A DNA stretch of 64,000 bases from Escherichia phage PhaxI. The translations under genes and the position numbers were made by a program. The notes below the pieces were generated by a model. That model was not told where the DNA came from, did not search any database, and saw only the letters and a program-made list of their open reading frames with translations. The stretch is taken from the sequence record JN673056. One strand, given 5' to 3'. Shown here piece after piece: positions 1 through 64,000 of the stretch. How positions within the stretch are numbered: the stretch's first letter is position 1; every line of letters starts with the position of its first letter.

Positions 1-215
1 TCCCAAGCTGTATTGGAAGCAATAGTGAAATTCCCGTCCAAGATTTGCATGTCAGTATATTTGTTGAAACCTAACACGGCATCAACGACTATTAAGCCAC
101 CTTGCTCTAGATAACGCTTTGGGGTCAACGTCACCTGATAATGTTTGTTTCGCTGATTCCATAACTCGACAGCGATATCACAAGCAATCTGAATTTCATC
201 TTTCTCTTCTGACAT
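1..215 (-). CDS. hypothetical protein, N-terminal part only (gene runs off window start)
   Basis: ATG at 213-215 on minus strand opens frame MSEEKDEIQIACDIAVELWNQRNKHYQVTL... that stays open to position 1; absent from ORF track because truncated. Confidence 0.3.
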   Translation of the reverse strand, partial: MSEEKDEIQIACDIAVELWNQRNKHYQVTLTPKRYLEQGGLIVVDAVLGFNKYTDMQILDGNFTIASNTAW

Positions 216-334
216 ATGTTTGTCTCAAATATTCAGTAAAAGATTTACCCAACTTACGGAATAGTTTAATACGACCGATCACTTTGACGTAAACATCCCC
301 GTGGCAGGGGCGTGGTTTACACCAGCACTAACCA

Positions 335-649
335 TCATGTCATGTCCTCATAATTAGATAGATTGATCAGGAAGGACAGATTCCGGTCTTCGACAAGGTC
401 AATTGCCTTGCGACTGCCCACAGCCTCACATGTCCAATACTTGTAATTCCCTGCGATCTTCATCGCCAAACGGATAACGCGCAGCTTCATCTGGTACTGG
501 GCGACTTGGTAGCGGACACGCGTCTTCTTGCGCCAGCATTGATTCTCCGCTTTGTACTTGTAGAGGATCATCAGGCGAACGGCTTTGTACAGGCGCTTTT
601 CAGCGCCCTTGGATTTCTTTGATACACGAATCAGGCTACCCATGATCAA
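335..649 (-). CDS. hypothetical basic protein (104 aa)
   Basis: ORF immediately downstream of and overlapping the Rad50-like gene stop (646-649); K/R-rich; no recognisable motif. Confidence 0.3.
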   Translation of the reverse strand: MIMGSLIRVSKKSKGAEKRLYKAVRLMILYKYKAENQCWRKKTRVRYQVAQYQMKLRVIRLAMKIAGNYKYWTCEAVGSRKAIDLVEDRNLSFLINLSNYEDMT

Positions 650-2979
650 TCCTTCTTAATCACTTCGGTCATGCCATTACGCAGACCATAACGAATGTTA
701 TGTTGGAAATATTCTTGGAACTCCTGCTCACGCTGACTGATGACAAACAGATTGTTCCCACCAAATTTATGTTTCAGCATCTCGATGGATTCTTGAACCC
801 CTCGCTCACTCATGTTTTCGAGTATCTCATCCAACACGAAGAGGTTACATTGTACAGACGCCTTCAGGTTAGCGACGTCCCGTAGGGCTAATGTCACAGC
901 CAGATTGAGTCGGCTGCGTTGTCCTGTAGACAGGGAGAATATGCTTTGCCCTTTACGACCAGCAGCGCTCATGGTGATTTCAAATGTATCATCAACAGCA
1001 ATATCCAAGAACATATTGAGTGCTTCAAGATACTCGTTTATTTTACTATTGAGGAAAGGCAAATACAGACTGATAATTCGAGCCTTGGTCTGATCATCTT
1101 TTAGGAAGAACAGAAGATGGTTCAGTCTTGCAATTTCCTCATCCAACTCTACGCGCCGCGCATTCAGATCTTCCATTAATGCCGTGATGCGAGCGATCTC
1201 TTCTTCCAGGGCGTCAGTTGGTGTCGGCTTAACCGCCAATTTACGCTCTAAATCAGCAATGGATGCCTCCAGAGGGGCACGGCGTGATTTCAGGCTGGTG
1301 AGTTTATCAGCCGTGTCGTTGATACTCTTAGAGAGCTGCTCACGCGCTTGACGGATTGACGTCGTGATATCTTCGTAACGGGTGTCTACGGCCTTGAGGA
1401 CGTCGTTAATTTTGGACTGTTGTTCCCGCTGTAAAGATGTTTTCTCAACAGCAGCGACATCATAGAATCCTTGGATGTCGCGTTTTAATGTAGCGATCGC
1501 CGATTCCGCTTCTCGAATTTCATTGCGCAAAGCATCCAGTTCTTTGTCAACAACCGAAATCTGAGAAGATAATTCTGAATCTCTGACATTGTAATTCTCA
1601 ATCAGGGAATTCACTTCTTCTAGGGCTGTATCAACCTGAAGAATCTTGTCAGTCAGTTCACTGATTTGTGGATAATATTGACTTTCAATGCGTGATTTGG
1701 TATCGTCCGACACTAATTGCGTACACGTAGGGCAAGTGCCCATATCGTGGAAACGTTTGATGGCAGATTCATGGCCTTCCATTTCTGTGACGAATTTGAA
1801 ACGGAAGTTCTCTCCCTGTTGACGCCGCGCCAACGCTTTATTCAGTTCGTCGAGATTAGCATTCCTCTGACCGACTAGTTCGTTTTTGCGTTCTGCGACC
1901 ACCGCCATTCTTTCGCGGATTTCTTGTAACGACCTTTCGCCGTCGGATACTTCTATGTGTTCATAATCTTCAGCCTTGGTATCGGCTTCATCCTGAACTG
2001 CTTGGATTTTGGCCGCATACTCTTCATTGATGGCATCGATATCCCCTTTCATTTCGGCATTCAGGCGATTACGGACTTCTGATAATTCTGATTCCAATTT
2101 AGAGTCTTGAGCACGGGACTCTGTCAGTTGTTCCTGCACTGCGCCGATATCTGAATTCAGGCTATTCAGACGTTCCTTCTCTTGGACAAGGATATCCGCA
2201 GATTGTTGCTGGATCATCGCATTGGAATTATTGATCTGTTCCAACTGCGCTTGCTGGCCTTTTAAATTTACATCATGAAAGGCGTAATCATTGGTGACCG
2301 TCGTGAGTTCATTCGTTACTGTCTTGATAGATGCTTTTACATCTTCATTCATCAGACTGAAGAACCCCAAATCCCAGATTGTCTCTACCATAGCGCGACG
2401 GTCGGCAGTGTACATTTCCGTGAATGGGATGAACTTCTCTTTGCCTAGAACCAGGGAGTTCTCAAACATCTTCTGGTCTACGCCAATCAGGTTCACAATA
2501 TATTTGTTCATGTCGGCTTTGGCCGCATCATTCACGACCTGCTTCCACTCACCGTCTACCATCTGATAGACTTCTACGAAATCAGGTTTGATATCACGAC
2601 GGACTTTCCATTCACTTCCTCGAGTGGAGAACTCAACTTCACCCACGCATTCCTTTTTGTTTTGGGAATTGACTAATCCGGCTTTCTTTTCTTTCTTGCT
2701 ATATGTGTCATTATACAGAACGAAGAACAGCAGCCAGACAAGCATGGTGGATTTACCAGCGCCATTGTCATCGGATGTAACCAAGGTTGCCGAATTGCGT
2801 TGGTAATCAATTTCCATGAATTCATTACCGATGGAACGGAAGTTTTTAGCGCGACCGCGATGGAATGTCAGTTTGTGGGTAATTTCCCCACGGATTTCAA
2901 ATGGTGCTTCAACAGAAACAGGAGTGTCCGCTTCTTTCAGAAGGGAACCGAATTTAGACAGTAGATCTACATTGCTCAT
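646..2979 (-). CDS. Rad50/SbcC-like recombination ATPase (T4 gp46-like)
   Basis: Walker A GAGKSTMLVWLL near N-terminus, long coiled-coil middle with CPTC zinc-hook (GTCPTCTQ), C-terminal signature LSTGQRS and Walker B/D-loop FVLDEILENMSERG; ATG 2977-2979 abuts stop of Mre11-like gene. Confidence 0.8.
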   Translation of the reverse strand: MSNVDLLSKFGSLLKEADTPVSVEAPFEIRGEITHKLTFHRGRAKNFRSIGNEFMEIDYQRNSATLVTSDDNGAGKSTMLVWLLFFVLYNDTYSKKEKKAGLVNSQNKKECVGEVEFSTRGSEWKVRRDIKPDFVEVYQMVDGEWKQVVNDAAKADMNKYIVNLIGVDQKMFENSLVLGKEKFIPFTEMYTADRRAMVETIWDLGFFSLMNEDVKASIKTVTNELTTVTNDYAFHDVNLKGQQAQLEQINNSNAMIQQQSADILVQEKERLNSLNSDIGAVQEQLTESRAQDSKLESELSEVRNRLNAEMKGDIDAINEEYAAKIQAVQDEADTKAEDYEHIEVSDGERSLQEIRERMAVVAERKNELVGQRNANLDELNKALARRQQGENFRFKFVTEMEGHESAIKRFHDMGTCPTCTQLVSDDTKSRIESQYYPQISELTDKILQVDTALEEVNSLIENYNVRDSELSSQISVVDKELDALRNEIREAESAIATLKRDIQGFYDVAAVEKTSLQREQQSKINDVLKAVDTRYEDITTSIRQAREQLSKSINDTADKLTSLKSRRAPLEASIADLERKLAVKPTPTDALEEEIARITALMEDLNARRVELDEEIARLNHLLFFLKDDQTKARIISLYLPFLNSKINEYLEALNMFLDIAVDDTFEITMSAAGRKGQSIFSLSTGQRSRLNLAVTLALRDVANLKASVQCNLFVLDEILENMSERGVQESIEMLKHKFGGNNLFVISQREQEFQEYFQHNIRYGLRNGMTEVIKKD

Positions 2980-2981
2980 TA

Positions 2982-4097
2982 TTATGCATCCAATGTGTTC
3001 AGGCGTTGTTGGGCAGCATTATAGAATTGTTCTGCTAATTTGCAAACATTTTCAGGGCGCTGGATATTATTGGCGGCGCGGATATCTTTCTTCAAGACTT
3101 CCACCGCATCAGTAGCCACCATCTCTTCAGTGACTTCTACCTTCTCGGAAGCAACAGTAATCGTCCGATCGATGAAGTTGTAATCGATGCATTTACAGCG
3201 CTTCAATGCGTCACAGAACTTTTCATAATGCTTGGCATTGTCACGGTTCTGTACAATCACCTTAACGATTTGCCCTTCAATACCCAAAACATTGTTTAAC
3301 CAATCGGGGTCGATCCAATTACCTTCAGTATCAGAAGACATTTGGGTGTAGTCGTATTCCACGAACCGGAACAACGTTTGTTGTTCGTTGTTGGGGATAA
3401 ACAATTCCCCGCCATTCATGTCGTCTACATAGAATCCTCGGTTCGTCCCGTCTTTGTGGTCTTCCCAGGTAAGGTGATAAGGAGTCCCAATATACTGAAT
3501 GTTACCTTCCATCGAACGGGTATGGAAATGTCCGGTATCCACGCGCTCGAATTTCGAAAGGAGCGCCAAGTCGATCTGACCTTTATCACATACAGAGGAC
3601 TGGTACATTTTGAACCCTGCCAACTCCAGATGCGCAAAACAGTACTTGGCGTCTGTATCTTGTATCGCTTTAATGGACGCATCATAGTTCTCTTTGTTAA
3701 TCCACGGCAGTAGGAGGGTCTTGACACCTTCAATCATTACTTCAGTTGGTTCGCTGTAATAATGATAAACCTCCGGTGCCAATTCATTAAGATAAGAAGG
3801 CCAGTTAATACGATTGGACTCTTCTAACGTGATATCATGGTTGCCGACGATGCCATTCCATTTAATACCTGCTTTGCGCAGCGCTGGCGTCAATTCATCT
3901 TTCAACCAATCTTTATCGCGACCATACATGAATTTGCGAACATCAAACGTATCACCAAATTGCCACACTTCTTTAATATCGGCGTCAACCAATTCTGGAA
4001 TAAAATAATTGATGAGATAATTCTTTATGAATTCTCGAACGTAACGGGAACCATTACGGCTCCCGATATGTAAATCGCCAATTTTAGCAATCGCCAT
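2982..4097 (-). CDS. Mre11/SbcD-like nuclease (T4 gp47-like)
   Basis: Calcineurin-like phosphoesterase motifs GDLHIG, GNHD, DTGHFH; directly upstream of Rad50-like gene as in T4 47-46. Confidence 0.8.
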   Translation of the reverse strand: MAIAKIGDLHIGSRNGSRYVREFIKNYLINYFIPELVDADIKEVWQFGDTFDVRKFMYGRDKDWLKDELTPALRKAGIKWNGIVGNHDITLEESNRINWPSYLNELAPEVYHYYSEPTEVMIEGVKTLLLPWINKENYDASIKAIQDTDAKYCFAHLELAGFKMYQSSVCDKGQIDLALLSKFERVDTGHFHTRSMEGNIQYIGTPYHLTWEDHKDGTNRGFYVDDMNGGELFIPNNEQQTLFRFVEYDYTQMSSDTEGNWIDPDWLNNVLGIEGQIVKVIVQNRDNAKHYEKFCDALKRCKCIDYNFIDRTITVASEKVEVTEEMVATDAVEVLKKDIRAANNIQRPENVCKLAEQFYNAAQQRLNTLDA

Positions 4098-4875
4098 TAT
4101 TTTGTTGCTCCCGTTCTAATGCTCGTTTCTTTGCTTCTTCCCAATCTGGTTCCATAGAACATATTTCGTCTTCCAGATTGAATTGAGTAGAGCCGAAGTC
4201 ATAGTCTGAATTATCTTCGGCGTCGGCGGTAATGGTATTTTCACTCTTTGTGAGACATTGAAGTATACCGCGAGGAATTTTCTTATTCTTTTCCTCTTCT
4301 TTGATGGCGATTTGCTTTTGGCGTTCCTTTTCGCGCTGGGCTTCTTTCTTAGTTTCAAAATTTCCGATACGCTCACGAAAGTCCATTGTTATACCAGTGC
4401 TGTCTACGAATGTCTGTTGCTGGAAGTCTGGGTCATCTGATAATGCAGCGAAACCACCTGCTTCTTCAAATGAACGCAACTTGATATAATTGTGTTCTTC
4501 TTCACTGGTGAGTTTCTTGGCGAATGAACGATCGGCGCACATCGTTACCCAAGAGAAGAAATTGATTTTTCCTTTCTTGCCGATATGACTGACGTCAAAT
4601 GTATGGAGGTAACGAAGGATGTTGACAACGGCCTCACTGACCATGTCTTCGCGGTATGGATAATCACGATAGTTGTAGCGCATACTCATGTTCTTAATAA
4701 TCATCTGAACATTCATGGCCACATAATTGGGGATTCTTGGTAGGGGTGTTCCTTCGGCCAAAGCCTTTTTGCGAGCCGGAATCCAATCTCTCAATATTCC
4801 AACAACACGGTCATTATCTTCGTCTGTGAAATATTTGGTGACGTTATCACCCCTGTCTACAAAATTCATACCCAT
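4084..4875 (-). CDS. late-transcription sigma factor (T4 gp55-like), with acidic C-terminal extension
   Basis: Positionally equivalent to T4 gene 55 next to gp47; segments LRDW, MNVQMIIKNMSMRYNYRDY, NFFSWVTMCADRSFAKKL align by eye with remembered gp55 (IIDW, [39 protein letters not shown]); start moved from TTG 4890 to ATG 4875 preceded by GAGGAT. Confidence 0.55.
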   Translation of the reverse strand: MGMNFVDRGDNVTKYFTDEDNDRVVGILRDWIPARKKALAEGTPLPRIPNYVAMNVQMIIKNMSMRYNYRDYPYREDMVSEAVVNILRYLHTFDVSHIGKKGKINFFSWVTMCADRSFAKKLTSEEEHNYIKLRSFEEAGGFAALSDDPDFQQQTFVDSTGITMDFRERIGNFETKKEAQREKERQKQIAIKEEEKNKKIPRGILQCLTKSENTITADAEDNSDYDFGSTQFNLEDEICSMEPDWEEAKKRALEREQQNNGDC

Positions 4876-4886
4876 CGTGATAATCC

Positions 4887-5414
4887 TCAAATACCAATGA
4901 ATTCATTGAAAGAACCAACGACTTTCTTGACCGAGAAACGGTTATTTTCAAGAACCATTGAACTATCTTCTTTGGCTCTAACGCTCCACTGATCCGCAAT
5001 TTCGTTGCCCATCGTTCCTGCATGACCTTTCACCCATTTTAATTCAAGTTCACAAATTGAACAAACTTTGTCATAATAATCGAACAACTCGAGCAGAAGT
5101 TCTGTGTTCTTAGGCGGCATTCCTTCATATTCCCATTTACGACGCCACTCCAAAACGCTATTGATAACATATTGGCTGTCGGATATAATGCGGGCTGGGG
5201 GAATGCAGCGTTCACCGCAATTAGAGAATTTCCATAGGATCTTCATCGCGTTTATAACCCCGAGTAACTCAGCTATATTGTTCGTTGACGGCGGGGGTAA
5301 ATACCCATAAAACACTTTCCATTGCTCTCCAGTGATTGGACTGATGGCAAATGCCCAACCAGCGGCTCGTGTCTTCTGAGGGGATGATGCCCCGTCAGTG
5401 TATATTTCAATCAT
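4887..5414 (-). CDS. rnhA: ribonuclease HI (bacterial rnhA type)
   Basis: RNase H motifs IYTDGA, NNIAEL, SDSQYV, WVKGHAG..NE.AD match E. coli RNase HI catalytic residues; start set to ATG 5412-5414 (track begins at TTG 5429). Confidence 0.75.
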   Translation of the reverse strand: MIEIYTDGASSPQKTRAAGWAFAISPITGEQWKVFYGYLPPPSTNNIAELLGVINAMKILWKFSNCGERCIPPARIISDSQYVINSVLEWRRKWEYEGMPPKNTELLLELFDYYDKVCSICELELKWVKGHAGTMGNEIADQWSVRAKEDSSMVLENNRFSVKKVVGSFNEFIGI

Positions 5415-5456
5415 GTATAAGTATCCCAAACTGGTTTTATCGATGAGGAACGAATC

Positions 5457-6224
5457 ATGTCAGAACGCGCATATCGTTTCAGTCTGACCGCCCCAGAAAT
5501 TGAGCGTTTGCTCTTGTCTATAAATGATTCCATACAAAAGCTGGACATCATTTATGACTACACGGCGGGTGGGACTGAAGGTCAAGTCGCAGCTGCGTCA
5601 GCTGTCAAAAACATGTGGCTAAAACTTAATGAGATGGTCACAGGTGAAGGTCTTAAAGACGCAATCAATGCAGCTAACGACAGCAACGTATTCACCGATT
5701 ATTATAAGTCTATTTTAGATCGCGAAACTTGGAAATTTATTGGTTCTCCGGCAGATTTATTAGCAAGGGACGATATAGACACTTCCAATTTTGAAGGCGG
5801 TGAAGTAATCCTCCTACAAAAGAACGCTTCGGGCAACCCAGAATTCCAATACTGGAAAAGAACTCCTGTGGCAGGAGGTGATCCAATATTTGGTTGGGAA
5901 TCTGTTTATGAAGGAAACTCCAACGACTCTTCTATTGATATTCCGGTTGTTGGGACCAGCATACTGAAGACAATCCCAAAAGCATTGTTTCATATGGTCG
6001 AATTCCGAGTACACGCTCGAGAGTCTACCCTCGGTCATTGGCAGGACACTGATGGCAAAATCGGTTATCGTGGTGAAGATCTGATTTATAGCCTGTATAA
6101 TCATGTTCAAACCAAACCGATCGCAAATATATCTTTCAGCCAAGATGTGGACAATATGATTATCACGATAACGACACTTGAACCAAATATCAAGTGCCAT
6201 TTATCGTTTATTGCGGGTTATTAA
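5457..6224 (+). CDS. hypothetical protein (255 aa), plus-strand
   Basis: ATG 5457 preceded by GAGGAA; convergent with flanking minus-strand genes; no motif recognised. Confidence 0.45.
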   Translation: MSERAYRFSLTAPEIERLLLSINDSIQKLDIIYDYTAGGTEGQVAAASAVKNMWLKLNEMVTGEGLKDAINAANDSNVFTDYYKSILDRETWKFIGSPADLLARDDIDTSNFEGGEVILLQKNASGNPEFQYWKRTPVAGGDPIFGWESVYEGNSNDSSIDIPVVGTSILKTIPKALFHMVEFRVHARESTLGHWQDTDGKIGYRGEDLIYSLYNHVQTKPIANISFSQDVDNMIITITTLEPNIKCHLSFIAGY

Positions 6225-7927
6225 ACCTCAAACACTGCATCGGTGAACCAGGTTGGGAAGAATTCTGGGTTGCGCATCATAAGAGATTCAAAGGATGAAT
6301 CAATGATGTATGTCGCAGCCCAGTCATCAACACCCCTGACCGAACGCCCACACATTTGAACAATGCGCAGTACTGCATTGCGGAAATATGCCGACGGATC
6401 CACTGAATTGATATGTGCTATCAGTGGATCGCCCAGATAATCATAAGGGACTTTGATCAGTATTTGGAAACGGCTGTAATCCCCTTTGAAATCATAACCT
6501 TCTTCCATAGCCGGACTGGCAATGACGCATGGGGACTTTGTTCTAAAAGCATTTTCCATAATATCCATCAACGCCTTTCGGGTACGCGGAACATGGATAA
6601 AATTCTGATATTTGCTGAATTTTTGTATTGCCAAGGCGCGATCATAACTCACTGTATGGATAATGCCGGACTGACCTGGGTGGAACGCGATTATTTCATC
6701 AATATATTCCGTCAACCTTTTCATTTCATAGTCACCCATATTGTTAGTCATCTTCACTATGGGCATATAGTTGACTTTTCTGTTTTCAATCGGGATAGGG
6801 TTGCCGATCTGAATGGAATGATAATCCCCCTGTCGAATACCCAATGAACGAGCATACAGATCGTGCTGACATATGAACGTGGATATCGCTTTTCGGAATA
6901 ACCCGAATTCGCTTACATCAGAAGGCATTACAGGTTTAAACCGGATAAAATCCTCCCCCTTTTCTTGCACAATAAATGTACTTGCTTGGGTTTGTGACAT
7001 AATACCGCAATAATCACTCAAGTTATGCAAGACATCTATAATGTCGGCGAGTTTCATCACTTGGCTTTCACTCAAGCGATCATCTTCGACCAATTCTTCA
7101 AGAACTTCCAACAAATTTTCTACTTTGAGATGGAGGGCTTCAAACATTGAATGCAGTTCACCAGACAAAGAATATAACTTGCCCAGGACATAGTCCTTGG
7201 TGCGTTCTACGATATCACCAATGGTAGAGACGATCTCCTTGCCCTCAGGGATAGAACGCAGCCCCTCCACGGCCTTTGTATTGTATTCCATGATCGTGTG
7301 CTCTAGGAGCGTAGAGGGCATTTTATGGCACTCGTCAAGGATCAGCATATCGGAACGGTTTTCGGGCTTCATGCAGATGGTTGTACACATTTCGATCATC
7401 ATGGCAGCATTAGTACAACGCAATGATGAAATATCCGTCCACAAATTACGCGCCTGTACATAAGGACAGCGGCGTTTGCTACAATGCCCGTCACGGCATG
7501 CTATACGGCATTGGACAGCATTGTAATACACATCTGGATGTACGTGGCAACGATAGTTCTTCTTGCCTTTTAGGATGTCTATCGCCACCGCCTTTTCAGC
7601 AGCATACTGATCTTGCAGACCTTTGGTCGGGGTGCTGATAGAAGTGCGAAATTGCCCATAAGGATCAGCCTGTAAAACTAGATGGCGAATCACTTTATGA
7701 ATGGTAGTGCCAATCAAAGATTTACCGACACCTGTCGGAGCTTCAATGATGACATGTTTAACCTTTTTGTTGATAAGCGCATCTATGGCTTCGACGATGC
7801 ATTCCATCTGGCCTGGGTTCGCTTTGTCATATGGGAATTCATCTTTGGTAAGGCGTTGTATTTCTTCCACAGGAACCTTACGGCCTATGGCGTCAATCGC
7901 CTTTCGGTGTTGATTAAATGCTGTCAC
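6221..7927 (-). CDS. SF2 DNA helicase, Rad3/XPD/DinG-like with Fe-S cysteine cluster
   Basis: Walker A APTGVGKS, DECH box (ILDECHK), cysteine-rich insert CHVHPDVYYNAVQCRIACRDGHCSKRRC typical of 4Fe-4S helicases; GTG start with strong SD AAAGGAGG. Confidence 0.65.
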   Translation of the reverse strand: MTAFNQHRKAIDAIGRKVPVEEIQRLTKDEFPYDKANPGQMECIVEAIDALINKKVKHVIIEAPTGVGKSLIGTTIHKVIRHLVLQADPYGQFRTSISTPTKGLQDQYAAEKAVAIDILKGKKNYRCHVHPDVYYNAVQCRIACRDGHCSKRRCPYVQARNLWTDISSLRCTNAAMMIEMCTTICMKPENRSDMLILDECHKMPSTLLEHTIMEYNTKAVEGLRSIPEGKEIVSTIGDIVERTKDYVLGKLYSLSGELHSMFEALHLKVENLLEVLEELVEDDRLSESQVMKLADIIDVLHNLSDYCGIMSQTQASTFIVQEKGEDFIRFKPVMPSDVSEFGLFRKAISTFICQHDLYARSLGIRQGDYHSIQIGNPIPIENRKVNYMPIVKMTNNMGDYEMKRLTEYIDEIIAFHPGQSGIIHTVSYDRALAIQKFSKYQNFIHVPRTRKALMDIMENAFRTKSPCVIASPAMEEGYDFKGDYSRFQILIKVPYDYLGDPLIAHINSVDPSAYFRNAVLRIVQMCGRSVRGVDDWAATYIIDSSFESLMMRNPEFFPTWFTDAVFEV

Positions 7928-7976
7928 GTTGTTCCTCCTTTGGATTCTGTTATAGTTTACCCGAATCCCAACAACG

Positions 7977-8010
7977 AAAAAGCCGAGGCATTAACCTCGG
8001 CTTCTCCTTT
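7977..8010. terminator. bidirectional rho-independent terminator hairpin (GCCGAGG-CATTAA-CCTCGGC)
   Basis: 7-bp GC-rich stem flanked by A-run upstream and T-rich run downstream on plus strand; lies between HU gene end and helicase gene start. Confidence 0.5.
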
Positions 8011-8062
8011 TAGCCTTGCGCCGCTGCACTGCAGACATGCGCTGGGCCGACGCCTGGTGTGA

Positions 8063-8341
8063 TTACTGGCCGTTGGCAGCAGCTTTCAGACCTTCACCGA
8101 CTTTGAATTTAACTACATTTTTCGCTTCGATCTGGATCTGTTGTCCGTTCAGCGGGTTGCGGCCAGTGCGCGCTTCCTGATGTTTAACTTCGAACGCGCC
8201 GAAGCCTACGAATTGGACAGATTGGCCAGCCGCGACTGCAGTTTTCACGCCATTGATAAAAGATGCAACGATTTTCTCAGCTTCGCCTTTGGTCATACCC
8301 TGGGTTTGAGCGATGTGAGCGATAAAATCAGTACGGTTCAT
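8063..8341 (-). CDS. HU/IHF-family DNA-binding protein
   Basis: MNRTDFIAHIAQ..GMTKGEAEKIVASF..GFGAFEVKHQEARTGRNPLNGQQIQIEAKNVVKFKVG is a canonical HU fold sequence; start set to ATG 8339-8341 with GGAG SD (track start 8377 is upstream). Confidence 0.85.
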   Translation of the reverse strand: MNRTDFIAHIAQTQGMTKGEAEKIVASFINGVKTAVAAGQSVQFVGFGAFEVKHQEARTGRNPLNGQQIQIEAKNVVKFKVGEGLKAAANGQ

Positions 8342-8428
8342 TCGGATTACTCCAGTTGGTTGTTTACGATGTTTCACTACAAGAGGACTACAGCTTACCT
8401 AACAAATATTATTGAATAAAGCGTTTAT

Positions 8429-9217
8429 TTACCGGGCATTTAGCATGTTACTTGAGCCTGAACCATCAACAGTCAGAGTACATTTCCCGGTGTTTGGGCA
8501 AGATTGCAACACCATGTTATATTCGTGGTGTAAATATTCAGGTGTCAGAGATGTCGTCAGTTTCTGATTCGCCCTGGCTTCTTGATCTGGAATTTCAACG
8601 TTCTTTCTTGCTGTATCCAAACGTTTGTCGGCCAGGACATTATCGCGGATAGATTGCTCAATCGAAGGATCTGTCAGCGCCTTTTTCACCAACACACGTG
8701 TGATTGTGAACATGCCAGGCGCAGCAGTTTCCAATTGCTGCTGGGTGCGTTCCTTGATCATCTTTTCTAACTCAGCCCGTTGGGTGTGAATTGTCATAGA
8801 ATCCAAAGAGGAAACGGCGTCCATCGTTGAGGATGCTGCGGCGGTTTTAACCAGGTTGAATCCCACCGCTATCGTGCCGTCACCGAGTTCAGCGCTCTGA
8901 CCTGCAAATTTGGTATGGAACCAAGGAACCTTCGCGACGTTCGGTGTGTAATAAACGTCCACATCCAGATCTTCCAAGGTCAGGTTGTCTTTGGCCTTTG
9001 GCGTCATTTTGGTCAGACTCACAACGGCTTCTTTGGTCGTGTAAACATCCACGCTTGAAACAAAGCTGGTGTAGATCCCCGCTGTTACAGGGTTCATGTC
9101 TACTTCACCCCATTGGGTGTGAACGCCGACATTACCTTCATCGATAACGCCACCACAACCAGAAAGTAGACTTGCAGCCAGAACCATAATTGCACCAAAC
9201 ACCAATTTCTTGAACAT
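8429..9217 (-). CDS. SPFH (band-7/stomatin-prohibitin-like) domain lipoprotein
   Basis: Signal peptide plus lipobox MMFKKLVFGAIMVLAASLLSGC; SPFH-like N-terminal motif VIDEGNVGVHTQWGEV and later AKDNLTLEDLDVDVYYTP resembling the TKDN..v.vd..v.yr block; start overlaps stop of upstream membrane protein gene. Confidence 0.5.
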   Translation of the reverse strand: MFKKLVFGAIMVLAASLLSGCGGVIDEGNVGVHTQWGEVDMNPVTAGIYTSFVSSVDVYTTKEAVVSLTKMTPKAKDNLTLEDLDVDVYYTPNVAKVPWFHTKFAGQSAELGDGTIAVGFNLVKTAAASSTMDAVSSLDSMTIHTQRAELEKMIKERTQQQLETAAPGMFTITRVLVKKALTDPSIEQSIRDNVLADKRLDTARKNVEIPDQEARANQKLTTSLTPEYLHHEYNMVLQSCPNTGKCTLTVDGSGSSNMLNAR

Positions 9218-9435
9218 CAATGTACCCCTTCAAAAATGTAGATATATGCACCCAATGTGAGTGCGGTTATTGTAACCGAAGAAATCAGCAGCAGGAAAGT
9301 TACCCTCACCCGTTTACGCCAACGTTTACTTCGGTAGATTTTAGTCTCTTTCAAGTATTTGAAAAAGAAAAATAAAATGAATGTTGAAATTACGAATATG
9401 AACAGATAACGGATTAACCCGATCATATTTCCCAC
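9217..9435 (-). CDS. small two-helix membrane protein (72 aa)
   Basis: Two hydrophobic segments (LIRYLFIFVISTFILFFFF and FLLLISSVTITALTLGAYIYIF) separated by basic loop KRWRKRVR; translationally coupled to the SPFH lipoprotein gene. Confidence 0.45.
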   Translation of the reverse strand: MGNMIGLIRYLFIFVISTFILFFFFKYLKETKIYRSKRWRKRVRVTFLLLISSVTITALTLGAYIYIFEGVH

Positions 9436-9743
9436 CCTGTGCTACGCAGATGATCAAAATAATCGTTGAGTTCGTCAATATCTTCGATATCAACCCAACG
9501 ATCATCCAGACCCATATCATTTAGATCTTCTTCAGTCAGATCATGTTGGTATATTTGAACGCCGGAAGCATTACAATAATCCGGCTTGATGTTATTGTTA
9601 TACTGAAACAGGTCGTAATCAGCCAGAGTATTCTTCAGGCGCTGCGCTTCTTCAAATGTTGGAACCTCAACATGAAAAGCGATCCCAGGAACCTGGGGAA
9701 TATGCCAAACGCGAAATTTAAGTTCAAACGGTTTATTCGACAT
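9423..9743 (-). CDS. hypothetical acidic protein (106 aa)
   Basis: ORF in operon context; acidic C-terminus DDRWVDIEDIDELNDYFD. Confidence 0.4.
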   Translation of the reverse strand: MSNKPFELKFRVWHIPQVPGIAFHVEVPTFEEAQRLKNTLADYDLFQYNNNIKPDYCNASGVQIYQHDLTEEDLNDMGLDDRWVDIEDIDELNDYFDHLRSTGWEI

Positions 9744-10062
9744 GGGGTTCTCCCTGAGACAGTATGGTTTTCATCTGTTCACGCGTGATAATTGTTTCAA
9801 CAAGATTCTCGTCAATCATCATTTCGTTTAACAGTTCACAACCCAGCACGTGTGGTCGCGCCATATACGGCATCGTGTTGAGTTTTTCTTCTATGTCAAG
9901 AACGCGCTTGACAGTCAGACCCATAGAAGAAAAGGGAACAGGATAAAAGAATGAAATGATCTGATTATCCATCCCGTTTGAAAATCTTACCAACAATACA
10001 TCACACCATACGCCGGACATATTACACCTCCAGACGGTTACAATGAGAAAGCGCGTTATCAA
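9733..10062 (-). CDS. hypothetical protein
   Basis: ORF in operon context; true start may be an internal Met. Confidence 0.35.
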   Translation of the reverse strand: MITRFLIVTVWRCNMSGVWCDVLLVRFSNGMDNQIISFFYPVPFSSMGLTVKRVLDIEEKLNTMPYMARPHVLGCELLNEMMIDENLVETIITREQMKTILSQGEPHVE

Positions 10063-10690
10063 TCTGTTCCCGAGACAGATATTCCCAACGGGTTGCGAGA
10101 AATACGCGTCTAACAGCAGCAGTTGAGCACAGCGCGATTACGAGTTTCCTCTCCATCATGATACCGTTCATATGTGGTGAACGGGCTGTCCATACAACAT
10201 ACTGACCTAAATCGTCGTTGGCAGTCAGGCTAATGCGAAACTGATTACACAATTTGTCGATTAACGCATAATCATATGTGAACGTCCCTTCAGTTTTCCA
10301 GCTTGATTTCTTCACCTGAAGAGCTTCACCACGAGTTCTGAATTCTAACGTCACTCCATGAGTTTCATTGTCGAAATGAACAACTCTCTGAGTTTCATTT
10401 TTCAGAGTCCGGTTCATATTATGTACGAAGAAACGGGCGTCGATCTCCCTATTGCTCATGGAATTAAAATCGATCGGCCAAAAACGAGCGCGCATAATCG
10501 CGCCTTCTGGCAATACAATTAGTCCATTTTCACGGGAGACATAGCAAAGACGTTTAACTACAGGGTCAGGATGTTCCACACAATAAACGGAAATTCCAGT
10601 GGGAAGGATAGCGTGGGCGACAACACCAGATCTTTCAAAATATAAATTACCCTGGTCAGCCCCGATGATAATACGGCTCTTGTTGTTCAT
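10022..10690 (-). CDS. hypothetical protein (222 aa)
   Basis: Long ORF in minus-strand operon, no motif recognised. Confidence 0.45.
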   Translation of the reverse strand: MNNKSRIIIGADQGNLYFERSGVVAHAILPTGISVYCVEHPDPVVKRLCYVSRENGLIVLPEGAIMRARFWPIDFNSMSNREIDARFFVHNMNRTLKNETQRVVHFDNETHGVTLEFRTRGEALQVKKSSWKTEGTFTYDYALIDKLCNQFRISLTANDDLGQYVVWTARSPHMNGIMMERKLVIALCSTAAVRRVFLATRWEYLSREQIDNALSHCNRLEV

Positions 10691-10747
10691 AATATAGATC
10701 TCTCAAATAAAAGGCGGTTTAATAATAACCGCCCTAATGTTATTGAA

Positions 10748-11542
10748 TTATTTTATATCACCGACATACATGTTCAAACTTTCATCCCATTCTAAACGAA
10801 CACGAATAGTGCCAGAATCGTTTGGGAAAGACAATTTGTCGCACATATGACGATTTGCATATGTTCCGCTCTTATTAACAGGATAATCTTTACCTTCACC
10901 GATTGCGAATCGTTTGAAGTTCCGACTCACCATCATATTGATGTTAGGCCACTGCAATTGTTCCCGTAGGGTTTTGCACAATATAATCTTCCCATTAGAC
11001 CGGAAAGACACGAATAAATCATTTGGTGAAGAAAATCGCCTTTCTTGCGGGCATAATTGCCTGATTGAAATAAACTCAGATTCTTCTTTATTCTCAACTG
11101 GAGACTTCACGGGTTCTTCTTTTCGTTTTTCTGCATATTGCTCAACAGCCTTTTGGCTGATAGGCGGCAGATCAATAGAAGGGGAGATGACTGCGGGCTT
11201 AACGACTGGTGAAGTACGAGCAGCAACAAGTTTTTCCTGAGCTTCCAGAATTCTCTCTTGGCGAGATTTTGGTCGAGTATCAACCTTGGAGCTGAAATCA
11301 CAAACCGTAACCCAATCACCCTGATCATTGCGCTTGGCAACCAGAGTCAGTTTATAGATGATGCCCTGCAGCTTGCTTTCGCGCATAGTGTCTGCGAACC
11401 AGAAAGCACAACCCTGCTCGAACTTTTCAGCGAAGATGACGCGTCCGTCTTCGTGAATCAGAATGACCTTTGCTTTGTTGGGCGCGAACATCTTATTCTT
11501 TTCAATGATCGATTCGGCGATCTTTTTGGTAATAATCATCAC
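10748..11542 (-). CDS. hypothetical protein (264 aa)
   Basis: Long ORF; no motif recognised. Confidence 0.45.
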   Translation of the reverse strand: MMIITKKIAESIIEKNKMFAPNKAKVILIHEDGRVIFAEKFEQGCAFWFADTMRESKLQGIIYKLTLVAKRNDQGDWVTVCDFSSKVDTRPKSRQERILEAQEKLVAARTSPVVKPAVISPSIDLPPISQKAVEQYAEKRKEEPVKSPVENKEESEFISIRQLCPQERRFSSPNDLFVSFRSNGKIILCKTLREQLQWPNINMMVSRNFKRFAIGEGKDYPVNKSGTYANRHMCDKLSFPNDSGTIRVRLEWDESLNMYVGDIK

Positions 11543-11589
11543 GAAGTATTTCCTTTCAGTTCAATGGAAGTTAAATTTTAACCTGAAAA

Positions 11590-11910
11590 TTATCTTTGAT
11601 TTCCAACGAAATTAGTCGCTATTTCCCGACACATAGTCAGATCTTTGATCGTCTGTTTGCTATTGTCGGCAGCGGACTCCATCATTGACAAATCCAAAGC
11701 ATTCTCTATTTGATCCACGCTGTAGAGATCAAGGCGTTTCAACTCACCTTCATAATCTGATAAAAGGATGGATGTATCTTTATCATCAGGGTGAAATTGT
11801 TGATAAGTAGACAACCAGGCCGCACACATATTCAATTTGCTAGCCGGAGTTGCCACAACTTGGAATGATGCCAACATAGAAAAGAATAACAAGAATATTA
11901 TGTTTCTCAT
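11590..11910 (-). CDS. small secreted protein (signal peptide)
   Basis: N-terminus MRNIIFLLFFSMLASFQVVA looks like a Sec signal peptide. Confidence 0.4.
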   Translation of the reverse strand: MRNIIFLLFFSMLASFQVVATPASKLNMCAAWLSTYQQFHPDDKDTSILLSDYEGELKRLDLYSVDQIENALDLSMMESAADNSKQTIKDLTMCREIATNFVGNQR

Positions 11911-12596
11911 CTTTCGTTCTCCTTCATCATATTATCACAGTCAATTCTTGTTTGCTTGAGTTCACGGGCAAGCCTGGGATCATCAAGATTGACAGACAAA
12001 TTAGTGGAAAGATCTTTCAAACCATTCTGAACACGGTCTTCATAATAATGATCATTTTCCACCAGCCATGCTCTCAGGCCAAGGGCGCGAGTCCGCCATT
12101 CCTTTTTCAAACGTCGATCTGATTCTTGATCAGCACTGTATTCAAATACTCGGATACATTGGTTGCCATCATTGATGAGATCCAGCTGACGTCGGCCAAC
12201 CTGCACACCTTTTTGTAATGCTGGAGAAGGAAGAGAACGGCACTGTCTTACGGTCATTCGTCCTTGTGTGCCCATACGACCAGTCATGATGAGATCGCCA
12301 GCCTCCATGCCTCCTCGATTAAATTCTTTGTCGTTCATATATCCTTTCAGGTTGAACGCGCCTTGCTTATATCGATTAAACTCAATACCAGCATTTACAA
12401 CGGCATCTGTGACATTACCTGTGGCCCAGAGTTCAGCAAAGTTCTCTATGGAACCAGTTTTGTCTATAGCGACGGCTTGGGAGAACCCAGCACAGTAGGA
12501 AAGATCAGACCACAGTTTTTCACCTGTGGAGTTCAGCTTGGCGGTGGCAGGAAGTGCCAGACCAGCCAGCACAACCCCGATGATTAAACGTTTCAT
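11907..12596 (-). CDS. secreted/periplasmic protein (229 aa)
   Basis: Start set to ATG 12594-12596 with SD AAGGAG giving MKRLIIGVVLAGLALPATA signal peptide; track ORF extends further upstream to 12761. Confidence 0.45.
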   Translation of the reverse strand: MKRLIIGVVLAGLALPATAKLNSTGEKLWSDLSYCAGFSQAVAIDKTGSIENFAELWATGNVTDAVVNAGIEFNRYKQGAFNLKGYMNDKEFNRGGMEAGDLIMTGRMGTQGRMTVRQCRSLPSPALQKGVQVGRRQLDLINDGNQCIRVFEYSADQESDRRLKKEWRTRALGLRAWLVENDHYYEDRVQNGLKDLSTNLSVNLDDPRLARELKQTRIDCDNMMKENER

Positions 12597-12675
12597 GGTG
12601 ATTCTCCTTATTTCATTGGATAAAATGATAGGGCTGTCACCATGTTGAGTAAAGGGTTTCAATAAACTATCGTAT

Positions 12676-13125
12676 TCAGAAACGGGTATCGCTGACCGTT
12701 CTGTATCGCACACCCTGAAACTGTTTAGCGAGTTTAACAAATTCCATCGCTGGCAAATCAACTTTGTAGACCTTCATGCGCTGTTTGCCGTCCATGTTCA
12801 ACGCAGCGACAAATCGGTGAGACCCGTCAACAACGTAATTGTCAGAAGACACCCAAACTCGACCCATGGGCTTCTTATTTCTGATCTGCTTCATAATCTT
12901 CCAGACCTTCATTTTATTGATTTCGTTCTGGGTAAGACGAAGCATTTTGATGGGCACTTGCGCAGCATCTATGGACACGCCGTTGTCTTCAAGATATTTG
13001 TGAAAATCTTCTTGTTTGTCGGCATCGATTTGCGGCATAGAAGAACGAGAAAGCCCGAGGTTCCCAACAGGAATCCTCAGGCCATTTATGATATTCATCC
13101 AGTCAATAAAGGATGTAAGGAACAT
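12676..13125 (-). CDS. ParB-like nuclease domain protein
   Basis: Motif ..KPMGRVWVSSDNYVVDGSHRFVAALNMDG.. matches the ParB/Srx N-terminal domain signature (vIDGhHR). Confidence 0.5.
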   Translation of the reverse strand: MFLTSFIDWMNIINGLRIPVGNLGLSRSSMPQIDADKQEDFHKYLEDNGVSIDAAQVPIKMLRLTQNEINKMKVWKIMKQIRNKKPMGRVWVSSDNYVVDGSHRFVAALNMDGKQRMKVYKVDLPAMEFVKLAKQFQGVRYRTVSDTRF

Positions 13126-13162
13126 GACACACCTCGGGATATAGGGTTATCCCTTAGTTAGT

Positions 13163-13441
13163 TCATTCGGACTTAAACAGCAATTCGCGAACAGAAGTCC
13201 CAACGATATTTTGGGCGTTCAACAAACGAGTTAAATCATCCATGTCGTATGCTGAATTGGTGACATGGCCCAAGATAATCGCCAACATTCCCTCCAGCGC
13301 TCTCCGATTGTTATTCTCTTCAATGTCAAACTTAATTTCAACAAATCGAGATAGCATTCTGGATTGAGCATGAGTTTCGTTGGTTTTGCTCTGTATAATA
13401 TCTTTGATTTCCGAACGAGCAATACTTCTTTGATCTGTCAT
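13163..13441 (-). CDS. hypothetical protein (92 aa) starting MTDQ
   Basis: Preceded by conserved hairpin-RBS cassette (see repeat 13425-13510); AAGGAA SD. Confidence 0.45.
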   Translation of the reverse strand: MTDQRSIARSEIKDIIQSKTNETHAQSRMLSRFVEIKFDIEENNNRRALEGMLAIILGHVTNSAYDMDDLTRLLNAQNIVGTSVRELLFKSE

Positions 13442-13510
13442 GATATAGTTCCTTCATTTCAAATGGGCGGGGCAAAGATACCCCGCCGTGGGTTTATAGG
13501 GTAACAAGTG
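13425..13510 (-). repeat. terminator-RBS-start cassette, copy A (hairpin GGCGGGG-N8-CCCCGCC then CATTTGAAATGAAGGAA..ATGACAGATCAA)
   Basis: About 75 percent identical over about 70 bp to 13985-14070, including the first four codons (MTDQ) of the downstream gene. Confidence 0.6.
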
Positions 13511-14000
13511 ATACGGTAAAAACCATCGTCCCATCTGTTGTCATTTTTCTTGAAACTGGGAAGACGCGAGGCTGACAGAATATCCATTCTTTCTCCATGG
13601 ACGCCAAGTCCAGCATATCCATTTCTGATTCATCGCCTTTGTTCACAAATTTTTCTAGAGAACCAAAGACATTAAGCCCCTCTGGGAGTCCGTTTCGATG
13701 TTTATAACAAATGCGGGCAACAGCTTTGGTTCCATACGATTTAGAAAATTGTTTGGCCACATGCTTCAGTTCGCTGAAACTAAGACAAGAATCCCATGTC
13801 TGAAACATGTCTCCTCGTTCAAACATCATCTCCAAACGCGCAACGTCCTCTTTAGGCAACCCGCGATAAAGTGTGGTCATCTGCGGTTCGCGTAATTCTT
13901 GCACCAGACCACGGATGGCAGGGGAAACAGTGCCAGGGCGCATGATGTGGGACTTATCATGGACGAGGTAAAATAAATCTTGAATTTGTTGATCGGTCAT
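13494..14000 (-). CDS. hypothetical protein (168 aa) starting MTDQ
   Basis: Preceded by copy B of the hairpin-RBS cassette; no motif recognised. Confidence 0.45.
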   Translation of the reverse strand: MTDQQIQDLFYLVHDKSHIMRPGTVSPAIRGLVQELREPQMTTLYRGLPKEDVARLEMMFERGDMFQTWDSCLSFSELKHVAKQFSKSYGTKAVARICYKHRNGLPEGLNVFGSLEKFVNKGDESEMDMLDLASMEKEWIFCQPRVFPVSRKMTTDGTMVFTVSLVTL

Positions 14001-14070
14001 GATGTATTTCCTTCATTTCAAATAGGCGGGGTAATCATACCCCACCCTAAGTTATAGAATTAACTGATGT
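13985..14070 (-). repeat. terminator-RBS-start cassette, copy B
   Basis: Hairpin GGGGTA-ATCA-TACCCC followed by CATTTGAAATGAAGGAAATACATCATGACCGATCAA on minus strand; paralogous to 13425-13510. Confidence 0.6.
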
Positions 14071-14350
14071 GCTTCAGAAGAGCGAAGAGGATCGCGGCCT
14101 TGGCTTTCACCTTTCCGACGACGCCTGTTTCGACATCGACTTCTTCGGCAACCCAATCTTTTCCCTTCTTGCTGATGATAACATCGCGGCGCTGGGCATA
14201 TACTTCTTTGGTCGCATACACACGACGGAACCCTTTAGCGCGGAGCAAGCCCCAATTACGATCATCTCCACTGAGTTCTACCATTTGTCTCATGATATAT
14301 CTACCTTTCACCTGTGAACCCATCGTTCGCCAGTTATTGAATATACGCAT
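14060..14350 (-). CDS. hypothetical protein
   Basis: ORF in operon; likely shorter than track ORF (internal Met MRQMVELSG). Confidence 0.35.
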   Translation of the reverse strand: MRIFNNWRTMGSQVKGRYIMRQMVELSGDDRNWGLLRAKGFRRVYATKEVYAQRRDVIISKKGKDWVAEEVDVETGVVGKVKAKAAILFALLKHIS

Positions 14351-14412
14351 TTGCCTTATAGAAGTAAACCCCTAAAAGTAAAAATCCCCCAACGTTTGTT
14401 GGGGATCTTCAG

Positions 14413-14745
14413 TTACTTGCGCAGGGCAACCACGTATTCGGCAAGTTCACCCATGGTCGGGTCGTCGCCTTTACCGCCCAGCCAGCCATCAGAGATCTCG
14501 ACATTGAACTCTTCTTCTAGTTCCATGACGATTTCGATGGCATCAAGATCGTCGCCGCCGAGGTCTTTCTTGGTGCGGAGGCCAGCCAGTTTATCCAGGG
14601 CGTCATTCATAATCACTTCCGCGTCGACGATGCCTTTGATGCTGCTCTTGTCTTCGTCACTGACTTCCAGGTTCAGATTGTCAGTGGCGTACTGAGCCAG
14701 GTGACGCATTACTTCAACATAAGTTGGTTTGTTTGACATAAGCAT
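14413..14745 (-). CDS. acyl-carrier-protein-like protein lacking the phosphopantetheine-attachment serine
   Basis: KDLGGDDLDAIEIVMELEEEFNVEISD aligns with E. coli ACP [27 protein letters not shown], but codons GAC GAT (DD) replace the DS of the DSL motif; checked on the DNA. Confidence 0.6.
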   Translation of the reverse strand: MLMSNKPTYVEVMRHLAQYATDNLNLEVSDEDKSSIKGIVDAEVIMNDALDKLAGLRTKKDLGGDDLDAIEIVMELEEEFNVEISDGWLGGKGDDPTMGELAEYVVALRK

Positions 14746-14758
14746 ATCTCAAAATGAA

Positions 14759-14774
14759 GGCGGGTTTCCCCGCC
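14759..14774 (-). terminator. GC hairpin (GGCGGG-TTTC-CCCGCC) between vWA gene stop and ACP-like gene start
   Basis: Perfect 6-bp GC stem followed on minus strand by TTCATTTTG; 13 nt upstream of the ACP-like ATG. Confidence 0.4.
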
Positions 14775-14782
14775 AGTTGAAT

Positions 14783-17035
14783 TTAGATTTTGACTTCTTT
14801 TTCAGCCAGTTCGGCAGTGACGGTGTATTTCACCCCATCAACGTCCACATCCATAGTGGATTCTTCCAAATCCAGGTCGGTAAACCAACCATGGCCTGCA
14901 ACAATCCCATAAACTACCTTGGACAGCGTTTTGTTCAGAGATCGAACTTCGTTGATAGCTGCTTTTGCTGCATCACCAATCCAACTTTCGATCAGCTTTT
15001 TCTGAGTCTCTTCCGGTACGCTGGTGATCATCGGCGATTTAACAAACGCATTGTATTCGGCCAGGGCATTAGCGATCAGCTGATCAGCGACATTCAGTTT
15101 TTTACCGTCCGTCTGTTTTTTGATAACAGACGCGATGCTCGGCAGTGAAGATGCGCCTTTGATTTTCACATTCAATTCACGACTCATATAGACATCGGTT
15201 GATTCTACAGAAGAAGTCTTCGGTGAAAATCCATAGTCGCGAATGCCGTTTGCTGACAGGAAATCAGCCGCTTCTTTGCCATATTTTGAAGCCAGACCCG
15301 TAGCGTTGCCTTTTCCAACCAGTTCATCACGGTAGAATTTCAGAACTTTCTGTTTTGCCTTCAATGCTTCACGGCGCACATTGTCTGCAAAGAATTCAGC
15401 AGCACTGATATTCTTTGTCATGGCGCGGTTAACCATTGGGACACTTTCCAGATTTACAATGAAGACTTCCGGCCCACCAAACACATGAACACCCATGGCA
15501 GTCAAATCCTGTGCCACCTTAGCCCGAACAATCGGAGAATCTGCAGTGATAGGCATTGTTTTCAGGTTGATGATACCATCCTTGACAATGGTGTAATTGC
15601 GATAACGCCATGTATCCAGCTCTTCAGGAAGTTCATATTTCTTCTGTACAAACTCGGGCACAACAACCGTCCCGTGTTGAACTGTCTGCACACTGATGTT
15701 AGGACGTTCTGAATTATAGACCAAATTGCTGATCGGGACAATCCCTTTATCATCTGCTGGATTGAATTCCGGCGTCCAATCTTCGTGCTCGGCCAGTTTG
15801 AGCGCCAGGGCTTTACGCTCTTCTTTAGAAGTCGCATTCGCAATCTCTTCGGCCAACTTGTCTTCGGTGTCGTCAACTTTTTGTATAGTACCGCGCCCAA
15901 TGCTCTTGTAAGAGAATAGCGGATGCTTGGTGACGATAGAGACATCTGCTTCAGCCAAATACGTCAGAACATCAACAATGGTGGTGGCGTCTTCAGCCGG
16001 AACCATATTATAATCGATGCCATCAACTCCTCGCAGAGATTCGTCTACGATAGCCTGAGTCAGATCGACTTTGATGTTGGAGTAATCCTGCTTGGTGAAA
16101 CAGTTGCTGTATTGTTTGATGAAGCGGACGTCACCCGTTTTCTTCAGCGCAGCCCAAACCAAATCTGCGTCCATGGTATACACGCCGTAAAATGCCAGCA
16201 CGTATGCCGCTTGGATGTCTGCCAGATTATCCAGCTGGTCGATCATGTTGGGGTTTACAACCCACAGCTGAGAAACGCTTTCAGGGATGCTGACGTGGCC
16301 AATAGGGTGCTCTTCATCAGGATGCACAGCTAAAACAGTCGCCACGCCATTTTCAACATAAATGGCATGGGTGTAAACCAGGGGAACATCGACCACCACT
16401 TTCGGTGAAGAAGTTTTTAGCACGTTTTCCAATTCGGTCTGATATTCATTCTGGCCTTCGGCGAATACGTGGGTCGCACCAGAACGTTCTGCCATTAGCG
16501 CCAGCAGTTCGCGATTACAATACCAACCGTATTCGATGAAGGTAATGTTATCAAACGCTTTGGGCAGTACTTCAGCGGCATCCAGGATTTCATTAGAGCG
16601 CCAGCAGTTGTCATATCCGTCGGTCATGAACGCCAGGTTATTGACATAACCAGGTTTGTTCAGGCTCATCGCGGTTTCAGCAGCCAACTTCAGAGGTTCT
16701 ACAAATCCCGTACAACCTGACGGTTGCAGGAAGCGGTCAATCAGTTTATTGATTTCACTGAGATCGGTCGCGCTATTGATCTGACGGCCAGCGAATACCG
16801 TACCGAAATCACCACGGGATGAAAAGTAAAGAATGCTGACGGTATCTTCTGGTTTAACCAGAGACGGGAGATTTTCCTTCAGATGCTTACGGACTTCTGG
16901 AAGTGAAAGATACATGGACCGGGAGATATCCACAACGATTACATGGTTAGACGGTGCGACGGTCGCAACCGCATTCTTAAATGTTAATGATTCAATCATC
17001 GTTATTACCTTCTTTGGTGGTTTGAGCGGCTTCAC
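14783..17035 (-). CDS. von Willebrand factor A (vWA) domain protein (750 aa)
   Basis: MIDAS motif DxSxS (VVVDISRSMY) in N-terminal domain followed by a long C-terminal region of unknown fold. Confidence 0.5.
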   Translation of the reverse strand: MKPLKPPKKVITMIESLTFKNAVATVAPSNHVIVVDISRSMYLSLPEVRKHLKENLPSLVKPEDTVSILYFSSRGDFGTVFAGRQINSATDLSEINKLIDRFLQPSGCTGFVEPLKLAAETAMSLNKPGYVNNLAFMTDGYDNCWRSNEILDAAEVLPKAFDNITFIEYGWYCNRELLALMAERSGATHVFAEGQNEYQTELENVLKTSSPKVVVDVPLVYTHAIYVENGVATVLAVHPDEEHPIGHVSIPESVSQLWVVNPNMIDQLDNLADIQAAYVLAFYGVYTMDADLVWAALKKTGDVRFIKQYSNCFTKQDYSNIKVDLTQAIVDESLRGVDGIDYNMVPAEDATTIVDVLTYLAEADVSIVTKHPLFSYKSIGRGTIQKVDDTEDKLAEEIANATSKEERKALALKLAEHEDWTPEFNPADDKGIVPISNLVYNSERPNISVQTVQHGTVVVPEFVQKKYELPEELDTWRYRNYTIVKDGIINLKTMPITADSPIVRAKVAQDLTAMGVHVFGGPEVFIVNLESVPMVNRAMTKNISAAEFFADNVRREALKAKQKVLKFYRDELVGKGNATGLASKYGKEAADFLSANGIRDYGFSPKTSSVESTDVYMSRELNVKIKGASSLPSIASVIKKQTDGKKLNVADQLIANALAEYNAFVKSPMITSVPEETQKKLIESWIGDAAKAAINEVRSLNKTLSKVVYGIVAGHGWFTDLDLEESTMDVDVDGVKYTVTAELAEKEVKI

Positions 17036-17266
17036 CTTCCGGCTTTGCCAGCATGTGTTCTATGAATTCGCGATTAGTTTCAATCTGTTGGATTAAAACT
17101 TCGCTGGGTTTAAACTGTGAGTCAAGAGAGTCAACTCTTGAACGCAAAAATGGTTTGGGCAAAGTAATTTCCCTCGCTTTACAATTGGGCCATTATACCT
17201 TGGCTTGTTAATTGAAACGCCCAGCAATTTGCCGGACGTTATTGATTTTGAAAGACTTTTGAAGAA

Positions 17267-17992
17267 TTACAAGTATGACACCACGATGGCTCTATACAGC
17301 GCCCCCACGGAATCACCAGGTTGGGCTTTCGGATCTAACAAGAATTTCTTAACACGATCACAAGCTGCTTGGCGTTTGTCTTCTGACAGGTCACACCACG
17401 GATAATCCCCTGAAGCAGCATTACACGTTTTCGCCAAACGCAGGACAAGTTCAGAATTTAGATCTTCAGAAGTCATAAACGAGCGAAGATACGCTTCCAC
17501 CAAAGATCTTGCTTCACCATTACGCCGTTCGTTATAACGTTCATTATCGGTGCGAACAAATTCAACTCGACATCCCCGACTTGGATCCTTGGGATGACGA
17601 AACACGACGGATTGTCCTTTACCCTCAAGGAATTCAGAACCACCCATCTCATGTATCGCTTCCCTTTCTGACACATATTCATCAATGTTGATCTTAGCAT
17701 CTTTGGCGGACACATCGATGATCTGCTTTTCTACTATCGCGCGATATGCTTCCAGTTCCCATAGTTGAGAAAGGGTCTTTTCATAGGCCAGCTGCTTGCC
17801 TATTTCTTCATCGAAGTGGCAGGGGTCTACCGATGTGGAACTATTCTTACCCCACACAATGAACCCATTGTCCATCTTGAAATGGCATGTAATGACGCGG
17901 TGACCACCAACTTCACGGTCTTCATAAATCACTTCGGCGATGTGGGACTTTAGAAGTTCTGGAGTGAGTTTAATCCCTTCACGATTACCCAT
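17267..17992 (-). CDS. hypothetical protein (241 aa)
   Basis: Long ORF, no motif recognised. Confidence 0.45.
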   Translation of the reverse strand: MGNREGIKLTPELLKSHIAEVIYEDREVGGHRVITCHFKMDNGFIVWGKNSSTSVDPCHFDEEIGKQLAYEKTLSQLWELEAYRAIVEKQIIDVSAKDAKINIDEYVSEREAIHEMGGSEFLEGKGQSVVFRHPKDPSRGCRVEFVRTDNERYNERRNGEARSLVEAYLRSFMTSEDLNSELVLRLAKTCNAASGDYPWCDLSEDKRQAACDRVKKFLLDPKAQPGDSVGALYRAIVVSYL

Positions 17993-18236
17993 TATCCACC
18001 CCCACTTTCACTAAACGGTCTAGTAATTGGCGGATATTACGGGGGCAATGTTCTAGATCTTCATCAGACAAATACAGCACGTTGGTCTGAATATCTTTAA
18101 AAGTTGAAAGGTTATTCAACTCAGATTCGACGACGGTTTTCAATTGCGTATACGCTTCATCGCAATAATTTCGGCGGTTGCAGTCGGTCATTACCTGAGA
18201 TAACTTTTCAAAAGATTCTTGTATTTCCTTTGACAT
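17985..18236 (-). CDS. hypothetical protein (83 aa)
   Basis: Overlapping start/stop with downstream gene. Confidence 0.35.
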   Translation of the reverse strand: MSKEIQESFEKLSQVMTDCNRRNYCDEAYTQLKTVVESELNNLSTFKDIQTNVLYLSDEDLEHCPRNIRQLLDRLVKVGVDNG

Positions 18237-18246
18237 CGTTTGACAC

Positions 18247-18645
18247 CTATAGTTGGTTACACACAGATATTACTTTACGGCACGTGTCGATATCGAACAA
18301 GCCGATATGGCAATCGCGCTTCTTGATCCCCAGATTATGAGCCAGCCAGTTGTAAGCATCACTCCTGCTCCTCTGCCCACTTTTCCAGATAGGGTCAAAC
18401 GACCTATGAGCTTCCTGCTTAGCAGCACGGAGAGCGGCATTCGCCATCCTTCCCATAGGGGTCTTTCCATCACCATGTTTATGGCAACCGACTCGGGCGT
18501 CACATGGAGTGCACACCCAGAACTTCAGATTGCGGAGTTCAGGGCGGTGGGGGTATACAGCATCACCACTGACGTATTTGGCAGGAAGGCCGCAATAATC
18601 ACAGATGACAGGTTTCATATTCTTTGTCCAAAAGAAACCCCGCAC
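18247..18645 (-). CDS. cysteine-rich zinc-finger-like protein
   Basis: CDYC...CTPCDARVGCHKH cysteine/histidine clusters. Confidence 0.4.
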   Translation of the reverse strand: MRGFFWTKNMKPVICDYCGLPAKYVSGDAVYPHRPELRNLKFWVCTPCDARVGCHKHGDGKTPMGRMANAALRAAKQEAHRSFDPIWKSGQRSRSDAYNWLAHNLGIKKRDCHIGLFDIDTCRKVISVCNQL

Positions 18646-18656
18646 ACGGCGGGGTT
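18636..18656 (-). terminator. rho-independent terminator (AACCCCGC-CGTGTG-CGGGGTT + TTTCTTTT on minus strand)
   Basis: GC stem plus T-run immediately downstream of stop of gene 18678-19049. Confidence 0.6.
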
Positions 18657-18677
18657 GCTTAGGCCGAGGCCGACAGA

Positions 18678-19049
18678 TTATTTCAGGAGTTTTTCCAGTT
18701 CTTCAACAGAGAGACCTTCCAGTTCCTGCTGTTTCTTACGCTGGATCAGTTCCATGATCGCCTGGTTATTCGCTTTGCGTTCGGCGGCGGTTGCGCTTTC
18801 GTCACGTTCTTTCAATTTGACACCGATGATCGCTTTCACGATATCGAAACGCAGTTGTAACTGAGAGTCGACTGCGCTTTTCACGCCGATGAAATCTTCT
18901 TCATCGCTGGCGGCTTCCTTCACCTGACGGCTGAGGTCTTTCGCCAGTTCGTTTAGGGCATTCAGGTTCAGATCCCAAACCTGCTCAACAGATAGCAGAC
19001 CTTTGTTAGAGTTGAAACGCAGTTTTAAACGGGTTGCTTGATCAAACAT
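18678..19049 (-). CDS. hypothetical protein (123 aa)
   Basis: ORF followed by clear terminator. Confidence 0.45.
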   Translation of the reverse strand: MFDQATRLKLRFNSNKGLLSVEQVWDLNLNALNELAKDLSRQVKEAASDEEDFIGVKSAVDSQLQLRFDIVKAIIGVKLKERDESATAAERKANNQAIMELIQRKKQQELEGLSVEELEKLLK

Positions 19050-19086
19050 TTCATTGTTCCTTATTACGAATTTGTGGTCAAATCAA

Positions 19087-21105
19087 TTAGAAAATGACTT
19101 TTACAGTACGGTTAAACGCGCCGGACACTTTGACGAACACGTGGTTGCGTTGCGTCGTCGAGAATCCCAGACCGGACAGTTGGTTTTCATTCGGCTGGAC
19201 TTTCATTTTACTACCCAACATTTCAAAAACCTTACGATGTTTATCCAGTTCCGGCTTCAGATATTCGTTGTAGAAACCACGAGTACCTTCAGGATTAGCA
19301 CAGCCTTCCAGGATGAAGAACACGTGCTTGTTGCCTGTCTGCTCGCCATCCCAATGGTTTGGTGAGTTCAGGACCAGCTGTACTTTCTGGAAGGTCGCAG
19401 TCTTGATACCCCAAACTTCTTTAGACTTATCAACATTAGCCAGTTCGGACTTAATGCCAACAACTTGTTTGTCTTTAACAGTCAAGATGACTGCGGTGAT
19501 ACGTCCCTGATCTTTCAGGCCAGGATGGCTGAAACGATGCGTTGCGCCTTTGTATTCTACTTCGACTTCAAACCCTTCGTCGATTTTTTCACGTTGATTG
19601 TAGTTGTGGATTTCGAAACGGTATTCACCATCGCGCAGCTTGCTTTCATCTGTAAAGATGATATTTTCCACCGGAGCGCGGTTTGGATCAATACCATCCA
19701 TACCGTTCATATCGATATCCAGATGGGCACCTGTCATAGAGCGGCGATCGCGGAAGTAAACGTGCTCCATGTTGTTGAACATATGCAGATCGAGGTCGTC
19801 GTTATTGTGCCACGCCAAGGAAACGCGCAGATACCCGTCAACTTTACCGCCAGCAGCCTTTACACGTTCTTTAATGGAATCGGTCACTTCACCGTTGTAA
19901 GACCAGGAGAACCCGTTGTTCCACTTGAACAGGTTAGGCGCATCTGGGTTCGCCGGAGCAACCAGGGACATCAGGTTGCTAGTATGAGAATTCTCTACAA
20001 GCACTTCCATTGAATGCGCTTTTGGCAGAACATTGCTCAGGAAATCATCAACGCTGATCTCTTCAACTTTTTCCAGGGACTTGGTCGGAGTTTTCACTTC
20101 GGCGGCCAGCTGTGCAAACGGATCCATCGCTTTCTGAGCAGCCAGATCTGCGAACAGAACGTTGTTGATTGTCAGATCATCGTAAACCGCATAACGACGC
20201 GCCAGTGAGTCTTCCAAACCCAGAGCAATAACTTCTTTCTGAGCGTTTTCGATCATGGATTTTGAAACCAGCGCTGTCGGACGTTTGTAGTTCGCCGGAG
20301 CAACTTTGGATTCAAACGATTTAACAGCCTTTTCCAGTTCCACGCCTTCACTGATATCTGTCAGCAGAGTGCCGATAACTGTGTTGCGGATGCCGTGTGG
20401 AACATGATTGTTTGAACGGTATCCAGTATGCCATGCCCAAAGAGAACGGGCTGATTCGGGGACTTGTTCATATGCCTTTTTGGTTTCAACAAATCCCTTC
20501 ACTGCTGCTTTGTGTTCTGCGCCGCGATACAGAGAATTCTGGTCAATCAGTTCCAGAACGATTTCAGCTGATTCCAGAGTAATTTCACGCAGACCGCGTT
20601 CAAACAATTCAATAGCCTGGCGGATTTCACCTTTTTTCGAAGCGATTGCGTCCGGACGCAGAACATAGCTACCAAGTAATTGGGTATGGAAATGATTGTA
20701 AGTACGGATTTTGCCATCTTCACCAGATTCGTGATTGTGAGACAGGCCGACTTTGGCAGAATCGTTAAAATAAACATCGACGATTGCGTGTTGTTTGACA
20801 TACGCGGAAAGAGCCGCAGCCACCACGTCATATTCATTACCCAGATCAATGTTGTCCCAGATAGAAATTACGTTCAGTTCTGAATCGATGGTGACAACAC
20901 CGCCGATGTTACGGATGAATTGTTTACAGCAGGTGCAATCGTGTTCAGTACGTTCGCGGTACAGCGGGTTAGTACCAGCAGGGAAAGATGCCAGATACAG
21001 ATCCCAAAGAGCATCTTTATCGATATTGGTCATGAACAGACCAGTTGCGGACATCGCCAGCACGTTGTTATTAACTGCCGTTGCGAAGGGTTTGAATTCT
21101 GCCAT
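19087..21105 (-). CDS. large hypothetical protein (672 aa)
   Basis: Long uninterrupted ORF; no Walker or polymerase motifs found by eye. Confidence 0.5.
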   Translation of the reverse strand: MAEFKPFATAVNNNVLAMSATGLFMTNIDKDALWDLYLASFPAGTNPLYRERTEHDCTCCKQFIRNIGGVVTIDSELNVISIWDNIDLGNEYDVVAAALSAYVKQHAIVDVYFNDSAKVGLSHNHESGEDGKIRTYNHFHTQLLGSYVLRPDAIASKKGEIRQAIELFERGLREITLESAEIVLELIDQNSLYRGAEHKAAVKGFVETKKAYEQVPESARSLWAWHTGYRSNNHVPHGIRNTVIGTLLTDISEGVELEKAVKSFESKVAPANYKRPTALVSKSMIENAQKEVIALGLEDSLARRYAVYDDLTINNVLFADLAAQKAMDPFAQLAAEVKTPTKSLEKVEEISVDDFLSNVLPKAHSMEVLVENSHTSNLMSLVAPANPDAPNLFKWNNGFSWSYNGEVTDSIKERVKAAGGKVDGYLRVSLAWHNNDDLDLHMFNNMEHVYFRDRRSMTGAHLDIDMNGMDGIDPNRAPVENIIFTDESKLRDGEYRFEIHNYNQREKIDEGFEVEVEYKGATHRFSHPGLKDQGRITAVILTVKDKQVVGIKSELANVDKSKEVWGIKTATFQKVQLVLNSPNHWDGEQTGNKHVFFILEGCANPEGTRGFYNEYLKPELDKHRKVFEMLGSKMKVQPNENQLSGLGFSTTQRNHVFVKVSGAFNRTVKVIF

Positions 21106-21201
21106 GGTATAGTCTTCCTGTTTCAGTTCAAAGTGAGCGCCCTTATCGGGGCGCGTCGTTAAAGTGAGGTCAATATACGCTGAAAAGATTTATTGAAAAG
21201 T

Positions 21202-21609
21202 TTAAACGGGAATCATGTTTACTCGAATACTTCTGAACTGTTTCCCGTCATAACTGGTGTAACCAACAACCGTAACTGATCTTGTTCCCTTTGGATAACC
21301 CTTTGGAGTACTCACAACGCGCACAGGGCGCTTGCTTTCTTTATCGTATTTCGAAATCAATTTCAAAAGATGTTTATCGATCTGGCTTAAACTATCACCA
21401 TACACGGTATATTGATATTGCTCGCAATTACCCAACAAAATGATAAATTTATAAATTTTGTCGACCAAAGATCGACATTTTGGATCATCATAATGATGCC
21501 GACAGACTTGACATTCATATTTCCCAGTATTCATGTTGAACAATTTTGTCGCCCGACTTGAACACGCTGGGCATACTTTCCATGAACGATGATGTTTTAC
21601 GGGTTTCAT
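21202..21609 (-). CDS. zinc-ribbon protein (135 aa)
   Basis: CPAC...CQVC pairs near N-terminus. Confidence 0.4.
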   Translation of the reverse strand: MKPVKHHRSWKVCPACSSRATKLFNMNTGKYECQVCRHHYDDPKCRSLVDKIYKFIILLGNCEQYQYTVYGDSLSQIDKHLLKLISKYDKESKRPVRVVSTPKGYPKGTRSVTVVGYTSYDGKQFRSIRVNMIPV

Positions 21610-22832
21610 TTTTTCATCTTCTCTAACAGATTAATAGAACGAACGGGAGTCTTCTGTAATGGCTGATTAACTTCACCACCATTATACCCCACCTTTCCTC
21701 GAGGTTTCTCCCCGCGCATCACCGCCTCAACGCAGCGGGTATATTTCTGAAGTTCACAGAACATGTTCTCCAACTGCATAACATTCATGCAACGGTCTTC
21801 CGGTTCTTCTGCCGACCAAAATTCATTACGTTTATACCCGTACTGAGCGAACAATTGATCTTGATGATCACGAACCCAGAATATGCATTCTTCATGCGTC
21901 ATGCCGTCCTTGTCCAAAAATAACAGATCGATACCAGCACGGCAACCTGGACCAGCGATAGTGAAGTGGTTTTCACTGAATGGATATTCATCGATGTATG
22001 TAAAATCAACCCAAATCTGGTATGCCAAGAATGGTCCAAGCCCCTCAATGTCGTCATACATCGCCTGGTAAACAGAGTCGGGACGGCTAAATTCCCTGAG
22101 GCGATCAAAGTAATGAGGGTGTTTGTTGACGAATGCCTTCAAAGAGCGGATGACTCGCATCGGCATGTATGGTTCCCAGCCTTCTATTTTGTATTCACCA
22201 GGATTATCTTCGGCCAGCTTCTTGGCAACCTTGTAATCCATTTCATCTATAACACCGCCAACCCGATGGACTTTTACCTTCATGCCGCCAAAGCGTTGCT
22301 CCTTGTGGTTGACAACTAGTTCAGGGAAAGCCAGGCATTGTTTCAGACCGCCTGTATTAAACGCATTGGTGAAAACTTTGCCACCTTTAGATTCGAATTC
22401 CTGAAGAACATCTCGACACCATTCAAGATTTATGTTTCCGAATTCTTCGATCGTCCATGGACCACCCAAAGCCTGTATAGGTTCCCACATGTTGTACATG
22501 CGGAACAATACACAGTTGAACATTTTGTCAGATAGCGTGAGATCCTGATCGAGGATGATATTATTGATCAAATTTCGAGACTGCCTATCGTGCTCTCTCC
22601 GGACGTTACAGAACTTGACCTGCCGTAGTATGGGATTATCCGTCCAAGGAGCAGGAAGACGCTGGACGTCCTTTCTCACGTGGATCTTATAACGCTCGCT
22701 CATCCATTCGTATGCGAGTTGTTTATGGAATGGGCTTAACATGGGATGTGCAGATTTAATTTTAACTTCCCGAACACCGCAATAAGGAATGTCACACGGT
22801 TTATCTTTCATGGTATCCTCTCTAGAATACAA
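21606..22832 (-). CDS. hypothetical protein (408 aa)
   Basis: Long ORF overlapping downstream gene start; no motif recognised. Confidence 0.45.
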   Translation of the reverse strand: MYSREDTMKDKPCDIPYCGVREVKIKSAHPMLSPFHKQLAYEWMSERYKIHVRKDVQRLPAPWTDNPILRQVKFCNVRREHDRQSRNLINNIILDQDLTLSDKMFNCVLFRMYNMWEPIQALGGPWTIEEFGNINLEWCRDVLQEFESKGGKVFTNAFNTGGLKQCLAFPELVVNHKEQRFGGMKVKVHRVGGVIDEMDYKVAKKLAEDNPGEYKIEGWEPYMPMRVIRSLKAFVNKHPHYFDRLREFSRPDSVYQAMYDDIEGLGPFLAYQIWVDFTYIDEYPFSENHFTIAGPGCRAGIDLLFLDKDGMTHEECIFWVRDHQDQLFAQYGYKRNEFWSAEEPEDRCMNVMQLENMFCELQKYTRCVEAVMRGEKPRGKVGYNGGEVNQPLQKTPVRSINLLEKMKK

Positions 22833-22833
22833 A

Positions 22834-22860
22834 AAACAGAGGCCATTATAGCCTCTGTTG
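22834..22860. terminator. bidirectional terminator hairpin (ACAGAGGC-CATTATA-GCCTCTGT)
   Basis: 8-bp stem, A6 upstream and T-rich downstream on plus strand (T6 on minus); between genes 22882-23838 and 21606-22832. Confidence 0.6.
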
Positions 22861-22881
22861 TTTAGTGAATAACGGATTATA

Positions 22882-23838
22882 TTAATCGAAGCGAGAGAGG
22901 TGTGTCACAGTGTTTTGAACAGGTGCGCACGCGTATACACGAACATTAGCACCCCACACCCCACACAGCTTAGGCATATTGGTATCGTTAATGATATACG
23001 CTGGCACATAACTTTCAATTTGGCCGTTAACATCTACGGGTCGAGAAGATTTTTCAACTGCCATAGAAAGAATTATTTCCAACGTTTTTGGAGATACCAA
23101 ACGCCACGCCGTCAAATCATCAACAAATACCTGACCTTCTTCAATTGCCATGCTGGCAACGATGTCATTGATCTGACGGGAAGGGGTATTCGTCAGCATA
23201 TCAGAGAAATCAGGCTCTTTGAACACAGCCATGTTTTTCAGGAATTTTCCTTTCGGATATTCTTTGCCATTCCACATCACAGTCTCATTCACTTTGATGC
23301 ATGCCTGAGGGAATTCACCTTCAACGCGTAACTGGCCAACTGGGAAACCGCGTGAATAATAATATTCCAGTGCCGGACCGACTTCATCTTCTGAGCGAAT
23401 AAATTTGCTCATGTTGGAGGCATAAACACGCTGCAAGCACTCATCGCCGTTGAAACCAGCAATGTGTGCCACGCCGTCATTGACTGTTGTGATGTCGCCC
23501 TGAGCGTCCAAAATCTGGCGCATAATGTCTTTGATGTCGACAACAGCAGGTTCTTTCAGGACTCGCGGAGATGCAGTGAACTCAATTTTCACCTCGTGGT
23601 CGAAATAAGCCGCTTCCAGTAATTCGCGGGTCTCTTCCAGAACCAGTTTGGCCTGATTGCGAATTTTACCGAAGTCAGGGGCTGTAATATCTCCAGCCGC
23701 ATTACCAAAAGCCAAATTCAGTCTCACGTTTTTATTAAATGTAGTTGTCATAATATAGCGACTCCAGTTATTCAATTTTTGCCCGACTTGGGCGAATGGT
23801 GTATTTTGGAACCAGTTTCCACTCTGAAACTTGGTCAT
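22882..23838 (-). CDS. hypothetical protein (318 aa)
   Basis: Long ORF; no motif recognised. Confidence 0.45.
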   Translation of the reverse strand: MTKFQSGNWFQNTPFAQVGQKLNNWSRYIMTTTFNKNVRLNLAFGNAAGDITAPDFGKIRNQAKLVLEETRELLEAAYFDHEVKIEFTASPRVLKEPAVVDIKDIMRQILDAQGDITTVNDGVAHIAGFNGDECLQRVYASNMSKFIRSEDEVGPALEYYYSRGFPVGQLRVEGEFPQACIKVNETVMWNGKEYPKGKFLKNMAVFKEPDFSDMLTNTPSRQINDIVASMAIEEGQVFVDDLTAWRLVSPKTLEIILSMAVEKSSRPVDVNGQIESYVPAYIINDTNMPKLCGVWGANVRVYACAPVQNTVTHLSRFD

Positions 23839-24232
23839 GTTTTACAACTTTGATCCGAGACATGTCAGCCACTTCGGTTATTTGTTCCGGATGCAAGATC
23901 TTAACCATATTCCATTGCTCCAGAAGCCGTATAATCCGATTCATACGCAGGACATCTTCACGCGTAAAGCCGTTATAGTGCCCATCTAGCATGAACAAAT
24001 GCTTGAAATGCACGATGTGATATCTGCCAAATTTATGCAGGATATGGCACGTTTGATACAAGGTGTTAGGCTCTTGACGAGTGTTAACCCCTATCCGACT
24101 CAGCGTTTCCTTGATACCCAGGAAAATCCCTGGTTTGTCTTGGTTCAATTGAACTTCAACCATACAGTCAACAATGCTGGCCTCATCGTTGACAGCTGAA
24201 AGTTTTAAGATGTCCAGCGTATTACGCGCCAT
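23768..24232 (-). CDS. regA: RegA-like translational repressor
   Basis: GIKETLSRIGVNTRQEPNTLYQTCHILHKFGRYHIVHFKHLFMLDG and EWKLVPKYTI match remembered T4 RegA (VKETLTRMGI..LYQSCHILQKKGLYYIVHFKEMLRMDG, EWKLVPKYTI); same position after gp62 as in T4; possible internal start at MVEVQ (24163). Confidence 0.75.
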   Translation of the reverse strand: MARNTLDILKLSAVNDEASIVDCMVEVQLNQDKPGIFLGIKETLSRIGVNTRQEPNTLYQTCHILHKFGRYHIVHFKHLFMLDGHYNGFTREDVLRMNRIIRLLEQWNMVKILHPEQITEVADMSRIKVVKHDQVSEWKLVPKYTIRPSRAKIE

Positions 24233-24261
24233 GACTCATACCCCTTTAACAATTATTTGAA

Positions 24262-24684
24262 TTACTTAGCCTTGCGCGGTTTGGCTTTTTCGTTGCTGTT
24301 GGAACGTTCGACCTTCGCCTTGATTTCAGCCAGGACTTCTTTCGGCAGGAATCGAACATATTCTGAAGCCTTTTCAGGACTGATGTAATAATACTCAGAA
24401 ATCAATTTCACATCAGGATCCATAGCTCCCTTCTTAGACCACTTGCCATAGCGACGTTTTGCCGGAATGCTATGAAACGCCAGGTTCCATTGCATCCAAG
24501 GAGTAATGGCATGAAAGCGGTTCATTTGTTCAGCAACCACAAGCGTGTCTTTACTCTGGGCAAGGCCGCGCCGAGTCATGAAAGGATCAAAAGCCTTTCT
24601 GATTTCGGGGTCTTCGGTCATCAACAGATTCTCTTTGGTGCTATTCAACGCACCGAGGTAATCGAACAGTGACGGAGCGGCCAT
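24262..24684 (-). CDS. clamp-loader small subunit (T4 gp62-like)
   Basis: Motif AKRRYGKWSKK matches T4 gp62 RGKRYGKWAK; gene order 45-44-62-regA conserved. Confidence 0.6.
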   Translation of the reverse strand: MAAPSLFDYLGALNSTKENLLMTEDPEIRKAFDPFMTRRGLAQSKDTLVVAEQMNRFHAITPWMQWNLAFHSIPAKRRYGKWSKKGAMDPDVKLISEYYYISPEKASEYVRFLPKEVLAEIKAKVERSNSNEKAKPRKAK

Positions 24685-24688
24685 AATA

Positions 24689-25678
24689 TTACTTCCATTT
24701 GATGTTGAGCATGACGTTAGTCAAGAAGTAAACGCCGTGTAACCAGACGTCGCCGACGGAACGATGTTCAATCTGAGACTGACCACAGACGCATACCAGA
24801 TCAGGGATTGACTCGTTTTGAATCAAAGGAGTCTTTTCCTTGTTCTGGGGAACGCAGAAATGGAAGAAACGGGAATAAAAATCTTCAGTGATGTAGTTTT
24901 GGTTGTCGGTCACCCACTGCTTCATCCCAGCCCAATCATTGGTTTTTAGGAAATCCACCAACGCTTGGAATTCCCCTGCTTTAACCTGTGCCAGAGCGCG
25001 TTCATCGATTTTACCAAACGTGGTGGCATTATCCTGAAGAGTTCCCATAATTTTGCGATTATCTGGGAAATATGATTTCACAATGGAAGCAATTACACCA
25101 GCTTCATACGGAATGCCTTCCTCTGTCAGGATAGTTGCGCAACGACGCATGAATTGAAGTTTAACTTCATCTGCTTCCTTTTCAGACCAGATAAAATCAA
25201 TTTCACGACAGCGGGAACGCAGAGGTTCGTTAACGCGCTGTTTCGCATTAGTCGTCAGGATGAAGGAGCAGTTTTTGGAGACTTTCTCTACGATGCCTTT
25301 CAGGGATTCCTGCGCCGCCATGGAAAGTCGCTCAACTTCATCGAGGATAACGACTTTGCGGCCACCGAAAACACTGACGCCAGTTGCGTATTGAATAACA
25401 CGGTCACGGATGACATCAATGCTGTTATCCAGTGACGCATTGATCATCAACGGTTTGATACAACCGATTTCGTTGCAAACAGCCAGAGCAGAAGTAGTCT
25501 TGCCCGTACCAGGCTGAGGGGAATAGAACAGCATTGAGGGGATGTTTCCATTGCCTGATGTAACATAGCCATGGATTTTTGCACGGACGTCTGAAGGGAG
25601 GACGATCTCATCCAGATTGTCAGGGCGATATTTGTTTTCCCACGCGTATTGATCTGTGACGATAGTGATGTTAGACAT
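24689..25678 (-). CDS. clamp-loader ATPase subunit (T4 gp44-like, RFC family)
   Basis: AAA+ motifs: KYRP box (ENKYRPDNLDE), Walker A PQPGTGKTT, Walker B ILDEVE, sensor SRC (LRSRCREI). Confidence 0.85.
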   Translation of the reverse strand: MSNITIVTDQYAWENKYRPDNLDEIVLPSDVRAKIHGYVTSGNGNIPSMLFYSPQPGTGKTTSALAVCNEIGCIKPLMINASLDNSIDVIRDRVIQYATGVSVFGGRKVVILDEVERLSMAAQESLKGIVEKVSKNCSFILTTNAKQRVNEPLRSRCREIDFIWSEKEADEVKLQFMRRCATILTEEGIPYEAGVIASIVKSYFPDNRKIMGTLQDNATTFGKIDERALAQVKAGEFQALVDFLKTNDWAGMKQWVTDNQNYITEDFYSRFFHFCVPQNKEKTPLIQNESIPDLVCVCGQSQIEHRSVGDVWLHGVYFLTNVMLNIKWK

Positions 25679-25707
25679 TGCAGCCTCTTTAGATAAAACG
25701 TTTCAAA

Positions 25708-25725
25708 GGGCGGGGAAACCCCGCC
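25708..25725 (-). terminator. GC hairpin (GGCGGGG-TTT-CCCCGCC) between gp45 stop and gp44 start, followed by CTTTGAAACG
   Basis: Perfect 7-bp stem; same hairpin-plus-TTTGAAA architecture as cassettes at 13.4 and 14.0 kb. Confidence 0.5.
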
Positions 25726-25755
25726 ACCGATAATAAAGCGCTGAATCGTTATTGA

Positions 25756-26424
25756 TTAATCCAGCTGCATGCCGACGTAATAGTTGATGGTGCCGTCTGC
25801 GGATTGGAAGTTAACCAGTTGCATTTCGGCACAGGCGCGGATCACGTAGTTTCCTTCGATCATTTTCAGGTTGACCACATCAACAGGCATAGCAAAATCG
25901 CCCAGAGTTGTTTCGCCCAATTCAACAGTGTAATCGTTGGAATTATCGATAGTAGTGGTCGTGCCTACCAGACGAGTTTTACCGCCGCTGGCAACCAGAC
26001 GTACAGTTTTGTGGCCCAGAGTAGAACAGGCGCGGGTCAGCTCTTTCATTTTTTCAGGAGTGACCGTTGCTTCGAATTCTACAGACGGGAGATCGATGCT
26101 GTCTGCTGGAACGACCGTCAATTCTTTAGCGGAACGCCAGAATTGCAGTTGGGAGTTTTCACCTTTCAGCAAAATGTGGTCTTCTGACATTTCAATTTTA
26201 CCGCCTTTGAAACTCGGAAGACGCTGGATTGCCAGCAGTTTGGTGAGATCTAGAATCGGGAATTCGAACGGGAAGTCTTCGTCGATATCAGCGATAGCGA
26301 TAACTGTACTGGAATCGTTAACGGTGCGCAGCTTTTTACCAGGTGCCAGAACGATAGAGGGGCAGATGGTTTCAAAGTTAGCCAGCAGTTGTAAAGTGCG
26401 TTCGGAGAGAGTGATCTCTTGCAT
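25756..26424 (-). CDS. sliding clamp (T4 gp45-like)
   Basis: 222 aa, immediately upstream of clamp loader genes in T4 order; size and synteny; no catalytic motif expected. Confidence 0.6.
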   Translation of the reverse strand: MQEITLSERTLQLLANFETICPSIVLAPGKKLRTVNDSSTVIAIADIDEDFPFEFPILDLTKLLAIQRLPSFKGGKIEMSEDHILLKGENSQLQFWRSAKELTVVPADSIDLPSVEFEATVTPEKMKELTRACSTLGHKTVRLVASGGKTRLVGTTTTIDNSNDYTVELGETTLGDFAMPVDVVNLKMIEGNYVIRACAEMQLVNFQSADGTINYYVGMQLD

Positions 26425-26761
26425 TGTTTATATCCTCAAAATATAGTGGGGTTCAAGTCATGTTTGACGCAAATTAGTATCGCGTGTTTGCAGTTATAGA
26501 ACAAGTGTTAAAATGCCCTACGCGCGATAAATAAATGCCTGACGGCATTTATAGTATTCTGTTTTAATAAAAACCTTTCTTTATCAGTCTACTCGCTTCG
26601 CTCGTGATAATACTCGTTGCTCGCAAAGCTCACAACTCGTATATTACGCACGGATTGTTCAACAAGAAAGCGATTTTTATTCAACTAGCAAAATAATTTA
26701 TTTGGTCTAAACACAGCATGAGATTATTATGTAGTTATGTTTACTAACAAGAGAGTGATAT

Positions 26762-27139
26762 ATGAAACAATTCGTGGGTTTATATGCAGTGGGGGAAGTT
26801 CAAGAATCCAACCTTTCAATGTCTTCAATGTTGGCAGAAGCACAACCGACATTGAAAGGTGTTTACTTACACAGCCTCTATCGCACTTCTAAGTTTGTTG
26901 TGACACCAATGATGGTGATTCCGTTACTGCCAGACACCAAAGGTCTGTATATCGGCATTATCCAACAAGGACAGGCGCGGGAAGTGAAAGTCATCCCGCT
27001 GATGGAATCTAATGAAGAACTGATGAGTCAGATTCTTGAGCCGGAAGTTCTACAACAATGCGTCAACACGATGGGTTGTTTGTTCGGTTCTAACAAAGAC
27101 GGCGAGGCAACCCCCGCCTATGTGAATCAAGATAAATGA
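26762..27139 (+). CDS. hypothetical protein (125 aa), plus-strand
   Basis: ATG 26762 after long AT-rich noncoding region; convergent with uvsW. Confidence 0.4.
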   Translation: MKQFVGLYAVGEVQESNLSMSSMLAEAQPTLKGVYLHSLYRTSKFVVTPMMVIPLLPDTKGLYIGIIQQGQAREVKVIPLMESNEELMSQILEPEVLQQCVNTMGCLFGSNKDGEATPAYVNQDK

Positions 27140-27141
27140 AT

Positions 27142-28647
27142 TTATTGGAGCGATACTTTCTTCATTTGTACAGGGTGTCGCTCCATAAGATAAAATTTAT
27201 ATCTCTCATGTGAATGTCTAAGGGCATGGTTGTACGAAAATCCTTTGTAACGCAAGTTGTCTACTAAATCCCAGATCTTGGCAACATCCTTTGAAGAGTG
27301 CTGGCGCATGAGACGCCCTAAAGTCTGTATGACACGGATATAGGATTTACTCGGGTGTGCCAATATCAGATGATGAAGTTTTTTGATCGACACGCCTTGC
27401 TGCATGGTTCCATATGACGCCAACAGTGTTATATCTTCACCCTCTTCCATCGCTGCCTGAATTTGTTTACGAACTTCTGTCTTAACTTCGCCGTTGATGA
27501 CAAATACGTTTTTCTTAACGGCTGAAAGCATTTCATAAACAATCATCATATGGGCGTCAATGCGTTCGAACATGACGGCCACGTTACCTTTCAAAGACAA
27601 TGCCATTCTGGCTATTAACTCGTTTCGACGTTCATTCGCTATGAGGAATTCTATTTCCTTTTGATACTCAGCACCATGCATTTCTATACAATCCGCCATG
27701 GGATGTATGACTTCAATCATGTTGACATGGATATCTGTGGCATAACCAAGATTGATCAAATCACGCGCTGTAATAATTTTATGATATGCACCAAAGTGAG
27801 CAACGACTTGTAACCCTGCGACCTTTGTATTCGCCAGAGTTCCAGTTACACCCAAACGTTGGTCAGCGTTAATACAGTTGTTCAGGATATAAGATAGCTT
27901 TTCAGATTTAGATGTGTGTACTTCGTCGACAACAATATCCCCAAATTGATGGAACCATTCTTTGGGCTGATTCTGAATTCCCTGCCAAGTGGAAATGACT
28001 ATGGGCTTGAATATATCCTTTGTTGCACCTTCACATATCATCTGGACATTCATCATCGGATTCCAATCTGTCCCGTGGCTGTATTCCTCAAAGTTGTCAT
28101 ACAACTGAGTCACCAAGTGAATGGAAGGTACAACGATCAACGTCTTGAGATTGCTTTCCAGTGCCTCTCTGCGTTGCCTGTAGTAACGCGCCATGATGTA
28201 CAAAATAAACGATTTACCCGCGCTCGTAGCCGCTTCTAGCACGCATCTGGATTGGCGTATTGCTGTGGCCACTGAGTCGAATTGATAGTCACGCACTGTT
28301 GCGATTTGGTATTGCTTGTTTTCATCACGGTAAACAGCGTCAGGAATGATAAATGTATGTATCTCTTCGTCTGGTATATCTTGGATATATTTTAAGGCGG
28401 GATCTAATTTGATGGTGTAACCATTCATCTTACAGAACTTAAACACCTCAAACAACAGACCGATGTCTATAAGGCCAGAACTCTTTGTGAACAAGCGTAC
28501 CACGCCGTCCCATTTACTGAATGGATTTGGTTGGAAATTAGGATCTTCAAATTTGAAGTAATCGTTGAGTTCTTCACGGATATAGTCCTCGGCAAGGATC
28601 CGCATTCTAACTTCGTTCACTTTGACTATTTGGATCTCAGACATCAC
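27142..28647 (-). CDS. uvsW: UvsW-like SF2 recombination/repair helicase
   Basis: Walker A-like TSAGKS, motif II DEVH, motif VI QTLGRLMR; blocks IVVPSIHLVTQ, TWQGIQNQPKEWFHQFG, LLASYGTMQQGVSIKKLHHLILAH match remembered T4 UvsW; length close to the 502 aa remembered for T4. Confidence 0.85.
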   Translation of the reverse strand: MMSEIQIVKVNEVRMRILAEDYIREELNDYFKFEDPNFQPNPFSKWDGVVRLFTKSSGLIDIGLLFEVFKFCKMNGYTIKLDPALKYIQDIPDEEIHTFIIPDAVYRDENKQYQIATVRDYQFDSVATAIRQSRCVLEAATSAGKSFILYIMARYYRQRREALESNLKTLIVVPSIHLVTQLYDNFEEYSHGTDWNPMMNVQMICEGATKDIFKPIVISTWQGIQNQPKEWFHQFGDIVVDEVHTSKSEKLSYILNNCINADQRLGVTGTLANTKVAGLQVVAHFGAYHKIITARDLINLGYATDIHVNMIEVIHPMADCIEMHGAEYQKEIEFLIANERRNELIARMALSLKGNVAVMFERIDAHMMIVYEMLSAVKKNVFVINGEVKTEVRKQIQAAMEEGEDITLLASYGTMQQGVSIKKLHHLILAHPSKSYIRVIQTLGRLMRQHSSKDVAKIWDLVDNLRYKGFSYNHALRHSHERYKFYLMERHPVQMKKVSLQ

Positions 28648-28673
28648 TAATTTCCCCCAATATTATGGAGTAT

Positions 28674-29447
28674 TTAGCGATCCGCCCAGATTCCTTTCTG
28701 TTCTTTATCCATTTTGTGATACAGGCGAACACGATCAAACATTTTAGAAATAACGTCTTTGCGATCGAATTCGATTATGGTGGGAACAAGGGCATTTTCG
28801 TTGGATATAATATTGATTAAACGCTCTATCTTAACATTAAACATCTGTTGAAACATGACTGAGTATAGGCACAATTGAATACTATAATCTTCTATCATGC
28901 TTCGAGTTTTCAGGGTGTTGGATGTTTTGAAATCGATTATGCTAGGGATTCCCTCGTAAACGCCGATGAGGTCAACACGACCAGCAAGACCCAGGACTTC
29001 GCTATATAACGGAATCTCCTGTGCGTATATCTTGCTCATTTTGTTCAGGTAGGGGAAGACCTGTTTAAACATAAACACGTATTCCCCTGCGGCTTCTAAC
29101 ACTTCCTTCATCGGCCTGTTTTTGAGATACAACTCACAAGCCAAATGAAGTTTTTCCCCACGGTCTGCGCAACGATGTGTTTCTATATCAGCAGCTTCAT
29201 GTCCCAACTTGTCCCGCCAGGCTTCTAACCATGTGTGGTCACCAGTACGCCCTAACATGGTCGTCACTGAAGTCAGTTTGACTCCAGTGGGAGAAACATA
29301 GTGACGACCATTTTCGGTAGTTACGCAAGTCAGTTCCTTAAACGGCAAGGAATATTGCTGAAATGTATGATGACGATTTTCAAAGTCATTAAGTTTGCGC
29401 AAAGCCTGTAGAGAAACCATTACATCCCATCCAAATATTTTCGCCAA
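28674..29447 (-). CDS. putative PD-(D/E)XK family nuclease
   Basis: GRVDLIGVYEGIPSIIDFKTS resembles the D..(D/E)xK core of RecB/Cas4-type nucleases; weak. Confidence 0.35.
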   Translation of the reverse strand: MAKIFGWDVMVSLQALRKLNDFENRHHTFQQYSLPFKELTCVTTENGRHYVSPTGVKLTSVTTMLGRTGDHTWLEAWRDKLGHEAADIETHRCADRGEKLHLACELYLKNRPMKEVLEAAGEYVFMFKQVFPYLNKMSKIYAQEIPLYSEVLGLAGRVDLIGVYEGIPSIIDFKTSNTLKTRSMIEDYSIQLCLYSVMFQQMFNVKIERLINIISNENALVPTIIEFDRKDVISKMFDRVRLYHKMDKEQKGIWADR

Positions 29448-29875
29448 TCAATAGCATTCTTCACTTCATATCCGAGTTTGTTCAAACGATCTAAGCAACT
29501 TTCGATAAACTTGACTTTGGCTTTCTGCTCCTGAAGCATGCTAGACAATTCGATATAATCATTATCTGCCTTTACCCATACGTCTATATCAGATTTCAGG
29601 GGTTTAACTTTTAATGGGCGTTCAACATAAACATTGGGCGGCAATTCCCCTGCATAAAATCGGCGTAAATAAAGATCTATTCGGCGGAATTTGCCAGTTA
29701 GATACTCAAGATATCTTCCTTCCCGAATATAATGGCGTTGCACAGTCATCCACGAACGACCAATTTTCAATGACATTTGGTCTAAGTTCATGTCTTCAGG
29801 ATTTACCGAAATAAGAGGATCCAATTCTGCCATTATATCTTCGGTTTTCATCGTTTCAAGTTTTGTTTCGCTCAT
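29420..29875 (-). CDS. uvsY: UvsY-like recombination mediator
   Basis: Position downstream of uvsW; by-eye alignment with remembered T4 UvsY (LRRFYAGEL vs ARLDYYSG; LKSDIDVWVKADNDYIELSSML vs MKTVLSADKDVLKVDTSLQY; CLDRLNKLGYEVKNAIDWRKYLDG vs ALDAIKSRGFAIKHIQDMRAFEAG). Confidence 0.5.
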   Translation of the reverse strand: MSETKLETMKTEDIMAELDPLISVNPEDMNLDQMSLKIGRSWMTVQRHYIREGRYLEYLTGKFRRIDLYLRRFYAGELPPNVYVERPLKVKPLKSDIDVWVKADNDYIELSSMLQEQKAKVKFIESCLDRLNKLGYEVKNAIDWRKYLDGM

Positions 29876-29913
29876 GATTTATTCCCTGCTGTTTCAACTC
29901 TCTGTATTATAAC

Positions 29914-30411
29914 TTATTGTTTATCAATTTCGCGGGTGACGCGAGTCGGAGTCAGTTTCAAATATTTGAACGTAACAGTCGTGACCAGTTGGGGAACCGC
30001 AGCATCCACATCCACCAATACGTTGTCCAAAGCTGTGGGACGGGCTTCTTCCAACAACAATTGTAGACCAATAGGTCGATTCATGTTATCAAGAAGGTCG
30101 ATGGTGATGTCGCGGCTGACAGCTAAATCAGATCCAGCATTGGACGCAATCCAATTGTAAATCTGTTCCCAGTTGTACCAACTCTCATCGATAACGAACG
30201 TAAATACGATGGGGTCATACGTGAGACGTTCTGAAGGTATAGAGTTTAGGACATCGCCAGGGGATGGGCCTTCGATACCTTCAGAATACACGCCAGGGAT
30301 ACTGAAGTCATGTATCGAACGGGTTAACAGCACCAGGTCTCCGATAGTTAAGCGCCATTTATCGGAAGCCGCGAAATTAGGATTTTCGTTTTTGAATTGT
30401 ACACCTGTCAT
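29914..30411 (-). CDS. hypothetical protein, possibly tail-tube-family (gp19/gp48/gp54-like) structural protein
   Basis: Weak resemblance of C-terminal half to tail tube proteins; T4 has baseplate genes after uvsY. Confidence 0.25.
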   Translation of the reverse strand: MTGVQFKNENPNFAASDKWRLTIGDLVLLTRSIHDFSIPGVYSEGIEGPSPGDVLNSIPSERLTYDPIVFTFVIDESWYNWEQIYNWIASNAGSDLAVSRDITIDLLDNMNRPIGLQLLLEEARPTALDNVLVDVDAAVPQLVTTVTFKYLKLTPTRVTREIDKQ

Positions 30412-30474
30412 GTTAGCACCTTTGCTGTGGAGAACGTTTTAGTGTTCCTGATACGTGGATTCAGAAAATGGATC

Positions 30475-31095
30475 ATGACGATGATAATGGTTCTTGTACT
30501 TACAAGCTGCCGTATCTTTGTCACGTCCGTCATTTCTGTCACCGATCTTTGGGATCCTGAAATCAGAACTATACCAGTCAATATTTCTGCTGATGTCGAC
30601 AAATGTAATAAAAAGTTACTGAATCAAGTTGTGGCAGACTTCCAGAATTTCCAAACCATACAAGTCGTCGGTTGTTTTTATGATAACAACCAGGCGTTGA
30701 GACCGTACTGGAAAACCACGATCCCTCTATTGAGGAAAGGTGATGAGGGAAAAATCCCTTATCTGTCTGCCAGTATTTACTACTCACAAAACAACAGCAT
30801 CATAGCCACATTCAATCCATCTTTCTTTGAAAAATTGAGGAGATATACAACAGCAAGAAATGTGGAATTGACAATGGATATCACGATATCTTTTCAGATA
30901 ATTAACAACACAAAAACGCCTATTCGGATTGCTACTCAAGGCGTTTTTGTGAATGGGTCTGCTGTTGGAAACGAGATGAACATCTATGAGATAAGGCCAG
31001 GGGGTAAGGTTTGGATTCGCCTGAGCGATGTTGGAGTGGACTCCCTGATGATCGAAGGCATCGAACCAGTGGGAGTCCTCCCTGCTCGTCATTGA
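30475..31095 (+). CDS. putative lipoprotein/membrane protein, plus-strand
   Basis: Internal ATG 30475 gives MTMIMVLVLTSC with lipobox-like LTSC; start uncertain (track ORF begins TTG 30397). Confidence 0.3.
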   Translation: MTMIMVLVLTSCRIFVTSVISVTDLWDPEIRTIPVNISADVDKCNKKLLNQVVADFQNFQTIQVVGCFYDNNQALRPYWKTTIPLLRKGDEGKIPYLSASIYYSQNNSIIATFNPSFFEKLRRYTTARNVELTMDITISFQIINNTKTPIRIATQGVFVNGSAVGNEMNIYEIRPGGKVWIRLSDVGVDSLMIEGIEPVGVLPARH

Positions 31096-31096
31096 T

Positions 31097-31825
31097 TTAT
31101 TTCAGGGATTCTTTTAATGCTGGAGTCCCTATTTTGTCAATAACACCTCCGGCGCACAGATCTTTAGCCCATTCCGCGAGCACGTTAGCAAAAGAGAAAT
31201 TCAAGCACTCTTTGATCATACTTTCAATATGAGCAAGTTCTGCAGCTATCCCATCGGTGATATCGTTTATAACTCCATTGACGGCGGTTATTGCCTCATT
31301 GATATGTCCTGTTACTTCAGCAGCCAATTGCTGTAGTTTTGCCATCCCTTCTGAGGCACCTTCCATAATCATGTCATACAATTCCGATATCTTGTTAGTC
31401 ACAGTCTGGAGAGCGCCTTCCATAGCATTCAGCCATTGGCGTCCTAAATCCTGAACAACACCAAAAGCCTTGTTGATCAGATCACAATTGTTTGGTTCCC
31501 GTGATATACTTTTCAAACCTGATTTATATGAAACGGAAGTCCCAATTCTTGAATACGCTTCATTTACACTCTGGTCGCCATATGTGTTCAGTGTCGTTAT
31601 CCCCGTGTTGGCAGAGCTATACATGTTTGTGGCTGCTGTAAGTTTATCTGGTGTTAATCCACCTGCTGACATAGCCACCTGCATCTCCGGAGTCGCGTTG
31701 GCAGTTATCAATGGTATATTGGTACTACCACTGGTGATTAAATCCTGTGAGGGACCGGAGAGGGACGGAAGCGGGTTGCTAAATGCATTACCAGAGGAAA
31801 GGACATCGTAGATTTGTGCGTTCAT
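31097..31825 (-). CDS. hypothetical protein (242 aa)
   Basis: Long ORF; Ser/Thr/Ala-rich N-terminal half. Confidence 0.45.
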   Translation of the reverse strand: MNAQIYDVLSSGNAFSNPLPSLSGPSQDLITSGSTNIPLITANATPEMQVAMSAGGLTPDKLTAATNMYSSANTGITTLNTYGDQSVNEAYSRIGTSVSYKSGLKSISREPNNCDLINKAFGVVQDLGRQWLNAMEGALQTVTNKISELYDMIMEGASEGMAKLQQLAAEVTGHINEAITAVNGVINDITDGIAAELAHIESMIKECLNFSFANVLAEWAKDLCAGGVIDKIGTPALKESLK

Positions 31826-31855
31826 AAAAATACCCCCAATTTTGGGGGTATTTAA

Positions 31856-32018
31856 TCATGGTAGATGATAAATAAAGTTTTCCGAGAACTTTTTGGCAAA
31901 CTTCTTCAGAAAGATGAATTTGGGGTCACGTGGGATACCCTTCATGTCATCTAAAGTAATAAAACAGATGCGCGCCATGAAGTACATGGTAAATGCGACA
32001 CAAAGCACCAACAGTATT
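31856..32018 (-). CDS. small single-pass membrane protein (54 aa)
   Basis: ATG 32016-32018 with SD GAGGAG; hydrophobic MLQILLVLCVAFTMYFMARICFI then basic tail KKFAKKF. Confidence 0.4.
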
Positions 32019-32056
32019 TGTAACATGGTATAACTCCTCATGGGTGGCAAATTTAT

Positions 32057-32524
32057 TTATAACAATCGTTTGGTTTTGGGTTTGCCCATGAGAGTGATAT
32101 TGACATTTATTCCCGCTTTCTTCATGCGCTTGATCATGTCTTGCGTCCCAGTAGACGAACCATCCCATAATGCAATTCCAAAGACCCTCAAGATCTTTTT
32201 GCTTTGCCACGATAGAGCATTGTCAGCATATCTTGGGTTGCGTTGATTCCCTGCGCTTTCCCATAATAATGTATGGTAATTCTTAGGAATTGCCATCGGG
32301 GTGATATGGACATAATTGATTTCACACCAATCACGGGATATCAGGTCGACACCCACCGCTTCGCCTTCTATAAAAGTTTCGATCTCGTGCGGATCTAACA
32401 GTTCATCCAGTTTGGTGAATATTTTGTCCCGTTCGGTTATAGAACGGGAACCCGTTATAAGAACGATATACTTCTTCATAGAACTCACAGCGCCCCAAGA
32501 TTGCTGATGACGTACAGGCTGCAT
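32057..32524 (-). CDS. DUF2493/SLOG-like Rossmann-fold protein
   Basis: IVLITGSRSITERDKIFTKLDELL..ETFIEGEAVGVDLISRDWC resembles the G-x-R ... G-A-x-G-x-D motifs of DUF2493-type phage proteins. Confidence 0.4.
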   Translation of the reverse strand: MQPVRHQQSWGAVSSMKKYIVLITGSRSITERDKIFTKLDELLDPHEIETFIEGEAVGVDLISRDWCEINYVHITPMAIPKNYHTLLWESAGNQRNPRYADNALSWQSKKILRVFGIALWDGSSTGTQDMIKRMKKAGINVNITLMGKPKTKRLL

Positions 32525-32844
32525 AGCGGGGTTCCTGACGAACGCGGTTCTATGTTCATCCCTGATAGGCGGATCAGTTCCAGCAAACCGTCGGTGGTCT
32601 GATACGCTCGAGTCGAACCGTTCGGACGATATAGCTCCAACTCGGTTCGCCCTTCCTTTAATGCGTTGCGGATACGGGTAAAGACACTATGTTCTTGATA
32701 TTTTTGGCGCAGAAGATCCAAGCGTGTGATGACGTTGCGACTACGGGTGCGCCGCCGAGGTGAAGAAACAACCAATTTCATTTCCGGTGATTTACAAGCC
32801 ATGTTGTAGTCCTCTATTTGTAGGGGAGGGTATGCGTTTAACAT
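32485..32844 (-). CDS. hypothetical protein (119 aa)
   Basis: ORF in operon. Confidence 0.35.
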   Translation of the reverse strand: MLNAYPPLQIEDYNMACKSPEMKLVVSSPRRRTRSRNVITRLDLLRQKYQEHSVFTRIRNALKEGRTELELYRPNGSTRAYQTTDGLLELIRLSGMNIEPRSSGTPLCSLYVISNLGAL

Positions 32845-32869
32845 ACCCCATTCAATGTTTTAGAACAAA

Positions 32870-33334
32870 TTACAGATCCTGACATTGATCACAATAATCG
32901 TCATATGTGAAAGTTTCATCACATAACCCGTCGCGGATCATATCCGCTTTGGCTTCACCAAACCTTTTTAACGTGATGACATTGCCGTCCAGATCGGTGC
33001 GCAGCGTCGTGGGCTTATTCTCAACGAAATCAAATACAACGAAGAAACCGTCAGTAATATATTTCACGGTTTTATTGGCTAGTTTGCGCATTTGTCCGTT
33101 CTTTTTAAAGATTGAAATGCGTAAGTTTTCAAATTCAGAAATATTGTCATCATGGTTTTTCAGAGCGCTCAACATTTCGTCGAGTTCAACTTCAGGGCGA
33201 AACATCTTAACTTTGTCTTCACGGTCATATGAAATAGATGATTGTATATCAGAAATTCCAAATCCATTTTTAACGAATGCGTCGAATTTGCTGAAATTGT
33301 TGAATGCCCAGACGGAGATTTTTACGATTGCCAT
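32870..33334 (-). CDS. hypothetical protein (154 aa)
   Basis: ORF in operon. Confidence 0.4.
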   Translation of the reverse strand: MAIVKISVWAFNNFSKFDAFVKNGFGISDIQSSISYDREDKVKMFRPEVELDEMLSALKNHDDNISEFENLRISIFKKNGQMRKLANKTVKYITDGFFVVFDFVENKPTTLRTDLDGNVITLKRFGEAKADMIRDGLCDETFTYDDYCDQCQDL

Positions 33335-33388
33335 GATGTATGTCCTTCATTTCAGAGTCAGTGTTGTGCTGCTTATGGAATGAAGTAT

Positions 33389-33445
33389 ACGGGGTTTATT
33401 GAAGAAGTAAACCCCGTTTATTGAAGAAGTAAACCCCGTTTATTG
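33389..33445 (-). repeat. tandem direct repeat (2.3 copies of a 25-bp unit GTTTATTGAAGAAGTAAACCCCG) forming alternative hairpins GGGGTTTA/TAAACCCC
   Basis: Visible as ggggtttattgaagaagtaaaccccgtttattgaagaagtaaaccccgtttattgaa; sits between stop of 33460-33696 and start of 32870-33334. Confidence 0.7.
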
Positions 33446-33459
33446 AATAAATTTAAAAA

Positions 33460-33696
33460 TTATTTGAAGCGATCCGGAAGGGTGTCGTGAACCTCGGCGC
33501 TCAGCACCAGGAACTTGCCGTCTTTAGTAGGGAAGCAGTAATCTTTCTTGATATGAAGCATGTGTTCAGCTGTAGCTGCTACGCAGTCGTCAGTCACATC
33601 AGTCTTCTCACCGACCCACATGCTGGTCTTGGTGTTCAAAGTTCCCTGGAAGATTGTCCCCGTGAGGGGGCTTGCGCCGATCTTTTTGATCCTCAT
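33460..33696 (-). CDS. hypothetical protein (78 aa)
   Basis: ORF followed by tandem hairpin repeat. Confidence 0.4.
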   Translation of the reverse strand: MRIKKIGASPLTGTIFQGTLNTKTSMWVGEKTDVTDDCVAATAEHMLHIKKDYCFPTKDGKFLVLSAEVHDTLPDRFK

Positions 33697-33704
33697 AATT
33701 GACC

Positions 33705-34145
33705 TCAGTTAATACGGAACAAATGTGGATAGCCACCAGGATGACCCTGGCCAGTAACGAACACGTCGAATTTTGAACCCTTGATCAGGCCAGGCAGATT
33801 GCCGGAGTCCAGCAATTCACGGATCTGATCCATCGCCAACATCCAGGTTTTGGCAGGTTCGGCTTCTGCTTCTCCTCGATTGAGTACGAGTTCACCTTCG
33901 GAATAGAACTTCCCGCTGTCCTTCATATAGTACAACGTGATATGAATGTACTGAGGGGACGGAACTAAACGCCAACCGTCGTCGATCAGATCTTGGCGAT
34001 CATTGTCCAGTGACTGATAATCAATATCACCAGATGGCAAACCATAGCTGCGCATGTAGCGGAACTTCTCAACACGATCTTTCACGTCGGAGATGAAGAA
34101 CTCCTTCGTAGCGGGGCTGATGAATATGTATTTTTCTTTTGACAT
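33705..34145 (-). CDS. hypothetical protein (146 aa)
   Basis: ORF in operon. Confidence 0.4.
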   Translation of the reverse strand: MSKEKYIFISPATKEFFISDVKDRVEKFRYMRSYGLPSGDIDYQSLDNDRQDLIDDGWRLVPSPQYIHITLYYMKDSGKFYSEGELVLNRGEAEAEPAKTWMLAMDQIRELLDSGNLPGLIKGSKFDVFVTGQGHPGGYPHLFRIN

Positions 34146-34205
34146 AATATAGATCTCTCAGTGATAGACAATATCATGATAGCACTGAGGGTAGATAAAG
34201 AAAAA

Positions 34206-34523
34206 CTACATGAAATCTTTTACCCATTCAGGGTCTTCCATAGGAACCCAATTTTCGTATTTGAACATTTTGTACATGTTATAGAACACTCGAATATTAT
34301 TCCCGTCGTTCATCCGGTTACAAAATCGTTCATGCCCCCAACCTTCATTCTTCCATAATTGATAGAATTGGTCAGCCATAGCCCAAACGTGTTGTAATGG
34401 TTTGGCTCTATTCGTTTGCCAAATGCTCAGAGAAGAGTTTCTTACTTTATTGGTGGCTGATACCTTTTCCCCAAATCCAGCGGGCTTCTTACGTCCTCTC
34501 AGGGAATCTGAAATGGAAGCCAA
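34206..34523 (-). CDS. hypothetical protein (105 aa)
   Basis: ORF in operon. Confidence 0.35.
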   Translation of the reverse strand: MASISDSLRGRKKPAGFGEKVSATNKVRNSSLSIWQTNRAKPLQHVWAMADQFYQLWKNEGWGHERFCNRMNDGNNIRVFYNMYKMFKYENWVPMEDPEWVKDFM

Positions 34524-34654
34524 CTCTTCGGGAGTTTTTGTTCTATTCTTATTGGTTGTATTGATTTTGTTTCTTAATTGTTGGTACGCTTCTGTTTGTT
34601 GGAAAGCCTTGACACCATCCCTTTGTGCTTCAGACCAAGTGGTTCCTGTTTTCC

Positions 34655-35053
34655 CTAATTTAATTCTTTCTCTTGTCTCCTTTGTCCTCTTTTTACCTTT
34701 GTTTGACGAAGAAATTTTCTGTCGTACCTTTTCAGAAGGAGTGCCGTATGTGCCCAGATGGACAGGCGTCCCATCTTTACGACAAAGGAAATTGATTCAA
34801 ACAACCCAGGAAACTTATGAGTCTTTGATATTAATAATCCTTCTACGCGTAGAGCATCTTCAGGAGTTTCACATACCATAACAATCTTGGTTTCAAAGAA
34901 TTCTAACCCATTTTCTTCTATCAAAGATTTAACTGGGAAGGAAGAAGTGAAATATGTTGCCCACAAATCATCAGGATGGCAATCTTTGGAATAACGACAT
35001 CCGTAATAGAAATGTCCTTGTTTAGATTTTATTCTGTACACATATGGGGTCAT
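34655..35053 (-). CDS. GIY-YIG-like nuclease domain protein (short, possible homing endonuclease remnant)
   Basis: N-terminus YVYRIKSKQGHFYYGCR fits the GIY-(x9-11)-YIG-x-R pattern, later conserved Glu (RVEGLL); only 132 aa, no DNA-binding domain. Confidence 0.35.
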   Translation of the reverse strand: MTPYVYRIKSKQGHFYYGCRYSKDCHPDDLWATYFTSSFPVKSLIEENGLEFFETKIVMVCETPEDALRVEGLLISKTHKFPGLFESISFVVKMGRLSIWAHTALLLKRYDRKFLRQTKVKRGQRRQEKELN

Positions 35054-35100
35054 AATGATCTCCTTTCTGAGTAATATAACCCCATATCTTAGAAAAGAAA

Positions 35101-35120
35101 ACCCCGCACATGGCGGGGTT
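35101..35120 (-). terminator. rho-independent terminator after major capsid gene (AAACCCCGCC-ATGT-GCGGGGTTTTCTTTTCT on minus strand)
   Basis: 7-bp GC stem and T-run immediately 3-prime of gp23 stop. Confidence 0.75.
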
Positions 35121-35150
35121 TGATTATAGCGTAAGTCTTTGTTTTAGCTA

Positions 35151-36473
35151 TTAAAACAGCGACTTTATCAGCCCCTTCCTGAAATACGGGTTGCTGTCTT
35201 GAGCAATACCGTCAGCAGTCACGTAAACCTGCGGGTCTTGGTTAGCCGGAATCTGAACGAACGGGTTAGCACAGATGCCGTAACGGGTTTTGAACGCCAT
35301 ACGCGGAGCGAAGGTGGTTTCACCCTGGGTGCGGTACATTTCCAGCGGCACATACGGCGCGAAGAAGATACCGGCATCCAGCGCAGTTGCGCCTTTGTAT
35401 GCCAGAGTGATATATTCTGCTACAGCATACGGGTCAACATAGACGCACATACCGTTGGACAGAACACCAGCGAAGGTCTGGCCAGTCGGGTCAACAGCCA
35501 GTTTAGTGTTTTCCTGCAGAACCGGAGCATAGTCCAGCATGCCAGACATCGCCAGAGCGGATGCCACGTTCGGAGAACACAGAACACGGTTGCCTTTACC
35601 ACGACGGGTGTCAACACCGATACCGTTCGCTTCAACTTCCAGCATGAAAGTCAGGAACTTCCATTTTTCCAGCGCCCAACGACCAGAGATGTCCTGCGCG
35701 ATATCAACAACACCGTTGGTGCCGAATTTTTTGAAGCGAACAGCACTGAAGTTCATGGTACGGATGAATTCACGGTTCATTTCCGCCTGAATTTCAGTTA
35801 CCATCACGTCAGACAGGATATTGTCCACGTCTTCGCCGTGAATTGCCATCATATCCTGACGCAGTTCATGGCTGTAATCAGCATACAGGCCGCGAGACTT
35901 GGCAGTAACGGTCGCTTTCTGAACGGTGATACCAACACGCGCCCACGGATTGGTGGTAGTACCCAGCAGTTCCGCGTCGGTTGACGGCATACCTTTACCG
36001 ATAGTGGTCACGACAGAGCCGGAACCTTCGATCTCAGCCTGACTGAAGCCTGACGGGTCGCCAGCCTGCACAGTGCCATCACCAGAGTAGCCGGAATCGG
36101 CTTCCTGCATGAACAGTTCTTTACGCGCCTGAGCGGTAGTAGAACCGTCGCCAACGCCTTGGCGAGCACGCAGTGCGAAGATCTGACCATCAGGACCAGA
36201 CAGCGGCTGAACGCCGAAGAAGTCCATCGCGATGTTGATCGGCGCCAGACGTTTTGCCATGTCGATCAGGACTGGCTGCCATTTACCGACAGTGCTGTTT
36301 ACAGAACCAGGAGCGTCGGATTCGCCCAGGTTTTTAGCGTTCCACTCGGCCTGGTTTTGCATCAGACGGATGGTTACGTTTTCGGCAGACAGAGGTTGGA
36401 TGGCTTCAGATTCTTTTTGGAGAACTGGCAGCCACTGTTTGCGCATTTCTTCGGTTACAAGTTTCTTAGTCAT
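35151..36473 (-). CDS. major capsid protein (T4 gp23-like)
   Basis: Blocks FGVQPLSGPDGQIFALRA, PWARVGITVQKATVTAKSRGLYADYSHELRQDMMAIHGED, YFAPYVPLEMY..FKTRYGICANPF, NPYFRKGL match remembered T4 gp23 (FDICGVQPMNSPTGQVFALRA, AKSRQLKAAYSIELAQDLRAVHGMD, YYAPYVALTPL..FKTRYGIGINPF, NAYFRRV). Confidence 0.9.
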   Translation of the reverse strand: MTKKLVTEEMRKQWLPVLQKESEAIQPLSAENVTIRLMQNQAEWNAKNLGESDAPGSVNSTVGKWQPVLIDMAKRLAPINIAMDFFGVQPLSGPDGQIFALRARQGVGDGSTTAQARKELFMQEADSGYSGDGTVQAGDPSGFSQAEIEGSGSVVTTIGKGMPSTDAELLGTTTNPWARVGITVQKATVTAKSRGLYADYSHELRQDMMAIHGEDVDNILSDVMVTEIQAEMNREFIRTMNFSAVRFKKFGTNGVVDIAQDISGRWALEKWKFLTFMLEVEANGIGVDTRRGKGNRVLCSPNVASALAMSGMLDYAPVLQENTKLAVDPTGQTFAGVLSNGMCVYVDPYAVAEYITLAYKGATALDAGIFFAPYVPLEMYRTQGETTFAPRMAFKTRYGICANPFVQIPANQDPQVYVTADGIAQDSNPYFRKGLIKSLF

Positions 36474-36512
36474 GATGCTCGTTCCTTACATTGATATTCA
36501 GTTAAGTTGAAA

Positions 36513-36520
36513 TTACTTAG
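36513..36520 (-). promoter_or_regulatory. late-promoter-like motif variant CTAAGTAA about 40 nt upstream of gp23
   Basis: Variant of the recurring CTAAATA motif. Confidence 0.25.
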
Positions 36521-36564
36521 TAGTTCAAAATCAAGCCCCCTTTCGAGGGCTGTGGCTGCTAAAA

Positions 36565-37404
36565 TTAGCCGTTCAGCAAGGCGCTGATCTGGCGACGGAC
36601 GGCTTCGTTGACTTCTTTGCCAACTTCGTCTTTGTCGTCGTCGTCTTTGTCGTCGCCAACATCATCACCTTCTTTTTTCTGTTTCTTACCTTCTTTGATG
36701 TCTTTTTCAGCCTTGTCACCATCCGGCTTACCCTTTTCATTGTCTTTACCGACTTTGTCAGAGAAGTCATCTTTACCTTCTACCAGATTACGGAAGGTGC
36801 GAACACGCGATTCGAATTCAGACTCGGTCTGGAATTCAATACCTTCCAGCAGGTTGACAACAGTGTCTTTCTTGGTGTCAACCATGCCTTCACAAATGCG
36901 ATCAATTACGTCGGTGCGCTGGCGTTTAGTCTCGCTTTCTTTGAGTTGGCTCAACTCTGTATTAGCCATATTGGCGCGTTGTTCTGCTTCAGCAAGGCGA
37001 CTGGTGAGGGCGGCAATCTGACCGTCTGGGTCAGTAGCGAAACTCACACCTGCTTCTTTCAGCACGTTGGAGAAACCAGTGAGGAAGCGTTCAGCAGCTT
37101 CAGTTTTGATCTGAGCGTCAATAGCTGGGGCATTTTTGTTAGCCCATTCTTCAACCACCGCGTTGAGGAATGAGTCAACTTTCCCAGCCAATTGCAGAAT
37201 GAAATTTTCTTTCAGGTCGGCGATTTCTTTCTGGTGAGATTCTACCAAATTCAGGCGCTCGACGTTGCCAGCTGCTTCGGTTTCTTGGATAGCTTTCAGA
37301 CGAGCCGCTTCAACTTTCGATTCCAGCAAATTGGATACTTTATCCAGGAAATCTGGGCTGATGCCGTTAACGCCTTCAAACAGATTTTGCAATTCAGGTT
37401 TCAT
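36565..37404 (-). CDS. prohead scaffold/core protein (T4 gp22-like)
   Basis: Position between gp21 and gp23; coiled-coil, highly acidic/lysine-rich C-terminal region (KDDDDKDEVGK). Confidence 0.6.
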   Translation of the reverse strand: MKPELQNLFEGVNGISPDFLDKVSNLLESKVEAARLKAIQETEAAGNVERLNLVESHQKEIADLKENFILQLAGKVDSFLNAVVEEWANKNAPAIDAQIKTEAAERFLTGFSNVLKEAGVSFATDPDGQIAALTSRLAEAEQRANMANTELSQLKESETKRQRTDVIDRICEGMVDTKKDTVVNLLEGIEFQTESEFESRVRTFRNLVEGKDDFSDKVGKDNEKGKPDGDKAEKDIKEGKKQKKEGDDVGDDKDDDDKDEVGKEVNEAVRRQISALLNG

Positions 37405-37431
37405 GATAGTTTCCTTCTGAACGATTTTTCA

Positions 37432-37439
37432 GTATTTAG
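37432..37439 (-). promoter_or_regulatory. late-promoter-like motif CTAAATAC, 28 nt upstream of gp22 start
   Basis: Minus-strand CTAAATAC; same motif recurs before gp18, gp14, gp67-like, the 1612-aa gene and a tailspike gene. Confidence 0.4.
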
Positions 37440-37450
37440 TGAGCTGAAAT

Positions 37451-38119
37451 TCAGCCCAGATGATTCAATGCTGCATCAAGGCGGCGCAGGAAATCGTCTT
37501 CAACCTGGATATTGGTTTTCACCAACTGGTCTACAACTTTCCCTTTAACATCACGAGGCATCCAAATACCCGAAGCCTCATCAAGCTGCCATTCAACAGA
37601 TTCACTCACAGCCTTAACATAACAAACTTGTCCAGAAGGACGGTCGACTGCATCAACAGCGGTGAGCATAAAGCCAGGTTGAACGTCATCATAACCGTTT
37701 ACTGACTTGGTCTCACCCAGGCCACGTGTAGACACGGCCAGATTGAAGTCTGCTTCGGCCAATGCACGTATGATTTGGCCTTTTGGTGTATTTAAAATTC
37801 GCGCCCGACCGATGGCATTAGTGCCTTCCCAGCGAAGGGATTCGGTTTTGAGTGCAGCTTCCACCAGATTAGGGAAAGGATAGTCAGGATGTGTGACTTC
37901 ACCGATTGCGCGACGATCTTGGATATACTCTTTGTCGTATGCTTCGACAGCAGGAATACCCACTTTCTGCAGATCATAGTTACGCCCGTTACGGTTGACT
38001 TGGTTACACATCACAAACGGACCTTCGATGAACATGGCCTTCCCACCAGTTGAGGTTGTGGCCTCACCGATTTGAAGATCCTTCCCTATCGCTGTGATCT
38101 CACGCAACAGTTTCATCAT
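37451..38119 (-). CDS. prohead protease (T4 gp21-like)
   Basis: Synteny (between gp68-like and gp22) and size 222 aa; not checked at motif level. Confidence 0.5.
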   Translation of the reverse strand: MMKLLREITAIGKDLQIGEATTSTGGKAMFIEGPFVMCNQVNRNGRNYDLQKVGIPAVEAYDKEYIQDRRAIGEVTHPDYPFPNLVEAALKTESLRWEGTNAIGRARILNTPKGQIIRALAEADFNLAVSTRGLGETKSVNGYDDVQPGFMLTAVDAVDRPSGQVCYVKAVSESVEWQLDEASGIWMPRDVKGKVVDQLVKTNIQVEDDFLRRLDAALNHLG

Positions 38120-38126
38120 AAACTCC

Positions 38127-38444
38127 TTACTTGTTCTTACTCAGTCCCATCATTTTGCGGAACTTCATAGCCTTTTTCTTGCGGCGCTCGATTTTACGTT
38201 GATAGCCCATTCCCATACGCTTTTTAGAGCGGAGGGCTTTGCGGTTGCCGATCTTGCGAACACGACGTTCGCTGGCGTCCATAACTTCACAACGTGAACC
38301 ATCAGCCGACAATTTGAACCCAGGGGCACATTTCAAGCGGCGGCGGCGTTTACCACGAGCGTTCACTTTATCGATGACTCGCTGCTCGTCCATACGAGAG
38401 GCCAGGAAATCAGCGAACGTGGCGATCTCTGTGATTTCCATCAT
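38127..38444 (-). CDS. basic prohead core/internal protein (gp68 position)
   Basis: Highly basic (KRRRRLK, RKKKAMKFRK); occupies T4 gene 68 position. Confidence 0.4.
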   Translation of the reverse strand: MMEITEIATFADFLASRMDEQRVIDKVNARGKRRRRLKCAPGFKLSADGSRCEVMDASERRVRKIGNRKALRSKKRMGMGYQRKIERRKKKAMKFRKMMGLSKNK

Positions 38445-38452
38445 GCATCTCC

Positions 38453-38623
38453 TTACTGGCCGTTGTTGTTTGAATTCATATCGGCTGCGATAGAATCCAG
38501 AACATATGCTGTGCCTTGGTTTAATAGTTCTTGACTACGTGCATCAAGTTCCATGTTGCATTCTGCAACAGCAGTTTCAGTGTCACCGTCAATTACTGCA
38601 CGAACGATATCAATTGCGCTCAT
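38453..38623 (-). CDS. small acidic protein (56 aa), gp67 position
   Basis: Not in ORF track (under 60 aa); ATG 38621-38623 with SD GGAGAT; MSAIDIVRAVIDGDTETAVAECNMELDARSQELLNQG... Confidence 0.4.
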   Translation of the reverse strand: MSAIDIVRAVIDGDTETAVAECNMELDARSQELLNQGTAYVLDSIAADMNSNNNGQ

Positions 38624-38650
38624 GATTTTGATCTCCGAATTAATTTTCTA

Positions 38651-38657
38651 TATTTAG
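38651..38657 (-). promoter_or_regulatory. late-promoter-like motif CTAAATA upstream of gp67-like gene
   Basis: Minus-strand AACTAAATATAG about 28 nt upstream of ATG. Confidence 0.35.
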
Positions 38658-38664
38658 TTGAACT

Positions 38665-40347
38665 TTAAATACTATCGTCTGTTGAACCGGAGAATGGGAT
38701 AGTCTCAGGTTTAAACTTCAACGGACTAACATCTGAACCGCTATAATTGCCAGTTTCATCTGCTTGAACCTTCGGATAGAGACCTTTCTTCTTCTCTTCC
38801 GCGATCTTAGCCTGTTGTTCTTTAACTTCTTCGTCTGACATACGCAGAACATTCCGCATGACATAATCGATGGAGAATATAGAACCAACAAAAGGCTCAA
38901 CAGTGTTCAGAGAAGCCAGGCGATCATTTAATATGGCGTTTTCTTGTTGCTCACGAATATAGCTATCAGAAGTGAATTCAAACTTAATAAACGGCTTGAT
39001 TTTTTCATTCCAATCTTTTTCGTCAGTCACGCCTTTCAAAATTAATTGGCGACGTAAAAACTCCATAAAGAAATGGGAGTAACGACGACGTAACCCAGCA
39101 CAGAACTTGCTGAAACGCAGCTCTTCCTGTGTAATCTCCGCGAGGTTGGAACCCCCAATGTTAATAGATCCTTCCTCTTGGAGGCGGCTCTTAGGGATCA
39201 TTAGAGCATCATAGAGTTTTTCACGGAAATAGTTCACGTGATCCATTTCGCCCAATTGATTCCCACCCCCAACAGTCGCAATCTCTGTAGCATTCTGACC
39301 TTCGCGGCGCGGCAACCAATAATCCTCTGCAATACCCATAAGATGGGCATTACCTGTTATCTTACCAGTGGTGCGGTCATATGCGTTGCGGTTTTTGAAT
39401 TTACCCATCATCATGGTCATGTATTCTTCAGCAGATTTCTTACCGAGAGTACCGACGTCAAGATAGAATGCGCGTTTCTCAGGGGCGCGAGTGATGGCAT
39501 AAATTACTGTTGCGTCTTCAGTCGTAACCAAGTTGTTCAACGGGCGGATTGCAGGATTTAAAAGCCCTGGGACAATACCGTTAGCCAATGGTTCTTCACC
39601 ACTATCGATATAAACGATACTTTCGTCATCAAACACGAGTTCTTGTTGTGAAGGTTGGAAGTTTTGAGAAGTACCTGATTGACCAGTGAATTGGTTCCGA
39701 TTATAATTCGGATTGTAATAGTATTTCAGCGTTACAGATTCGATCGCTTCTATACCACCTTCACGCATTGCCTTTTCAACGATGTACACAGGACGAATAC
39801 AACGAGAATCCAGCATGACCAATTTCTTGATCCCGCCCTTCTTATTCGTTGGGTCAACAATCACATGATACGCTTGTCGACCATCTACATACCATTTCCG
39901 AATCTTTTGATACGCCGTATTTTCAAAATCCATCAAATGAATCACTTCTTTGAAACATTCGGTGATAGATTCTTTGACTGATTCAGAAATACCATCAACT
40001 TTGTCAAGATTGACTGTCACCGGAGTTTCGTCTTCCTCACATGTGACAACGTCATTAACAATGATGTCCACAGCTTTGCGGATTTCTGGCTGCTGGGCCA
40101 TGGACTGATATTCTTCCACAACTGTTTTAACGCTGAGAAGTTCACTCTCAACGCCAACATAGTTGTAGGTGTTTGCACCGCCCTGAAGGATTATAGAACC
40201 GTCTTGAGCATCGTCCAGAGCAACAACTGTCGCCTTGGTGAGCAACAATTCATCTTGTTTTTGGGCTAACTTATCGGTGTCGACTTTGGCATTGACTAAA
40301 CCGCCGCCACCAAACAAACCGAAGAACCCCATGCCGTATCCAGCCAT
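38665..40347 (-). CDS. portal vertex protein (T4 gp20-like)
   Basis: VIYAITRAPEKRAFYLDVG..KFKNRNAYDRTTGKITGNAHLMGIAEDYWLPRREGQNATE matches remembered T4 gp20 ([50 protein letters not shown]). Confidence 0.85.
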   Translation of the reverse strand: MAGYGMGFFGLFGGGGLVNAKVDTDKLAQKQDELLLTKATVVALDDAQDGSIILQGGANTYNYVGVESELLSVKTVVEEYQSMAQQPEIRKAVDIIVNDVVTCEEDETPVTVNLDKVDGISESVKESITECFKEVIHLMDFENTAYQKIRKWYVDGRQAYHVIVDPTNKKGGIKKLVMLDSRCIRPVYIVEKAMREGGIEAIESVTLKYYYNPNYNRNQFTGQSGTSQNFQPSQQELVFDDESIVYIDSGEEPLANGIVPGLLNPAIRPLNNLVTTEDATVIYAITRAPEKRAFYLDVGTLGKKSAEEYMTMMMGKFKNRNAYDRTTGKITGNAHLMGIAEDYWLPRREGQNATEIATVGGGNQLGEMDHVNYFREKLYDALMIPKSRLQEEGSINIGGSNLAEITQEELRFSKFCAGLRRRYSHFFMEFLRRQLILKGVTDEKDWNEKIKPFIKFEFTSDSYIREQQENAILNDRLASLNTVEPFVGSIFSIDYVMRNVLRMSDEEVKEQQAKIAEEKKKGLYPKVQADETGNYSGSDVSPLKFKPETIPFSGSTDDSI

Positions 40348-40414
40348 GATCTAAGTCCTCAACGTTTTCTTGTAATTAGTGAGGGGGAATAACATTCCCC
40401 CAGCACCGAGGACA

Positions 40415-40948
40415 TTACAAAGACTTGTCAGAAACGGCTTGGAAATAACGCAAGTCGACAGTGAACTGTGTGTAAGAGTCCATTGCCGACATATCGAGTT
40501 CCAGTTGGCCGAGGTTTTGAGGCCAGCCGCCCTGTAAAGTCCATGTCTTAGTCACGTTGTCATTCGCGTCCAGAAGTTCCATGATGATATCACGGAAATA
40601 ATCATCTGGATTCGCGCTGGCGCGGTTGTTTTCACTACCGTTGATGAATTGCTGCCACACTTCAAAAGCATTGTATGGAGCGTTGTTCACCACGTTAATG
40701 AACGTCACAGGAAGCGCTTCGAAACGACGATCCCCTGGGAACGGAAGTTCACGTCCACCCCAGGGCACCAGAATTTCGCCCAGCTGACCTGTTGGGGTGT
40801 TGGTGGTTACAGCCAGCAAGGACACGTCACGAATTGTGTCGGAACCAGCAACAAAAGAAGGAAAGTTTACAGTCACACGCCAGCGGTGTTGGCGTTGTAC
40901 GCCGCCCCCTCGTGACATGGCTGCGCGAAACTCATTGACTGTCGCCAT
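40415..40948 (-). CDS. tail tube protein (T4 gp19-like)
   Basis: Synteny between gp18 and gp20; C-terminal LQGGWPQNLGQLELD resembles T4 gp19 IKGLWPTNVGELQLDW. Confidence 0.65.
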   Translation of the reverse strand: MATVNEFRAAMSRGGGVQRQHRWRVTVNFPSFVAGSDTIRDVSLLAVTTNTPTGQLGEILVPWGGRELPFPGDRRFEALPVTFINVVNNAPYNAFEVWQQFINGSENNRASANPDDYFRDIIMELLDANDNVTKTWTLQGGWPQNLGQLELDMSAMDSYTQFTVDLRYFQAVSDKSL

Positions 40949-40978
40949 TTTTATATCTCCAAATAAGAGTACACAATT

Positions 40979-41437
40979 CTAATTAGTCGTCAATCTTTTA
41001 ATCTTCATGGAAGAAAAATCAAATCCGTGGTCAACATTGCTTAAAACGGGTTCTATTTCACACAATTCCCAACGGGGATCTATGAGAGAAACAAGACCAA
41101 TGTGTTCACCTGTGGATGTCAATTTTGCTGCAGTTTTACCCAGCATATGACTTCCATCATTACCGCCTTTATTCATGTTGTAACCCATCTCATAAGAATT
41201 ATATTGAGCGATGAGTTGCTTCTCTAATTCCCATTTATGGACTTCATCGGTCTGAGCAATTACAACGAAAGTAAATCCAGATGTTCCATACTTACGCATG
41301 GCATCATACAATTCACTTTGGACTCCATGATGAAAAGCATTCGCAAAATGCTGATCATATCTTCGTTGTGGGTTATTGGTTACACCGATGTAGACCTTTC
41401 CATTAGTTATCGTTTCAATTTTGTATGCGTATATCAT
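40979..41437 (-). CDS. GIY-YIG homing endonuclease
   Basis: MIYAYKIETITNGKVYIGVTNNPQRRYDQHF is a canonical GIY-YIG motif with the conserved Arg; inserted between gp19 and gp18. Confidence 0.7.
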   Translation of the reverse strand: MIYAYKIETITNGKVYIGVTNNPQRRYDQHFANAFHHGVQSELYDAMRKYGTSGFTFVVIAQTDEVHKWELEKQLIAQYNSYEMGYNMNKGGNDGSHMLGKTAAKLTSTGEHIGLVSLIDPRWELCEIEPVLSNVDHGFDFSSMKIKRLTTN

Positions 41438-41504
41438 TTCAAATTCACCTCTATTTTATTTAGTGTTGAACAATTTCGGGGTATTATGCTCTTGGAGGTG
41501 TTAT

Positions 41505-42293
41505 ATGATCGGTCATATCTACATGTTAACCGTCGGTAAAAAGAAGTATATCGGACAAACTAGAAACGGCGTTGAGTATCGAGTAAATGAACATTTGGGT
41601 GAAGCAAGAAGAGGGAATAAAACTATCCTCTACAACTATATCCGAAAGTATGGAATTACCAGCCAAGAAATATTGCTAGAATGCCATGTCGATGACCTAA
41701 ACTCTAACGAAATTGAACTCATAAAATTGCATAAGACTCATATCTCTGAAGGTGGGCTGAATATCAGCCGTGGCGGTCAGATAGACATATCTGGTATGGC
41801 CGCAGCATATGATATAGAAAGCAGGGAATTCATCGGAATGAAACCAGTTAATGATGCTGGTTGGAATGTTTTGTTTGTGGCAAAACAATACGGTTTAGTA
41901 CATAAAGAAGAAAGTAAAACAAAAATGTCCCAATCCCAAGCGGTCGTGTGGACAGAAGAAAAGAAAGAATTGCAATCCCGGCGAATTACAAAGGCATACG
42001 AGAATCCAAAATGTAAAGAAAATCTTCGTATCGCTATGAACAAAGTGCGTATGAATCCTGAATTTCAAGAGAAAATAAATCGATCTCTCGGGAGATGGTT
42101 TACACTTCTTTCACCAGCTGGTGAAGAATATGAAATCAAGAATCTAAACAAATTTTGTCAAGAACAATGTTTGTGTATAGAATCTTTCAACATGGCATTA
42201 GCTGGAAGGATGCAGAATCCCATCCCTAAACCTTACAGGAAATCTTCATTGAAGAGAACAAATACCACAGGATGGCATATCAGTAGGAAATAA
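41505..42293 (+). CDS. GIY-YIG homing endonuclease (Seg-like), plus-strand
   Basis: ATG 41505 with SD GGAGGTG; HIYMLTVGKKKYIGQTRNGVEYRVNEH canonical GIY-YIG; divergent from adjacent minus-strand GIY-YIG gene. Confidence 0.7.
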   Translation: MIGHIYMLTVGKKKYIGQTRNGVEYRVNEHLGEARRGNKTILYNYIRKYGITSQEILLECHVDDLNSNEIELIKLHKTHISEGGLNISRGGQIDISGMAAAYDIESREFIGMKPVNDAGWNVLFVAKQYGLVHKEESKTKMSQSQAVVWTEEKKELQSRRITKAYENPKCKENLRIAMNKVRMNPEFQEKINRSLGRWFTLLSPAGEEYEIKNLNKFCQEQCLCIESFNMALAGRMQNPIPKPYRKSSLKRTNTTGWHISRK

Positions 42294-42316
42294 AAACCCC
42301 GCCGAAGCGGGGTTGT
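42293..42316. terminator. bidirectional terminator (CCCCGC-CGAA-GCGGGG) shared by plus-strand HEG and minus-strand gp18
   Basis: A-run before and T-rich run after stem on both strands. Confidence 0.65.
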
Positions 42317-42320
42317 TGTC

Positions 42321-44216
42321 TTAGGATGCAGCAACGATGCCGCCGCCTGATTCGATCTCGGAGAATTCCATATCTGGTCGAACTGCAGCAAAATCCAAAT
42401 ATACCCAATTAATGCTGTACTCAGGCTTCAACCAAATGCCTGCAACCATGGTGTTGGCTGCGATAACATCAGCAGTGTTGTTATCTTCGTCACACTTGAC
42501 TTTACCATCGTAGATCGCACCCATATTTGCCAGTTGGCGAATATAAGGACGAACAGCGTTGCTGAACAGGCTGCGAGTGAACGCATCATTGTTCTCACCA
42601 AGGTAATATTTGGCGATTGCAGCGATGTTCTGTTCTGCCATAATGAACAAGCCACGAACATTGATACGATCGAAAGCAGACGGACGAGTCAGGCCAGTTT
42701 TGTCACCATACAACACGATACCTTCATTGGAGAAGGTTACGATGCTGTTAATCTGGTTGCGGTACAACACGGCACGTTCATCGGAAGACGCAGACCACGC
42801 CATTCGATTGTAGTTGTTGTATTTGCCACGGTTGTGGAACGCAGGAGATTTGTAGATACCCGCGATTTCAATGCTTCGCGCCCAAACACCTGCGGTGCCA
42901 CCACAAGCCGGAATCCAACGCATTTTGTCGTTGTACTTGTCGTACACATATGCCCAGTTATCATCCATGAAGAAATAAGAAGAGTCGCGAACAAGGCTTT
43001 CACGCCAAGCAACGACATCATCCATTTCACGACCACGGTTGCCAACAACCGTATCACGGAGCGGGGATACGAAAGATACCGTATCTTTTCGCTCAGTAGA
43101 TAAGTCGATCAATGCTTGTTGCTCAATCAGTTCTTCACAGTACGCAAATACTGGCTTCGCATCATATGCTTCAGCATTGTTCAAGACTTGGATAGCTGCC
43201 ACGCGGTTGATGTTATAATCGTCTACGCCGCCTTCTAATTCAACAACACCTGCGGACAGAGCGGTAGCGAAGGTGTACACCCAATTTGATGTATCATTGA
43301 TGACATCTTTGAAGTACGCATTCGCGCCATCGGACTTTTTGGAACCCTGTGTGTTCTGCATGAGTTCGTATTTTTCGATAATAGAACCAGATGCGCCAAC
43401 AGTGGTAATCACGGCGGTTGCAGTCAGCCCCTTATCATCTGGAACAATAGCAGTAACTGTCTGGGGACCAATAGCTTTATGGGTCACGATGACAGTGTTG
43501 GACTTCACGACAACAGAAGAATAAACACTTGTCAGGGAAGTTAGTGCTGTACCGATTTTGGTTGCCAAATCGGCTGGAGTATCAGTATCCAGATATGCGA
43601 TATCTTCACCTGCCACACTGATGGTGCCAGCAGCAGTAGCCGTACCAGAAACGGAGATACGGTCAACCTGACCGACCGCGCCAGCAGAGTCGGTAATGCG
43701 ACCAACTTTGTCTACGACAACTACATGGAATTCACCAGACTGAGGTGCGTATGCAAAGTTATTACGGAATTCCCAAGTTGAGAATCCAGCAGCATCACAA
43801 ACATTGATAGCAATATCATTACCCAGGGAACCTGGATAACGACCAGTCCAAGTGATGGACGCCGAAGGACTTGCTGTTTCAAAATCCAGTTTGTTTTTGA
43901 TCGCAATCGCTGTCTGACCTTTGGTAACAGAGTTCTTGGCCAGAGGACCAACAACACGGGTCACCCATGCCATAGAGCTGTAAGACAAAAAGTCCGCGAT
44001 TACGAGAAAATCGGTCGCAGTACTGTCGTTGGGTTTGAAGAATTTCTTCACCAAACCTGTCTCACCACCAGTCACCAGCACTGGAAGTTCAACTTCACCC
44101 CATTGAAATTTGCCGACGGTCGCGCCCTGAACAACAACGGACGGGGACGTCTGAAGCGTGGCATCACGCTCAGTCCACTGAACGGACGGCGCAACGCTGA
44201 AGCTTTGAGTTGCCAT
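42321..44216 (-). CDS. tail sheath protein (T4 gp18-like)
   Basis: N-terminus MATQSF..GKFQWGEVELP matches T4 gp18 GKFQWGPAFQ; start set to ATG 44214-44216 with SD AAGGAA (track starts at TTG 44249). Confidence 0.85.
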   Translation of the reverse strand: MATQSFSVAPSVQWTERDATLQTSPSVVVQGATVGKFQWGEVELPVLVTGGETGLVKKFFKPNDSTATDFLVIADFLSYSSMAWVTRVVGPLAKNSVTKGQTAIAIKNKLDFETASPSASITWTGRYPGSLGNDIAINVCDAAGFSTWEFRNNFAYAPQSGEFHVVVVDKVGRITDSAGAVGQVDRISVSGTATAAGTISVAGEDIAYLDTDTPADLATKIGTALTSLTSVYSSVVVKSNTVIVTHKAIGPQTVTAIVPDDKGLTATAVITTVGASGSIIEKYELMQNTQGSKKSDGANAYFKDVINDTSNWVYTFATALSAGVVELEGGVDDYNINRVAAIQVLNNAEAYDAKPVFAYCEELIEQQALIDLSTERKDTVSFVSPLRDTVVGNRGREMDDVVAWRESLVRDSSYFFMDDNWAYVYDKYNDKMRWIPACGGTAGVWARSIEIAGIYKSPAFHNRGKYNNYNRMAWSASSDERAVLYRNQINSIVTFSNEGIVLYGDKTGLTRPSAFDRINVRGLFIMAEQNIAAIAKYYLGENNDAFTRSLFSNAVRPYIRQLANMGAIYDGKVKCDEDNNTADVIAANTMVAGIWLKPEYSINWVYLDFAAVRPDMEFSEIESGGGIVAAS

Positions 44217-44258
44217 AATATCATTCCTTCTCGGTAGAGTTTCGCTCAATTTGAAAGA

Positions 44259-44265
44259 TATTTAG
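44259..44265 (-). promoter_or_regulatory. late-promoter-like motif CTAAATA between terminase stop and gp18 start
   Basis: Minus-strand CACTAAATATC about 40 nt upstream of gp18 ATG. Confidence 0.4.
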
Positions 44266-44268
44266 TGA

Positions 44269-46479
44269 TCAATTCTTAAACCACTCATCCATGGTCATCC
44301 CTGACATTTCGTTGAAAACTTGAATACCCCCGAAACCAGGCAAATGCTCAGTTTCGGATGGGGTGTCTCCAACGACTAAACCGCCAAATGGGAATACCTG
44401 CTGGGATTCAGTTGAAGACATTCGGTTTCTCATGTCCTGAGAAATACTTGTAGATGTCAAGTCACTGAACCATTCTTGTTTTACCGCCCATGAATATAAG
44501 ACCAACGGCATGACACAGTCATCGTGACAACCGTCATCGGCTTCATACCGAGCGCCTTTGAACACAAATGTACTGAGTTCATCTATCGTGTCCTGGTCTT
44601 CTATCACCAACATTTCTTTCTCAATGAGCGCTTTCAGGTTAGCACAACCGATAGATCGGACTTTTCTGTTGGTATTGATACCAGGTTCCGGTTTACGTCC
44701 ACCAATCCGTTTCCCCGTCCCTTTGTTATCTGTTGATGTGAATATGATTTCTGGATATTCTATCTCTTGATAAAGAATTGTAATAACCTGACCGCCGACG
44801 TCGTTGTTTGTTTCAACAAGGACAGGACATTCCCCGTATTCGGTGCACATATCAGCTATCGTGTATGCATACATCATAGGAGGTATCGTATTATTCCTGT
44901 ACTTGGCTGCTATGACATGCGGATATTCAGTTATATCCAGAATTGTTAAGACGGAATAATCTCCTTCCACCCCCTTCCCAGTGTCCGCAATCCCAAAGTA
45001 GAGACGTTGTGGGTCGTATTCCTTATAAATCTTGGTGAATTCATTAGGTTCCCGATACAACTTGGACGTCATTTTATCTAAGCATTTGGCCGGAATCAAT
45101 GAACCCACGGAACCACGGAACTTAATGCCAAATTCTTGATCGAAACGAGCATCCCCCAGACGGGCACGTTGTTTGGTTTCCCAATCTGGATCTTTGGTAT
45201 ATGCCGGAACCTTATACCATGGGACTTCAGTTAGGTGGAAGTCGTTGTATGGTGGATGGCGTGGATCTGCTTTGGTGACAATATCATAGAACAACCCTCG
45301 CTGGCCTTTCGGAGTACTTGTCAAAATACAGCGTGATGTATCGGCAGATGCAATGGCTGGGAAAGTTGATTCCCAAAATTCAAAGTCGTTTTCGATAAAC
45401 GCGACTTCGTCAACATACAGGAGCGATCGACGACCACGGATGGAGTTCCGAAGACTCGTGGCATAAGCGTATATCTTAGAACCATTCTCAAACTCTATCA
45501 GGGTAGAACCAAACTTCTCACAACCCTGCTGAAGGAAGAATGGAAGGTCTTGGTATGCCTTTCTGATACGGTCAAGAATTTCTATCGCTTGTTTCTCTTT
45601 GTTTGCCAGTACTGCGATTTCCTTATCAGAATGGAACATCGCGTACCAAAGAAGAAACGCCGCCACCACGGTCGTGTTATGACTGAGAAAGCCATTCGTG
45701 TAATAACGTTGATCACTAGATTTGACCTGCAGATCGTACATATGGTGATATTCACCAGTCTGCCAAATCTCACGGATTTCTTCTGGACCTTCGGTCGTCA
45801 TGATGTATGACCCAGCATTCAGGTCTTTGGCAAATATCTCCTTCATGTCCGGAGTGAAGAACATATGTTCATCGGCCACGTTAATTCGCCTTCCGGTAAC
45901 GGTGACAATAACGAATTCCGCATATTTCTTCGTCTTATGCGCTGCGATAACCGGAACCCAGCCACTATCGGATTGTACAAAGTAACGTTTGCCGAAGCGG
46001 CTGTCCACGAACTTGTCATGGTTGCCAATGGTATTCAGCGGCACAGCGTGGTTGACGTCCTCGAAGCGGCTGTGAAGCTCCCCTATAGTCAGGAGCAACT
46101 CCTCTTGGCTGAGAGTATCGTAAACTGTGACAAGCGTGTCGCCTTTTACACATTTTCCGGACTGACGAGCCTGGACGACCGCATTAAATCGATAGTCCTG
46201 AAAGTCGTGGAACAACTGCTTCTGATAATCATGCATATCGAAAAGGATAAAGCCCTTATCGATCGTGGTTATCTTGTAATAGTTGGCGGCGAAGTAGTGT
46301 GCATCCATAGAACATTCAACGAATTCGTCTTCTTGTTCATCTGTCAGCATTAACTCGACTCGAGGAGCACGCACAGAAAGTTTGCGCATGAACGTTTGGT
46401 CCATACGCAATTTTACATCGTCTATTTTGAACCCCGTTTTAATTGGGGCATATTCTATATCACGCTTCTGATACGCCAT
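44269..46479 (-). CDS. terminase large subunit (T4 gp17-like) interrupted by a mini-intein
   Basis: C-terminal nuclease/ATPase blocks (LLYVDEVAFIENDFEFW, ILTSTPKGQRGLFYDI) match remembered T4 gp17; Walker A ARQSGK is separated from its TTVVAAFL continuation by a 159-aa insert. Confidence 0.9.
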   Translation of the reverse strand: MAYQKRDIEYAPIKTGFKIDDVKLRMDQTFMRKLSVRAPRVELMLTDEQEDEFVECSMDAHYFAANYYKITTIDKGFILFDMHDYQKQLFHDFQDYRFNAVVQARQSGKCVKGDTLVTVYDTLSQEELLLTIGELHSRFEDVNHAVPLNTIGNHDKFVDSRFGKRYFVQSDSGWVPVIAAHKTKKYAEFVIVTVTGRRINVADEHMFFTPDMKEIFAKDLNAGSYIMTTEGPEEIREIWQTGEYHHMYDLQVKSSDQRYYTNGFLSHNTTVVAAFLLWYAMFHSDKEIAVLANKEKQAIEILDRIRKAYQDLPFFLQQGCEKFGSTLIEFENGSKIYAYATSLRNSIRGRRSLLYVDEVAFIENDFEFWESTFPAIASADTSRCILTSTPKGQRGLFYDIVTKADPRHPPYNDFHLTEVPWYKVPAYTKDPDWETKQRARLGDARFDQEFGIKFRGSVGSLIPAKCLDKMTSKLYREPNEFTKIYKEYDPQRLYFGIADTGKGVEGDYSVLTILDITEYPHVIAAKYRNNTIPPMMYAYTIADMCTEYGECPVLVETNNDVGGQVITILYQEIEYPEIIFTSTDNKGTGKRIGGRKPEPGINTNRKVRSIGCANLKALIEKEMLVIEDQDTIDELSTFVFKGARYEADDGCHDDCVMPLVLYSWAVKQEWFSDLTSTSISQDMRNRMSSTESQQVFPFGGLVVGDTPSETEHLPGFGGIQVFNEMSGMTMDEWFKN
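45676..46152 (-). mobile_element. mini-intein (Hint domain only, 159 aa) inserted in the terminase Walker A P-loop
   Basis: Insert begins Cys (CVKGDTLV, block A), contains VYDLQV...NGFLSHN ending in His-Asn, and is followed by Thr (+1 nucleophile) that completes QSGK-T of the P-loop; no homing endonuclease domain. Confidence 0.75.
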
Positions 46480-47140
46480 CGTCTTCTTCCTTCACATCAA
46501 CTGTTTCACCATCAATGATTTCATCTTCTGGTTGTTGTGCGGCCTTTGCTTGTGCTCTTTCTTCAGCGCGACGGCGGGCATCTTCAATCGTCTTCAATAA
46601 ATCGCGAGAAGATCGCGCCTTTTTCCCAACCGATACTGTTGTTGTTCCGTCTGGTGAAGTTGTAACATCCACTGTCGTGTCATCAACAGGTGGTTCTTTA
46701 TCACCTGTTACTGCCTTGATGGTTTTCTGGTTTTCCATCAAGTCTTTATTCAGACCGCGCATGAGTTCACCCAATTCACGGAAAACAGAAAATGCTCGCG
46801 GAGCTTCTGTGGATGCAGCCAATTTAGCGGCTTGTCCCATCATGAACATTGTGGCTTCTTGCATAGCATATGTTGTGTCGCGTATCCGTTTGTAATCCGT
46901 TGTAGCATCAGTGTCCGCAAACTCAGGTACTTTGGATTCCTTGGAAGCAATATCCTCCAATGAAGGCGGTTCAGGAATCGGCTGATACCCTTCCGGACGT
47001 TCACCAAACCATTCACCTGTATTTTCATCGAAGTCAATACCTGGACGAGGGGCGACAGCCTCCATCGCCTCCTTCCCGACTTCGTCTCGGGCAGTCACTG
47101 CATCAAGCGTGGCGAGTAACCTTTCTGACATATTGCTCAT
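46460..47140 (-). CDS. terminase small subunit (gp16 position)
   Basis: Directly upstream of and overlapping terminase large subunit; acidic C-terminus; start set to ATG 47138-47140 with SD GGAGG. Confidence 0.6.
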   Translation of the reverse strand: MSNMSERLLATLDAVTARDEVGKEAMEAVAPRPGIDFDENTGEWFGERPEGYQPIPEPPSLEDIASKESKVPEFADTDATTDYKRIRDTTYAMQEATMFMMGQAAKLAASTEAPRAFSVFRELGELMRGLNKDLMENQKTIKAVTGDKEPPVDDTTVDVTTSPDGTTTVSVGKKARSSRDLLKTIEDARRRAEERAQAKAAQQPEDEIIDGETVDVKEEDDGVSEA

Positions 47141-47142
47141 GA

Positions 47143-47841
47143 TCAATCCTCCGGATGATGTATGCCGTCTTTATCAACTCGGAACCACTCAGGAAGTTCC
47201 GACCATGGCATGTTCAAATCATTAGACATTTCAATAATTATCTCTTTGATGACGTTTGGGTCCCCACCGCCCGAACCATCATCAACCCAATAATCTTCTC
47301 CATAGATGTGACCATGTAATTGAAAATTGAATGAACAATCTATGTGTGGTGATTCTGTTGCGTCTCCTTCCCAGTTGTCAGAAATCGTGTGATTTACCAA
47401 CATTATCTTCACGTTCTGATCTTGAGATAGCGTATCCGTGTCTTTTATCTGACAATCAATAGAAGGAGTGAACACAGAATAAATTTGTTCTAATACTTGC
47501 AACATTTCGACCAATTTTTTAGTTCTGATATTGTATTCAAAATCTATAATGATCGGAATGCGTTGTTTGGACCGTGCCGTAGCGGTCGATATTTGGTTGT
47601 GGTATGACTTCGTCACCTGTTTATTGATTTCGAACTGACCAAAGGACATTGTTGCAAATGGCAGCATATTGGCTGGCACGTTCCTGTTGAGGTCATTACG
47701 GCGGCCAATGGCCATATGCAGCGGGATTTCCATCAAGCCACGTTCGGTTTTGACTTTTAAATCTGACATGATAGCGTTGAACACATGTATGTATTTCAAC
47801 AATGATTCATGATAGAAATATTTTTCAAATGGTCTGGCCAT
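47143..47841 (-). CDS. tail sheath stabiliser/completion protein (T4 gp15-like)
   Basis: N-terminus YFYHESLLKYIHVFNAIMSDLKVK resembles T4 gp15 YFYNSSFRRYATLMGDLFSNIQIK; synteny. Confidence 0.65.
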   Translation of the reverse strand: MARPFEKYFYHESLLKYIHVFNAIMSDLKVKTERGLMEIPLHMAIGRRNDLNRNVPANMLPFATMSFGQFEINKQVTKSYHNQISTATARSKQRIPIIIDFEYNIRTKKLVEMLQVLEQIYSVFTPSIDCQIKDTDTLSQDQNVKIMLVNHTISDNWEGDATESPHIDCSFNFQLHGHIYGEDYWVDDGSGGGDPNVIKEIIIEMSNDLNMPWSELPEWFRVDKDGIHHPED

Positions 47842-47843
47842 GA

Positions 47844-48485
47844 TTATTCCCCGAAGTCTATCTTCATTTTATTGGGCGAAAGATCTTTCTCTATTTCGTC
47901 CGCAAATTGGTTATCCGTTTGCAGGCTGGCGTCTTTGTACACACCGTCTCCTTCCAGATCCTGCAATCGTTTATCGATATCGTCTATTTCAGATACACCT
48001 GTATCGAAATCTTCGTTACCGTATTGGAACAACGTACATGGTAGGGAATATGTGTACCATTTCCCAAATTGCATGAATTCTTCATCGTTATTCGGGTTAT
48101 TCACTTTAAATATTTTGTTAGCCATAGGCAGATATATCAAATCACCTTCTTGAGGCATTTGTTCAAGGCCTGGACCATTACCAATAACTTCTGAAAAACG
48201 ACGACGAGCAATAGTGAATGTCACTTCATCTTGTAATTGGATACCGCCGAACTTTTCCCACATCTGTGTGTTGAAGCCTTGATAATCCTGCATATAAACT
48301 TCGATGTCAAACGCTTGGTCGAATTTGTGTTCGGCCTCGTTTAAAATTGGGTATTTTTCAACAATAGAACGTGGGATATACTTGACGTCAATCCCACGCA
48401 ATTGTATCATCTCGACCACCAAGTCATCAATTAATTTTTGAGTACCTTGGTGTGAAGTGTAATTAAAGTATCGAGAAGTAGCCAT
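47844..48485 (-). CDS. neck protein (gp14 position)
   Basis: Synteny only (upstream of gp15). Confidence 0.4.
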   Translation of the reverse strand: MATSRYFNYTSHQGTQKLIDDLVVEMIQLRGIDVKYIPRSIVEKYPILNEAEHKFDQAFDIEVYMQDYQGFNTQMWEKFGGIQLQDEVTFTIARRRFSEVIGNGPGLEQMPQEGDLIYLPMANKIFKVNNPNNDEEFMQFGKWYTYSLPCTLFQYGNEDFDTGVSEIDDIDKRLQDLEGDGVYKDASLQTDNQFADEIEKDLSPNKMKIDFGE

Positions 48486-48509
48486 AATATTTTCCTCAAG
48501 ATTTAAATA

Positions 48510-48516
48510 TATTTAG
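48510..48516 (-). promoter_or_regulatory. late-promoter-like motif CTAAATA upstream of gp14-position gene
   Basis: Minus-strand AACTAAATATAT about 25 nt upstream of ATG 48485. Confidence 0.35.
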
Positions 48517-48543
48517 TTGAATTTGTTTTTAAGGTGAATCAAT

Positions 48544-49254
48544 ATGATCGTCCTGACAGAAGGAATTGCTTCTAAAAGAATCAAATCATATGCTTCTTCT
48601 AGAGGTGGAATATTTCACGGATTTGTCGGTGGTAAATTTGTCACCAACCAAACTAAGTGCATTTTGTCTTGCGAATTTGGTCATGAATGGAACTCAGCAA
48701 CTTATGCGAATTTGATAAATAAAGGAAGTTGGTGTCCTTCGTGTCGTGGAAACAAGAAGATCTCAAATGAAGAAGCTAAAATCAGGATATCGGAGTACGC
48801 CGTAAGCAACGGTGGTAAATTCATAAATTTCATTGGCGGGAAGTACAAAGACAACGTGACAATTTGTGTCATGGAATGTTCTGAAACGCACAGGTGGGAA
48901 TCCAGGTACGGTAATTTAGTCAACAGCCGAAGTTGGTGTCCGTATTGCGCAGAATCGGGTTACAATTATTCTAAGGAAGGTTTCTTATATATTCTAGTCA
49001 ACGACGAAGGTTGTATGAAAGTGGGAATAACCAACTCGCCTAAGAAACGTATAAATTGTTTGAGAAGCACCACCCCGTTTTACTTCAACGTTCTAGAAAT
49101 ATTTAATTCAACTGACGGATTATTTGTTTCCAGGTTGGAAAGAATTGCCCATAGAATGTGTAAGAGCGCGGGGTATAAGGATTTTGACGGTGCTACCGAA
49201 TGGTTTGTATACGATGGATCAGTCGTAGATTTTATCAGAAATATTTTGAAGTAG
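48544..49254 (+). CDS. T5orf172/GIY-YIG-superfamily nuclease domain protein with two N-terminal zinc-ribbon repeats, plus-strand
   Basis: C-terminal GFLYILVNDEGCMKVGITNSPKKR...EWF fits the T5orf172 pattern; N-terminus has two about 70-aa repeats each with C..C..H.W...SWCP.C; SD AAGGTG. Confidence 0.55.
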   Translation: MIVLTEGIASKRIKSYASSRGGIFHGFVGGKFVTNQTKCILSCEFGHEWNSATYANLINKGSWCPSCRGNKKISNEEAKIRISEYAVSNGGKFINFIGGKYKDNVTICVMECSETHRWESRYGNLVNSRSWCPYCAESGYNYSKEGFLYILVNDEGCMKVGITNSPKKRINCLRSTTPFYFNVLEIFNSTDGLFVSRLERIAHRMCKSAGYKDFDGATEWFVYDGSVVDFIRNILK

Positions 49255-49316
49255 CCATGACTTTACCTCAATTTTGAAGGTATTTAGTCAATCATTAATT
49301 CTTTTGAGAATGATAA

Positions 49317-49529
49317 ATGATGGTGGAAGATATTAAAGAAACTCGTGACGGAAGGCGTGTGAGAATTATCTGTGTAGACGCTAAATCCGCCGATGGTTCA
49401 TATAACATTGTGGGTCTTATCAAAGACGAAAAGGGAAATGATTTTATTGAATGGTGGGATGAAAAGAACTTGGTTGATGGTTATATTCTAGCAAATTCAA
49501 ATCCTTCCGACCGCGACATCAAGTTATAA
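49317..49529 (+). CDS. small hypothetical protein (70 aa), plus-strand
   Basis: ORF between T5orf172 gene and bidirectional terminator. Confidence 0.35.
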   Translation: MMVEDIKETRDGRRVRIICVDAKSADGSYNIVGLIKDEKGNDFIEWWDEKNLVDGYILANSNPSDRDIKL

Positions 49530-49530
49530 A

Positions 49531-49558
49531 AGAAAGGCGGGATAACCCGCCTTTCTCT
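49531..49558. terminator. bidirectional terminator (AAAGGCGGG-ATAA-CCCGCCTTT)
   Basis: 9-bp stem with T-rich flanks on both strands; separates plus-strand island from gp13. Confidence 0.7.
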
Positions 49559-50310
49559 TATCCCATCATAAAATCGATAGGGTATTGCTGGCCAGTACGC
49601 AATTCTTCCTCCAACCGCTCTATCTCGGTCTCGGCCTCACTGAACATACTATCACCATCCAGTTCGATACCACCAGGGAGACGGATGCCTCTTGCCTTCT
49701 TAAGCACCTCTGCCCAACGGCGCTTGACCAATGCAGTCGCATACGCTTTCAACCACATATCATTCCATGCTTCAGCGTTTTCTTCCGATTCGGGGTCGAT
49801 ATTTTGATAACAACGAAAAGCCAGGGTTTCATCAACAATGGCAGCAAACTGCGGGTAAAGGCGTCGCTGGAACTTCTTGTACACAAAATTACGGCGAACA
49901 TTTAAGACGCTTGTGATATCCGACAGGCGTTGTTGCATGGAAACATAATCAATGAGACGAATAGAAACCAGCGCTGCTTTGGGGACAAGCATTGCTTGAG
50001 CCATTTGCCATTGAGGAGTTGCCCAGTTTCCGATTGACTCAATAGGAGGTCCAGGGATAACTTCAATCACATCGTCAATATCATCGGGAAATTCTATATA
50101 TCCCTTGTCGATATCTTCTTGTTTAACTTGGTACAGGAAGAACGCATCTTGGCTACCATCACGATGATATTCCCAAAATTTCTGCAGAGCATCATCGACT
50201 GCATCTTCGACTTGTGAACTGTCAAGGTTAATTTGGATCACAGGAGCGCCCAATTTACGCAAGACATAATTCATAAAAGATTTTTTGTCTCGAATCTTAT
50301 TGACGGCCAT
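49558..50310 (-). CDS. neck protein (T4 gp13-like)
   Basis: MAVNKIRDKKSFMNYVLRKLGAPVIQINLD matches T4 gp13 N-terminus ([21 protein letters not shown]); start set to ATG 50308-50310 with SD AAGGGG. Confidence 0.7.
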   Translation of the reverse strand: MAVNKIRDKKSFMNYVLRKLGAPVIQINLDSSQVEDAVDDALQKFWEYHRDGSQDAFFLYQVKQEDIDKGYIEFPDDIDDVIEVIPGPPIESIGNWATPQWQMAQAMLVPKAALVSIRLIDYVSMQQRLSDITSVLNVRRNFVYKKFQRRLYPQFAAIVDETLAFRCYQNIDPESEENAEAWNDMWLKAYATALVKRRWAEVLKKARGIRLPGGIELDGDSMFSEAETEIERLEEELRTGQQYPIDFMMG

Positions 50311-50638
50311 TGTTATTCCCCTTTTGCTGCAAATCAGATACAGTAATCCGCAGTGTGCGAACATCATCTGAAAGACTGCTGCTATTGAGTTTTAACTCAG
50401 CCATGTTTTGTTTGACATATGCGAGGTCAGTATTCATGATCGCCATACGTTCACTCATGTCATTCACTTTCTGAAGAACTTGATCCATCTTGTTGGAATC
50501 TCGTTCCAATACATTCACGCGCGTTTCCATCCCGCCCATGAACCAAAGGAACGATGCTGCCGAGACCAATGCAGAAGCCACGACGGCAGTTAAGATACCA
50601 CGGATGTCAAGCCCCGTTCTTTCAGCTTGCGTCGCCAT
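50297..50638 (-). CDS. membrane-anchored coiled-coil protein (113 aa)
   Basis: N-terminal TM segment ILTAVVASALVSAASFLWFMGG then heptad-like region. Confidence 0.4.
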   Translation of the reverse strand: MATQAERTGLDIRGILTAVVASALVSAASFLWFMGGMETRVNVLERDSNKMDQVLQKVNDMSERMAIMNTDLAYVKQNMAELKLNSSSLSDDVRTLRITVSDLQQKGNNNGRQ

Positions 50639-50909
50639 TCTGACCTCCTTCGGGGATTTCGATCCCCAACTTTTCGGCCATCATTTTGATTGTCGCCTCC
50701 AGATTAGATATCTGGTTTGATTGTTCAACAATGGTGGCTTCACGAGTTTCATTGCGTTGACGGGCTTGCAATGCAGCCATGCCAGCAGCGTGATCGGTGC
50801 AAATAATCGCGCCAGGGCAAGAACTGCTTCTCAACATGGATGCGTGCCCCTGTACTTTCATTCCACGCATATTTTTATCCTCTATTGGTTTGGTGGGCGT
50901 AAAGCCCAC
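50622..50909 (-). CDS. hypothetical protein (95 aa)
   Basis: ORF in operon between large structural gene and membrane protein. Confidence 0.35.
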   Translation of the reverse strand: MGFTPTKPIEDKNMRGMKVQGHASMLRSSSCPGAIICTDHAAGMAALQARQRNETREATIVEQSNQISNLEATIKMMAEKLGIEIPEGGQNGDAS

Positions 50910-50923
50910 CTTTCAACATTATT

Positions 50924-53900
50924 TCATGCCAGAGCAATAAGACGGAAGTCTTTGAATGAAGGAGGAGCAACTCGGTTCCCCCTTACAAGTGCTCTGACTT
51001 TCAGTCCAACGAACGGATTGTTGCTTGCCACAGTCTTATCATACTCATATTCAAAGAATGTAGAACCGTCGTTAACCAGAGGCGAAGTTGGAGTAACGTC
51101 TTCCCAATCCACGCTATCCATCTCTTGACCTGCTCGGAGCAGTTTTACCTGCACCTTCATGGAGGATTGAGAAGGCAGCATCGCCCCGAAGAACAACTTC
51201 ACAGTAGAACACGGATTATCAAATCCGATGTCCTTTGTCACGTATTTGAAGACATCTTCAAATGGATCCACACCGTATGAGTTGAAGATTACGCTCAGGT
51301 CATCGCCATCAATCATTGGAGCAGTGTACACGTTGTTTTCACTACGCGTCATGGTGGCTCGGATTTGGAAATCCCCGACCTGACGATAGATACCTTCAGT
51401 CGGCAATGCCACGTCAGTGTCAGTTTCAAACTCAGCCCAATCAGACATAGAATTTGAAGTGGCATCGCGATAACGGTATTCCAATTTCAGAATTGAACCT
51501 TCCAGAGCCGAATTGGTAACGCTGGCATAGAACATATCAACCAGATAATTGCCCAAGAAAGAAGCATTATCTCCACCGATTTGTCCATTGCTGTCTGCTG
51601 CCGTACCGACGTCAATCTTGAATGAAGTATAGCTCGCATCTGTCACAGTAAACGTTTTGTTAAGTTGTTCAGGAGTAAAGCCACAACCGCCTGTCAATTC
51701 AGAAAGAGTGACATTGTTCCCAGCAACCAAACCATGACCAGGTGCAAACACAGTCACAACAGAAGACCCGCTTACGCAGTTCAGAGTATTCAATCCCAAC
51801 GGACGTTGTTTTGGCCCGAGCTTCGGATCAAATGTTACAACGTTCTGCCCCGCAGCGAAGTTACAACGATATATGCGGAATTTCATATCAGCCATTTGGT
51901 TTGGAGACCATGTAGAACCGTTTGAAGAAGTGAAGAACACCCCTGTATACGGTTGTTTGGCGATATATTCGTTGGACAGAAGGTTTTTCTTGCCCATTTC
52001 CGCGATATACGCGTTGTAATCCTGAGTATTCGCCAACAAAACGATAGCAAACTCAGTCGATGCTTGCAGATACACCGGATAATCAAAGGTGAACTTCGTA
52101 CCGCCGGAAGAGTCTGTAGAGATCGTCACTTCAGACGGGTTCAAAGTTTTACGAGTAATGACTGTATGAGAAGGTAAGCCATTCTCCATCTCGCGAATTT
52201 CCAGAGTGATCGGAACATCACGTGACTTGGTAGAGAAGAATACTTCCACGCCTTCAATATACTCGCCGCCATTCTTAGTCGCTACCATAAACGATTGGGC
52301 AATCGGATCACGCCATTGGTCGACCACAACTTCAGAAGTGCTGGTTTCGGTGCGAGTACTAGCAGTGTAACCCAGGACACGAGTGTTGACAAAGGTCTTT
52401 TGAATACCTTGTTTCTTACCGAAAGATTTATGAACAATTTCTGCATTGGTCAGTGTATCATCCGCAGATTTACTGTCAACAGGGCTATCCGTTAAGCGGA
52501 ACACGTTGTCGCCTGTGTTGAACTTGATTGTATCGTTCTGTGGAACGCGGAATATACCTTTAACAGCACCATTGGCATCAGTGGTGATTGGGTCACCGAA
52601 ATTACCACCATTCGGTTTGCAATACAGATTGACGTCACGACCAGAGAAGAACGCATACATACGAGTGAAAGGTCGCAGCCCAGATGCGTCGAAAGAAATA
52701 TCGATCTCGCGCATGTATGGGATAACTTGCGTCTCCACAATCTGTTCACCAGTCATGGTCGTGGTTGTTTTGTCCGTGTATGTATATGCGGTGACATCAC
52801 GGGCAGAAACAGTCGTGCGGTAAGGATATCCCCCCCACACACCACCAGCGCCATGCGGTTCCCAAACACGATCAGAAACAGAAACAGTATGCCATGTTCC
52901 GTACACTGAACCTTCTTGTACAGTACCACGGGTGTTGATCGTTTCATTGATAATACGCGGCGCAACATAATAGTTTTCGAACCAGTAGTCTGTGGTCGGG
53001 TTAATCTTCAAGAAACCTTCCCAATTGAATACTGCATACGGGTTAACGTTGATCGTCGTCGTCGCATATTCTTGGTTCACTGAGATTTCAGGCGTGTAAT
53101 TACAAACCACCATCCCATCCATCACTTTGTTCCAGCCAACAGGAGTCATGTCAACAACGTTCTGTTGTACAAACGGGCGTAGACGTCCGTTTTCGGTATC
53201 GATAGAACCCATCCAATCTTCAGACAAGTCATCAATCAACCGGAAGTCTTTGAACGGATCAGCTGCAATACCATTTTTGAAACGGGGATTGCCCGTGATG
53301 GGGTCGAACACTTGCTGTGTCATCGCTGAAGATTCCAACTGTGACAGAGAGGTATAGTATTCAACATTGGAAATACGGGTTTCCAGTTTACCGATATCGC
53401 GCATTGTATACCGACGATTATCAATAGTTCGAATTTGGATATCATCAATATTCGGCGTATACGGCGGGATCAACAGTTCATACAAACGCATGGCGTTCGC
53501 TGGGATTGCTGGAGAAGCCAGGTTGTTAGAACTGATGCCACGAGCCACTCCGAACACGCCGTTGTCTGCCAGATAAATCGCGTCGATGCGCGGCAGATAA
53601 TATTCTGTGTCCAGAATAACTGCAGTGTTTGGACGAACCATATCTGTGTCAGAAGTTCCGTTGGTGATTTTCGGACGGAAATCCAAACTATCTGCCAGGC
53701 CGTACACCGCGCCTGATGTAGAAGATGTATAATTCGGGATATCTTTATAATCCATCGAAGTATACGAATCAGCAGAGAAGAAATCACCGGAACTGTGGGC
53801 GAAGTATTGATACACCACTGTATACGTCCCTGAGATTGCTCCAGCGCTGGATAACAAGTTAGACTTGTAATACCCTGCATCACGCTGTCCGCCGTCTAGG

Positions 53901-55762
53901 ACGAAGCTGGAGGTCACGTCTGCGCCAGTATCGTTTTTTACCGACACCAATTTCCAACCATCGTGATTCGCCAAAGGACGGCTAGTCTGCGAGGTGAACG
54001 TCACTGTTTCAGTTGTTTCAGTGATGGTCTTCGTTTTGATTGTGGCCGTGGTACGAATCATCAGCGCCAGCAAATTGATTGACTGGTTAGCATTACCACT
54101 GCCTAGAGAAATCTGCAGCGCCGAACCGACCGGAGAACCAGTCAAAGACAAAGAACCAGAGATATCGAACTGCGCTTCAGAACCATCAGATTTCGCTGCA
54201 GAGTACAACGAAAATTCTGGGGAAAAACTATATCCCAATGGAGCAGAAATAGAACCCGCGCCGCTGTTGTCCAACGTCACTTTATACGTTCTGAGAACAG
54301 TGTAGTTGATATCCACGGAGCCAGTTGGTGCTAAAGTCTTGACACCGAATACCGGAAGAGAGAAGATCAGATCTATCATAGAACTCTGGTTAAACTGATT
54401 GGATTCCAGTTCAGCAGAGAACATGGTGATACCGCTTTCTTCGTAAGACACTTTGGTGATAGTGGACGCGTCCCCAGTCACAACTAAATCACGCATGTAC
54501 AGGCGGAATTCAGTTGAATTGCGTTCAGCGGATATACACAACGCCGTGGCTTGAGTAGCGCCGGATGCATTCAATAACTTGTATCGCACAGTGCGAGATA
54601 TTACTGGAACACCTTTGGAGTTCTTGGTGACCAGATAATTCCCTGTAGCAACTGCGACAGGCGTGTTATTCAGGACATCGGTATCCCGTGCCTTGTCAAC
54701 GATCACCAACTCTTCCCCGACGTTTTCGATACGACGACCGCGAACATAGGAAATACCTGGTTTCATTACAGACACGAATTTACTTTCGTCGCCGCCATCA
54801 GCAGCATTGAATACACCACCATTGTTATTGACTTTCAGGTGTTCGCGGATGTCGATCTGGTGCGTTGAAACGTTGTAATCGCCGTTGGTTTCATACGTCC
54901 GTTGGGCCAACGTGTCTTCCAGAATATTATAGGTGGACTGAGTCACCATAGACTGGATTTTACCATCACGAACTTTGGCCAGTTCAACAAAGTCTTCAAC
55001 CACAGCATCATAATCAAATCGAGATAAGACCAGATCTATTCGAAGACGATGAGCGCCTGGGGCTTTGGAGTTAATCGTTCCCTGAGCATTTGAATAAAGG
55101 GATTCGTCTTCAGATTCAGTCACGATGGTTTCAGTGACTTTAAATCCGACGCGGTGGGAAGACGTGTTCGAAGTTTTATCAACGATAAGAGTTGCGTCAT
55201 CAACGTCTAGGAACATCCCACGAATGAAGTAAACGCCTTTCGTCATACGAGCAACGATAGAACCAGTCACAGCAGCCGCGATACCATAACCAATACGAAT
55301 GAAATTATCATTCACGTCGTAAGTCTGGAAATACAGATTATCGTTAACATGGAATCCGTCAGCATTACCCGCTTCAGTCATCTCAAGGATAGCCAGCATT
55401 GTATCAGGAGCAGACAGATCACGTTCAAGAGACAACACACGCGCTTTGGCGTTATTGTCTTTCCCCAAAACGTAGAGTTCAGAAATACCTTCCAGATCAG
55501 TGAATTCAGTACCACCAGCCAAAGTGAATTTCAAAGAGACTGCGGCATTGGTAATCGTCAGACCACCAGGGATAACCATAGAACCATCTTTGAACAAATG
55601 GTTGCCCAGTTTTTCAATTTGATCCTGAAGAATAGTCTGCATCTGGTTCAGTTCGCGAGTCTGAACCTTGATAGGCATCGGACGAAAAAGAATCCGTGAA
55701 AAACGTTTCCCAGGATTCCAGTCATCCCAATACGGGCGACGGTTTAAATTTGTAGATTGCAT
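50924..55762 (-). CDS. very large virion structural protein (1612 aa; putative baseplate/tail fibre component)
   Basis: Single uninterrupted ORF, ATG 55760-55762; location between tailspike cluster and neck genes; Thr/Ser/Gly/Asn-rich as in fibrous proteins; function inferred from context only. Confidence 0.5.
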   Translation of the reverse strand: MQSTNLNRRPYWDDWNPGKRFSRILFRPMPIKVQTRELNQMQTILQDQIEKLGNHLFKDGSMVIPGGLTITNAAVSLKFTLAGGTEFTDLEGISELYVLGKDNNAKARVLSLERDLSAPDTMLAILEMTEAGNADGFHVNDNLYFQTYDVNDNFIRIGYGIAAAVTGSIVARMTKGVYFIRGMFLDVDDATLIVDKTSNTSSHRVGFKVTETIVTESEDESLYSNAQGTINSKAPGAHRLRIDLVLSRFDYDAVVEDFVELAKVRDGKIQSMVTQSTYNILEDTLAQRTYETNGDYNVSTHQIDIREHLKVNNNGGVFNAADGGDESKFVSVMKPGISYVRGRRIENVGEELVIVDKARDTDVLNNTPVAVATGNYLVTKNSKGVPVISRTVRYKLLNASGATQATALCISAERNSTEFRLYMRDLVVTGDASTITKVSYEESGITMFSAELESNQFNQSSMIDLIFSLPVFGVKTLAPTGSVDINYTVLRTYKVTLDNSGAGSISAPLGYSFSPEFSLYSAAKSDGSEAQFDISGSLSLTGSPVGSALQISLGSGNANQSINLLALMIRTTATIKTKTITETTETVTFTSQTSRPLANHDGWKLVSVKNDTGADVTSSFVLDGGQRDAGYYKSNLLSSAGAISGTYTVVYQYFAHSSGDFFSADSYTSMDYKDIPNYTSSTSGAVYGLADSLDFRPKITNGTSDTDMVRPNTAVILDTEYYLPRIDAIYLADNGVFGVARGISSNNLASPAIPANAMRLYELLIPPYTPNIDDIQIRTIDNRRYTMRDIGKLETRISNVEYYTSLSQLESSAMTQQVFDPITGNPRFKNGIAADPFKDFRLIDDLSEDWMGSIDTENGRLRPFVQQNVVDMTPVGWNKVMDGMVVCNYTPEISVNQEYATTTINVNPYAVFNWEGFLKINPTTDYWFENYYVAPRIINETINTRGTVQEGSVYGTWHTVSVSDRVWEPHGAGGVWGGYPYRTTVSARDVTAYTYTDKTTTTMTGEQIVETQVIPYMREIDISFDASGLRPFTRMYAFFSGRDVNLYCKPNGGNFGDPITTDANGAVKGIFRVPQNDTIKFNTGDNVFRLTDSPVDSKSADDTLTNAEIVHKSFGKKQGIQKTFVNTRVLGYTASTRTETSTSEVVVDQWRDPIAQSFMVATKNGGEYIEGVEVFFSTKSRDVPITLEIREMENGLPSHTVITRKTLNPSEVTISTDSSGGTKFTFDYPVYLQASTEFAIVLLANTQDYNAYIAEMGKKNLLSNEYIAKQPYTGVFFTSSNGSTWSPNQMADMKFRIYRCNFAAGQNVVTFDPKLGPKQRPLGLNTLNCVSGSSVVTVFAPGHGLVAGNNVTLSELTGGCGFTPEQLNKTFTVTDASYTSFKIDVGTAADSNGQIGGDNASFLGNYLVDMFYASVTNSALEGSILKLEYRYRDATSNSMSDWAEFETDTDVALPTEGIYRQVGDFQIRATMTRSENNVYTAPMIDGDDLSVIFNSYGVDPFEDVFKYVTKDIGFDNPCSTVKLFFGAMLPSQSSMKVQVKLLRAGQEMDSVDWEDVTPTSPLVNDGSTFFEYEYDKTVASNNPFVGLKVRALVRGNRVAPPSFKDFRLIALA

Positions 55763-55795
55763 TTTGATGCTCCATCGATTGCCATTTTATAGAGA

Positions 55796-55802
55796 TATTT
55801 AG
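55796..55802 (-). promoter_or_regulatory. late-promoter-like motif CTAAATA (also TATAAAAT nearby) upstream of 1612-aa gene
   Basis: Minus-strand TACTAAATATCTCTATAAAATGG 20-40 nt upstream of ATG. Confidence 0.4.
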
Positions 55803-55830
55803 TATACAGCCAATAAACAGATAGAAATAA

Positions 55831-55856
55831 AAACCCCGCCTAAGCGGGGGTTTTGT
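55831..55856. terminator. bidirectional terminator (CCCCGC-CTAA-GCGGGGG) with T-runs on both strands
   Basis: AAAACCCCGCCTAAGCGGGGGTTTTGTT. Confidence 0.7.
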
Positions 55857-55919
55857 TAAACAGTTACGTTATAATGTTTACTACATCATTAAAATATTGA
55901 TTAATTTACTACTATGCTG

Positions 55920-56543
55920 TTAATCAGTATACGCCATCAAGAACATAATAAGCTCATCATAGCGTACTCCGTACCTTACTCCTGCTGGTTTAACTATTAC
56001 AACTTCTTCTAACGTTTCTGGATTAATGATTATTTCAGAAGACGCTTCCCATTCGTCCTTGCACCAGAATGCGTAATCCTCTGGTTTAAGTCCGTGCTTT
56101 GTCAGGATAGAACCAACAGTTTGCGCACCAACGCCGAAGTGGACTCGTGCAGACTCTTCTCCCTTAATTTCTATAGCGTCAGTAAACTTATAGCGAATAA
56201 TATTATTGCGAATTTCATTAGCCGCTTCCCTTTCCGCACTCTCGTTTGTTGCTGGGGTTTTTACCTTCAGTGTTTCATCGGAGGTGCTTATTGTTCCCGT
56301 TGCAGCATAGACAACAGACCATCTATGTGATGTATATCCTAATACGGTCGTATTGTCTGTATCAGGCATAAATCCATTGTATCCACCAATCTTAAGGTCG
56401 CCATTTGGGTTTCCGGATGACGTTTTACCATCATAACTTCTCAGAGTTACTCCTTTCGTTCCGGCAGTGGTATCTACCAAGATACCAGCGTTGGTAGAAC
56501 CTAGAAGCTGAATTCCACTATTATCATTACGCAAATCCTGCAC
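55920..56543 (-). CDS. hypothetical protein (207 aa), possible C-terminal fragment or accessory of tailspike
   Basis: GTG start in track; frame is open about 50 codons further upstream; lies directly downstream of a short tailspike ORF. Confidence 0.35.
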   Translation of the reverse strand: MQDLRNDNSGIQLLGSTNAGILVDTTAGTKGVTLRSYDGKTSSGNPNGDLKIGGYNGFMPDTDNTTVLGYTSHRWSVVYAATGTISTSDETLKVKTPATNESAEREAANEIRNNIIRYKFTDAIEIKGEESARVHFGVGAQTVGSILTKHGLKPEDYAFWCKDEWEASSEIIINPETLEEVVIVKPAGVRYGVRYDELIMFLMAYTD

Positions 56544-56738
56544 AGGTGCTTCAAGTACAGTTGCTGTAAATTTCCATTTTGTATCGGAATAAAATTCAGC
56601 AGGTGAAGTATCATCACTTTGTATGATTACCGCTTGTTTGCCAGATTCTCTTCTACGACACCAGCAATATTTTTCTGGGTTGGATCCCAGTTACTAGAGA
56701 CAAGCACCCCATCAAATTCTACTAATGATTCAAAAGGT

Positions 56739-58163
56739 TTACCTACTGCACGCGTTGGGGTTTGGGACAAAAATACCCCAGTTCCAATCAAAGAAATTGT
56801 TATACGTACCAACATTATCATCTATCTGATACCCACGAGTGCATAATTCGCCAAAATAACCATAGAATCGCAAGTTACCAGCAACTTGGGTGTCACTGCT
56901 CACCCTTTTAACAACACGTACCGCACAAGGTACATCAGCAGGCCAAGTGCCTTGTGTGATGTTCTCTGAATGTCCACCGAATACGCGAAGGCTATCTGTA
57001 CTTTCAATCCAGAAGCTACAGTTACCGGTTGCATGGTGCGGGTCGTATATATGAATGCGGGTATTATTATTATCGCCACTCTCTGATCGTTCGAAGAAGA
57101 AACCACAGTCAACACGTTCGAAGTTAGGATTCATAATGGAATGGTAATAAGCACCACTATTGCTACCACCTACAGTTGGGCCAGGTTTGAACTTGATACC
57201 AATCTTAACACCACGTGCTCGTGGGTTCTCCATTACACAGAACTGCTGAGATACACGCACTGTTGTTTGAGTTTCATTTTCTGGTGCAATAGCATAGGCG
57301 ATAACGTCAGTGTGGTTACTTGGGTTAATTACTGTTGGATTTATAACGTGGCAGAAATCATGACTCATGCGAATACAGGTAATGTTATTGGCACCTGCCA
57401 CAATCACTGTCCCAGTGAAATCCAGATAGCGAGTTGACATTACATCCTGGGTATATGAACCGTCAAATTTCATTACGAGGCTATTCGTAATGAGATACTT
57501 AGCCCCAGGTCTGCCAACCAACTTACCGAAAGGTATCCCCTCTAGCCACACTAATGCTTCCAACATTGAGGCAGTGTCATTAGTAACCCCATCTCCAATC
57601 GCACCAAACTCTTCAAATGATTTTATTGTAGTAACCCGATGGGCAATTTGGTCAATTGTTGGACCATACTTTGTTAGGTCAGTTATAAGAGACGTAGCCC
57701 CAACACTAACCCAAGCACCCACGCCAATCCCGCCAGATTCTTCTGGTGTTGAACTGGCAGGTACACTTTTAGGCAATGCCCCATCCCAACGGTATCTACC
57801 ATCTGTAAAAGTAACCAATTCATTCTTGGTATTAACAGTTACACCAGTAGAGAATGAACCAGGTAGAGTTACATACTCTTCACGAGTAACAGCTAATGCA
57901 CCAAGGTCTACATTACCTCCAGAATGAACCAATACACCAGCAGTATTAAGACTGACGGCAGTAGTACCAGCACCAAGGTCAGTAGGTAAGGAATAAGCTC
58001 TCTGTGTTACTTTATCATAGATGACTTTATAGCCACTTAATACAGCACCGATAGAGAAGTAAACAACCTCAGATTGCTTAACTCCAAAGTGACGAGCTAC
58101 TGCTTGCTTGTTGGTTAAGATTCCAGTTGAACCTTTTCCACCTTGTGAGAACAGTTCGTTCAT
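56739..58163 (-). CDS. tailspike protein, short (474 aa) with conserved N-terminal module and start of beta-helix
   Basis: N-terminal 140 aa near-identical to residues 275-412 of tailspike at 61088-64000; GAIGDGVTNDTASMLEAL is typical of pectate-lyase-like beta-helix entry. Confidence 0.6.
   Translation of the reverse strand: MNELFSQGGKGSTGILTNKQAVARHFGVKQSEVVYFSIGAVLSGYKVIYDKVTQRAYSLPTDLGAGTTAVSLNTAGVLVHSGGNVDLGALAVTREEYVTLPGSFSTGVTVNTKNELVTFTDGRYRWDGALPKSVPASSTPEESGGIGVGAWVSVGATSLITDLTKYGPTIDQIAHRVTTIKSFEEFGAIGDGVTNDTASMLEALVWLEGIPFGKLVGRPGAKYLITNSLVMKFDGSYTQDVMSTRYLDFTGTVIVAGANNITCIRMSHDFCHVINPTVINPSNHTDVIAYAIAPENETQTTVRVSQQFCVMENPRARGVKIGIKFKPGPTVGGSNSGAYYHSIMNPNFERVDCGFFFERSESGDNNNTRIHIYDPHHATGNCSFWIESTDSLRVFGGHSENITQGTWPADVPCAVRVVKRVSSDTQVAGNLRFYGYFGELCTRGYQIDDNVGTYNNFFDWNWGIFVPNPNACSR
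57690..58100 (-). repeat. tailspike N-terminal module, DNA copy A (paralogous to 62750-63160)
   Basis: Encodes SEVVYFSIGAVLSGYKVIYDKVTQRAY...YRWDGALPKSV..GGIGVGAWVSVG; roughly 80 percent nucleotide identity by eye to copy B. Confidence 0.7.
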
Positions 58164-58213
58164 ACATACCTCTTTGTTTTTCTAGTGATATCCCTCCGAA
58201 GAGGGGTATATTT

Positions 58214-60997
58214 TTAAATAGAAGAATCCAATATACGGTAACTAATTAACTTAGTAGGGTCTACAGGATTAATCAGGTTGTAGTACCGTGAAGATACATA
58301 ATCATTCTCAGAAGAGAACATACCAACATACACTTTAGCACCTACACCAGAACAGGCATCCCCACCAGCATTGCTATCCGAGAAGAATGTTAATGAGGAA
58401 GTTAATCCGAATATAGAATTAAATGGTACGGCTAAATAAGCGCCTCGGAATGACCGTCTGATTCTCTTACCCGTCTGAATATTAAGAATACTCCACCAGA
58501 AATATCCAGGTTTAGCACCAATAGCTATATGATATGGTACACCACTTTGTAGTTTAAGGTCGTTAGGTAAATCCCCAGATAAAATTTGGGTTGTACCATC
58601 GCCCCCCAATAGCAAAGCAATTGTTTGTTTTCCAGAAGCGTCTATAACTAATTGAAGATGAAGACTGTTGGATGTATCACTAAACCCTGAACCAATGGCC
58701 ATGAAGTTAAATACTTCAGCTCCAGATATGGTAGGTACTACAACAGCAGCCATGGTAATACCTTCTGGACCTGCTGTTCTTGAATACAGTAATTTATCTT
58801 TGTTGGCTTGTGATAGTCTCAGACCATTTACTTGCCCTACAGAAGATGGGACACTTACATAAACAGGTGTAGTGCTAACACCATCAAATGTAGGGGTCTC
58901 GTTCATGGTTTGCAAACCAGTCTTGGAATAATTAACCAATCCGTTAATGCTCAGGTCGGAATTGGTGGGGTTGATAATATTGTTATCACCAATAAAGTTA
59001 ATGCCCATATAACCAGTCTCAACCACACCATTAATGGTGACACTACAATCATTAGACAGGAACTGAAAATTGCCTGCACTAGAGTTAGCACCTGAACCAC
59101 TATTCGCGGCATAATTGAGTCCTACGAATCCGTTGATAACTGCATCGCTTTTGTTAAATACGATGTTGTAGAAAGTGTTGTTAGCATTGATGCCGTTACG
59201 ATTGGTGTTCAATCCGTTCATGGAAATTGAATATGAATCGCTAATCTCAATGCCATTCCCGCCACAATCTTGTACCTCAATACCATTAATAACCATATTC
59301 TGGCTGTTATTAATAGTAATGCCTGGGAACTGTCCTACTGTACCATAAGGTTGCCAGTTAGCCCAAATGAATTTACCGCCCAATAAATACGAACCATTAC
59401 CACAACCATCAAGAACCAGACATTGTTTACCGCAGGTATTAACCTGGATATTTGTCCAAGTCCAATCAGTAGTAGCACAACGGACACCCACCTGATTGAT
59501 GTGGTTGACTAAAAGAGAATCTGTAGTAACACTAAAGTTACCACTATCAATATTTAACCCATATTCATCAAAACCTGCTATATGGACCTTAGAAATACAC
59601 AAGTCGCGTCTTGGGTCTGCGGTAGTGTGGAACGGATAATCGGCTGAGAGACCTGAAGGAGTTTCTACATAGATACCTGTTGTGCCCGCAGTAAATGGCA
59701 TGCCTTGTTGTGCACCTGTGCCATATACCCCAAAGGCGTCTAATACAATAAGGGAGCATGTATCTTTTATGGTAATACAATTCCCAGTAGCAGAAGGCAA
59801 CTGATGCAACCTTGAGTAATGTAATCCAGACCCATAAATAGACGACGTATTATATTTTAACTGGATATTGCTAACGTAATGTGCATCAGTTAATTGTGTG
59901 GCCTTACCACTATCCACACAAGATTGTACTGGAATAGTATCATCATTAGAACCACCCAAAGCACCAAACATGAATGGGTTAACTCTATCAGCATTAACAC
60001 GTAACCATGCCGCGCCGCCAACAGTTTTGATCACAGTACCGTTATTATCAGTCTTTCCTGTACCATCAATTAACGCACGGAATACCCCTCCACCAAGAAG
60101 AGTACCCGCAGTGTGTTGCTTAAGAATAATGCGTTGTCCATCCATAGTGGGTTCAGTATTCCTGAGATCAGCAACAGAATGGCATTCTCCAATATACTTG
60201 GCACCATCATTGCGCCCCAGAGTGTTTATCACATTAATAAATGAATCCTCTAAAGGCAACAAATCAACCTGCACATCACCTGGGTTGTAATTCAATTTCC
60301 CAGCAGATACAGAAGAAATGACAGAACCATCAGGAATGGTTGGTAAACCATAACTGGTTTGCGTCGCTATATCATAAACAACTTTCTTCCCATCCAACAA
60401 AGATATGGTGTCCGTACTAACGATGACTTCAGAGTCTTTTACATTAGCAGAACGGGCGATTTCTTGAATACTTCGGTCAAACGCCGGACTGATATTCGGT
60501 TGTTTAACAGACATTTCAGCGACTACCCAAACGCCTGCAGTCAGTGCAGTTTGCAAAGACACTTTCCCTGTCGTGCTGTTATAGGAATATTCAATTTCGG
60601 GTGTTTTGTACTCGCCACCGATATAAAGAGATTGGACACCATAGGATGTGAAATCAGGAGTGAACTCGGTTTCACCTCCCACGGCCTGAAATTTGTATAT
60701 GCGGATACCTTTGGCTGTATCTTCTGGCGAAAGAATTTTATCGAATAAGCAATACACAACATCGCCTTTGGACAATGCGCGCCCGAGATTCAACGTATTT
60801 CCTTCGATTTCAAAGTTGTCTAACGGAACTTGCATACCACCGTTGATTGTGACTACGCCAGTGACAGGATAGAACGGCAAGGAAAGGAAAGTTTCTCCAC
60901 CAACATTTGATTTATACGTGAAAGGAATCTGGTGGGGAGCTGTGATTACGCCGCCGAATAATTCTTCTACATTTCTGGTCATTTGAAAATACCCCAT
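58214..60997 (-). CDS. tailspike protein (927 aa) with beta-helix and C-terminal lectin-like domain
   Basis: Contains weaker copy of shared module (ARSANVKDSEVIVSTD..VVYDIATQTSYGLP), Gly/Asn-rich repetitive beta-helix region, C-terminal domain LHLQLVIDASGKQTIALLLGGDG. Confidence 0.6.
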   Translation of the reverse strand: MGYFQMTRNVEELFGGVITAPHQIPFTYKSNVGGETFLSLPFYPVTGVVTINGGMQVPLDNFEIEGNTLNLGRALSKGDVVYCLFDKILSPEDTAKGIRIYKFQAVGGETEFTPDFTSYGVQSLYIGGEYKTPEIEYSYNSTTGKVSLQTALTAGVWVVAEMSVKQPNISPAFDRSIQEIARSANVKDSEVIVSTDTISLLDGKKVVYDIATQTSYGLPTIPDGSVISSVSAGKLNYNPGDVQVDLLPLEDSFINVINTLGRNDGAKYIGECHSVADLRNTEPTMDGQRIILKQHTAGTLLGGGVFRALIDGTGKTDNNGTVIKTVGGAAWLRVNADRVNPFMFGALGGSNDDTIPVQSCVDSGKATQLTDAHYVSNIQLKYNTSSIYGSGLHYSRLHQLPSATGNCITIKDTCSLIVLDAFGVYGTGAQQGMPFTAGTTGIYVETPSGLSADYPFHTTADPRRDLCISKVHIAGFDEYGLNIDSGNFSVTTDSLLVNHINQVGVRCATTDWTWTNIQVNTCGKQCLVLDGCGNGSYLLGGKFIWANWQPYGTVGQFPGITINNSQNMVINGIEVQDCGGNGIEISDSYSISMNGLNTNRNGINANNTFYNIVFNKSDAVINGFVGLNYAANSGSGANSSAGNFQFLSNDCSVTINGVVETGYMGINFIGDNNIINPTNSDLSINGLVNYSKTGLQTMNETPTFDGVSTTPVYVSVPSSVGQVNGLRLSQANKDKLLYSRTAGPEGITMAAVVVPTISGAEVFNFMAIGSGFSDTSNSLHLQLVIDASGKQTIALLLGGDGTTQILSGDLPNDLKLQSGVPYHIAIGAKPGYFWWSILNIQTGKRIRRSFRGAYLAVPFNSIFGLTSSLTFFSDSNAGGDACSGVGAKVYVGMFSSENDYVSSRYYNLINPVDPTKLISYRILDSSI

Positions 60998-61017
60998 AAA
61001 GGATTTGCCAATATGGG

Positions 61018-61025
61018 GTATTTAG
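61018..61025 (-). promoter_or_regulatory. late-promoter-like motif CTAAATAC upstream of 927-aa tailspike gene
   Basis: Minus-strand CAGCCTAAATACCCCAT about 25 nt upstream of ATG 60997. Confidence 0.4.
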
Positions 61026-61087
61026 GCTGAACTAATAAAATTTATAATAAGATCCCCCCGCTTTTGGCGAGGAGGGATGGTTGTTAA

Positions 61088-64000
61088 TCATATCAATCCG
61101 TAAATGACATTGTGTATTGCAATACCACCAACAATAGAGGAAACATTGAAATTAATTTCAGCTTTGTAAGCTCCTGGCGGAACGCAATCCACCAAAGCAT
61201 AAAAGTTGAACGTGTTTCCTACTGGGATGTTATATCCTATGGAATCCGCGACAGCATTTCCTTGCTGGTCCAGGAATCTAATTGATGCCAGGGTGGTTGT
61301 TGTATTTTTAGCCCAAAAACCAAGTTGAAAATAACGCCCAGGCTCACAGTCAATGATTGTCTGGGTGAAATTAGCCGCTGCACCCACTGATGGTACGGAT
61401 AAGACAAAAGAAGTTGAAAACATTAAATCATTAGGGACATCATTTCCTACAGTAGCGGTGACAACGCCGGATCCAGTTTGTGACAGCGCCCAGTTAGATA
61501 TATTATTAAACTGTCCTGAACCGTTACTAATACTGTTTATATGAGGGCTTACAATGCATCCTAAATCCCAGTTACTTGTGATAAATCCTGCGCGTGGATA
61601 GCAACCTCTAGACATTACTTTTTTACTTAATCCGCCTATCAACTGCCTTGTGGCAAATCCAGTAGCAATCGTTGTATTCCCATAGAGTGGTAGCGAACAA
61701 TTATTTAGAATAACAACCCCATCCCCGTTGTTTACAATAGGTACTGTAGAATAATCATTTGGCAACAGTATCGTCGAATCACTGATGCTTAATCGTGAAC
61801 TACCATCCACAGTAAACCCAACGAAACTCTGACCTGGTTGATACTCAATGTTACCGTTTGTGAAAACCATAGTTGCGTTATCAGATAACGCGACAACAGG
61901 GTCAAAATATCGTGATTTTTTTACTGCTGGCAGAGAGCAGCTATCGAATATAAATTGACCATTAACAAACGTGAAAGGTCCACCGTTGTCAACCATCCAA
62001 CAATGATTAAATTTTATAACCTCACCGGAATTCGCTGGTGAATTGAAAATAACAGAATTTGTAAAACTTCTGGACAACGTACATTTATCAAAAAGAATAC
62101 GATATGCATTATCAAGAAACTCAATTCCGGCAGTTGAGATAAACCCGCAATTAGATATTCTTAACTCTGAGACTTCTCCACTGGTAGAACCACCGATCGC
62201 CAATTTCCTGGTCCCTTTTCCAACAAATGACACTCCAGTCATTAACGCAGTTGCGTTAATTACATCTCTATTGGTGTAATCCGTGTCTGTATTAACAATG
62301 GTTAGATAGTAGCCGCCCGTTGCAGATGCAGATTCTATTAGAGTACATTTATTTTTTCCAATAAGTGCACCTTTTGCTATATCAAAAATAATCGGTGTTG
62401 TTATCTCACCAGAAACAGGGACTACACAGTCAAATCCGACGGCATTTATTTTATTGATGAATATAGCCAAATCTCCGGTTCCTGTATAACCAGCTTCGTA
62501 CACATCCACCACACCGTTGAATAATTTCCTTTTCCAAACGACACCATTGCCTTGGAAAGTAACGATATTATCTACCACAGTATCTGAGTTAACAGCCACC
62601 ATAACACCGCCACCAAGATTAAACCCGTCAACATACGAATCAAGAATTATAGAATCACCAATTAATCCTGCTATTGATGATAATTCAGAAACTGATGATA
62701 CGGTTCCTATATAAGATAAGCCATTCGGTTTATTTAAATTACTTTTCAGAGATGCAACACCAACACTCAACCATGCACCTAAACCAACGCCACCAGATGT
62801 TTCAGGTGTTGAGCCAGCATCGACAGTTTTAGGAAGTGAACCATCCCAGCGATACTTACCGTTCGTATGGGTGAGTAATTCATTTTTAGTATTGATGACA
62901 GCACCAGAATCAAATGTCCCAGACAAGGTAACATACTCTTCACGAGATACAGCTAATGCGCCCAGATCAACACTACCAGCAGAATGCACAAGCACAGCCG
63001 AAGAACTAAGGCTGACCGCCGTGGTTCCAGTCGGTAGCTCTGGAATAAAATATGATCTCTGTGTTACTTTATCATAGATAACTTTATACCCGCTTAACAC
63101 TGCACCAACACTAAAATAAACAACCTCTGTATCTTTAACATTGGTTACACGAGCCACTTCCCGCAAAGTATAATCAATTTGATTATAGATGTTTGGCGTT
63201 CCATTGATAATTACAACAACTTCATCCTCTGCATCCAGTTCTTGCGCAAGAGTGATTTTACTGGTTAATGGATCGAATGTGAACCCCAGGTTTTTATACT
63301 GGCGACTTCCGTTTATATCAATGGCTGGAACATCATCGACAACGATGTCTAACGTGATTTCGGTTTCACCACCAATCGCAGAACCACCATTATAGACCCA
63401 GGTAATCGTAGAAGAACTAGAACCACCGCCATTACCCAATTGAATAGGAGTATATTCTATTACCTGCAATTCAGTGCTGGCTGGCAAAGAAGGACTGAAA
63501 GTGATTACATTCCCATCTAATGAATATTTGGATTCCGCAAGACGTTTTCCGTCAGCATACACGTCCACAATTGTTGGTGGAGTATTGAGAGTGACAGCAC
63601 TTGTTTCAGACGCCAAAATTTGTGTAAAGATTTCACGACTGTAGACACGGCCTTGACCAAGACCGACGCCGGATGTGATAACCCAACCTTGTTCATGTCC
63701 AGACCAAGTGAACGTTGCTGAAACATTATCAGTTGTTATAGCCATGTCTTCAGTGGAACCATACAAATTATTTCCAGAAGGAGACACGGTCAATGGGTAA
63801 GTGGCAAATTTCCCATAAGCATCACAAATAGTAACGGAATCCCCAATACGCGTAGGGGAAGGGAGAACCACTGTAGATGTCCCTGTGGTATTATTAATGA
63901 GATATCCACGACCTTCTAACAAATTGCTAGAGGGAGCGTGAGGGAGCGTTTCCCAGCGTATTCCACCACCCCCCAAAGACAACCAACCACCGTTTTCGTA
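61088..64000 (-). CDS. tailspike protein, 5-prime partial (more than 964 aa; frame open to window end)
   Basis: Track start at 63982 is TTG and frame continues to 64000; contains shared attachment module (residues 275-412) and long beta-helix-like region. Confidence 0.6.
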   Translation of the reverse strand, partial: YENGGWLSLGGGGIRWETLPHAPSSNLLEGRGYLINNTTGTSTVVLPSPTRIGDSVTICDAYGKFATYPLTVSPSGNNLYGSTEDMAITTDNVSATFTWSGHEQGWVITSGVGLGQGRVYSREIFTQILASETSAVTLNTPPTIVDVYADGKRLAESKYSLDGNVITFSPSLPASTELQVIEYTPIQLGNGGGSSSSTITWVYNGGSAIGGETEITLDIVVDDVPAIDINGSRQYKNLGFTFDPLTSKITLAQELDAEDEVVVIINGTPNIYNQIDYTLREVARVTNVKDTEVVYFSVGAVLSGYKVIYDKVTQRSYFIPELPTGTTAVSLSSSAVLVHSAGSVDLGALAVSREEYVTLSGTFDSGAVINTKNELLTHTNGKYRWDGSLPKTVDAGSTPETSGGVGLGAWLSVGVASLKSNLNKPNGLSYIGTVSSVSELSSIAGLIGDSIILDSYVDGFNLGGGVMVAVNSDTVVDNIVTFQGNGVVWKRKLFNGVVDVYEAGYTGTGDLAIFINKINAVGFDCVVPVSGEITTPIIFDIAKGALIGKNKCTLIESASATGGYYLTIVNTDTDYTNRDVINATALMTGVSFVGKGTRKLAIGGSTSGEVSELRISNCGFISTAGIEFLDNAYRILFDKCTLSRSFTNSVIFNSPANSGEVIKFNHCWMVDNGGPFTFVNGQFIFDSCSLPAVKKSRYFDPVVALSDNATMVFTNGNIEYQPGQSFVGFTVDGSSRLSISDSTILLPNDYSTVPIVNNGDGVVILNNCSLPLYGNTTIATGFATRQLIGGLSKKVMSRGCYPRAGFITSNWDLGCIVSPHINSISNGSGQFNNISNWALSQTGSGVVTATVGNDVPNDLMFSTSFVLSVPSVGAAANFTQTIIDCEPGRYFQLGFWAKNTTTTLASIRFLDQQGNAVADSIGYNIPVGNTFNFYALVDCVPPGAYKAEINFNVSSIVGGIAIHNVIYGLI
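62750..63160 (-). repeat. tailspike N-terminal module, DNA copy B
   Basis: Encodes TEVVYFSVGAVLSGYKVIYDKVTQRSY...YRWDGSLPKTV..GGVGLGAWLSVG. Confidence 0.7.

Follow-up and report, generated by a model that had tools for sequence, protein, structure and literature searches.

The late promoter of bacteriophage T4, TATAAATA, spans −13 to −6 (PMC1524935). In the Aeromonas phage Aeh1, the late promoter is CTAAATA, running from −12 (Nolan et al. 2006, PMC1524935). Within the Ackermannviridae, the longer sequence CTAAATAcCcc has been cited among “two unique regulatory motifs” in phage EspM4VN, in a study that did not term it a late promoter (PMC7283392). The CTAAATA motif is thus already in the literature, both from ViI-like phages and, in the role of late promoter, from Aeh1, and so understanding of the family is unchanged by its recovery here. 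The CTAAATAcCcc motif reportedly goes back to the 2012 “Viunalikevirus” paper of Adriaenssens et al. in Arch Virol. The ISME J paper makes no mention of the CTAAATA motif.

The DNA analysed here is a 64,000-nt stretch of Escherichia phage PhaxI (JN673056), referred to below as the window. It is ~96% identical to Escherichia phage EP75, and represents a segment of a Kuttervirus (Ackermannviridae, ViI-like). An earlier note, made from the letters without database searches, had proposed CTAAATA as a candidate late promoter that resembles but differs from that of T4. This description is accurate: aligned with the T4 late promoter, the heptamer would cover −12 to −6, with six of the seven positions identical and C replacing A at −12. 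As in T4, there is a single A/T-rich element, with no −35, before late structural genes. Unlike in T4, T is not conserved at −13, the window has a single copy of TATAAATA, and the sigma factor, at 263 aa, carries an additional stretch at its C-terminus and shares only 18% identity with T4 gp55. Parallels with Aeh1 include an identical heptamer, with C at −12 as the strong determinant, and a motif likewise discovered from the upstream regions of late-gene orthologues; one difference is that Aeh1 belongs to the Straboviridae. Aeh1 gp55 is 43% identical to T4 gp55 and only 22% identical to the gp55 of the window, and the common C is therefore not due to a close sigma lineage. The CTAAATAcCcc motif of ViI-like phages has the same heptamer and comes from the same phage family, but its cCcc extension is complete at only one of nine window sites, with a C-rich form at a second.

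Placement and enrichment of the CTAAATA heptamer

The window contains 11 exact copies of CTAAATA, 10 of them on the minus (coding) strand. Intergenic gaps hold nine, and eight lie 19–42 nt 5′ of a start codon, with distances counted from the end of the motif to the ATG:

37433-37439, minus: CTAAATA, 28 nt from the ATG of gp22, prohead core (36565-37404)
38651-38657, minus: CTAAATA, 27 nt from the ATG of a 56-aa gp67-like ORF (38453-38623)
44259-44265, minus: CTAAATA, 42 nt from the ATG of gp18, tail sheath (42321-44216)
48510-48516, minus: CTAAATA, 24 nt from the ATG of gp14 (47844-48485)
55796-55802, minus: CTAAATA, 33 nt from the ATG of a 1612-aa DUF4815 protein gene (50924-55762)
61019-61025, minus: CTAAATACCCC, before a 927-aa tailspike gene (58214-60997), 21 nt from the first ATG or 36 nt from the second
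41457-41463, minus: CTAAATA, 19 nt from a GIY-YIG homing endonuclease gene (40979-41437)
28671-28677, minus: CTAAATA, 26 nt from a UvsW-like helicase gene (27142-28644)
49281-49287, minus: orphan CTAAATA; a ribosome-binding site and a remnant of 7 codons (MATSKYF*) come next
58432, plus: intragenic CTAAATA, inside the 927-aa tailspike gene
61702, minus: intragenic CTAAATA, inside the next tailspike gene

The first six are the exact sites of the earlier note, all of which were located on the minus strand; the homing endonuclease, orphan and intragenic copies were absent from it, and the UvsW-like site lay outside its range. The TAA stop codon of the exonuclease gene upstream falls within the 28671 copy. 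The orphan at 49281 arose by duplication of the gp14 promoter and gene start and has since diverged; seen from gp14, it lies beyond an inserted plus-strand endonuclease cassette (48544-49529). The base 5′ of the heptamer is A at seven of nine sites, and the base 3′ is C or T at eight of nine. A G+C-rich inverted repeat with a T run ahead of the 55796 copy suggests a terminator-like hairpin. Weighing against a promoter role, one site precedes a homing endonuclease gene, one is an orphan and two exact copies are intragenic.

Related sequences are found before several further genes:

36514-36520, minus: CTAAGTA variant, 40 nt from gp23, major capsid (35151-36473), directly 3′ of a terminator hairpin
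40373-40379, minus: CTAATTA variant, 25 nt from gp20, portal (38665-40347), 3′ of a hairpin
40980-40986, minus: CTAATTA variant, 31 nt from gp19, tail tube (40415-40948)
31849-31855, minus: TTAAATAcccccaaaattgggggtattttt variant, 23 nt from a 242-aa ORF (31097-31825)
32054-32061, minus: T4-type TATAAATA, 27 nt from a 56-aa ORF (31856-32026)

The variants before gp23 and portal had been reported in the earlier note and are both present; the gp19 variant had not. At the orthologous positions in more distant genera, the gp23 variant is replaced by canonical CTAAATA in phages phiMAM1 and phiEa2809, and the portal variant by canonical CTAAATA in phiMAM1, phiEa2809 and Vibrio phage D504; the gp19 position reads CTAAATAgaattgt in phiMAM1 and CTAAATAgatccag in phiEa2809. 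The gp23, portal and gp19 sites suggest that G or T would be tolerated at motif position 5, and A or T may be tolerated at position 1. In EP75, ATAAATA (8/16) and TATAAATA (4/5) are likewise enriched upstream of genes. An EP75 ATAAATA before a “virion structural” gene was not counted, since the window has TGAAATA there and the site is not conserved. The non-consensus variants of gp23, portal and gp19 in PhaxI count against a promoter reading; of the late genes, gp23 should be expressed most strongly.

The number of CTAAATA copies in the whole window is unremarkable (11 vs 7.3 expected, with at least 11 in 10 of 100 shuffles). This total, being within shuffle expectation, is what would be seen if the motif reflected chance, intergenic A/T richness or duplicated intergenic cassettes, without function, and the 49281 copy is clearly a duplication product. 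However, dinucleotide-preserving shuffles of the 4.3 kb of intergenic DNA alone give an expectation of 1.21 copies for the nine observed (p 5e-6), and none of 2000 such shuffles reached nine. The strand bias is strict, the flanks of separate sites are unrelated, and the heptamer is kept across genera while its flanks diverge. Intergenic shuffles and cross-genus conservation effectively refute a functionless origin, which retains a negligible probability. Equal frequency inside coding regions and on the non-template strand, which the earlier note took as grounds for rejecting the motif, was not found: CTAAATA occurs at 2.08 per kb in intergenic DNA vs 0.034 per kb in coding DNA (~60-fold), and 9/9 intergenic copies are in sense with the downstream gene.

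Enrichment upstream of genes, the check that the note had suggested, is pronounced. Among 16384 7-mers, CTAAATA ranks first for upstream-sense enrichment in the window (8/11, p 1e-10), and it is again the top 7-mer in the complete EP75 genome (18/27, p 2.8e-20), above Shine-Dalgarno words. The proposed association with late structural genes also holds, with CTAAATA before 7/23 genes on the structural side vs 1/48 on the replication side (Fisher p 0.0012), where the “late” class was assigned from gene function. EP75 genes 3′ of CTAAATA include gp6, gp48, gp14, gp18, gp22, three tailspike genes and the gene for the 1612-aa protein, as well as those for a UvsW-like helicase and a RuvC-like resolvase.

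In a profile of the 18 EP75 sites, the motif ends 19–42 nt from the ATG (median 28 nt), an A-rich peak lies 5–7 nt 3′ of the heptamer, and C or T is weakly favoured at +7 to +10. Upstream of the heptamer, information content stays at or below ~0.4 bit at every position between −25 and −1, and no −35-like partner is conserved. This architecture bears on whether CTAAATA could be the −10 element of host sigma-70 promoters, or of an early or middle factor, instead of gp55. The A/T-rich TAAATA is loosely similar to a −10 hexamer, and Kutter et al. call early and middle control in ViI-like phages unclear (PMC3184105). Against this, there is no conserved −35 partner, TATAAT is matched at only 3/6 positions, sigma-70-like sites are not enriched in the structural 35–50 kb region (33 vs 26.8 ± 6.7), and the replication/early side is nearly devoid of the motif, as noted above. 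Assignment of the motif TTCAAT-N14-TATAAT to another promoter class also argues against sigma-70 (PMC7283392). A scan of the window for TTCAAT-N14-TAnnnT gave very few matches (4 vs 1.1 expected), of which two were placed as promoters would be. Taken together, use of CTAAATA by sigma-70 or an early or middle factor is very improbable.

Putative late-transcription machinery and conservation

CTAAATA is very likely the core of the late promoters of this phage, acting as a single −10-type element dependent on gp55. Late transcription was the interpretation offered by the earlier note. Several observations support it: where the copies lie, their strand bias and enrichment, their conservation across genera, and the gp55 and gp45 homologues encoded in the window. 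Recognition would be by the host RNA polymerase core with a phage gp55-family sigma factor and would require no −35 element, with gp33 and the gp45 sliding clamp assisting late initiation. Transcription would start ~6 nt past the last A of the heptamer, so that genes for head, neck, tail and tailspike proteins, along with a few for DNA repair, would have predicted 5′ leaders of ~13–36 nt. We infer from sequence the start at these sites, their late timing and their dependence on gp55. Two components of the proposed machinery are encoded in the window:

4084-4875, minus: gp55-family late sigma factor, 263 aa (PHROG 234, E 1.6e-53)
25756-26424, minus: gp45-type sliding clamp (PHROG 223, E 1.5e-65; Pfam gp45-slide_C below cutoff)

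The first of these confirms that a gp55-like sigma factor is present, as the note had claimed. T4 gp55 matches the same profile (E 2.9e-69), and BLASTP aligns the two proteins at an E value of 0.005, with the C-terminal extension unaligned. The window sigma has no match in Pfam, NCBIfam or PDB-sequence searches, and its assignment rests on the PHROG profile, on tblastn links to cyanophage gp55 and on the weak BLASTP match to T4 gp55. The gp45 clamp activates late transcription in T4. A gp33 homologue (PHROG 254, E 4e-23) was found only in EP75, in a part of the genome beyond that aligning with the window. The very remote relationship of the sigma factor to T4 gp55 is a point against the promoter reading, as is the modified thymidine reported in the DNA of ViI-like phages (PMC3184105), which might affect how promoters are read. 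No report of transcription starts or their timing in an Ackermannviridae phage, nor of a test of C at −12 in this family, was found in the literature searched.

Additional evidence for a conserved signal came from comparison across the Ackermannviridae and a related Vibrio phage: the heptamer is found in Kuttervirus, Taipeivirus, Agtrevirus, Limestonevirus, Miltonvirus, Nezavisimistyvirus and Vibrio phage D504. The gp18 site has an exact CTAAATA in 8/8 lineages, with 45-nt upstream identity down to 53–62% in the distant ones. The gp22 site is exact in 7/8 lineages (seven Ackermannviridae genera) and reads CTAAGTA in Vibrio phage D504; for the gp18 and gp22 sites together, flanking identity falls to 53–80% in distant lineages. 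The gp67-like site is exact in five of the seven lineages with the ORF annotated (the window, Cba120, Menlow, phiMAM1 and Vibrio phage D504), and is CTAAGTA in Agtrevirus and Limestonevirus. Both phiMAM1 and phiEa2809 have CTAAATA at all six structural junctions. At the UvsW-like site, the heptamer is invariant in five sequences from four genera. The homing endonuclease site at 41457 is present in Menlow and absent in Cba120.

Predicted hairpins over the ribosome-binding site

At a subset of sites, the motif is predicted to lie in RNA secondary structure. At the tailspike site (61019), the 3′ end of the motif serves as the 5′ arm of a hairpin and the Shine-Dalgarno-like GGGGTAT as its 3′ arm (dG −19.2, z −6.0; dG −4.5 for RNA from the predicted +1). 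The 31849 variant has the same hairpin architecture (dG −16.6, z −6.8; 0.0 from the predicted +1), which is also terminator-like. The UvsW-like site at 28671 is within a hairpin whose opposite arm is a GGGGG ribosome-binding site. All three have in common a motif 3′ end paired to a Shine-Dalgarno-like arm, GGGG(T), with dG between −14 and −19 and z between −4 and −7. By an energy test, hairpins are motif-dependent at 5/18 EP75 sites vs 24/189 control genes, and two more EP75 sites appear to have such a hairpin if the annotated ATG is moved downstream. No significant structure was found at the gp22, gp67-like, gp14, gp18, 1612-aa and homing endonuclease sites.

These structures raise the alternative that CTAAATA acts in RNA, as a 5′-leader element in mRNA processing, stability or translational control, with no promoter role; at some sites it might form one arm of a hairpin, either masking the ribosome-binding site or ending transcripts from upstream. 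The pairing at 28671, 61019 and 31849, the motif-dependent hairpins in EP75 and the folding of the UvsW hairpin in all five sequences from the four genera are consistent with such a role. Conversely, the majority of sites lack significant structure, the distance to the ATG varies, conservation falls on the heptamer and not on its pairing partner, and one compensatory pair, in the UvsW hairpin, is the only one seen. Moreover, the identity of the motif to late promoters already described, of T4 type and in Aeh1, suits a DNA signal, and a hairpin is compatible with a promoter and not an alternative to it. A purely RNA-level function is thus very unlikely.

A late promoter inside a hairpin would have precedents: the T4 genes e, soc and I-TevI are said to have their late promoters within hairpins that sequester the ribosome-binding site (McPheeters 1986, Macdonald 1984, Gott 1988). 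Similarly, the predicted start at 28671, 61019 and 31849 is inside the hairpin that holds the Shine-Dalgarno sequence. One important difference is that the hairpins here are predictions, some of them also terminator-like and with minimal covariation support. Read-through RNA would fold into the hairpin, and late-initiated RNA would not. The published cCcc tail may be no promoter determinant, matching instead the 5′ arm of the hairpin; full CCCC is found in the window only at 61019, and in EP75 at three sites, with some near-matches besides; all of these belong to the hairpin subclass. We tentatively propose, as a possibility that is less than even, that the cCcc tail supplies the 5′ arm of a conserved ATAcCCC...GGGGTAT hairpin and that the C at −12 is read by an arginine of gp55. 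In read-through transcripts, such a hairpin would occlude the Shine-Dalgarno sequence or act as a terminator; late transcripts, starting inside it, would skip it. The relevant gp55 residues are ...LRY.. in the window, Vibrio phage D503 and Aeh1, vs ..IKG.. in T4 and ..IQY.. in Syn9.

Implications for late gene expression

The recovery of CTAAATA indicates that a tool-free reading of sequence can find a real regulatory signal. The sites give a probable map of late units. The 38651 site probably drives the tightly packed run of gp67-like, gp68-like and gp21 genes, the latter two having no intergenic space ahead of them, and the 48510 site probably drives gp14, gp15, terS and terL. Genes that probably have a site each are gp22, gp23, portal, gp19, gp18, the 1612-aa gene, every tailspike gene and uvsW. 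This map is useful in the annotation and engineering of these therapeutic and biocontrol phages. The hairpin and −12 arginine leads go beyond the publications found, with the hairpin subset a modest lead. If an arginine does read the C at −12, it would provide a single-residue handle on gp55 promoter specificity. If the hairpin proposal is true, the tailspike, UvsW-like and a few other genes would be translated solely from late-promoter mRNAs.

Placement of CTAAATA in the window and in EP75

The closest relative of the 35-47 kb segment is Escherichia phage EP75 (95.9% identity over the whole query by megablast, with 284 phage records matched), followed by Det7, SJ2 and other ViI-like phages (Ackermannviridae, Kuttervirus). 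Genes were mapped by carrying the EP75 annotation onto the window by BLAST and checking each start codon. This placed 73 genes, almost all of them minus-strand, and left 5.6% of the DNA intergenic. The genes are arranged in two halves:

Right half, 35-64 kb: head, neck, tail and tailspike module
Left half: genes of replication and recombination, with a gp55-type sigma factor gene (4084-4875) and a gp45-type clamp gene (25756-26424)

Of the 11 copies of CTAAATA in the window, 10 lie on the minus strand. The earlier note's six exact sites, before gp22 (37433), the gp67-like ORF (38651), gp18 (44259), gp14 (48510), the 1612-aa gene (55796) and the 927-aa tailspike gene (61019), were all recovered 21-42 nt 5' of start codons, as were its variants CTAAGTA before gp23 (36514) and CTAATTA before the portal gene (40373). 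Sites absent from its list are as follows:

28671, minus strand: CTAAATA before a UvsW-like helicase gene, beyond the range covered by the earlier note
40980: CTAATTA variant before gp19
41457, minus strand: CTAAATA before a GIY-YIG homing endonuclease gene
49281, minus strand: orphan CTAAATA
58432, plus strand: intragenic CTAAATA
61702, minus strand: intragenic CTAAATA

At the UvsW-like helicase site, the TAA within CTAAATA (28674-28676) also terminates the exonuclease gene upstream, and the candidate promoter thus overlaps a coding end. One-mismatch variants, mainly ATAAATA, TTAAATA, CTAATTA and CTAAGTA, are also enriched 5' of genes (17/148 in the window and 40/337 in EP75). The T4-type sequence TATAAATA has a single copy in the window, at a promoter position.

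The raw CTAAATA count is unremarkable for the window (11 versus 7.3 +/- 2.4 by shuffling). Within the 4.3 kb of intergenic DNA there are nine copies versus 1.21 expected from dinucleotide-preserving shuffles of the intergenic segments alone, and none of 2000 shuffles reached nine (Poisson p = 5e-6). The earlier note had reasoned that a motif equally common in coding DNA and on the non-template strand would speak against a promoter; the density proved to be 2.08 per kb in intergenic versus 0.034 per kb in coding DNA, and all nine intergenic copies lie on the coding strand. Upstream enrichment, which the same note had proposed as a check, was scored for every 7-mer within 60 nt 5' of starts on the sense strand, with no motif assumed in advance. 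CTAAATA ranked first both in the window (8 of 11 copies, p = 1e-10) and across the complete genome of EP75 (18 of 27 copies, p = 2.8e-20), where it stood above Shine-Dalgarno words. Genes with the motif are concentrated on the structural side (7/23, versus 1/48 on the other side; Fisher p = 0.0012).

A site profile built on the 18 EP75 sites carries no information 5' of the heptamer and hence lacks a -35-like partner. The flanks show a weak A directly before the heptamer and a preference for C/T in the next four bases, with an A-rich peak 5-7 nt 3' of the heptamer, where a T4-type +1 would fall. The spacing from motif end to ATG at these sites is 19-42 nt (median 28). The gp68-like gene, gp21, gp15, terS and terL have zero intergenic space and no motif, an arrangement consistent with operons that start from the gp67-like and gp14 sites. 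A terminator-like hairpin precedes several sites (gp23, portal, 1612-aa gene).

Conservation and surroundings of the sites

Orthologous head and tail modules were compared between the window and Cba120, Menlow (Taipeivirus), MK-13 (Agtrevirus) and JA15 (Limestonevirus), and with the more distant phiMAM1 (Miltonvirus), phiEa2809 (Nezavisimistyvirus) and Vibrio phage D504, giving eight lineages with the window included. Exact CTAAATA lies 5' of gp18 in all eight and 5' of gp22 in seven, the exception being D504 with CTAAGTA, while the 45 upstream nucleotides are down to 53-80% identity in the three distant ones. Both phiMAM1 and phiEa2809 carry the exact heptamer at six of six junctions of the module, including those at which the window has a variant, CTAAGTA (gp23) or CTAATTA (portal, gp19); the portal-gene position in D504 is likewise canonical. 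The canonical heptamer at these positions in distant phages shows that the variants of the earlier note are orthologous sites and not a coincidence.

Among Kuttervirus, Taipeivirus, Agtrevirus and Limestonevirus, the following promoter-plus-leader regions are 93-98% identical, and the first 300 nt of the corresponding coding sequences are less so, at 76-89%:

36474-36564: gp23
37405-37450: gp22
44217-44268: gp18

The comparison hints at extra constraint on these three leaders.

Several of the sites have unusual neighbours. Downstream of the orphan at 49281 (minus strand) come a ribosome-binding site and ATGGCTACTTC..., a seven-codon remnant, MATSKYF*. The region around it (49255-49316) can be aligned to the start of gp14 and its promoter (48486-48543, minus strand; ~77% column identity, ~105 nt); a plus-strand endonuclease/small-ORF cassette (48544-49529) lies between the two copies. 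Transcription from the orphan, if any, would run antisense across the endonuclease gene into gp14. The CTAAATA 5' of the GIY-YIG endonuclease gene is present in the window, EP75 and Menlow and missing in Cba120. Between that gene and the tail sheath gene (within 41438-42320) lies a plus-strand 262-aa ORF (41505-42293) that is also missing from Cba120, where the alignment covers 89% of the query.

A homing endonuclease gene adjoining gp23 (34206-35053, minus strand) carries a frameshift compared with the intact 281-aa gene of EP75, leaving 132-aa and 196-aa pieces in different frames. A tailspike gene (55923-58181, minus strand) is interrupted by in-frame stop codons near 56739-56691, which leave an N-terminal ORF of 474 aa and another of 207 aa matching tailspike C-termini; the relatives SS3, SS9 and SeKF_64 (96% identical) have one tail-fibre or tail protein feature annotated across this region. 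The stops mark either a pseudogene or an error in the sequence. A tandem repeat (33335-33459, minus strand) 5' of a 154-aa ORF has two to three copies of a ~22-nt unit, TTCAATAAACGGGGTTTACTTC, the last partly inverted to give a hairpin; it may relate to the TTCAAT-N14-TATAAT motif published for ViI-like phages.

A gp55-type sigma factor and the late-promoter reading

The motif pair of ViI-like phages, CTAAATAcCcc and TTCAAT-N14-TATAAT, reportedly originates in the Viunalikevirus proposal of Adriaenssens and colleagues in 2012. CTAAATAcCcc is cited as one of two unique regulatory motifs in the Ackermannviridae phage EspM4VN (PMC7283392). CTAAATA is thus an already known and ordinary motif of this family, and a late-promoter role would be its obvious reading. 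In 2011, Kutter et al. (PMC3184105) described the ViI family as still lacking an identified late-promoter sequence. Anany et al. (2011, PMC3121705) searched with TATAAATA, permitting one mismatch, and 33 late promoters were predicted via the T4 consensus in the LIMEstone paper (PMC3296691). The literature searched contained no late transcription-start mapping in Ackermannviridae.

The earlier note had placed a gp55-like sigma factor in the window, and profile searches bear this out. The 263-aa product of 4084-4875 had no match in Pfam, NCBIfam or PDB-sequence searches; it matches almost the full length of PHROG 234, "late sigma transcription factor" (E = 1.6e-53), a profile that T4 gp55 also hits (E = 2.9e-69). 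Direct BLASTP against T4 gp55 gives 18% identity (E = 0.005), with a C-terminal extension outside the alignment, and cyanophage gp55 genes are ~27% identical by tblastn. A gp33 homologue (PHROG 254, E = 4e-23) is encoded in EP75, beyond the stretch equivalent to the window.

In T4, TATAAATA occupies -13 to -6, and in Aeromonas phage Aeh1 the late promoter is CTAAATA from -12, with the C a strong determinant (Nolan et al. 2006, PMC1524935). Aeh1 gp55 is 43% identical to T4 gp55 and just 22% to that of the window, so the C at -12 in both phages was not simply inherited along with a shared sigma lineage. One alignment column has Arg in the window (~R97), Aeromonas phiA8-29, Vibrio D503 and Aeh1, Lys in T4 and Gln in Syn9, in a very small sample of six sequences that are partly non-independent. 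The local motif is ..LRY.. in the first four, ..IKG.. in T4 and ..IQY.. in Syn9, and the Arg of LRY may possibly read the C:G pair at -12.

Together, these data support the interpretation of CTAAATA as a late promoter. Beyond the presence and conservation of the motif, we infer the mechanism by analogy: host core polymerase with phage gp55 would recognise CTAAATA at -12 to -6, transcription would start ~6 nt 3' of it, and activation would be clamp-dependent, as in T4.

Predicted hairpins at a subclass of sites

At two exact sites and one variant, a strong hairpin is predicted (dG -14 to -19 kcal/mol, z -4 to -7), with the last motif bases and the adjoining C-run as its 5' arm and the Shine-Dalgarno-like GGGG(T) as its 3' arm. 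In each of these regions the 5' arm, ATAcCCC, overlaps the motif:

28635-28680: site before the UvsW-like helicase gene (28671)
31826-31855: variant before a 242-aa ORF (31849)
60980-61030: site before the 927-aa tailspike gene (61019)

The predicted hairpin is lost when the RNA begins at the predicted +1. Across EP75, an energy test found this behaviour at 5/18 sites versus 24/189 control genes, and we read two more sites as hairpin-type given an annotated ATG shifted downstream. The paralogous hairpins have a common base, ATAcCCC/GGGGTAT, with distal stems that differ yet remain complementary. At the UvsW site, all five sequences compared, representing four genera, fold into the hairpin, with only one compensatory pair. 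Some of these hairpins have a terminator-like look.

Translation of T4 genes e, soc and I-TevI is restricted to late-initiated mRNA. The predicted hairpin arrangement at the window sites resembles that of these T4 genes. As a lead from the folding models, the hairpin may account for the tail, "cCcc", that ends CTAAATAcCcc as published. If this reading is true, the tail would be a structural trait of a subclass of sites, not a feature of the promoter.

Follow-up and report, generated by a model that had tools for sequence, protein, structure and literature searches.

Divergent GIY-YIG homing endonuclease genes at the tail tube-tail sheath junction of a Kuttervirus: a probable landing site for free-standing homing genes

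Free-standing homing endonucleases encoded beside essential phage genes are textbook material, and SegF and SegG of phage T4 belong to the Seg type of free-standing GIY-YIG homing endonucleases. Genes of the T4 Seg type stand between conserved genes, encode a GIY-YIG domain joined to a DNA-binding region at the C terminus, are patchily distributed, and have been linked to co-conversion and to localised exclusion of markers. SegB is cited as a T4 free-standing GIY-YIG homing endonuclease (PMC8472413). A modular plan in which a flexible linker ties an N-terminal catalytic domain to a C-terminal DNA-binding domain is seen in I-TevI of the T4 td gene, which is intron-encoded, and in I-HmuI of phage SPO1. 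T4 endonuclease II (EndoII, DenA) is a small GIY-YIG enzyme of 136 amino acids that consists of the catalytic domain alone; it is the product of an early gene and acts on host DNA.

Closer to the locus described here are three Ackermannviridae reports. Salmonella phage Det7 carries the same feature as gp5 and gp6 (DET7_5, DET7_6), both annotated as GIY-YIG homing endonucleases. CBA120 orf195, which is 99.3% identical to the shorter of the two proteins treated below, was described in the CBA120 genome paper as a homologue of T4 segD (PMC3184105). In Dickeya phage LIMEstone1, F-LimVIII lies at the same gp19-gp18 junction and is encoded on the strand that does not carry the tail genes (PMC3296691); it is twice as long and belongs to an unrelated nuclease family, Hef-like rather than GIY-YIG. 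No paper was found in the literature that compares phages at this junction as a hot spot, or that reports biochemistry on the two proteins.

The window analysed, 64,000 nucleotides of Escherichia phage PhaxI (JN673056), is a Kuttervirus (Ackermannviridae) genome whose junction region is 99% identical to that of Det7. The left flank of the junction is the T4 gp19-like tail tube gene (40415-40948, minus strand), assigned by phrog_45 (6e-57) and by the Det7 annotation of its orthologue as tail tube; the Pfam Phage_T4_gp19 match (1.8e-5) is under the gathering score. The right flank is the T4 gp18-like tail sheath gene (minus strand; phrog_23, 3e-113, and Pfam sheath domains), for which the mechanical reading frame covers 42321-44249 and the true start is the ATG at 44216, giving a protein of 631 residues (42321-44216) as in all relatives. 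Between them a minus-strand gene of 152 codons with an ATG start (HEG1, 40979-41437) and a plus-strand gene of 262 codons (HEG2, 41505-42293) were found where the sequence-only reading had placed a divergent GIY-YIG pair, with start codons at 41437 and 41505; the separation, put at about 70 bp, measures 67 bp. The listed open reading frame of HEG2 opens at a TTG (41421), but the real start is the ATG at 41505, which follows the ribosome-binding site GGAGGTG (41494-41500, plus strand) and agrees with Det7 gene 5, to whose product HEG2 is 100% identical. HEG2 is the sole large real open reading frame off the minus strand from about 31.1 kb to 48.5 kb, so that the claimed interruption of a minus-strand operon stands. 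Both genes are intergenic, sited in the gp19-gp18 spacer and not within an intron or intein. They are already annotated as GIY-YIG homing endonucleases in Det7 and in dozens of relatives, and the locus is nothing out of the ordinary among the selfish homing genes of phages.

The two proteins, which had been called unrelated, proved to share 28% identity over 113 residues (E = 3e-9) and, by this alignment, are distant paralogues within one family. HEG1, a GIY-YIG nuclease domain plus linker, matches Pfam GIY-YIG on its own (1.9e-11; 44.5 bits against a gathering score of 22.6) and phrog_5123 (2e-93). HEG2 alone reaches 17.2 bits in Pfam, under the same threshold, and matches phrog_314 (4.7e-29). 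A profile of seven family members including HEG2 matches the I-TevI catalytic domain (1MK0) at 4e-8; PF01541 is matched by all seven members, PF19835 (SegE_GIY-YIG) weakly by four and NUMOD3 by one. Both proteins fall under the cut-off of TIGR01453, the group I intron endonuclease family (49 and 31 bits against 56), and NCBIfam yielded nothing further for either. Sequence searches of the PDB gave zero matches with HEG2 alone and only marginal I-TevI matches (0.08) with HEG1 alone. Tyr6, Tyr15, Arg26, His30, Glu69 and Asn86 (HEG2 numbering) are invariant in HEG1 and HEG2 and in the related occupants HEG3 and HEG4 described below, and align with I-TevI Y6, Y17, R27, H31, E75 and N90.

For HEG2, structure prediction adds the fold. 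The prediction places a nuclease domain at residues 1-89 and, beyond a flexible linker, NUMOD3-like helices at 135-195 and a DNA-binding domain at the C terminus (199-262). In the AlphaFold model residues 1-89 have a pLDDT of about 90 and residues 199-262 one of 84-94, with the linker poorly modelled. The model superposes on I-TevI 1LN0 (TM 0.77, rmsd 2.1 A, probability 1.00), and its C-terminal region matches the I-HmuI chain of 1U3E (probability 1.00); Foldseek E-values are only 0.03 since each match spans one domain only. Profile matches and catalytic residues thus assign both proteins as GIY-YIG nucleases, as the sequence-only reading had proposed, and the predicted fold does so for HEG2. 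HEG2 is of the T4 Seg type in its free-standing position, architecture and patchy distribution, although similarity between the T4 Seg and Ackermannviridae proteins is restricted to the nuclease domain and HEG1 is without a DNA-binding module. The modular plan of I-TevI and I-HmuI likewise recurs in the predicted domains of HEG2; in contrast to I-TevI, HEG2 lies outside any intron and its linker is without an evident zinc finger.

HEG2 is sparsely distributed. It occurs in 17 of 234 matching records, and most Kuttervirus genomes are without it; a search of a large protein database returned only 10 relatives, all Ackermannviridae-like, and an IMG/VR scan found one close locus, in the EP75 genome, the others being remote and confined to the nuclease domain. 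Its divergence also departs from that of its neighbours. Compared with phage bering of the same genus, HEG2 is 87.6% identical whereas the tube gene and HEG1 are 99% identical, and dS is 0.49 for HEG2 against 0.03-0.04 for HEG1 and the tube gene. Compared with Klebsiella phage cp18, a Taipeivirus, identity is 87.5% for HEG2 and 96.9% for the spacer upstream of it, but only 79-83% for the flanks. From these comparisons HEG2 appears to behave as a mobile cassette, patchy and with a divergence decoupled from its flanks even across genera.

A trace of such movement may be present in the adjoining sheath gene. Synonymous diversity was scanned in 90-nt windows over the portal, tube, sheath and terminase 3' end in eight genomes, and the top 5 of 158 windows all lie in the final 210 nt of the sheath gene (42321-42530, minus strand), next to the junction. 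Diversity there is 0.11-0.18 against a median of 0.06, with the sheath protein almost invariant, and the 5' end of the tube gene shows no variation among the eight Kuttervirus genomes. The peak is partly ascertained, because the eight genomes were picked for their differing junctions, and mosaic recombination is widespread in other parts of these genomes (the window and Det7 portal segments, for example, are 86-88% identical). We infer that this 210-nt stretch may be a co-conversion or target region.

Across five genera the gp19-gp18 junction was found in at least seven states of occupancy, the occupants being none, four GIY-YIG variants in either orientation, or a Hef-like gene. It is empty, with a spacer of 80-150 bp, in the Agtrevirus phages Ag3 and EspM4VN; it holds HEG1 only in kage, Chennai, May and 2050H1, HEG1 with HEG2 in 17 records, HEG1 with HEG3 in rabagast, a HEG2-like gene only in SilasIsHot and in Agtrevirus SW16-7, and HEG4 only in allotria, CAU_YEP3 and pertopsoe. 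In RC-2014 a Hef-like gene of 596 codons, the equivalent of F-LimVIII, is accompanied by a HEG4 remnant. Presence and absence thus vary among relatives, which is not the picture of conserved core genes with a non-nuclease function. The suggestion that endonucleases have recurrently targeted this structural junction is supported by these differences among relatives, together with the decoupling of HEG2 from its flanks. The reading we consider probable is that free-standing homing endonuclease genes have long used the spacer as a landing site, and that two generations of occupant are present here.

Part of the diversity of occupants could nevertheless have arisen as one old insertion diverged in place, without repeated invasion, because all of the GIY-YIG occupants come from one family. 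A rival proposal is that of a single ancient colonisation in an Ackermannviridae ancestor, followed by duplication, inversion, deletion and ordinary recombination during co-infection, with no homing today and no recurrent targeting. The common family and architecture of the GIY-YIG occupants, the 5' and 3' end sequences that they share at the DNA level, the arrangement in rabagast, which resembles a tandem pair with HEG3 fused directly upstream of HEG1, and the pervasive mosaic recombination of these genomes are all in keeping with such a history. It is nonetheless improbable in view of the empty sites of Agtrevirus, a genus in which SW16-7 yet has a HEG2-like gene, and of the unrelated Hef-like gene that occupies the same spot in Limestonevirus beside a HEG4 remnant (PMC3296691). 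Against it also stand a Taipeivirus HEG2 as near to the copy in the window as is that of a phage of the same genus, a peak of synonymous diversity exactly at the junction-proximal end of the sheath gene, and the retention of catalytic residues and low dN/dS in every lineage.

The sequences around the two genes are informative as to what may have moved and what was there before. The divergent intergenic region (41438-41504, 67 bp) accompanies HEG2, being 97% identical in bering and cp18 and absent in HEG1-only genomes. On the minus strand it holds the HEG1 ribosome-binding site GAGGTG (41446-41451) and, upstream of HEG1, the motif CTAAATA (41457-41463). Of the 10 minus-strand copies of CTAAATA in the window, 9 precede a late-gene ATG by 17-45 nt, and we infer a late-promoter-like motif that may be used as a promoter. 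In number CTAAATA is not enriched in the window (11 copies against 7.3 expected), and it is striking only in its strand and in its placement relative to start codons. A sigma-70-type promoter scan of the 67-bp spacer returned none that passed. The element TTTAGT-17-TATTAT, whose position is conserved in the HEG2-like and Hef-like cassettes, was considered as a weak promoter and is not claimed as one.

Just upstream of the tube gene, a conserved 17-nt motif, TACACAATTCTAATTAG (40970-40986), forms the left boundary of all minus-strand inserts, and the stop codon of HEG1 is the TAG within CTAATTAG. The motif adjoins the tube gene in the empty site of Ag3 and in genomes bearing HEG1 or HEG4, and EspM4VN has an equivalent, CTAAATAG, in the corresponding position. 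The motif may represent a variant form of the late promoter of the tube gene. The window contains a single copy, by which a role as a general regulatory motif was ruled out.

At the other border, in the 27-bp gap between the HEG2 and sheath stop codons, lies a GC-rich hairpin, AACCCCGCCGAAGCGGGGTT (42295-42314), with a stem of 8 bp of which six are GC. Its folding energy lies between -15 and -16 kcal/mol, with z at -3.4 for the minus and -2.4 for the plus strand. The terminator scan lists it on both strands: the minus-strand tail, TTTTTATTT, is canonical, and the plus-strand tail, GTTGTCTT, is interrupted yet above the scan threshold. A homologous hairpin is found in the empty sites too. The hairpin may serve gp18 and the plus-strand gene as a shared bidirectional terminator, as the sequence-only reading had it, with a T-tract that is good on the minus strand and broken up on the plus strand. 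By these features it appears to be the ancestral intrinsic terminator of the sheath gene, positioned so that it would stop HEG2 transcription too.

HEG1 has a different history. Aligned with HEG3 and HEG4 at the DNA level, it lacks about 200 nt internally and has the 3' end in common with them; on this alignment it is a paralogue from which an internal deletion has removed the C-terminal DNA-binding module. At 60% identity or more it is present in about 198 phage records, and it is near fixation in Kuttervirus, Taipeivirus and Miltonvirus. Its dN/dS against Klebsiella phage May is about 0.08 (0.05-0.09 for the tail alone, 0.05-0.10 for domain plus tail), a value low enough that a pseudogene was rejected, and the catalytic residues are kept in May and 2050H1. 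The dS against May is 1.38, about equal to the 1.44-1.50 of the flanks, so that in this comparison the history of HEG1 is not decoupled from theirs and gives no sign of current mobility. HEG1 is thus inherited vertically under purifying selection, and on the same comparison does not look like an actively homing gene today. This pattern suggests a protein that is still either useful or self-preserving.

The useful protein would be a domesticated one: a small GIY-YIG nuclease, no longer selfish, that benefits the phage. It might be a low-specificity oligomeric nuclease like T4 endonuclease II, acting on unmodified host or competitor DNA, or it might police the junction, in trans either cooperating with incoming full-length endonucleases or countering them. 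The retention of all catalytic residues despite the absent DNA-binding module, strong purifying selection over both domain and tail, co-divergence with the flanks and near fixation in three genera agree with such a role, as do the precedent of EndoII, close to HEG1 in length (a likeness of size), and the hypermodified thymidines carried by Ackermannviridae DNA (PMC8472413). However, EndoII is encoded by an early gene, whereas HEG1 lies in the late tail operon directly after a terminator, an odd place for a nuclease of host DNA, and CTAAATA is missing upstream of it in HEG1-only genomes. The gene is dispensable, being missing from the Kuttervirus phages SilasIsHot, allotria and pertopsoe, from all Agtrevirus examined and from Limestonevirus. 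In PADLOC, HEG1 matches only generic homing-endonuclease models and HEG2 none, and therefore no sign of a defence-system role was obtained. Purifying selection, moreover, is likewise expected of a homing gene that is occasionally active, and we regard domestication as rather unlikely.

That both genes are instead inactive relics, decaying and awaiting loss, is highly improbable. A domain is clearly gone from HEG1, the degraded HEG4 remnant of RC-2014 shows that decay does occur at this junction, and HEG2, with a dN/dS of 0.21, evolves more rapidly than the structural genes, at 0.03. On the other side, neither open reading frame is broken in any record examined, the six catalytic positions do not vary, dN/dS of both genes is far under 1, and both have strong ribosome-binding sites.

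The long-standing landing site that we favour may be pictured as follows. In an empty Ackermannviridae spacer, about 80 bp long, the sheath terminator hairpin would be followed by the tube promoter and ribosome-binding region, and both present occupants would derive from one Seg-like, I-TevI-like GIY-YIG family. HEG1 would be the older occupant, which has lost about 200 nt for the DNA-binding module and kept its catalytic centre and linker; HEG2 would be a later arrival that is still mobile. In a mixed infection with a relative lacking HEG2, the HEG2 protein would bind and cut near the junction, probably towards the 3' end within the sheath gene, where carriers of HEG2 differ at silent sites. 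Recombinational repair, with the carrier genome as template, would next copy the cassette and some of the sheath flank, the outcome being intronless homing with marker co-conversion. The cassette would include the 67 bp upstream of HEG2, whose minus-strand CTAAATA and ribosome-binding site now stand ahead of HEG1, and would end at the sheath terminator, so that late tail-gene expression would be undisturbed. Cleavage, the location of the target, promoter use, the direction of transfer and preferential inheritance are each put forward here as proposed steps, read from sequence comparison.

The genes themselves, being already annotated, are of little import. The comparative picture has modest value, in that one 80-bp spacer holds, in different phages, genes of a single GIY-YIG family in either orientation, an unrelated Hef-like gene, and a domain-deleted paralogue conserved under selection, and is bordered by a sharp peak of silent-site diversity in the sheath gene. 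Kuttervirus phages are in wide use in the biocontrol of Salmonella and E. coli. If HEG1 is domesticated, the junction would be an arena of competition between endonucleases that moulds silent-site diversity in the sheath gene. More generally, the junction offers a compact natural system for intronless homing, for the cycle in which a site is invaded, its occupant degenerates and invasion recurs, and for endonuclease-driven mosaicism.

The window is from a Kuttervirus (Ackermannviridae) genome, and its 40300-42700 stretch aligns at 99.0% identity over the full length with Salmonella phage Det7 and four further records. Portal (38665-40347), tail tube gp19 (40415-40948), tail sheath gp18 (42321-44216) and large terminase (44269-46479) are encoded on the minus strand, as is HEG1, a 152-residue GIY-YIG gene product, at 40979-41437 between tube and sheath. 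HEG2, the 262-residue plus-strand member of the pair, begins at ATG 41505, the start used in Det7; GGAGGTG ends four bases before this codon, and the mechanical ORF opens at TTG 41421. The HEG1 and HEG2 start codons have 67 bp between them, and HEG2 is the only plus-strand gene from about 31 kb to 48.5 kb, shadow ORFs aside. Gene order, start spacing and the lone plus-strand gene thus confirm the coordinates, strands and description of the sequence-only reading. For the sheath gene the mechanical ORF opens at TTG 44249 (642 residues), but since the protein has 631 residues in all relatives, translation truly begins at ATG 44216, 43 nt downstream of a CTAAATA motif.

Profile searches upheld the GIY-YIG assignment of both genes. 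HEG1 exceeded the gathering score of Pfam GIY-YIG (1.9e-11) and had a 2e-93 match to phrog_5123 ("homing endonuclease with GIY-YIG motif"); HEG2 alone reached 17.2 bits against Pfam GIY-YIG, under the 22.6 cut-off, and matched phrog_314 ("homing endonuclease") at 4.7e-29. The endonucleases that relatives carry at this locus were aligned into a family profile, which found the catalytic domain of I-TevI (1MK0) at 4e-8 (positions 1-93), and Y6, Y15, R26, H30, E69 and N86 (HEG2 numbering) are invariant in the family and align with I-TevI catalytic residues. In an AlphaFold model of HEG2, built on 12 aligned sequences (mean pLDDT 71), confidence is high for the nuclease domain (residues 1-89, pLDDT ~90) and the C-terminal domain (199-262, pLDDT 84-94); the linker is ill-resolved and leads into helices at 135-195. 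The model's top Foldseek match was I-TevI 1LN0 (TM 0.77, rmsd 2.1 A, prob 1.00), the I-HmuI-DNA complex 1U3E coming next (prob 1.00), and one family member matched the NUMOD3 motif.

The two genes had been thought unrelated, which proved wrong: 28% of 113 aligned residues are identical (E = 3e-9). HEG1 is nearer to minus-strand endonucleases of other phages (42% identity to HEG4 of allotria). When aligned as DNA with HEG3 and HEG4, full-length minus-strand relatives found at the same junction in other phages, HEG1 is homologous from the 5' UTR to about codon 137, after which ~200 nt encoding the C-terminal DNA-binding domain are absent, and homology is regained in the last few codons and downstream (CTAATTAGAATTGTGTAAC). 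HEG1 is thus a deletion derivative that retains the catalytic domain and linker without the DNA-binding module.

The tube-sheath junction is occupied in various ways among the 16 loci fetched, in agreement with the proposed recurrent endonuclease occupation. It is empty in Agtrevirus Ag3 (78-bp spacer) and EspM4VN, and holds HEG1 only in most Kuttervirus (kage, Chennai, Vi01, CBA120), Taipeivirus May and Miltonvirus 2050H1; the CBA120 gene, orf195, was termed a segD homologue (PMC3184105). HEG1 and HEG2 occur together in 17 records, among them Det7, bering and Klebsiella phage cp18, HEG1 with HEG3 fused upstream in rabagast, ECML-4 and S115, a plus-strand HEG2-like gene only in Kuttervirus SilasIsHot (59% identity) and Agtrevirus SW16-7 (64%), and HEG4 only in allotria, pertopsoe and Yersinia phage CAU_YEP3. 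Dickeya phage Coodle appears, by tblastn position, to have a HEG4-like gene beside the tube gene. In rabagast, full-length HEG3 (4135-4872 of the fetched locus) and the beginning of the shortened HEG1 (3680-4138) have 4 nt in common (ATGA), forming a same-strand tandem paralogue pair; the hairpin there has the GCCCTCC allele found alongside HEG3/HEG4, and HEG1-only genomes have the CCCCGCC allele. For LIMEstone1, a Hef-like endonuclease, F-LimVIII, was reported from this junction, encoded on the other strand (PMC3296691). In Dickeya phage RC-2014 (4607-6713 of the fetched locus), ~150 nt of degraded HEG4 3' end are followed by an "old" GCCCTCC hairpin, a TATTTAG module, a plus-strand 596-residue Hef-like gene and a second, CCCCGCC hairpin ahead of the sheath stop, a layered record of successive invasions. 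The sheath-proximal hairpin is kept in every state, as is the tube-proximal motif CTAATTAG, save where it gave way to a HEG2-like cassette; the inserts are therefore bounded on one side by the sheath terminator and on the other by the expression signals of the tube gene.

Segment identities to the window distinguish the histories of the pair. Bering, of the same genus, has 99.1% in tube and in HEG1, 96.9% in the 67-bp spacer, 87.6% in HEG2 and 92-94% in sheath, whereas the Klebsiella Taipeivirus cp18 has 82.8% in tube, 78.9% in HEG1, 96.9% in the spacer, 87.5% in HEG2 and 81-84% in sheath (portal, 77.5%). Since these values depart from the flanks, HEG2 and its upstream spacer have had a separate history and have entered this one site in more than one genus. 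Codon analysis against bering agrees, with HEG2 dS at 0.49 (dN/dS 0.21) and 0.03-0.04 for HEG1 and tube. HEG1 against May gave dS of 1.38, equal to tube (1.50) and sheath (1.44), and dN/dS of 0.08 (C-terminal tail alone, 0.05-0.09), by which a pseudogene was rejected; it has no sign of current mobility. With ~198 phage records carrying HEG1 at >=60% protein identity, these values show it to be a vertically inherited gene under selection, and HEG2 is the mobile one of the pair.

Diversity was scanned in eight Kuttervirus genomes, picked for differing junctions, over 158 overlapping 90-nt windows of portal, tube, sheath and terminase 3' end. The top five cover exactly the final 210 nt of the sheath gene (0.11-0.18; median 0.06, 95th percentile 0.094), where the final 31 residues are almost invariant, and this end is therefore the likely target region, with the caveats that the choice of genomes may favour the junction and that mosaicism (86-88% identity) is also present in the portal gene. 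Such diversity would be expected from co-conversion of diverged flanks or from selected silent cleavage-resistant variants. The sheath genes of the window and rabagast are identical except close to the junction, and no diversity at all is seen at the tube 5' end, separated by HEG1 from HEG2, HEG3 and HEG4. Identity to Det7 is 100% at the junction but falls to 86-94% in parts of the portal gene (38949-40148), so these two phages, nearly identical elsewhere, are recombination mosaics.

The GC-rich hairpin at 42295-42314, proposed as a bidirectional terminator shared with gp18, is stable on both strands and abuts HEG2, but its T-tract, canonical on the minus strand, is interrupted on the plus strand. 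As empty sites also have it, it is taken as the sheath terminator rather than one brought by HEG2; the two hairpins of different allele in RC-2014 show that plus-strand cassettes can carry a copy. The window has 11 copies of CTAAATA, 10 on the minus strand, of which nine (28671, 37433, 38651, 41457, 44259, 48510, 49281, 55796 and 61019) precede the RBS and ATG of a late or structural gene by 17-45 nt. The motif is a candidate for the core of the Kuttervirus late promoter, as TATAAATA is in T4; according to the 2011 CBA120 paper (PMC3184105), ViI-like phages had no late promoter identified at that time. The copy at 41457-41463 precedes HEG1 and is part of the spacer that moves together with HEG2; HEG1-only genomes such as kage lack this copy, and we infer that the cassette provides its downstream gene with a late-promoter-like element. 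A sigma-70 promoter scan identified none for HEG2.

Two further elements were observed. TerL (736 residues; 44269-46479) contains a 159-residue mini-intein candidate (residues 110-268; 45676-46152, minus strand) in the Walker A P-loop (...ARQSGK/CVKGDTL...FLSHN/TTVVAAF), with a Pfam Intein_splicing match (6.9e-7) that falls short of the gathering score. Nearly all fetched Ackermannviridae loci list a terminase gene of 2211 bp (2208 bp in two), so the insert seems to be fixed in the family; a literature search, judged by titles, gave no paper on TerL inteins of the family. A second opposite-strand gene among minus-strand structural genes (48544-49254, plus strand, 236 residues) matched phrog_681 ("endonuclease", 1e-58) and phrog_559 ("HNH endonuclease", 2.5e-11), and is probably a further free-standing homing endonuclease.

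In summary, the sequence-only reading correctly recognized a GIY-YIG endonuclease gene pair at a junction that is occupied again and again. Public records already annotate both genes, and such elements are familiar in general (PMC10448857, PMC3296691). What is new is that HEG1 and HEG2 are related, that HEG1 is a domain-deleted, selected and vertically inherited paralogue and HEG2 the mobile member, and that the sheath 3' end beside the junction is a silent-site hot spot.

What the first reader, a model, noticed from the sequence alone, without database searches (positions are those of the whole stretch)
45676..46152. Mini-intein splitting the Walker A P-loop of the terminase large subunit
The gp17-like terminase reads ...ARQSGK | CVKGDTLV...(159 aa)...NGFLSHN | TTVVAAFLLW.... 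Removing the insert restores the canonical P-loop QSGKT. The insert starts with Cys, ends with His-Asn, is followed by a Thr nucleophile, and carries Hint blocks (VYDLQV, GFLSHN) but no endonuclease domain. Packaging would then depend on protein splicing, and the ATPase P-loop is a classic intein insertion hot spot.
Basis: partly seen in the sequence, partly recalled or inferred. Interest (0 to 1): 0.75.

Follow-up and report, generated by a model that had tools for sequence, protein, structure and literature searches.

The report
Known mini-intein in phage terminase P-loop
The phage's DNA-packaging motor gene really is interrupted, inside its ATP-binding loop, by a 159-residue self-splicing protein element (a mini-intein), but this element is already annotated with the same boundaries in closely related phages, so it is a correct but ordinary finding.

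Summary
The window comes from a Kuttervirus (family Ackermannviridae), 99% identical to phages CBA120 and BPS7. Its terL ORF (44269..46479, minus strand, 736 aa) carries a 159-aa in-frame insert (45676..46152) between Lys109 and Thr269 of the Walker A motif.

Several results show the insert is an intein:
- Removing it gives ARQSGK|TTVVAAF, which aligns without a gap to T4 gp17 SRQLGKTTVVAIF.
- The insert alone just passes the Pfam and NCBIfam intein cut-offs.
- Its AlphaFold model (pLDDT 94.8) matches only intein or HINT structures; the best match is the VidaL intein.
- Cys1, the block B His, the block F Asp, His-Asn and Thr+1 are conserved in every homologue that contains the position.
- Relatives with 73–84% identical exteins lack exactly these 159 residues.
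- No endonuclease domain is present, and dN/dS is about 0.06–0.10.

Splicing itself was not tested. The element is already known. It is described for Salmonella phage Marshall (2013) and annotated as an "intein" mature peptide in phages Maynard, Marshall and Magnus at identical positions. TerL inteins at the GK|T site are established in the literature.

One small addition: intein and extein histories disagree. A tract inside the intein (45785..46127) is shared with Agtrevirus phages.

The parts
44269..46479 (-). terL precursor ORF: 736 aa, 84.7 kDa, T4 gp17-type large terminase containing the intein
   Evidence: 99% nt identity to annotated terL of Kuttervirus phages; molecular weight
46153..46479 (-). 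N-extein, aa 1-109, ending in the Walker A residues A-R-Q-S-G-K
   Evidence: aligns to T4 gp17
45676..46152 (-). Mini-intein: 159 aa, 18.3 kDa, class 1, no homing endonuclease domain
   Evidence: Pfam PF14890 36.2 bits against a 35.8 cut-off and TIGR01445 24.9 against 24.5; AF2 pLDDT 94.8; Foldseek top 50 are all inteins or BIL domains; absent from P0009 and P0013-16
46150..46152 (-). Cys1 codon (TGT, precursor aa 110), the first nucleophile and the only Cys in the intein
   Evidence: present in all 17 homologues that contain the N-terminus
45865..45867 (-). Block B His (intein H96, precursor H205) in the invariant motif A-D-x-H
45733..45735 (-). Block F Asp (intein D140, precursor D249) in M-[YF]-D-L
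45676..45681 (-). Penultimate His and terminal Asn (H158-N159, precursor H267-N268), block G
45673..45675 (-). Thr+1 (precursor T269): the C-extein nucleophile and also the Walker A Thr of GKT
44269..45675 (-). C-extein, aa 269-736 plus stop: the rest of the ATPase domain and the RNaseH-like nuclease domain
   Evidence: Pfam Terminase_6N and Terminase_6C; gp17 structures 3ezk and 3cpe, E 1e-71
45785..46127 (-). Recombinant tract inside the intein (terL nt 353-695, intein aa about 9-123). It groups with Agtrevirus AV101-type phages rather than with other Kuttervirus phages.
   Evidence: Quartet analysis: 33 informative sites for the cross-genus grouping against 0 for genus inside the tract; 7 against 240 outside it; Fisher p 2e-36
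46460..47146 (-). terS (gp16-like small terminase). It overlaps the terL start by 20 nt, and no endonuclease gene lies between terS and terL here.

Best explanation
The 159-aa segment is a class 1 mini-intein in cis (contiguous) form. It sits in the T4-type large terminase (TerL) of an Ackermannviridae (Kuttervirus) phage, between the invariant Lys and Thr of the Walker A P-loop (ARQSGK|T).

The gene is translated as an 84.7-kDa precursor whose ATP-binding loop is physically interrupted. The inferred mechanism is the canonical four-step splicing pathway:
1. An N-to-S acyl shift at Cys1 (C110), helped by the block B His (H205 of the precursor).
2. Attack on the thioester by the hydroxyl of Thr+1 (T269), giving a branched ester.
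3. Cyclisation of Asn159 (N268), helped by the penultimate His and the block F Asp, which releases the 18.3-kDa intein.
4. An O-to-N shift that forms the K109-T269 peptide bond.

The product would be a 66.4-kDa TerL with an intact GKT P-loop. DNA packaging therefore depends on splicing.

The intein has no endonuclease domain. It persists by vertical inheritance and by homologous recombination between intein-bearing phages, not by self-encoded homing.

Shown here: anatomy, fold, residue conservation, intein-free alleles, purifying selection and the mosaic history. Inferred: the chemistry, and that splicing happens at all.
For: - Boundaries and P-loop restoration. The spliced sequence aligns to T4 gp17 (3ezk) at E 1.2e-71 with no gap across the junction. 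The Pfam Terminase_6N score rises from 53 to 70 bits after excision in silico.
- Intein profiles on the insert alone: PF14890 36.2 bits against a 35.8 cut-off; TIGR01445 24.9 against 24.5.
- PDB sequence hits are the Cat consensus, VidaL and gp41-1 inteins.
- The AF2 model has pLDDT 94.8 and pTM 0.87 and is all beta-rich HINT. All of the Foldseek top 50 are inteins or BIL domains; VidaL scores E 2e-11 with TM 0.75/0.83.
- C1, A93-D94-x-H96, M138-x-D140, S157-H158-N159 and T+1 are conserved in homologues down to 33% identity.
- Intein-free alleles exist at 83% (P0009) and 73-75% (P0013-16) extein identity, missing exactly these residues.
- Intein dN/dS is 0.06-0.10.
- More than 250 cultured, viable phages carry the interrupted gene.
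- The same element is already annotated as an intein at aa 110-268 in phage Magnus, in Marshall (PMC3853055) and in Maynard/Marshall YP_008772116.1.
- Mycobacteriophage TerL inteins splice efficiently in reporter constructs, and a GK|T site is described there as the classic P-loop insertion (PMC5050341).
Against: - No experiment on this intein or any Ackermannviridae TerL intein was found in the searchable literature.
- On the whole 736-aa protein the Pfam intein score (29.6) is below the cut-off. TIGR01443 (C-terminal region) scores 14.1 against a 15.6 cut-off.
- The block B Thr of the usual TxxH motif is Ala here, in the whole family.
- Thr is a less common +1 nucleophile than Cys or Ser.
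Confidence: 0.9

Rival explanations
1. The insert is a domesticated intein. Splicing would be conditional (on redox state at Cys1, temperature, or assembly with TerS, portal or DNA), so it would act as a post-translational timer of the packaging ATPase rather than a neutral parasite.
For: - It has no endonuclease domain, yet it is present in all 40 best cultured Ackermannviridae matches to an intein-free allele and in 252 of 258 terL matches.
- Purifying selection is strong, with dN/dS 0.06-0.10.
- A regulatory role for P-loop inteins is proposed in the literature (PMC5050341).
Against: - Purifying selection is expected for any intein in an essential gene, because loss of splicing is lethal.
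- Intein-free relatives with 73-84% identical exteins exist, so the intein is dispensable for this type of TerL.
- The intein has a single Cys, so it cannot form an internal disulfide trap.
- No data on conditionality exist.
Confidence: 0.07
2. The insert is a degenerate, non-splicing HINT-derived insertion that TerL tolerates, or one that only self-cleaves as BIL or Hedgehog domains do.
For: - Profile scores are only marginally above the cut-offs.
- The block B Thr is replaced by Ala.
- BIL domains appear among the structural matches (ranks 36-42).
Against: - The insert lies between the K and T of GKT, so an unspliced or merely cleaved protein would have no functional P-loop, yet the phages are viable.
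- All splicing residues, including Asn159 and the +1 nucleophile, are conserved across the homologues.
- Intein-free alleles join exactly K to T.
- dN/dS is well below 1.
Confidence: 0.02
3. The interruption is removed at the RNA level (a group I intron or similar), not at the protein level.
For: Group I introns occur in essential genes of T4-like phages (general knowledge).
Against: - The insert is in frame, has no stop codon and encodes a confidently folded HINT domain.
- No Rfam family matches 44000..47500 at E up to 1.
Confidence: 0.01

Closest known systems
Annotated TerL inteins of Ackermannviridae: Salmonella phages Marshall and Maynard (intein YP_008772116.1) and Klebsiella phage Magnus (MN045230, mat_peptide 'intein')
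   Same: Same host protein, same GK|T site, same length (159 aa) and same precursor positions (aa 110-268). The Marshall paper states that the large terminase is interrupted by an intein (PMC3853055), and the Magnus paper says the same (PMC6763660).
   Different: The window carries a different allele. It is 78.6% aa identical to the Marshall/Maynard intein and 76% to the Magnus intein. It is 100% identical to the unannotated copy in CBA120, PhiSH19, S118 and others.
TerL atypical split inteins and their relatives: GOS-TerL, AceL-TerL, the Cat consensus (PDB 6dsl) and VidaL (PDB 6vgv)
   Same: - These are the best sequence hits (Cat E 0.0024, VidaL E 0.0036) and VidaL is the best structural hit.
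- The GOS-TerL split intein has an unusually long C-part of 122 residues (PMC2677866). That matches the IntC-first proteins that make up 100 of the 150 best family representatives.
   Different: - The window's intein is contiguous and would splice in cis.
- Its +1 residue is Thr, whereas a review table lists Cys at +1 for AceL, GOS and Cat (PMC11766414).
- Identity is only about 20-27%.
Mycobacteriophage TerL1-a inteins (Kelley et al. 2016)
   Same: [quoted passage not shown]
   Different: The host protein belongs to a different terminase family (Terminase_1, not T4-type Terminase_6). In that study the Terminase_6 inteins were at the C-motif, not the P-loop. Several mycobacteriophage TerL inteins carry active endonucleases, and this one has none.

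Membership tests
Intein (HINT superfamily), class 1 | HINT fold | tested here: met
   AF2 model pLDDT 94.8. All of the Foldseek PDB top 50 are inteins or BIL domains; VidaL scores E 2e-11.
Intein (HINT superfamily), class 1 | Match to curated intein profiles above their cut-offs | tested here: met
   Insert alone: PF14890 36.2 against 35.8 and TIGR01445 24.9 against 24.5. Both margins are narrow. TIGR01443 scores 14.1 against 15.6, below its cut-off. On the whole protein PF14890 scores 29.6, below its cut-off.
Intein (HINT superfamily), class 1 | N-terminal nucleophile (Cys or Ser at position 1) | tested here: met
   Cys1 is encoded by TGT at 46150..46152 and is conserved in all homologues that contain the N-terminus.
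Intein (HINT superfamily), class 1 | Block B His, block F Asp, and C-terminal His-Asn | tested here: met
   H96, D140, H158 and N159 are invariant in 18 sequences down to 33% identity. The block B Thr is Ala in this family.
Intein (HINT superfamily), class 1 | Nucleophile (Cys, Ser or Thr) at +1 of the C-extein | tested here: met
   Thr269 is invariant. Across the wider family the +1 residue is T or S.
Intein (HINT superfamily), class 1 | In-frame insertion in a conserved host motif, with intein-free homologues that join the flanks exactly | tested here: met
   P0009, P0013-16, P0018, P0019 and P0023 read RQSGK|TTVVAAF with no insert. T4 gp17 aligns without a gap.
Intein (HINT superfamily), class 1 | Protein splicing demonstrated (ligated exteins plus free intein) | not testable with these tools
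   No experimental report for this intein was found. One proteomic study detected TerL of a Vi01-like phage with only 4 spectra and gives no junction information.
Full-length (bifunctional) intein | Homing endonuclease domain (LAGLIDADG, HNH and similar) between blocks B and F | tested here: not met
   The intein is 159 aa in total. Pfam finds no other domain. The model is a single HINT domain. It is therefore a mini-intein.
Class 3 intein | WCT triplet with an obligate block F Cys nucleophile | tested here: not met
   The only Cys in the intein is Cys1, and block F reads MYDLQV.
Naturally split (atypical) TerL intein | IntN and IntC encoded on separate ORFs | tested here: not met
   There is a single uninterrupted ORF in the window. 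Homologues such as Delftia phage PhiW-14 are split.
T4-type large terminase (Terminase_6 / gp17) | N-terminal ATPase with Walker A, plus a C-terminal RNaseH-like nuclease | tested here: met
   PF03237 scores 70 bits and PF17289 21.8 bits after excision. T4 gp17 3ezk/3cpe match at E 1e-71 over aa 34-516. Synteny is gp15-terS-terL-sheath.

The most novel reading that the evidence does not exclude
The Ackermannviridae TerL intein may be more than a passive parasite. It lacks an endonuclease, yet it is present in every cultured enterobacterial family member examined. It is under strong purifying selection. Its N-terminal three-quarters has been exchanged between subfamilies (Kuttervirus and Agtrevirus), with breakpoints at or inside the intein. 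This could reflect a domesticated, possibly conditional, control of the packaging ATPase, or selection for swapping intein alleles during co-infection.
Probability: 0.08. Interest if true: 0.6.

Novelty: already known. Interest (0 to 1): 0.2.

Why it matters
For this window the finding matters mainly as an annotation point. The 736-aa product is a precursor, the mature TerL is 577 aa, and phylogenies or clustering based on terL should remove residues 110-268. TerL P-loop inteins are an established phenomenon, and this very element is already annotated in sister phages, so the finding opens no new question.

The modest new element is evolutionary. Within one genus two intein alleles differ by 21% while their exteins differ by 2%. 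One allele is shared across subfamilies through a sharply bounded tract inside the intein. This shows that an intein without an endonuclease can still move by ordinary recombination. It also means terL is a mosaic marker in Ackermannviridae.

Tried and rejected
- Word-indexed protein search with the intein alone returned only 2 hits. One of them was useful, the annotated Maynard/Marshall intein. The exhaustive profile search was needed to see the family.
- A literature search that included the term 'VidaL' was swamped by unrelated papers.
- Group I intron or other RNA element: there is no Rfam match in 44000..47500, so this was rejected.
- Class 3 intein: rejected because there is no block F Cys.
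- Adjacent trans-acting endonuclease: none lies between terS and terL in the window. The two GIY-YIG ORFs at 40979..42293 are 2-5 kb from the insertion site. They are not significantly similar to the NUMOD3 endonuclease that sits between terS and terL in SKML-39 and Ds3CZ. No link to the intein could be shown.
- Antisense ORFs over the intein (for example 45865..46353 on the plus strand, 162 aa) are mechanical ORFs with no support.
- Taxonomy of the intein-free Vibrio phages: K440 is unclassified and the GR28A lookup failed. I therefore cannot state that they are Ackermannviridae.
- A complete census of intein presence across all Ackermannviridae records was not possible, because the tools list only a limited number of rows.

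Full report
**1. The observation.** The region lies in a 736-aa ORF on the minus strand, 44269..46479.
- Residues 110-268 map to window 45676..46152, exactly the coordinates given.
- The segment begins CVKGDTLV and ends NGFLSHN. It is preceded by ...FNAVVQARQSGK and followed by TTVVAAFLLW.
- The only inaccuracy in the finding is the quoted motif 'VYDLQV'. The sequence reads MYDLQV.
- Removing the 159 residues leaves 577 aa.

**2. The host gene.** The window is from an Ackermannviridae phage of the genus Kuttervirus.
- The ORF is 99.1-99.4% identical at the DNA level to terL of Salmonella phage BPS7, S118, Escherichia phage CBA120 and many others.
- Pfam finds Terminase_6N and Terminase_6C.
- After excision in silico the Terminase_6N match extends upstream to residue 103 and rises from 53 to 70 bits.
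- The spliced sequence matches T4 gp17 structures 3ezk and 3cpe at E about 1e-71. The alignment runs without a gap across the junction: ARQSGKTTVVAAFL against SRQLGKTTVVAIFL, the gp17 Walker A.
- The neighbours are gp15-like, terS (46460..47146) and tail sheath (42321..44249), in T4-like order.

**3. The insert is an intein.**
- Profiles: scanned alone, the insert passes the curated cut-offs of Pfam Intein_splicing (36.2 against 35.8 bits, E 6.5e-9) and NCBIfam intein_Nterm (24.9 against 24.5). The C-terminal model TIGR01443 is just below its cut-off (14.1 against 15.6).
- Sequence hits: the PDB matches are the Cat consensus atypical split intein, VidaL, a CDC21 intein and gp41-1.
- Structure: an AlphaFold2 model built on 18 homologues is confident (pLDDT 94.8, pTM 0.87) and is one compact beta-rich domain. 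All of the top 50 Foldseek PDB matches are inteins or BIL/HINT domains. VidaL is first, at E 2e-11 and TM 0.75/0.83.
- Catalytic residues: across homologues down to 33% identity the conserved positions are the expected ones. These are Cys1, A-D-x-His96 (block B), M-x-Asp140 (block F), Ser-His-Asn159 (block G) and Thr+1.
- Class and size: Cys1 is the only cysteine, so this is a class 1 intein, not a class 3 intein. No second domain is present, so it is a mini-intein.
- RNA element excluded: no Rfam family matches the region, which excludes a recognisable intron.

**4. Intein-free alleles.** A search with the spliced sequence found many relatives.
- Those of about 735-756 aa carry an insert that starts with Cys directly after RQSGK and ends SHN before TTVV.
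- Those of about 575-583 aa read RQSGK|TTVVAAF with nothing in between.
- The closest intein-free protein (P0009, 576 aa, 83-84% identical) sits on a contig with the same gp15-terS-terL-sheath synteny.
The segment is not a conserved terminase domain.

**5. Mechanism.** The canonical class 1 pathway is inferred, not shown:
1. Acyl shift at Cys1.
2. Trans-esterification by Thr+1.
3. Asn cyclisation.
4. O-to-N shift that recreates Lys-Thr.

Because the insert separates the K and the T of GKT, the precursor cannot have a normal P-loop, so packaging should depend on splicing. More than 250 cultured phages carry the interrupted gene. Intein dN/dS is 0.06-0.10 where dS is measurable. Both observations are as expected if loss of splicing is lethal.

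**6. What is already known.**
- The 2013 genome announcement of Salmonella phage Marshall (same genus) states that its large terminase 'is interrupted by an intein' (PMC3853055).
- NCBI holds a 159-aa protein named 'intein' for phages Maynard and Marshall. It is 78.6% identical to the window's intein.
- The record for Klebsiella phage Magnus (same family) annotates a 'terminase large subunit precursor' with an 'intein' mature peptide at gene nt 328-804, which is aa 110-268, the same positions as here.
- Kelley et al. 2016 describe TerL as the commonest intein host in mycobacteriophages. They call insertion between the P-loop Lys and Thr the 'classic' site and show that several TerL inteins splice (PMC5050341).
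- Dassa et al. 2009 reported a gp17-like terminase split intein with an unusually long C-part of 122 residues (PMC2677866).

The finding is therefore correct but already known.

**7. The wider family.** A profile of the intein finds 2,958 cluster representatives at E up to 1e-3 and 316 at E up to 1e-30.
- Of the best 150, 100 begin directly with the C-terminal part of the intein (about 117-122 residues), which is the atypical split arrangement. Another 34 are contiguous like the window.
- All that could be scored have Thr or Ser at +1.
- The window's element is thus the cis form of a very common phage TerL P-loop intein family.

**8. Something extra: a mosaic history.** Twelve Ackermannviridae terL genes were compared.
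- Exteins follow taxonomy. Kuttervirus genes are 98-99.8% identical to one another. Agtrevirus and Limestonevirus genes are 95-99.7% identical to one another. Between the two groups identity is about 86-88%.
- Inteins do not follow taxonomy. The window's allele is 96-97.5% identical to that of Agtrevirus AV101-type phages but only 78.6% identical to that of other Kuttervirus phages (LPEK22, Sa157lw, Marshall). Other Agtrevirus phages carry a third allele.
- Against LPEK22, nucleotide identity is 99.4% in terS, 96.6% in the N-extein and 72.7% in the intein.
- In a four-taxon site analysis the cross-genus grouping is supported by 33 sites against 0 within terL nt 353-695. The genus grouping holds up to nt 321 and from nt 712 onwards, and overall outside the tract the count is 240 against 7 (Fisher p 2e-36).
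- The exchanged tract (window 45785..46127) therefore lies inside the intein (nt 328-804). It starts near the N-terminal splice junction and ends before blocks F and G.
- This looks like homologous recombination between intein-bearing phages rather than endonuclease-driven homing of a whole element.
- Among the phage records, about 82 carry the window's allele at 99% identity or more and about 89 carry the Marshall allele.

**9. Verdict.** The novelty class is 'already known' and interest is low. The residual novel reading, a domesticated or conditionally splicing intein with allele exchange under selection, is not excluded but has no positive evidence beyond retention and purifying selection.

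Noticed in passing
window 45785..46127 (inside the intein); L003, L005, L006: Intein and extein histories disagree. The window's intein allele is shared with Agtrevirus AV101-type phages (93-94% nt) but differs from other Kuttervirus phages (72.7% nt), although the flanking terS is 99.4% identical to theirs. The breakpoints fall near terL nt 322-352 and 696-711, inside the intein.
   Followed up: yes
window 44900..45675 approx. (terL nt about 800-1350): Against Kuttervirus phage LPEK22, the C-extein just after the intein is only 85-92% identical. It returns to 99-100% near gene nt 1350. This is a second mosaic patch next to the intein.
   Followed up: partly
window 40979..41437 (-) and 41421..42293 (+): Two free-standing GIY-YIG-type ORFs, likely homing endonucleases, lie between the tail sheath and tail tube genes, on opposite strands and overlapping by 17 nt. 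The first is 152 aa (Pfam GIY-YIG 44.5 bits). The second is 290 aa (18.2 bits, below the cut-off). In phage LPEK22 only the 152-aa one is called at this position.
   Followed up: partly
L015 (Delftia phage PhiW-14, NC_013697) about 1979-2440 and 2501-4258: The terL gene of PhiW-14 is naturally split at the same GK|T site. An unannotated upstream ORF encodes the N-extein (...TARQMGK) plus a 41-aa IntN (CVQGDTEIKL...) and then stops. The annotated gp17 starts about 45 nt later with the 121-aa IntC (MDKPSRKFVGS...ASHN|TTTV). This is an atypical split intein homologous to the window's intein, in a cultured phage.
   Followed up: partly
L013 (Campylobacter phage CP21, NC_019507) 2494-6339: CP21 gp125 (403 aa) carries a related cis intein at a shifted P-loop position (PRQ|C...SHN|SSKSTT). 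It ends with what looks like the N-fragment of a second intein (FRGFS|CCLENTRV...). A 421-aa ORF follows, and further downstream there is a separate 'terminase' CDS. This is a fractured terL gene.
   Followed up: partly
L009 409-1287 (Salmonella phage SKML-39); L010 409-1287 (Dickeya phage Ds3CZ): A 292-aa free-standing endonuclease-like gene with a NUMOD3 motif sits between terS and terL in these Aglimvirinae phages, about 330 nt upstream of the intein site. The window has no such gene there. It could drive local gene conversion, but that was not tested.
   Followed up: partly
P0117 (838 aa) and P0120 (511 aa), metagenomic TerL relatives: P0117 has two inteins, one at GK|T and a second after IRGKS just before the Walker B region. 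P0120 starts inside an intein at that second site (IYSHN|CALLYLDEVAF). So TerL of this type has at least two intein sites.
   Followed up: no
one search hit list (MN871475.1, OR844942.1): Records named 'Pseudomonas phage Pa-sanjiao' and 'Enterococcus phage Efm 3-10' are about 99% identical to this Kuttervirus terL. The host labels look implausible, so these may be mislabelled or contaminated records.
   Followed up: no
Vibrio phages: L014 (VP-1), P0019 (K440), P0023 (GR28A): Vibrio phage VP-1 (Ackermannviridae, Vapseptimavirus) has an intein-containing TerL of 738 aa. Vibrio phages K440 and vB_VcorM_GR28A have intein-free TerL of 580-583 aa at about 56% extein identity. Presence is therefore sporadic among the more distant relatives.
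   Followed up: partly
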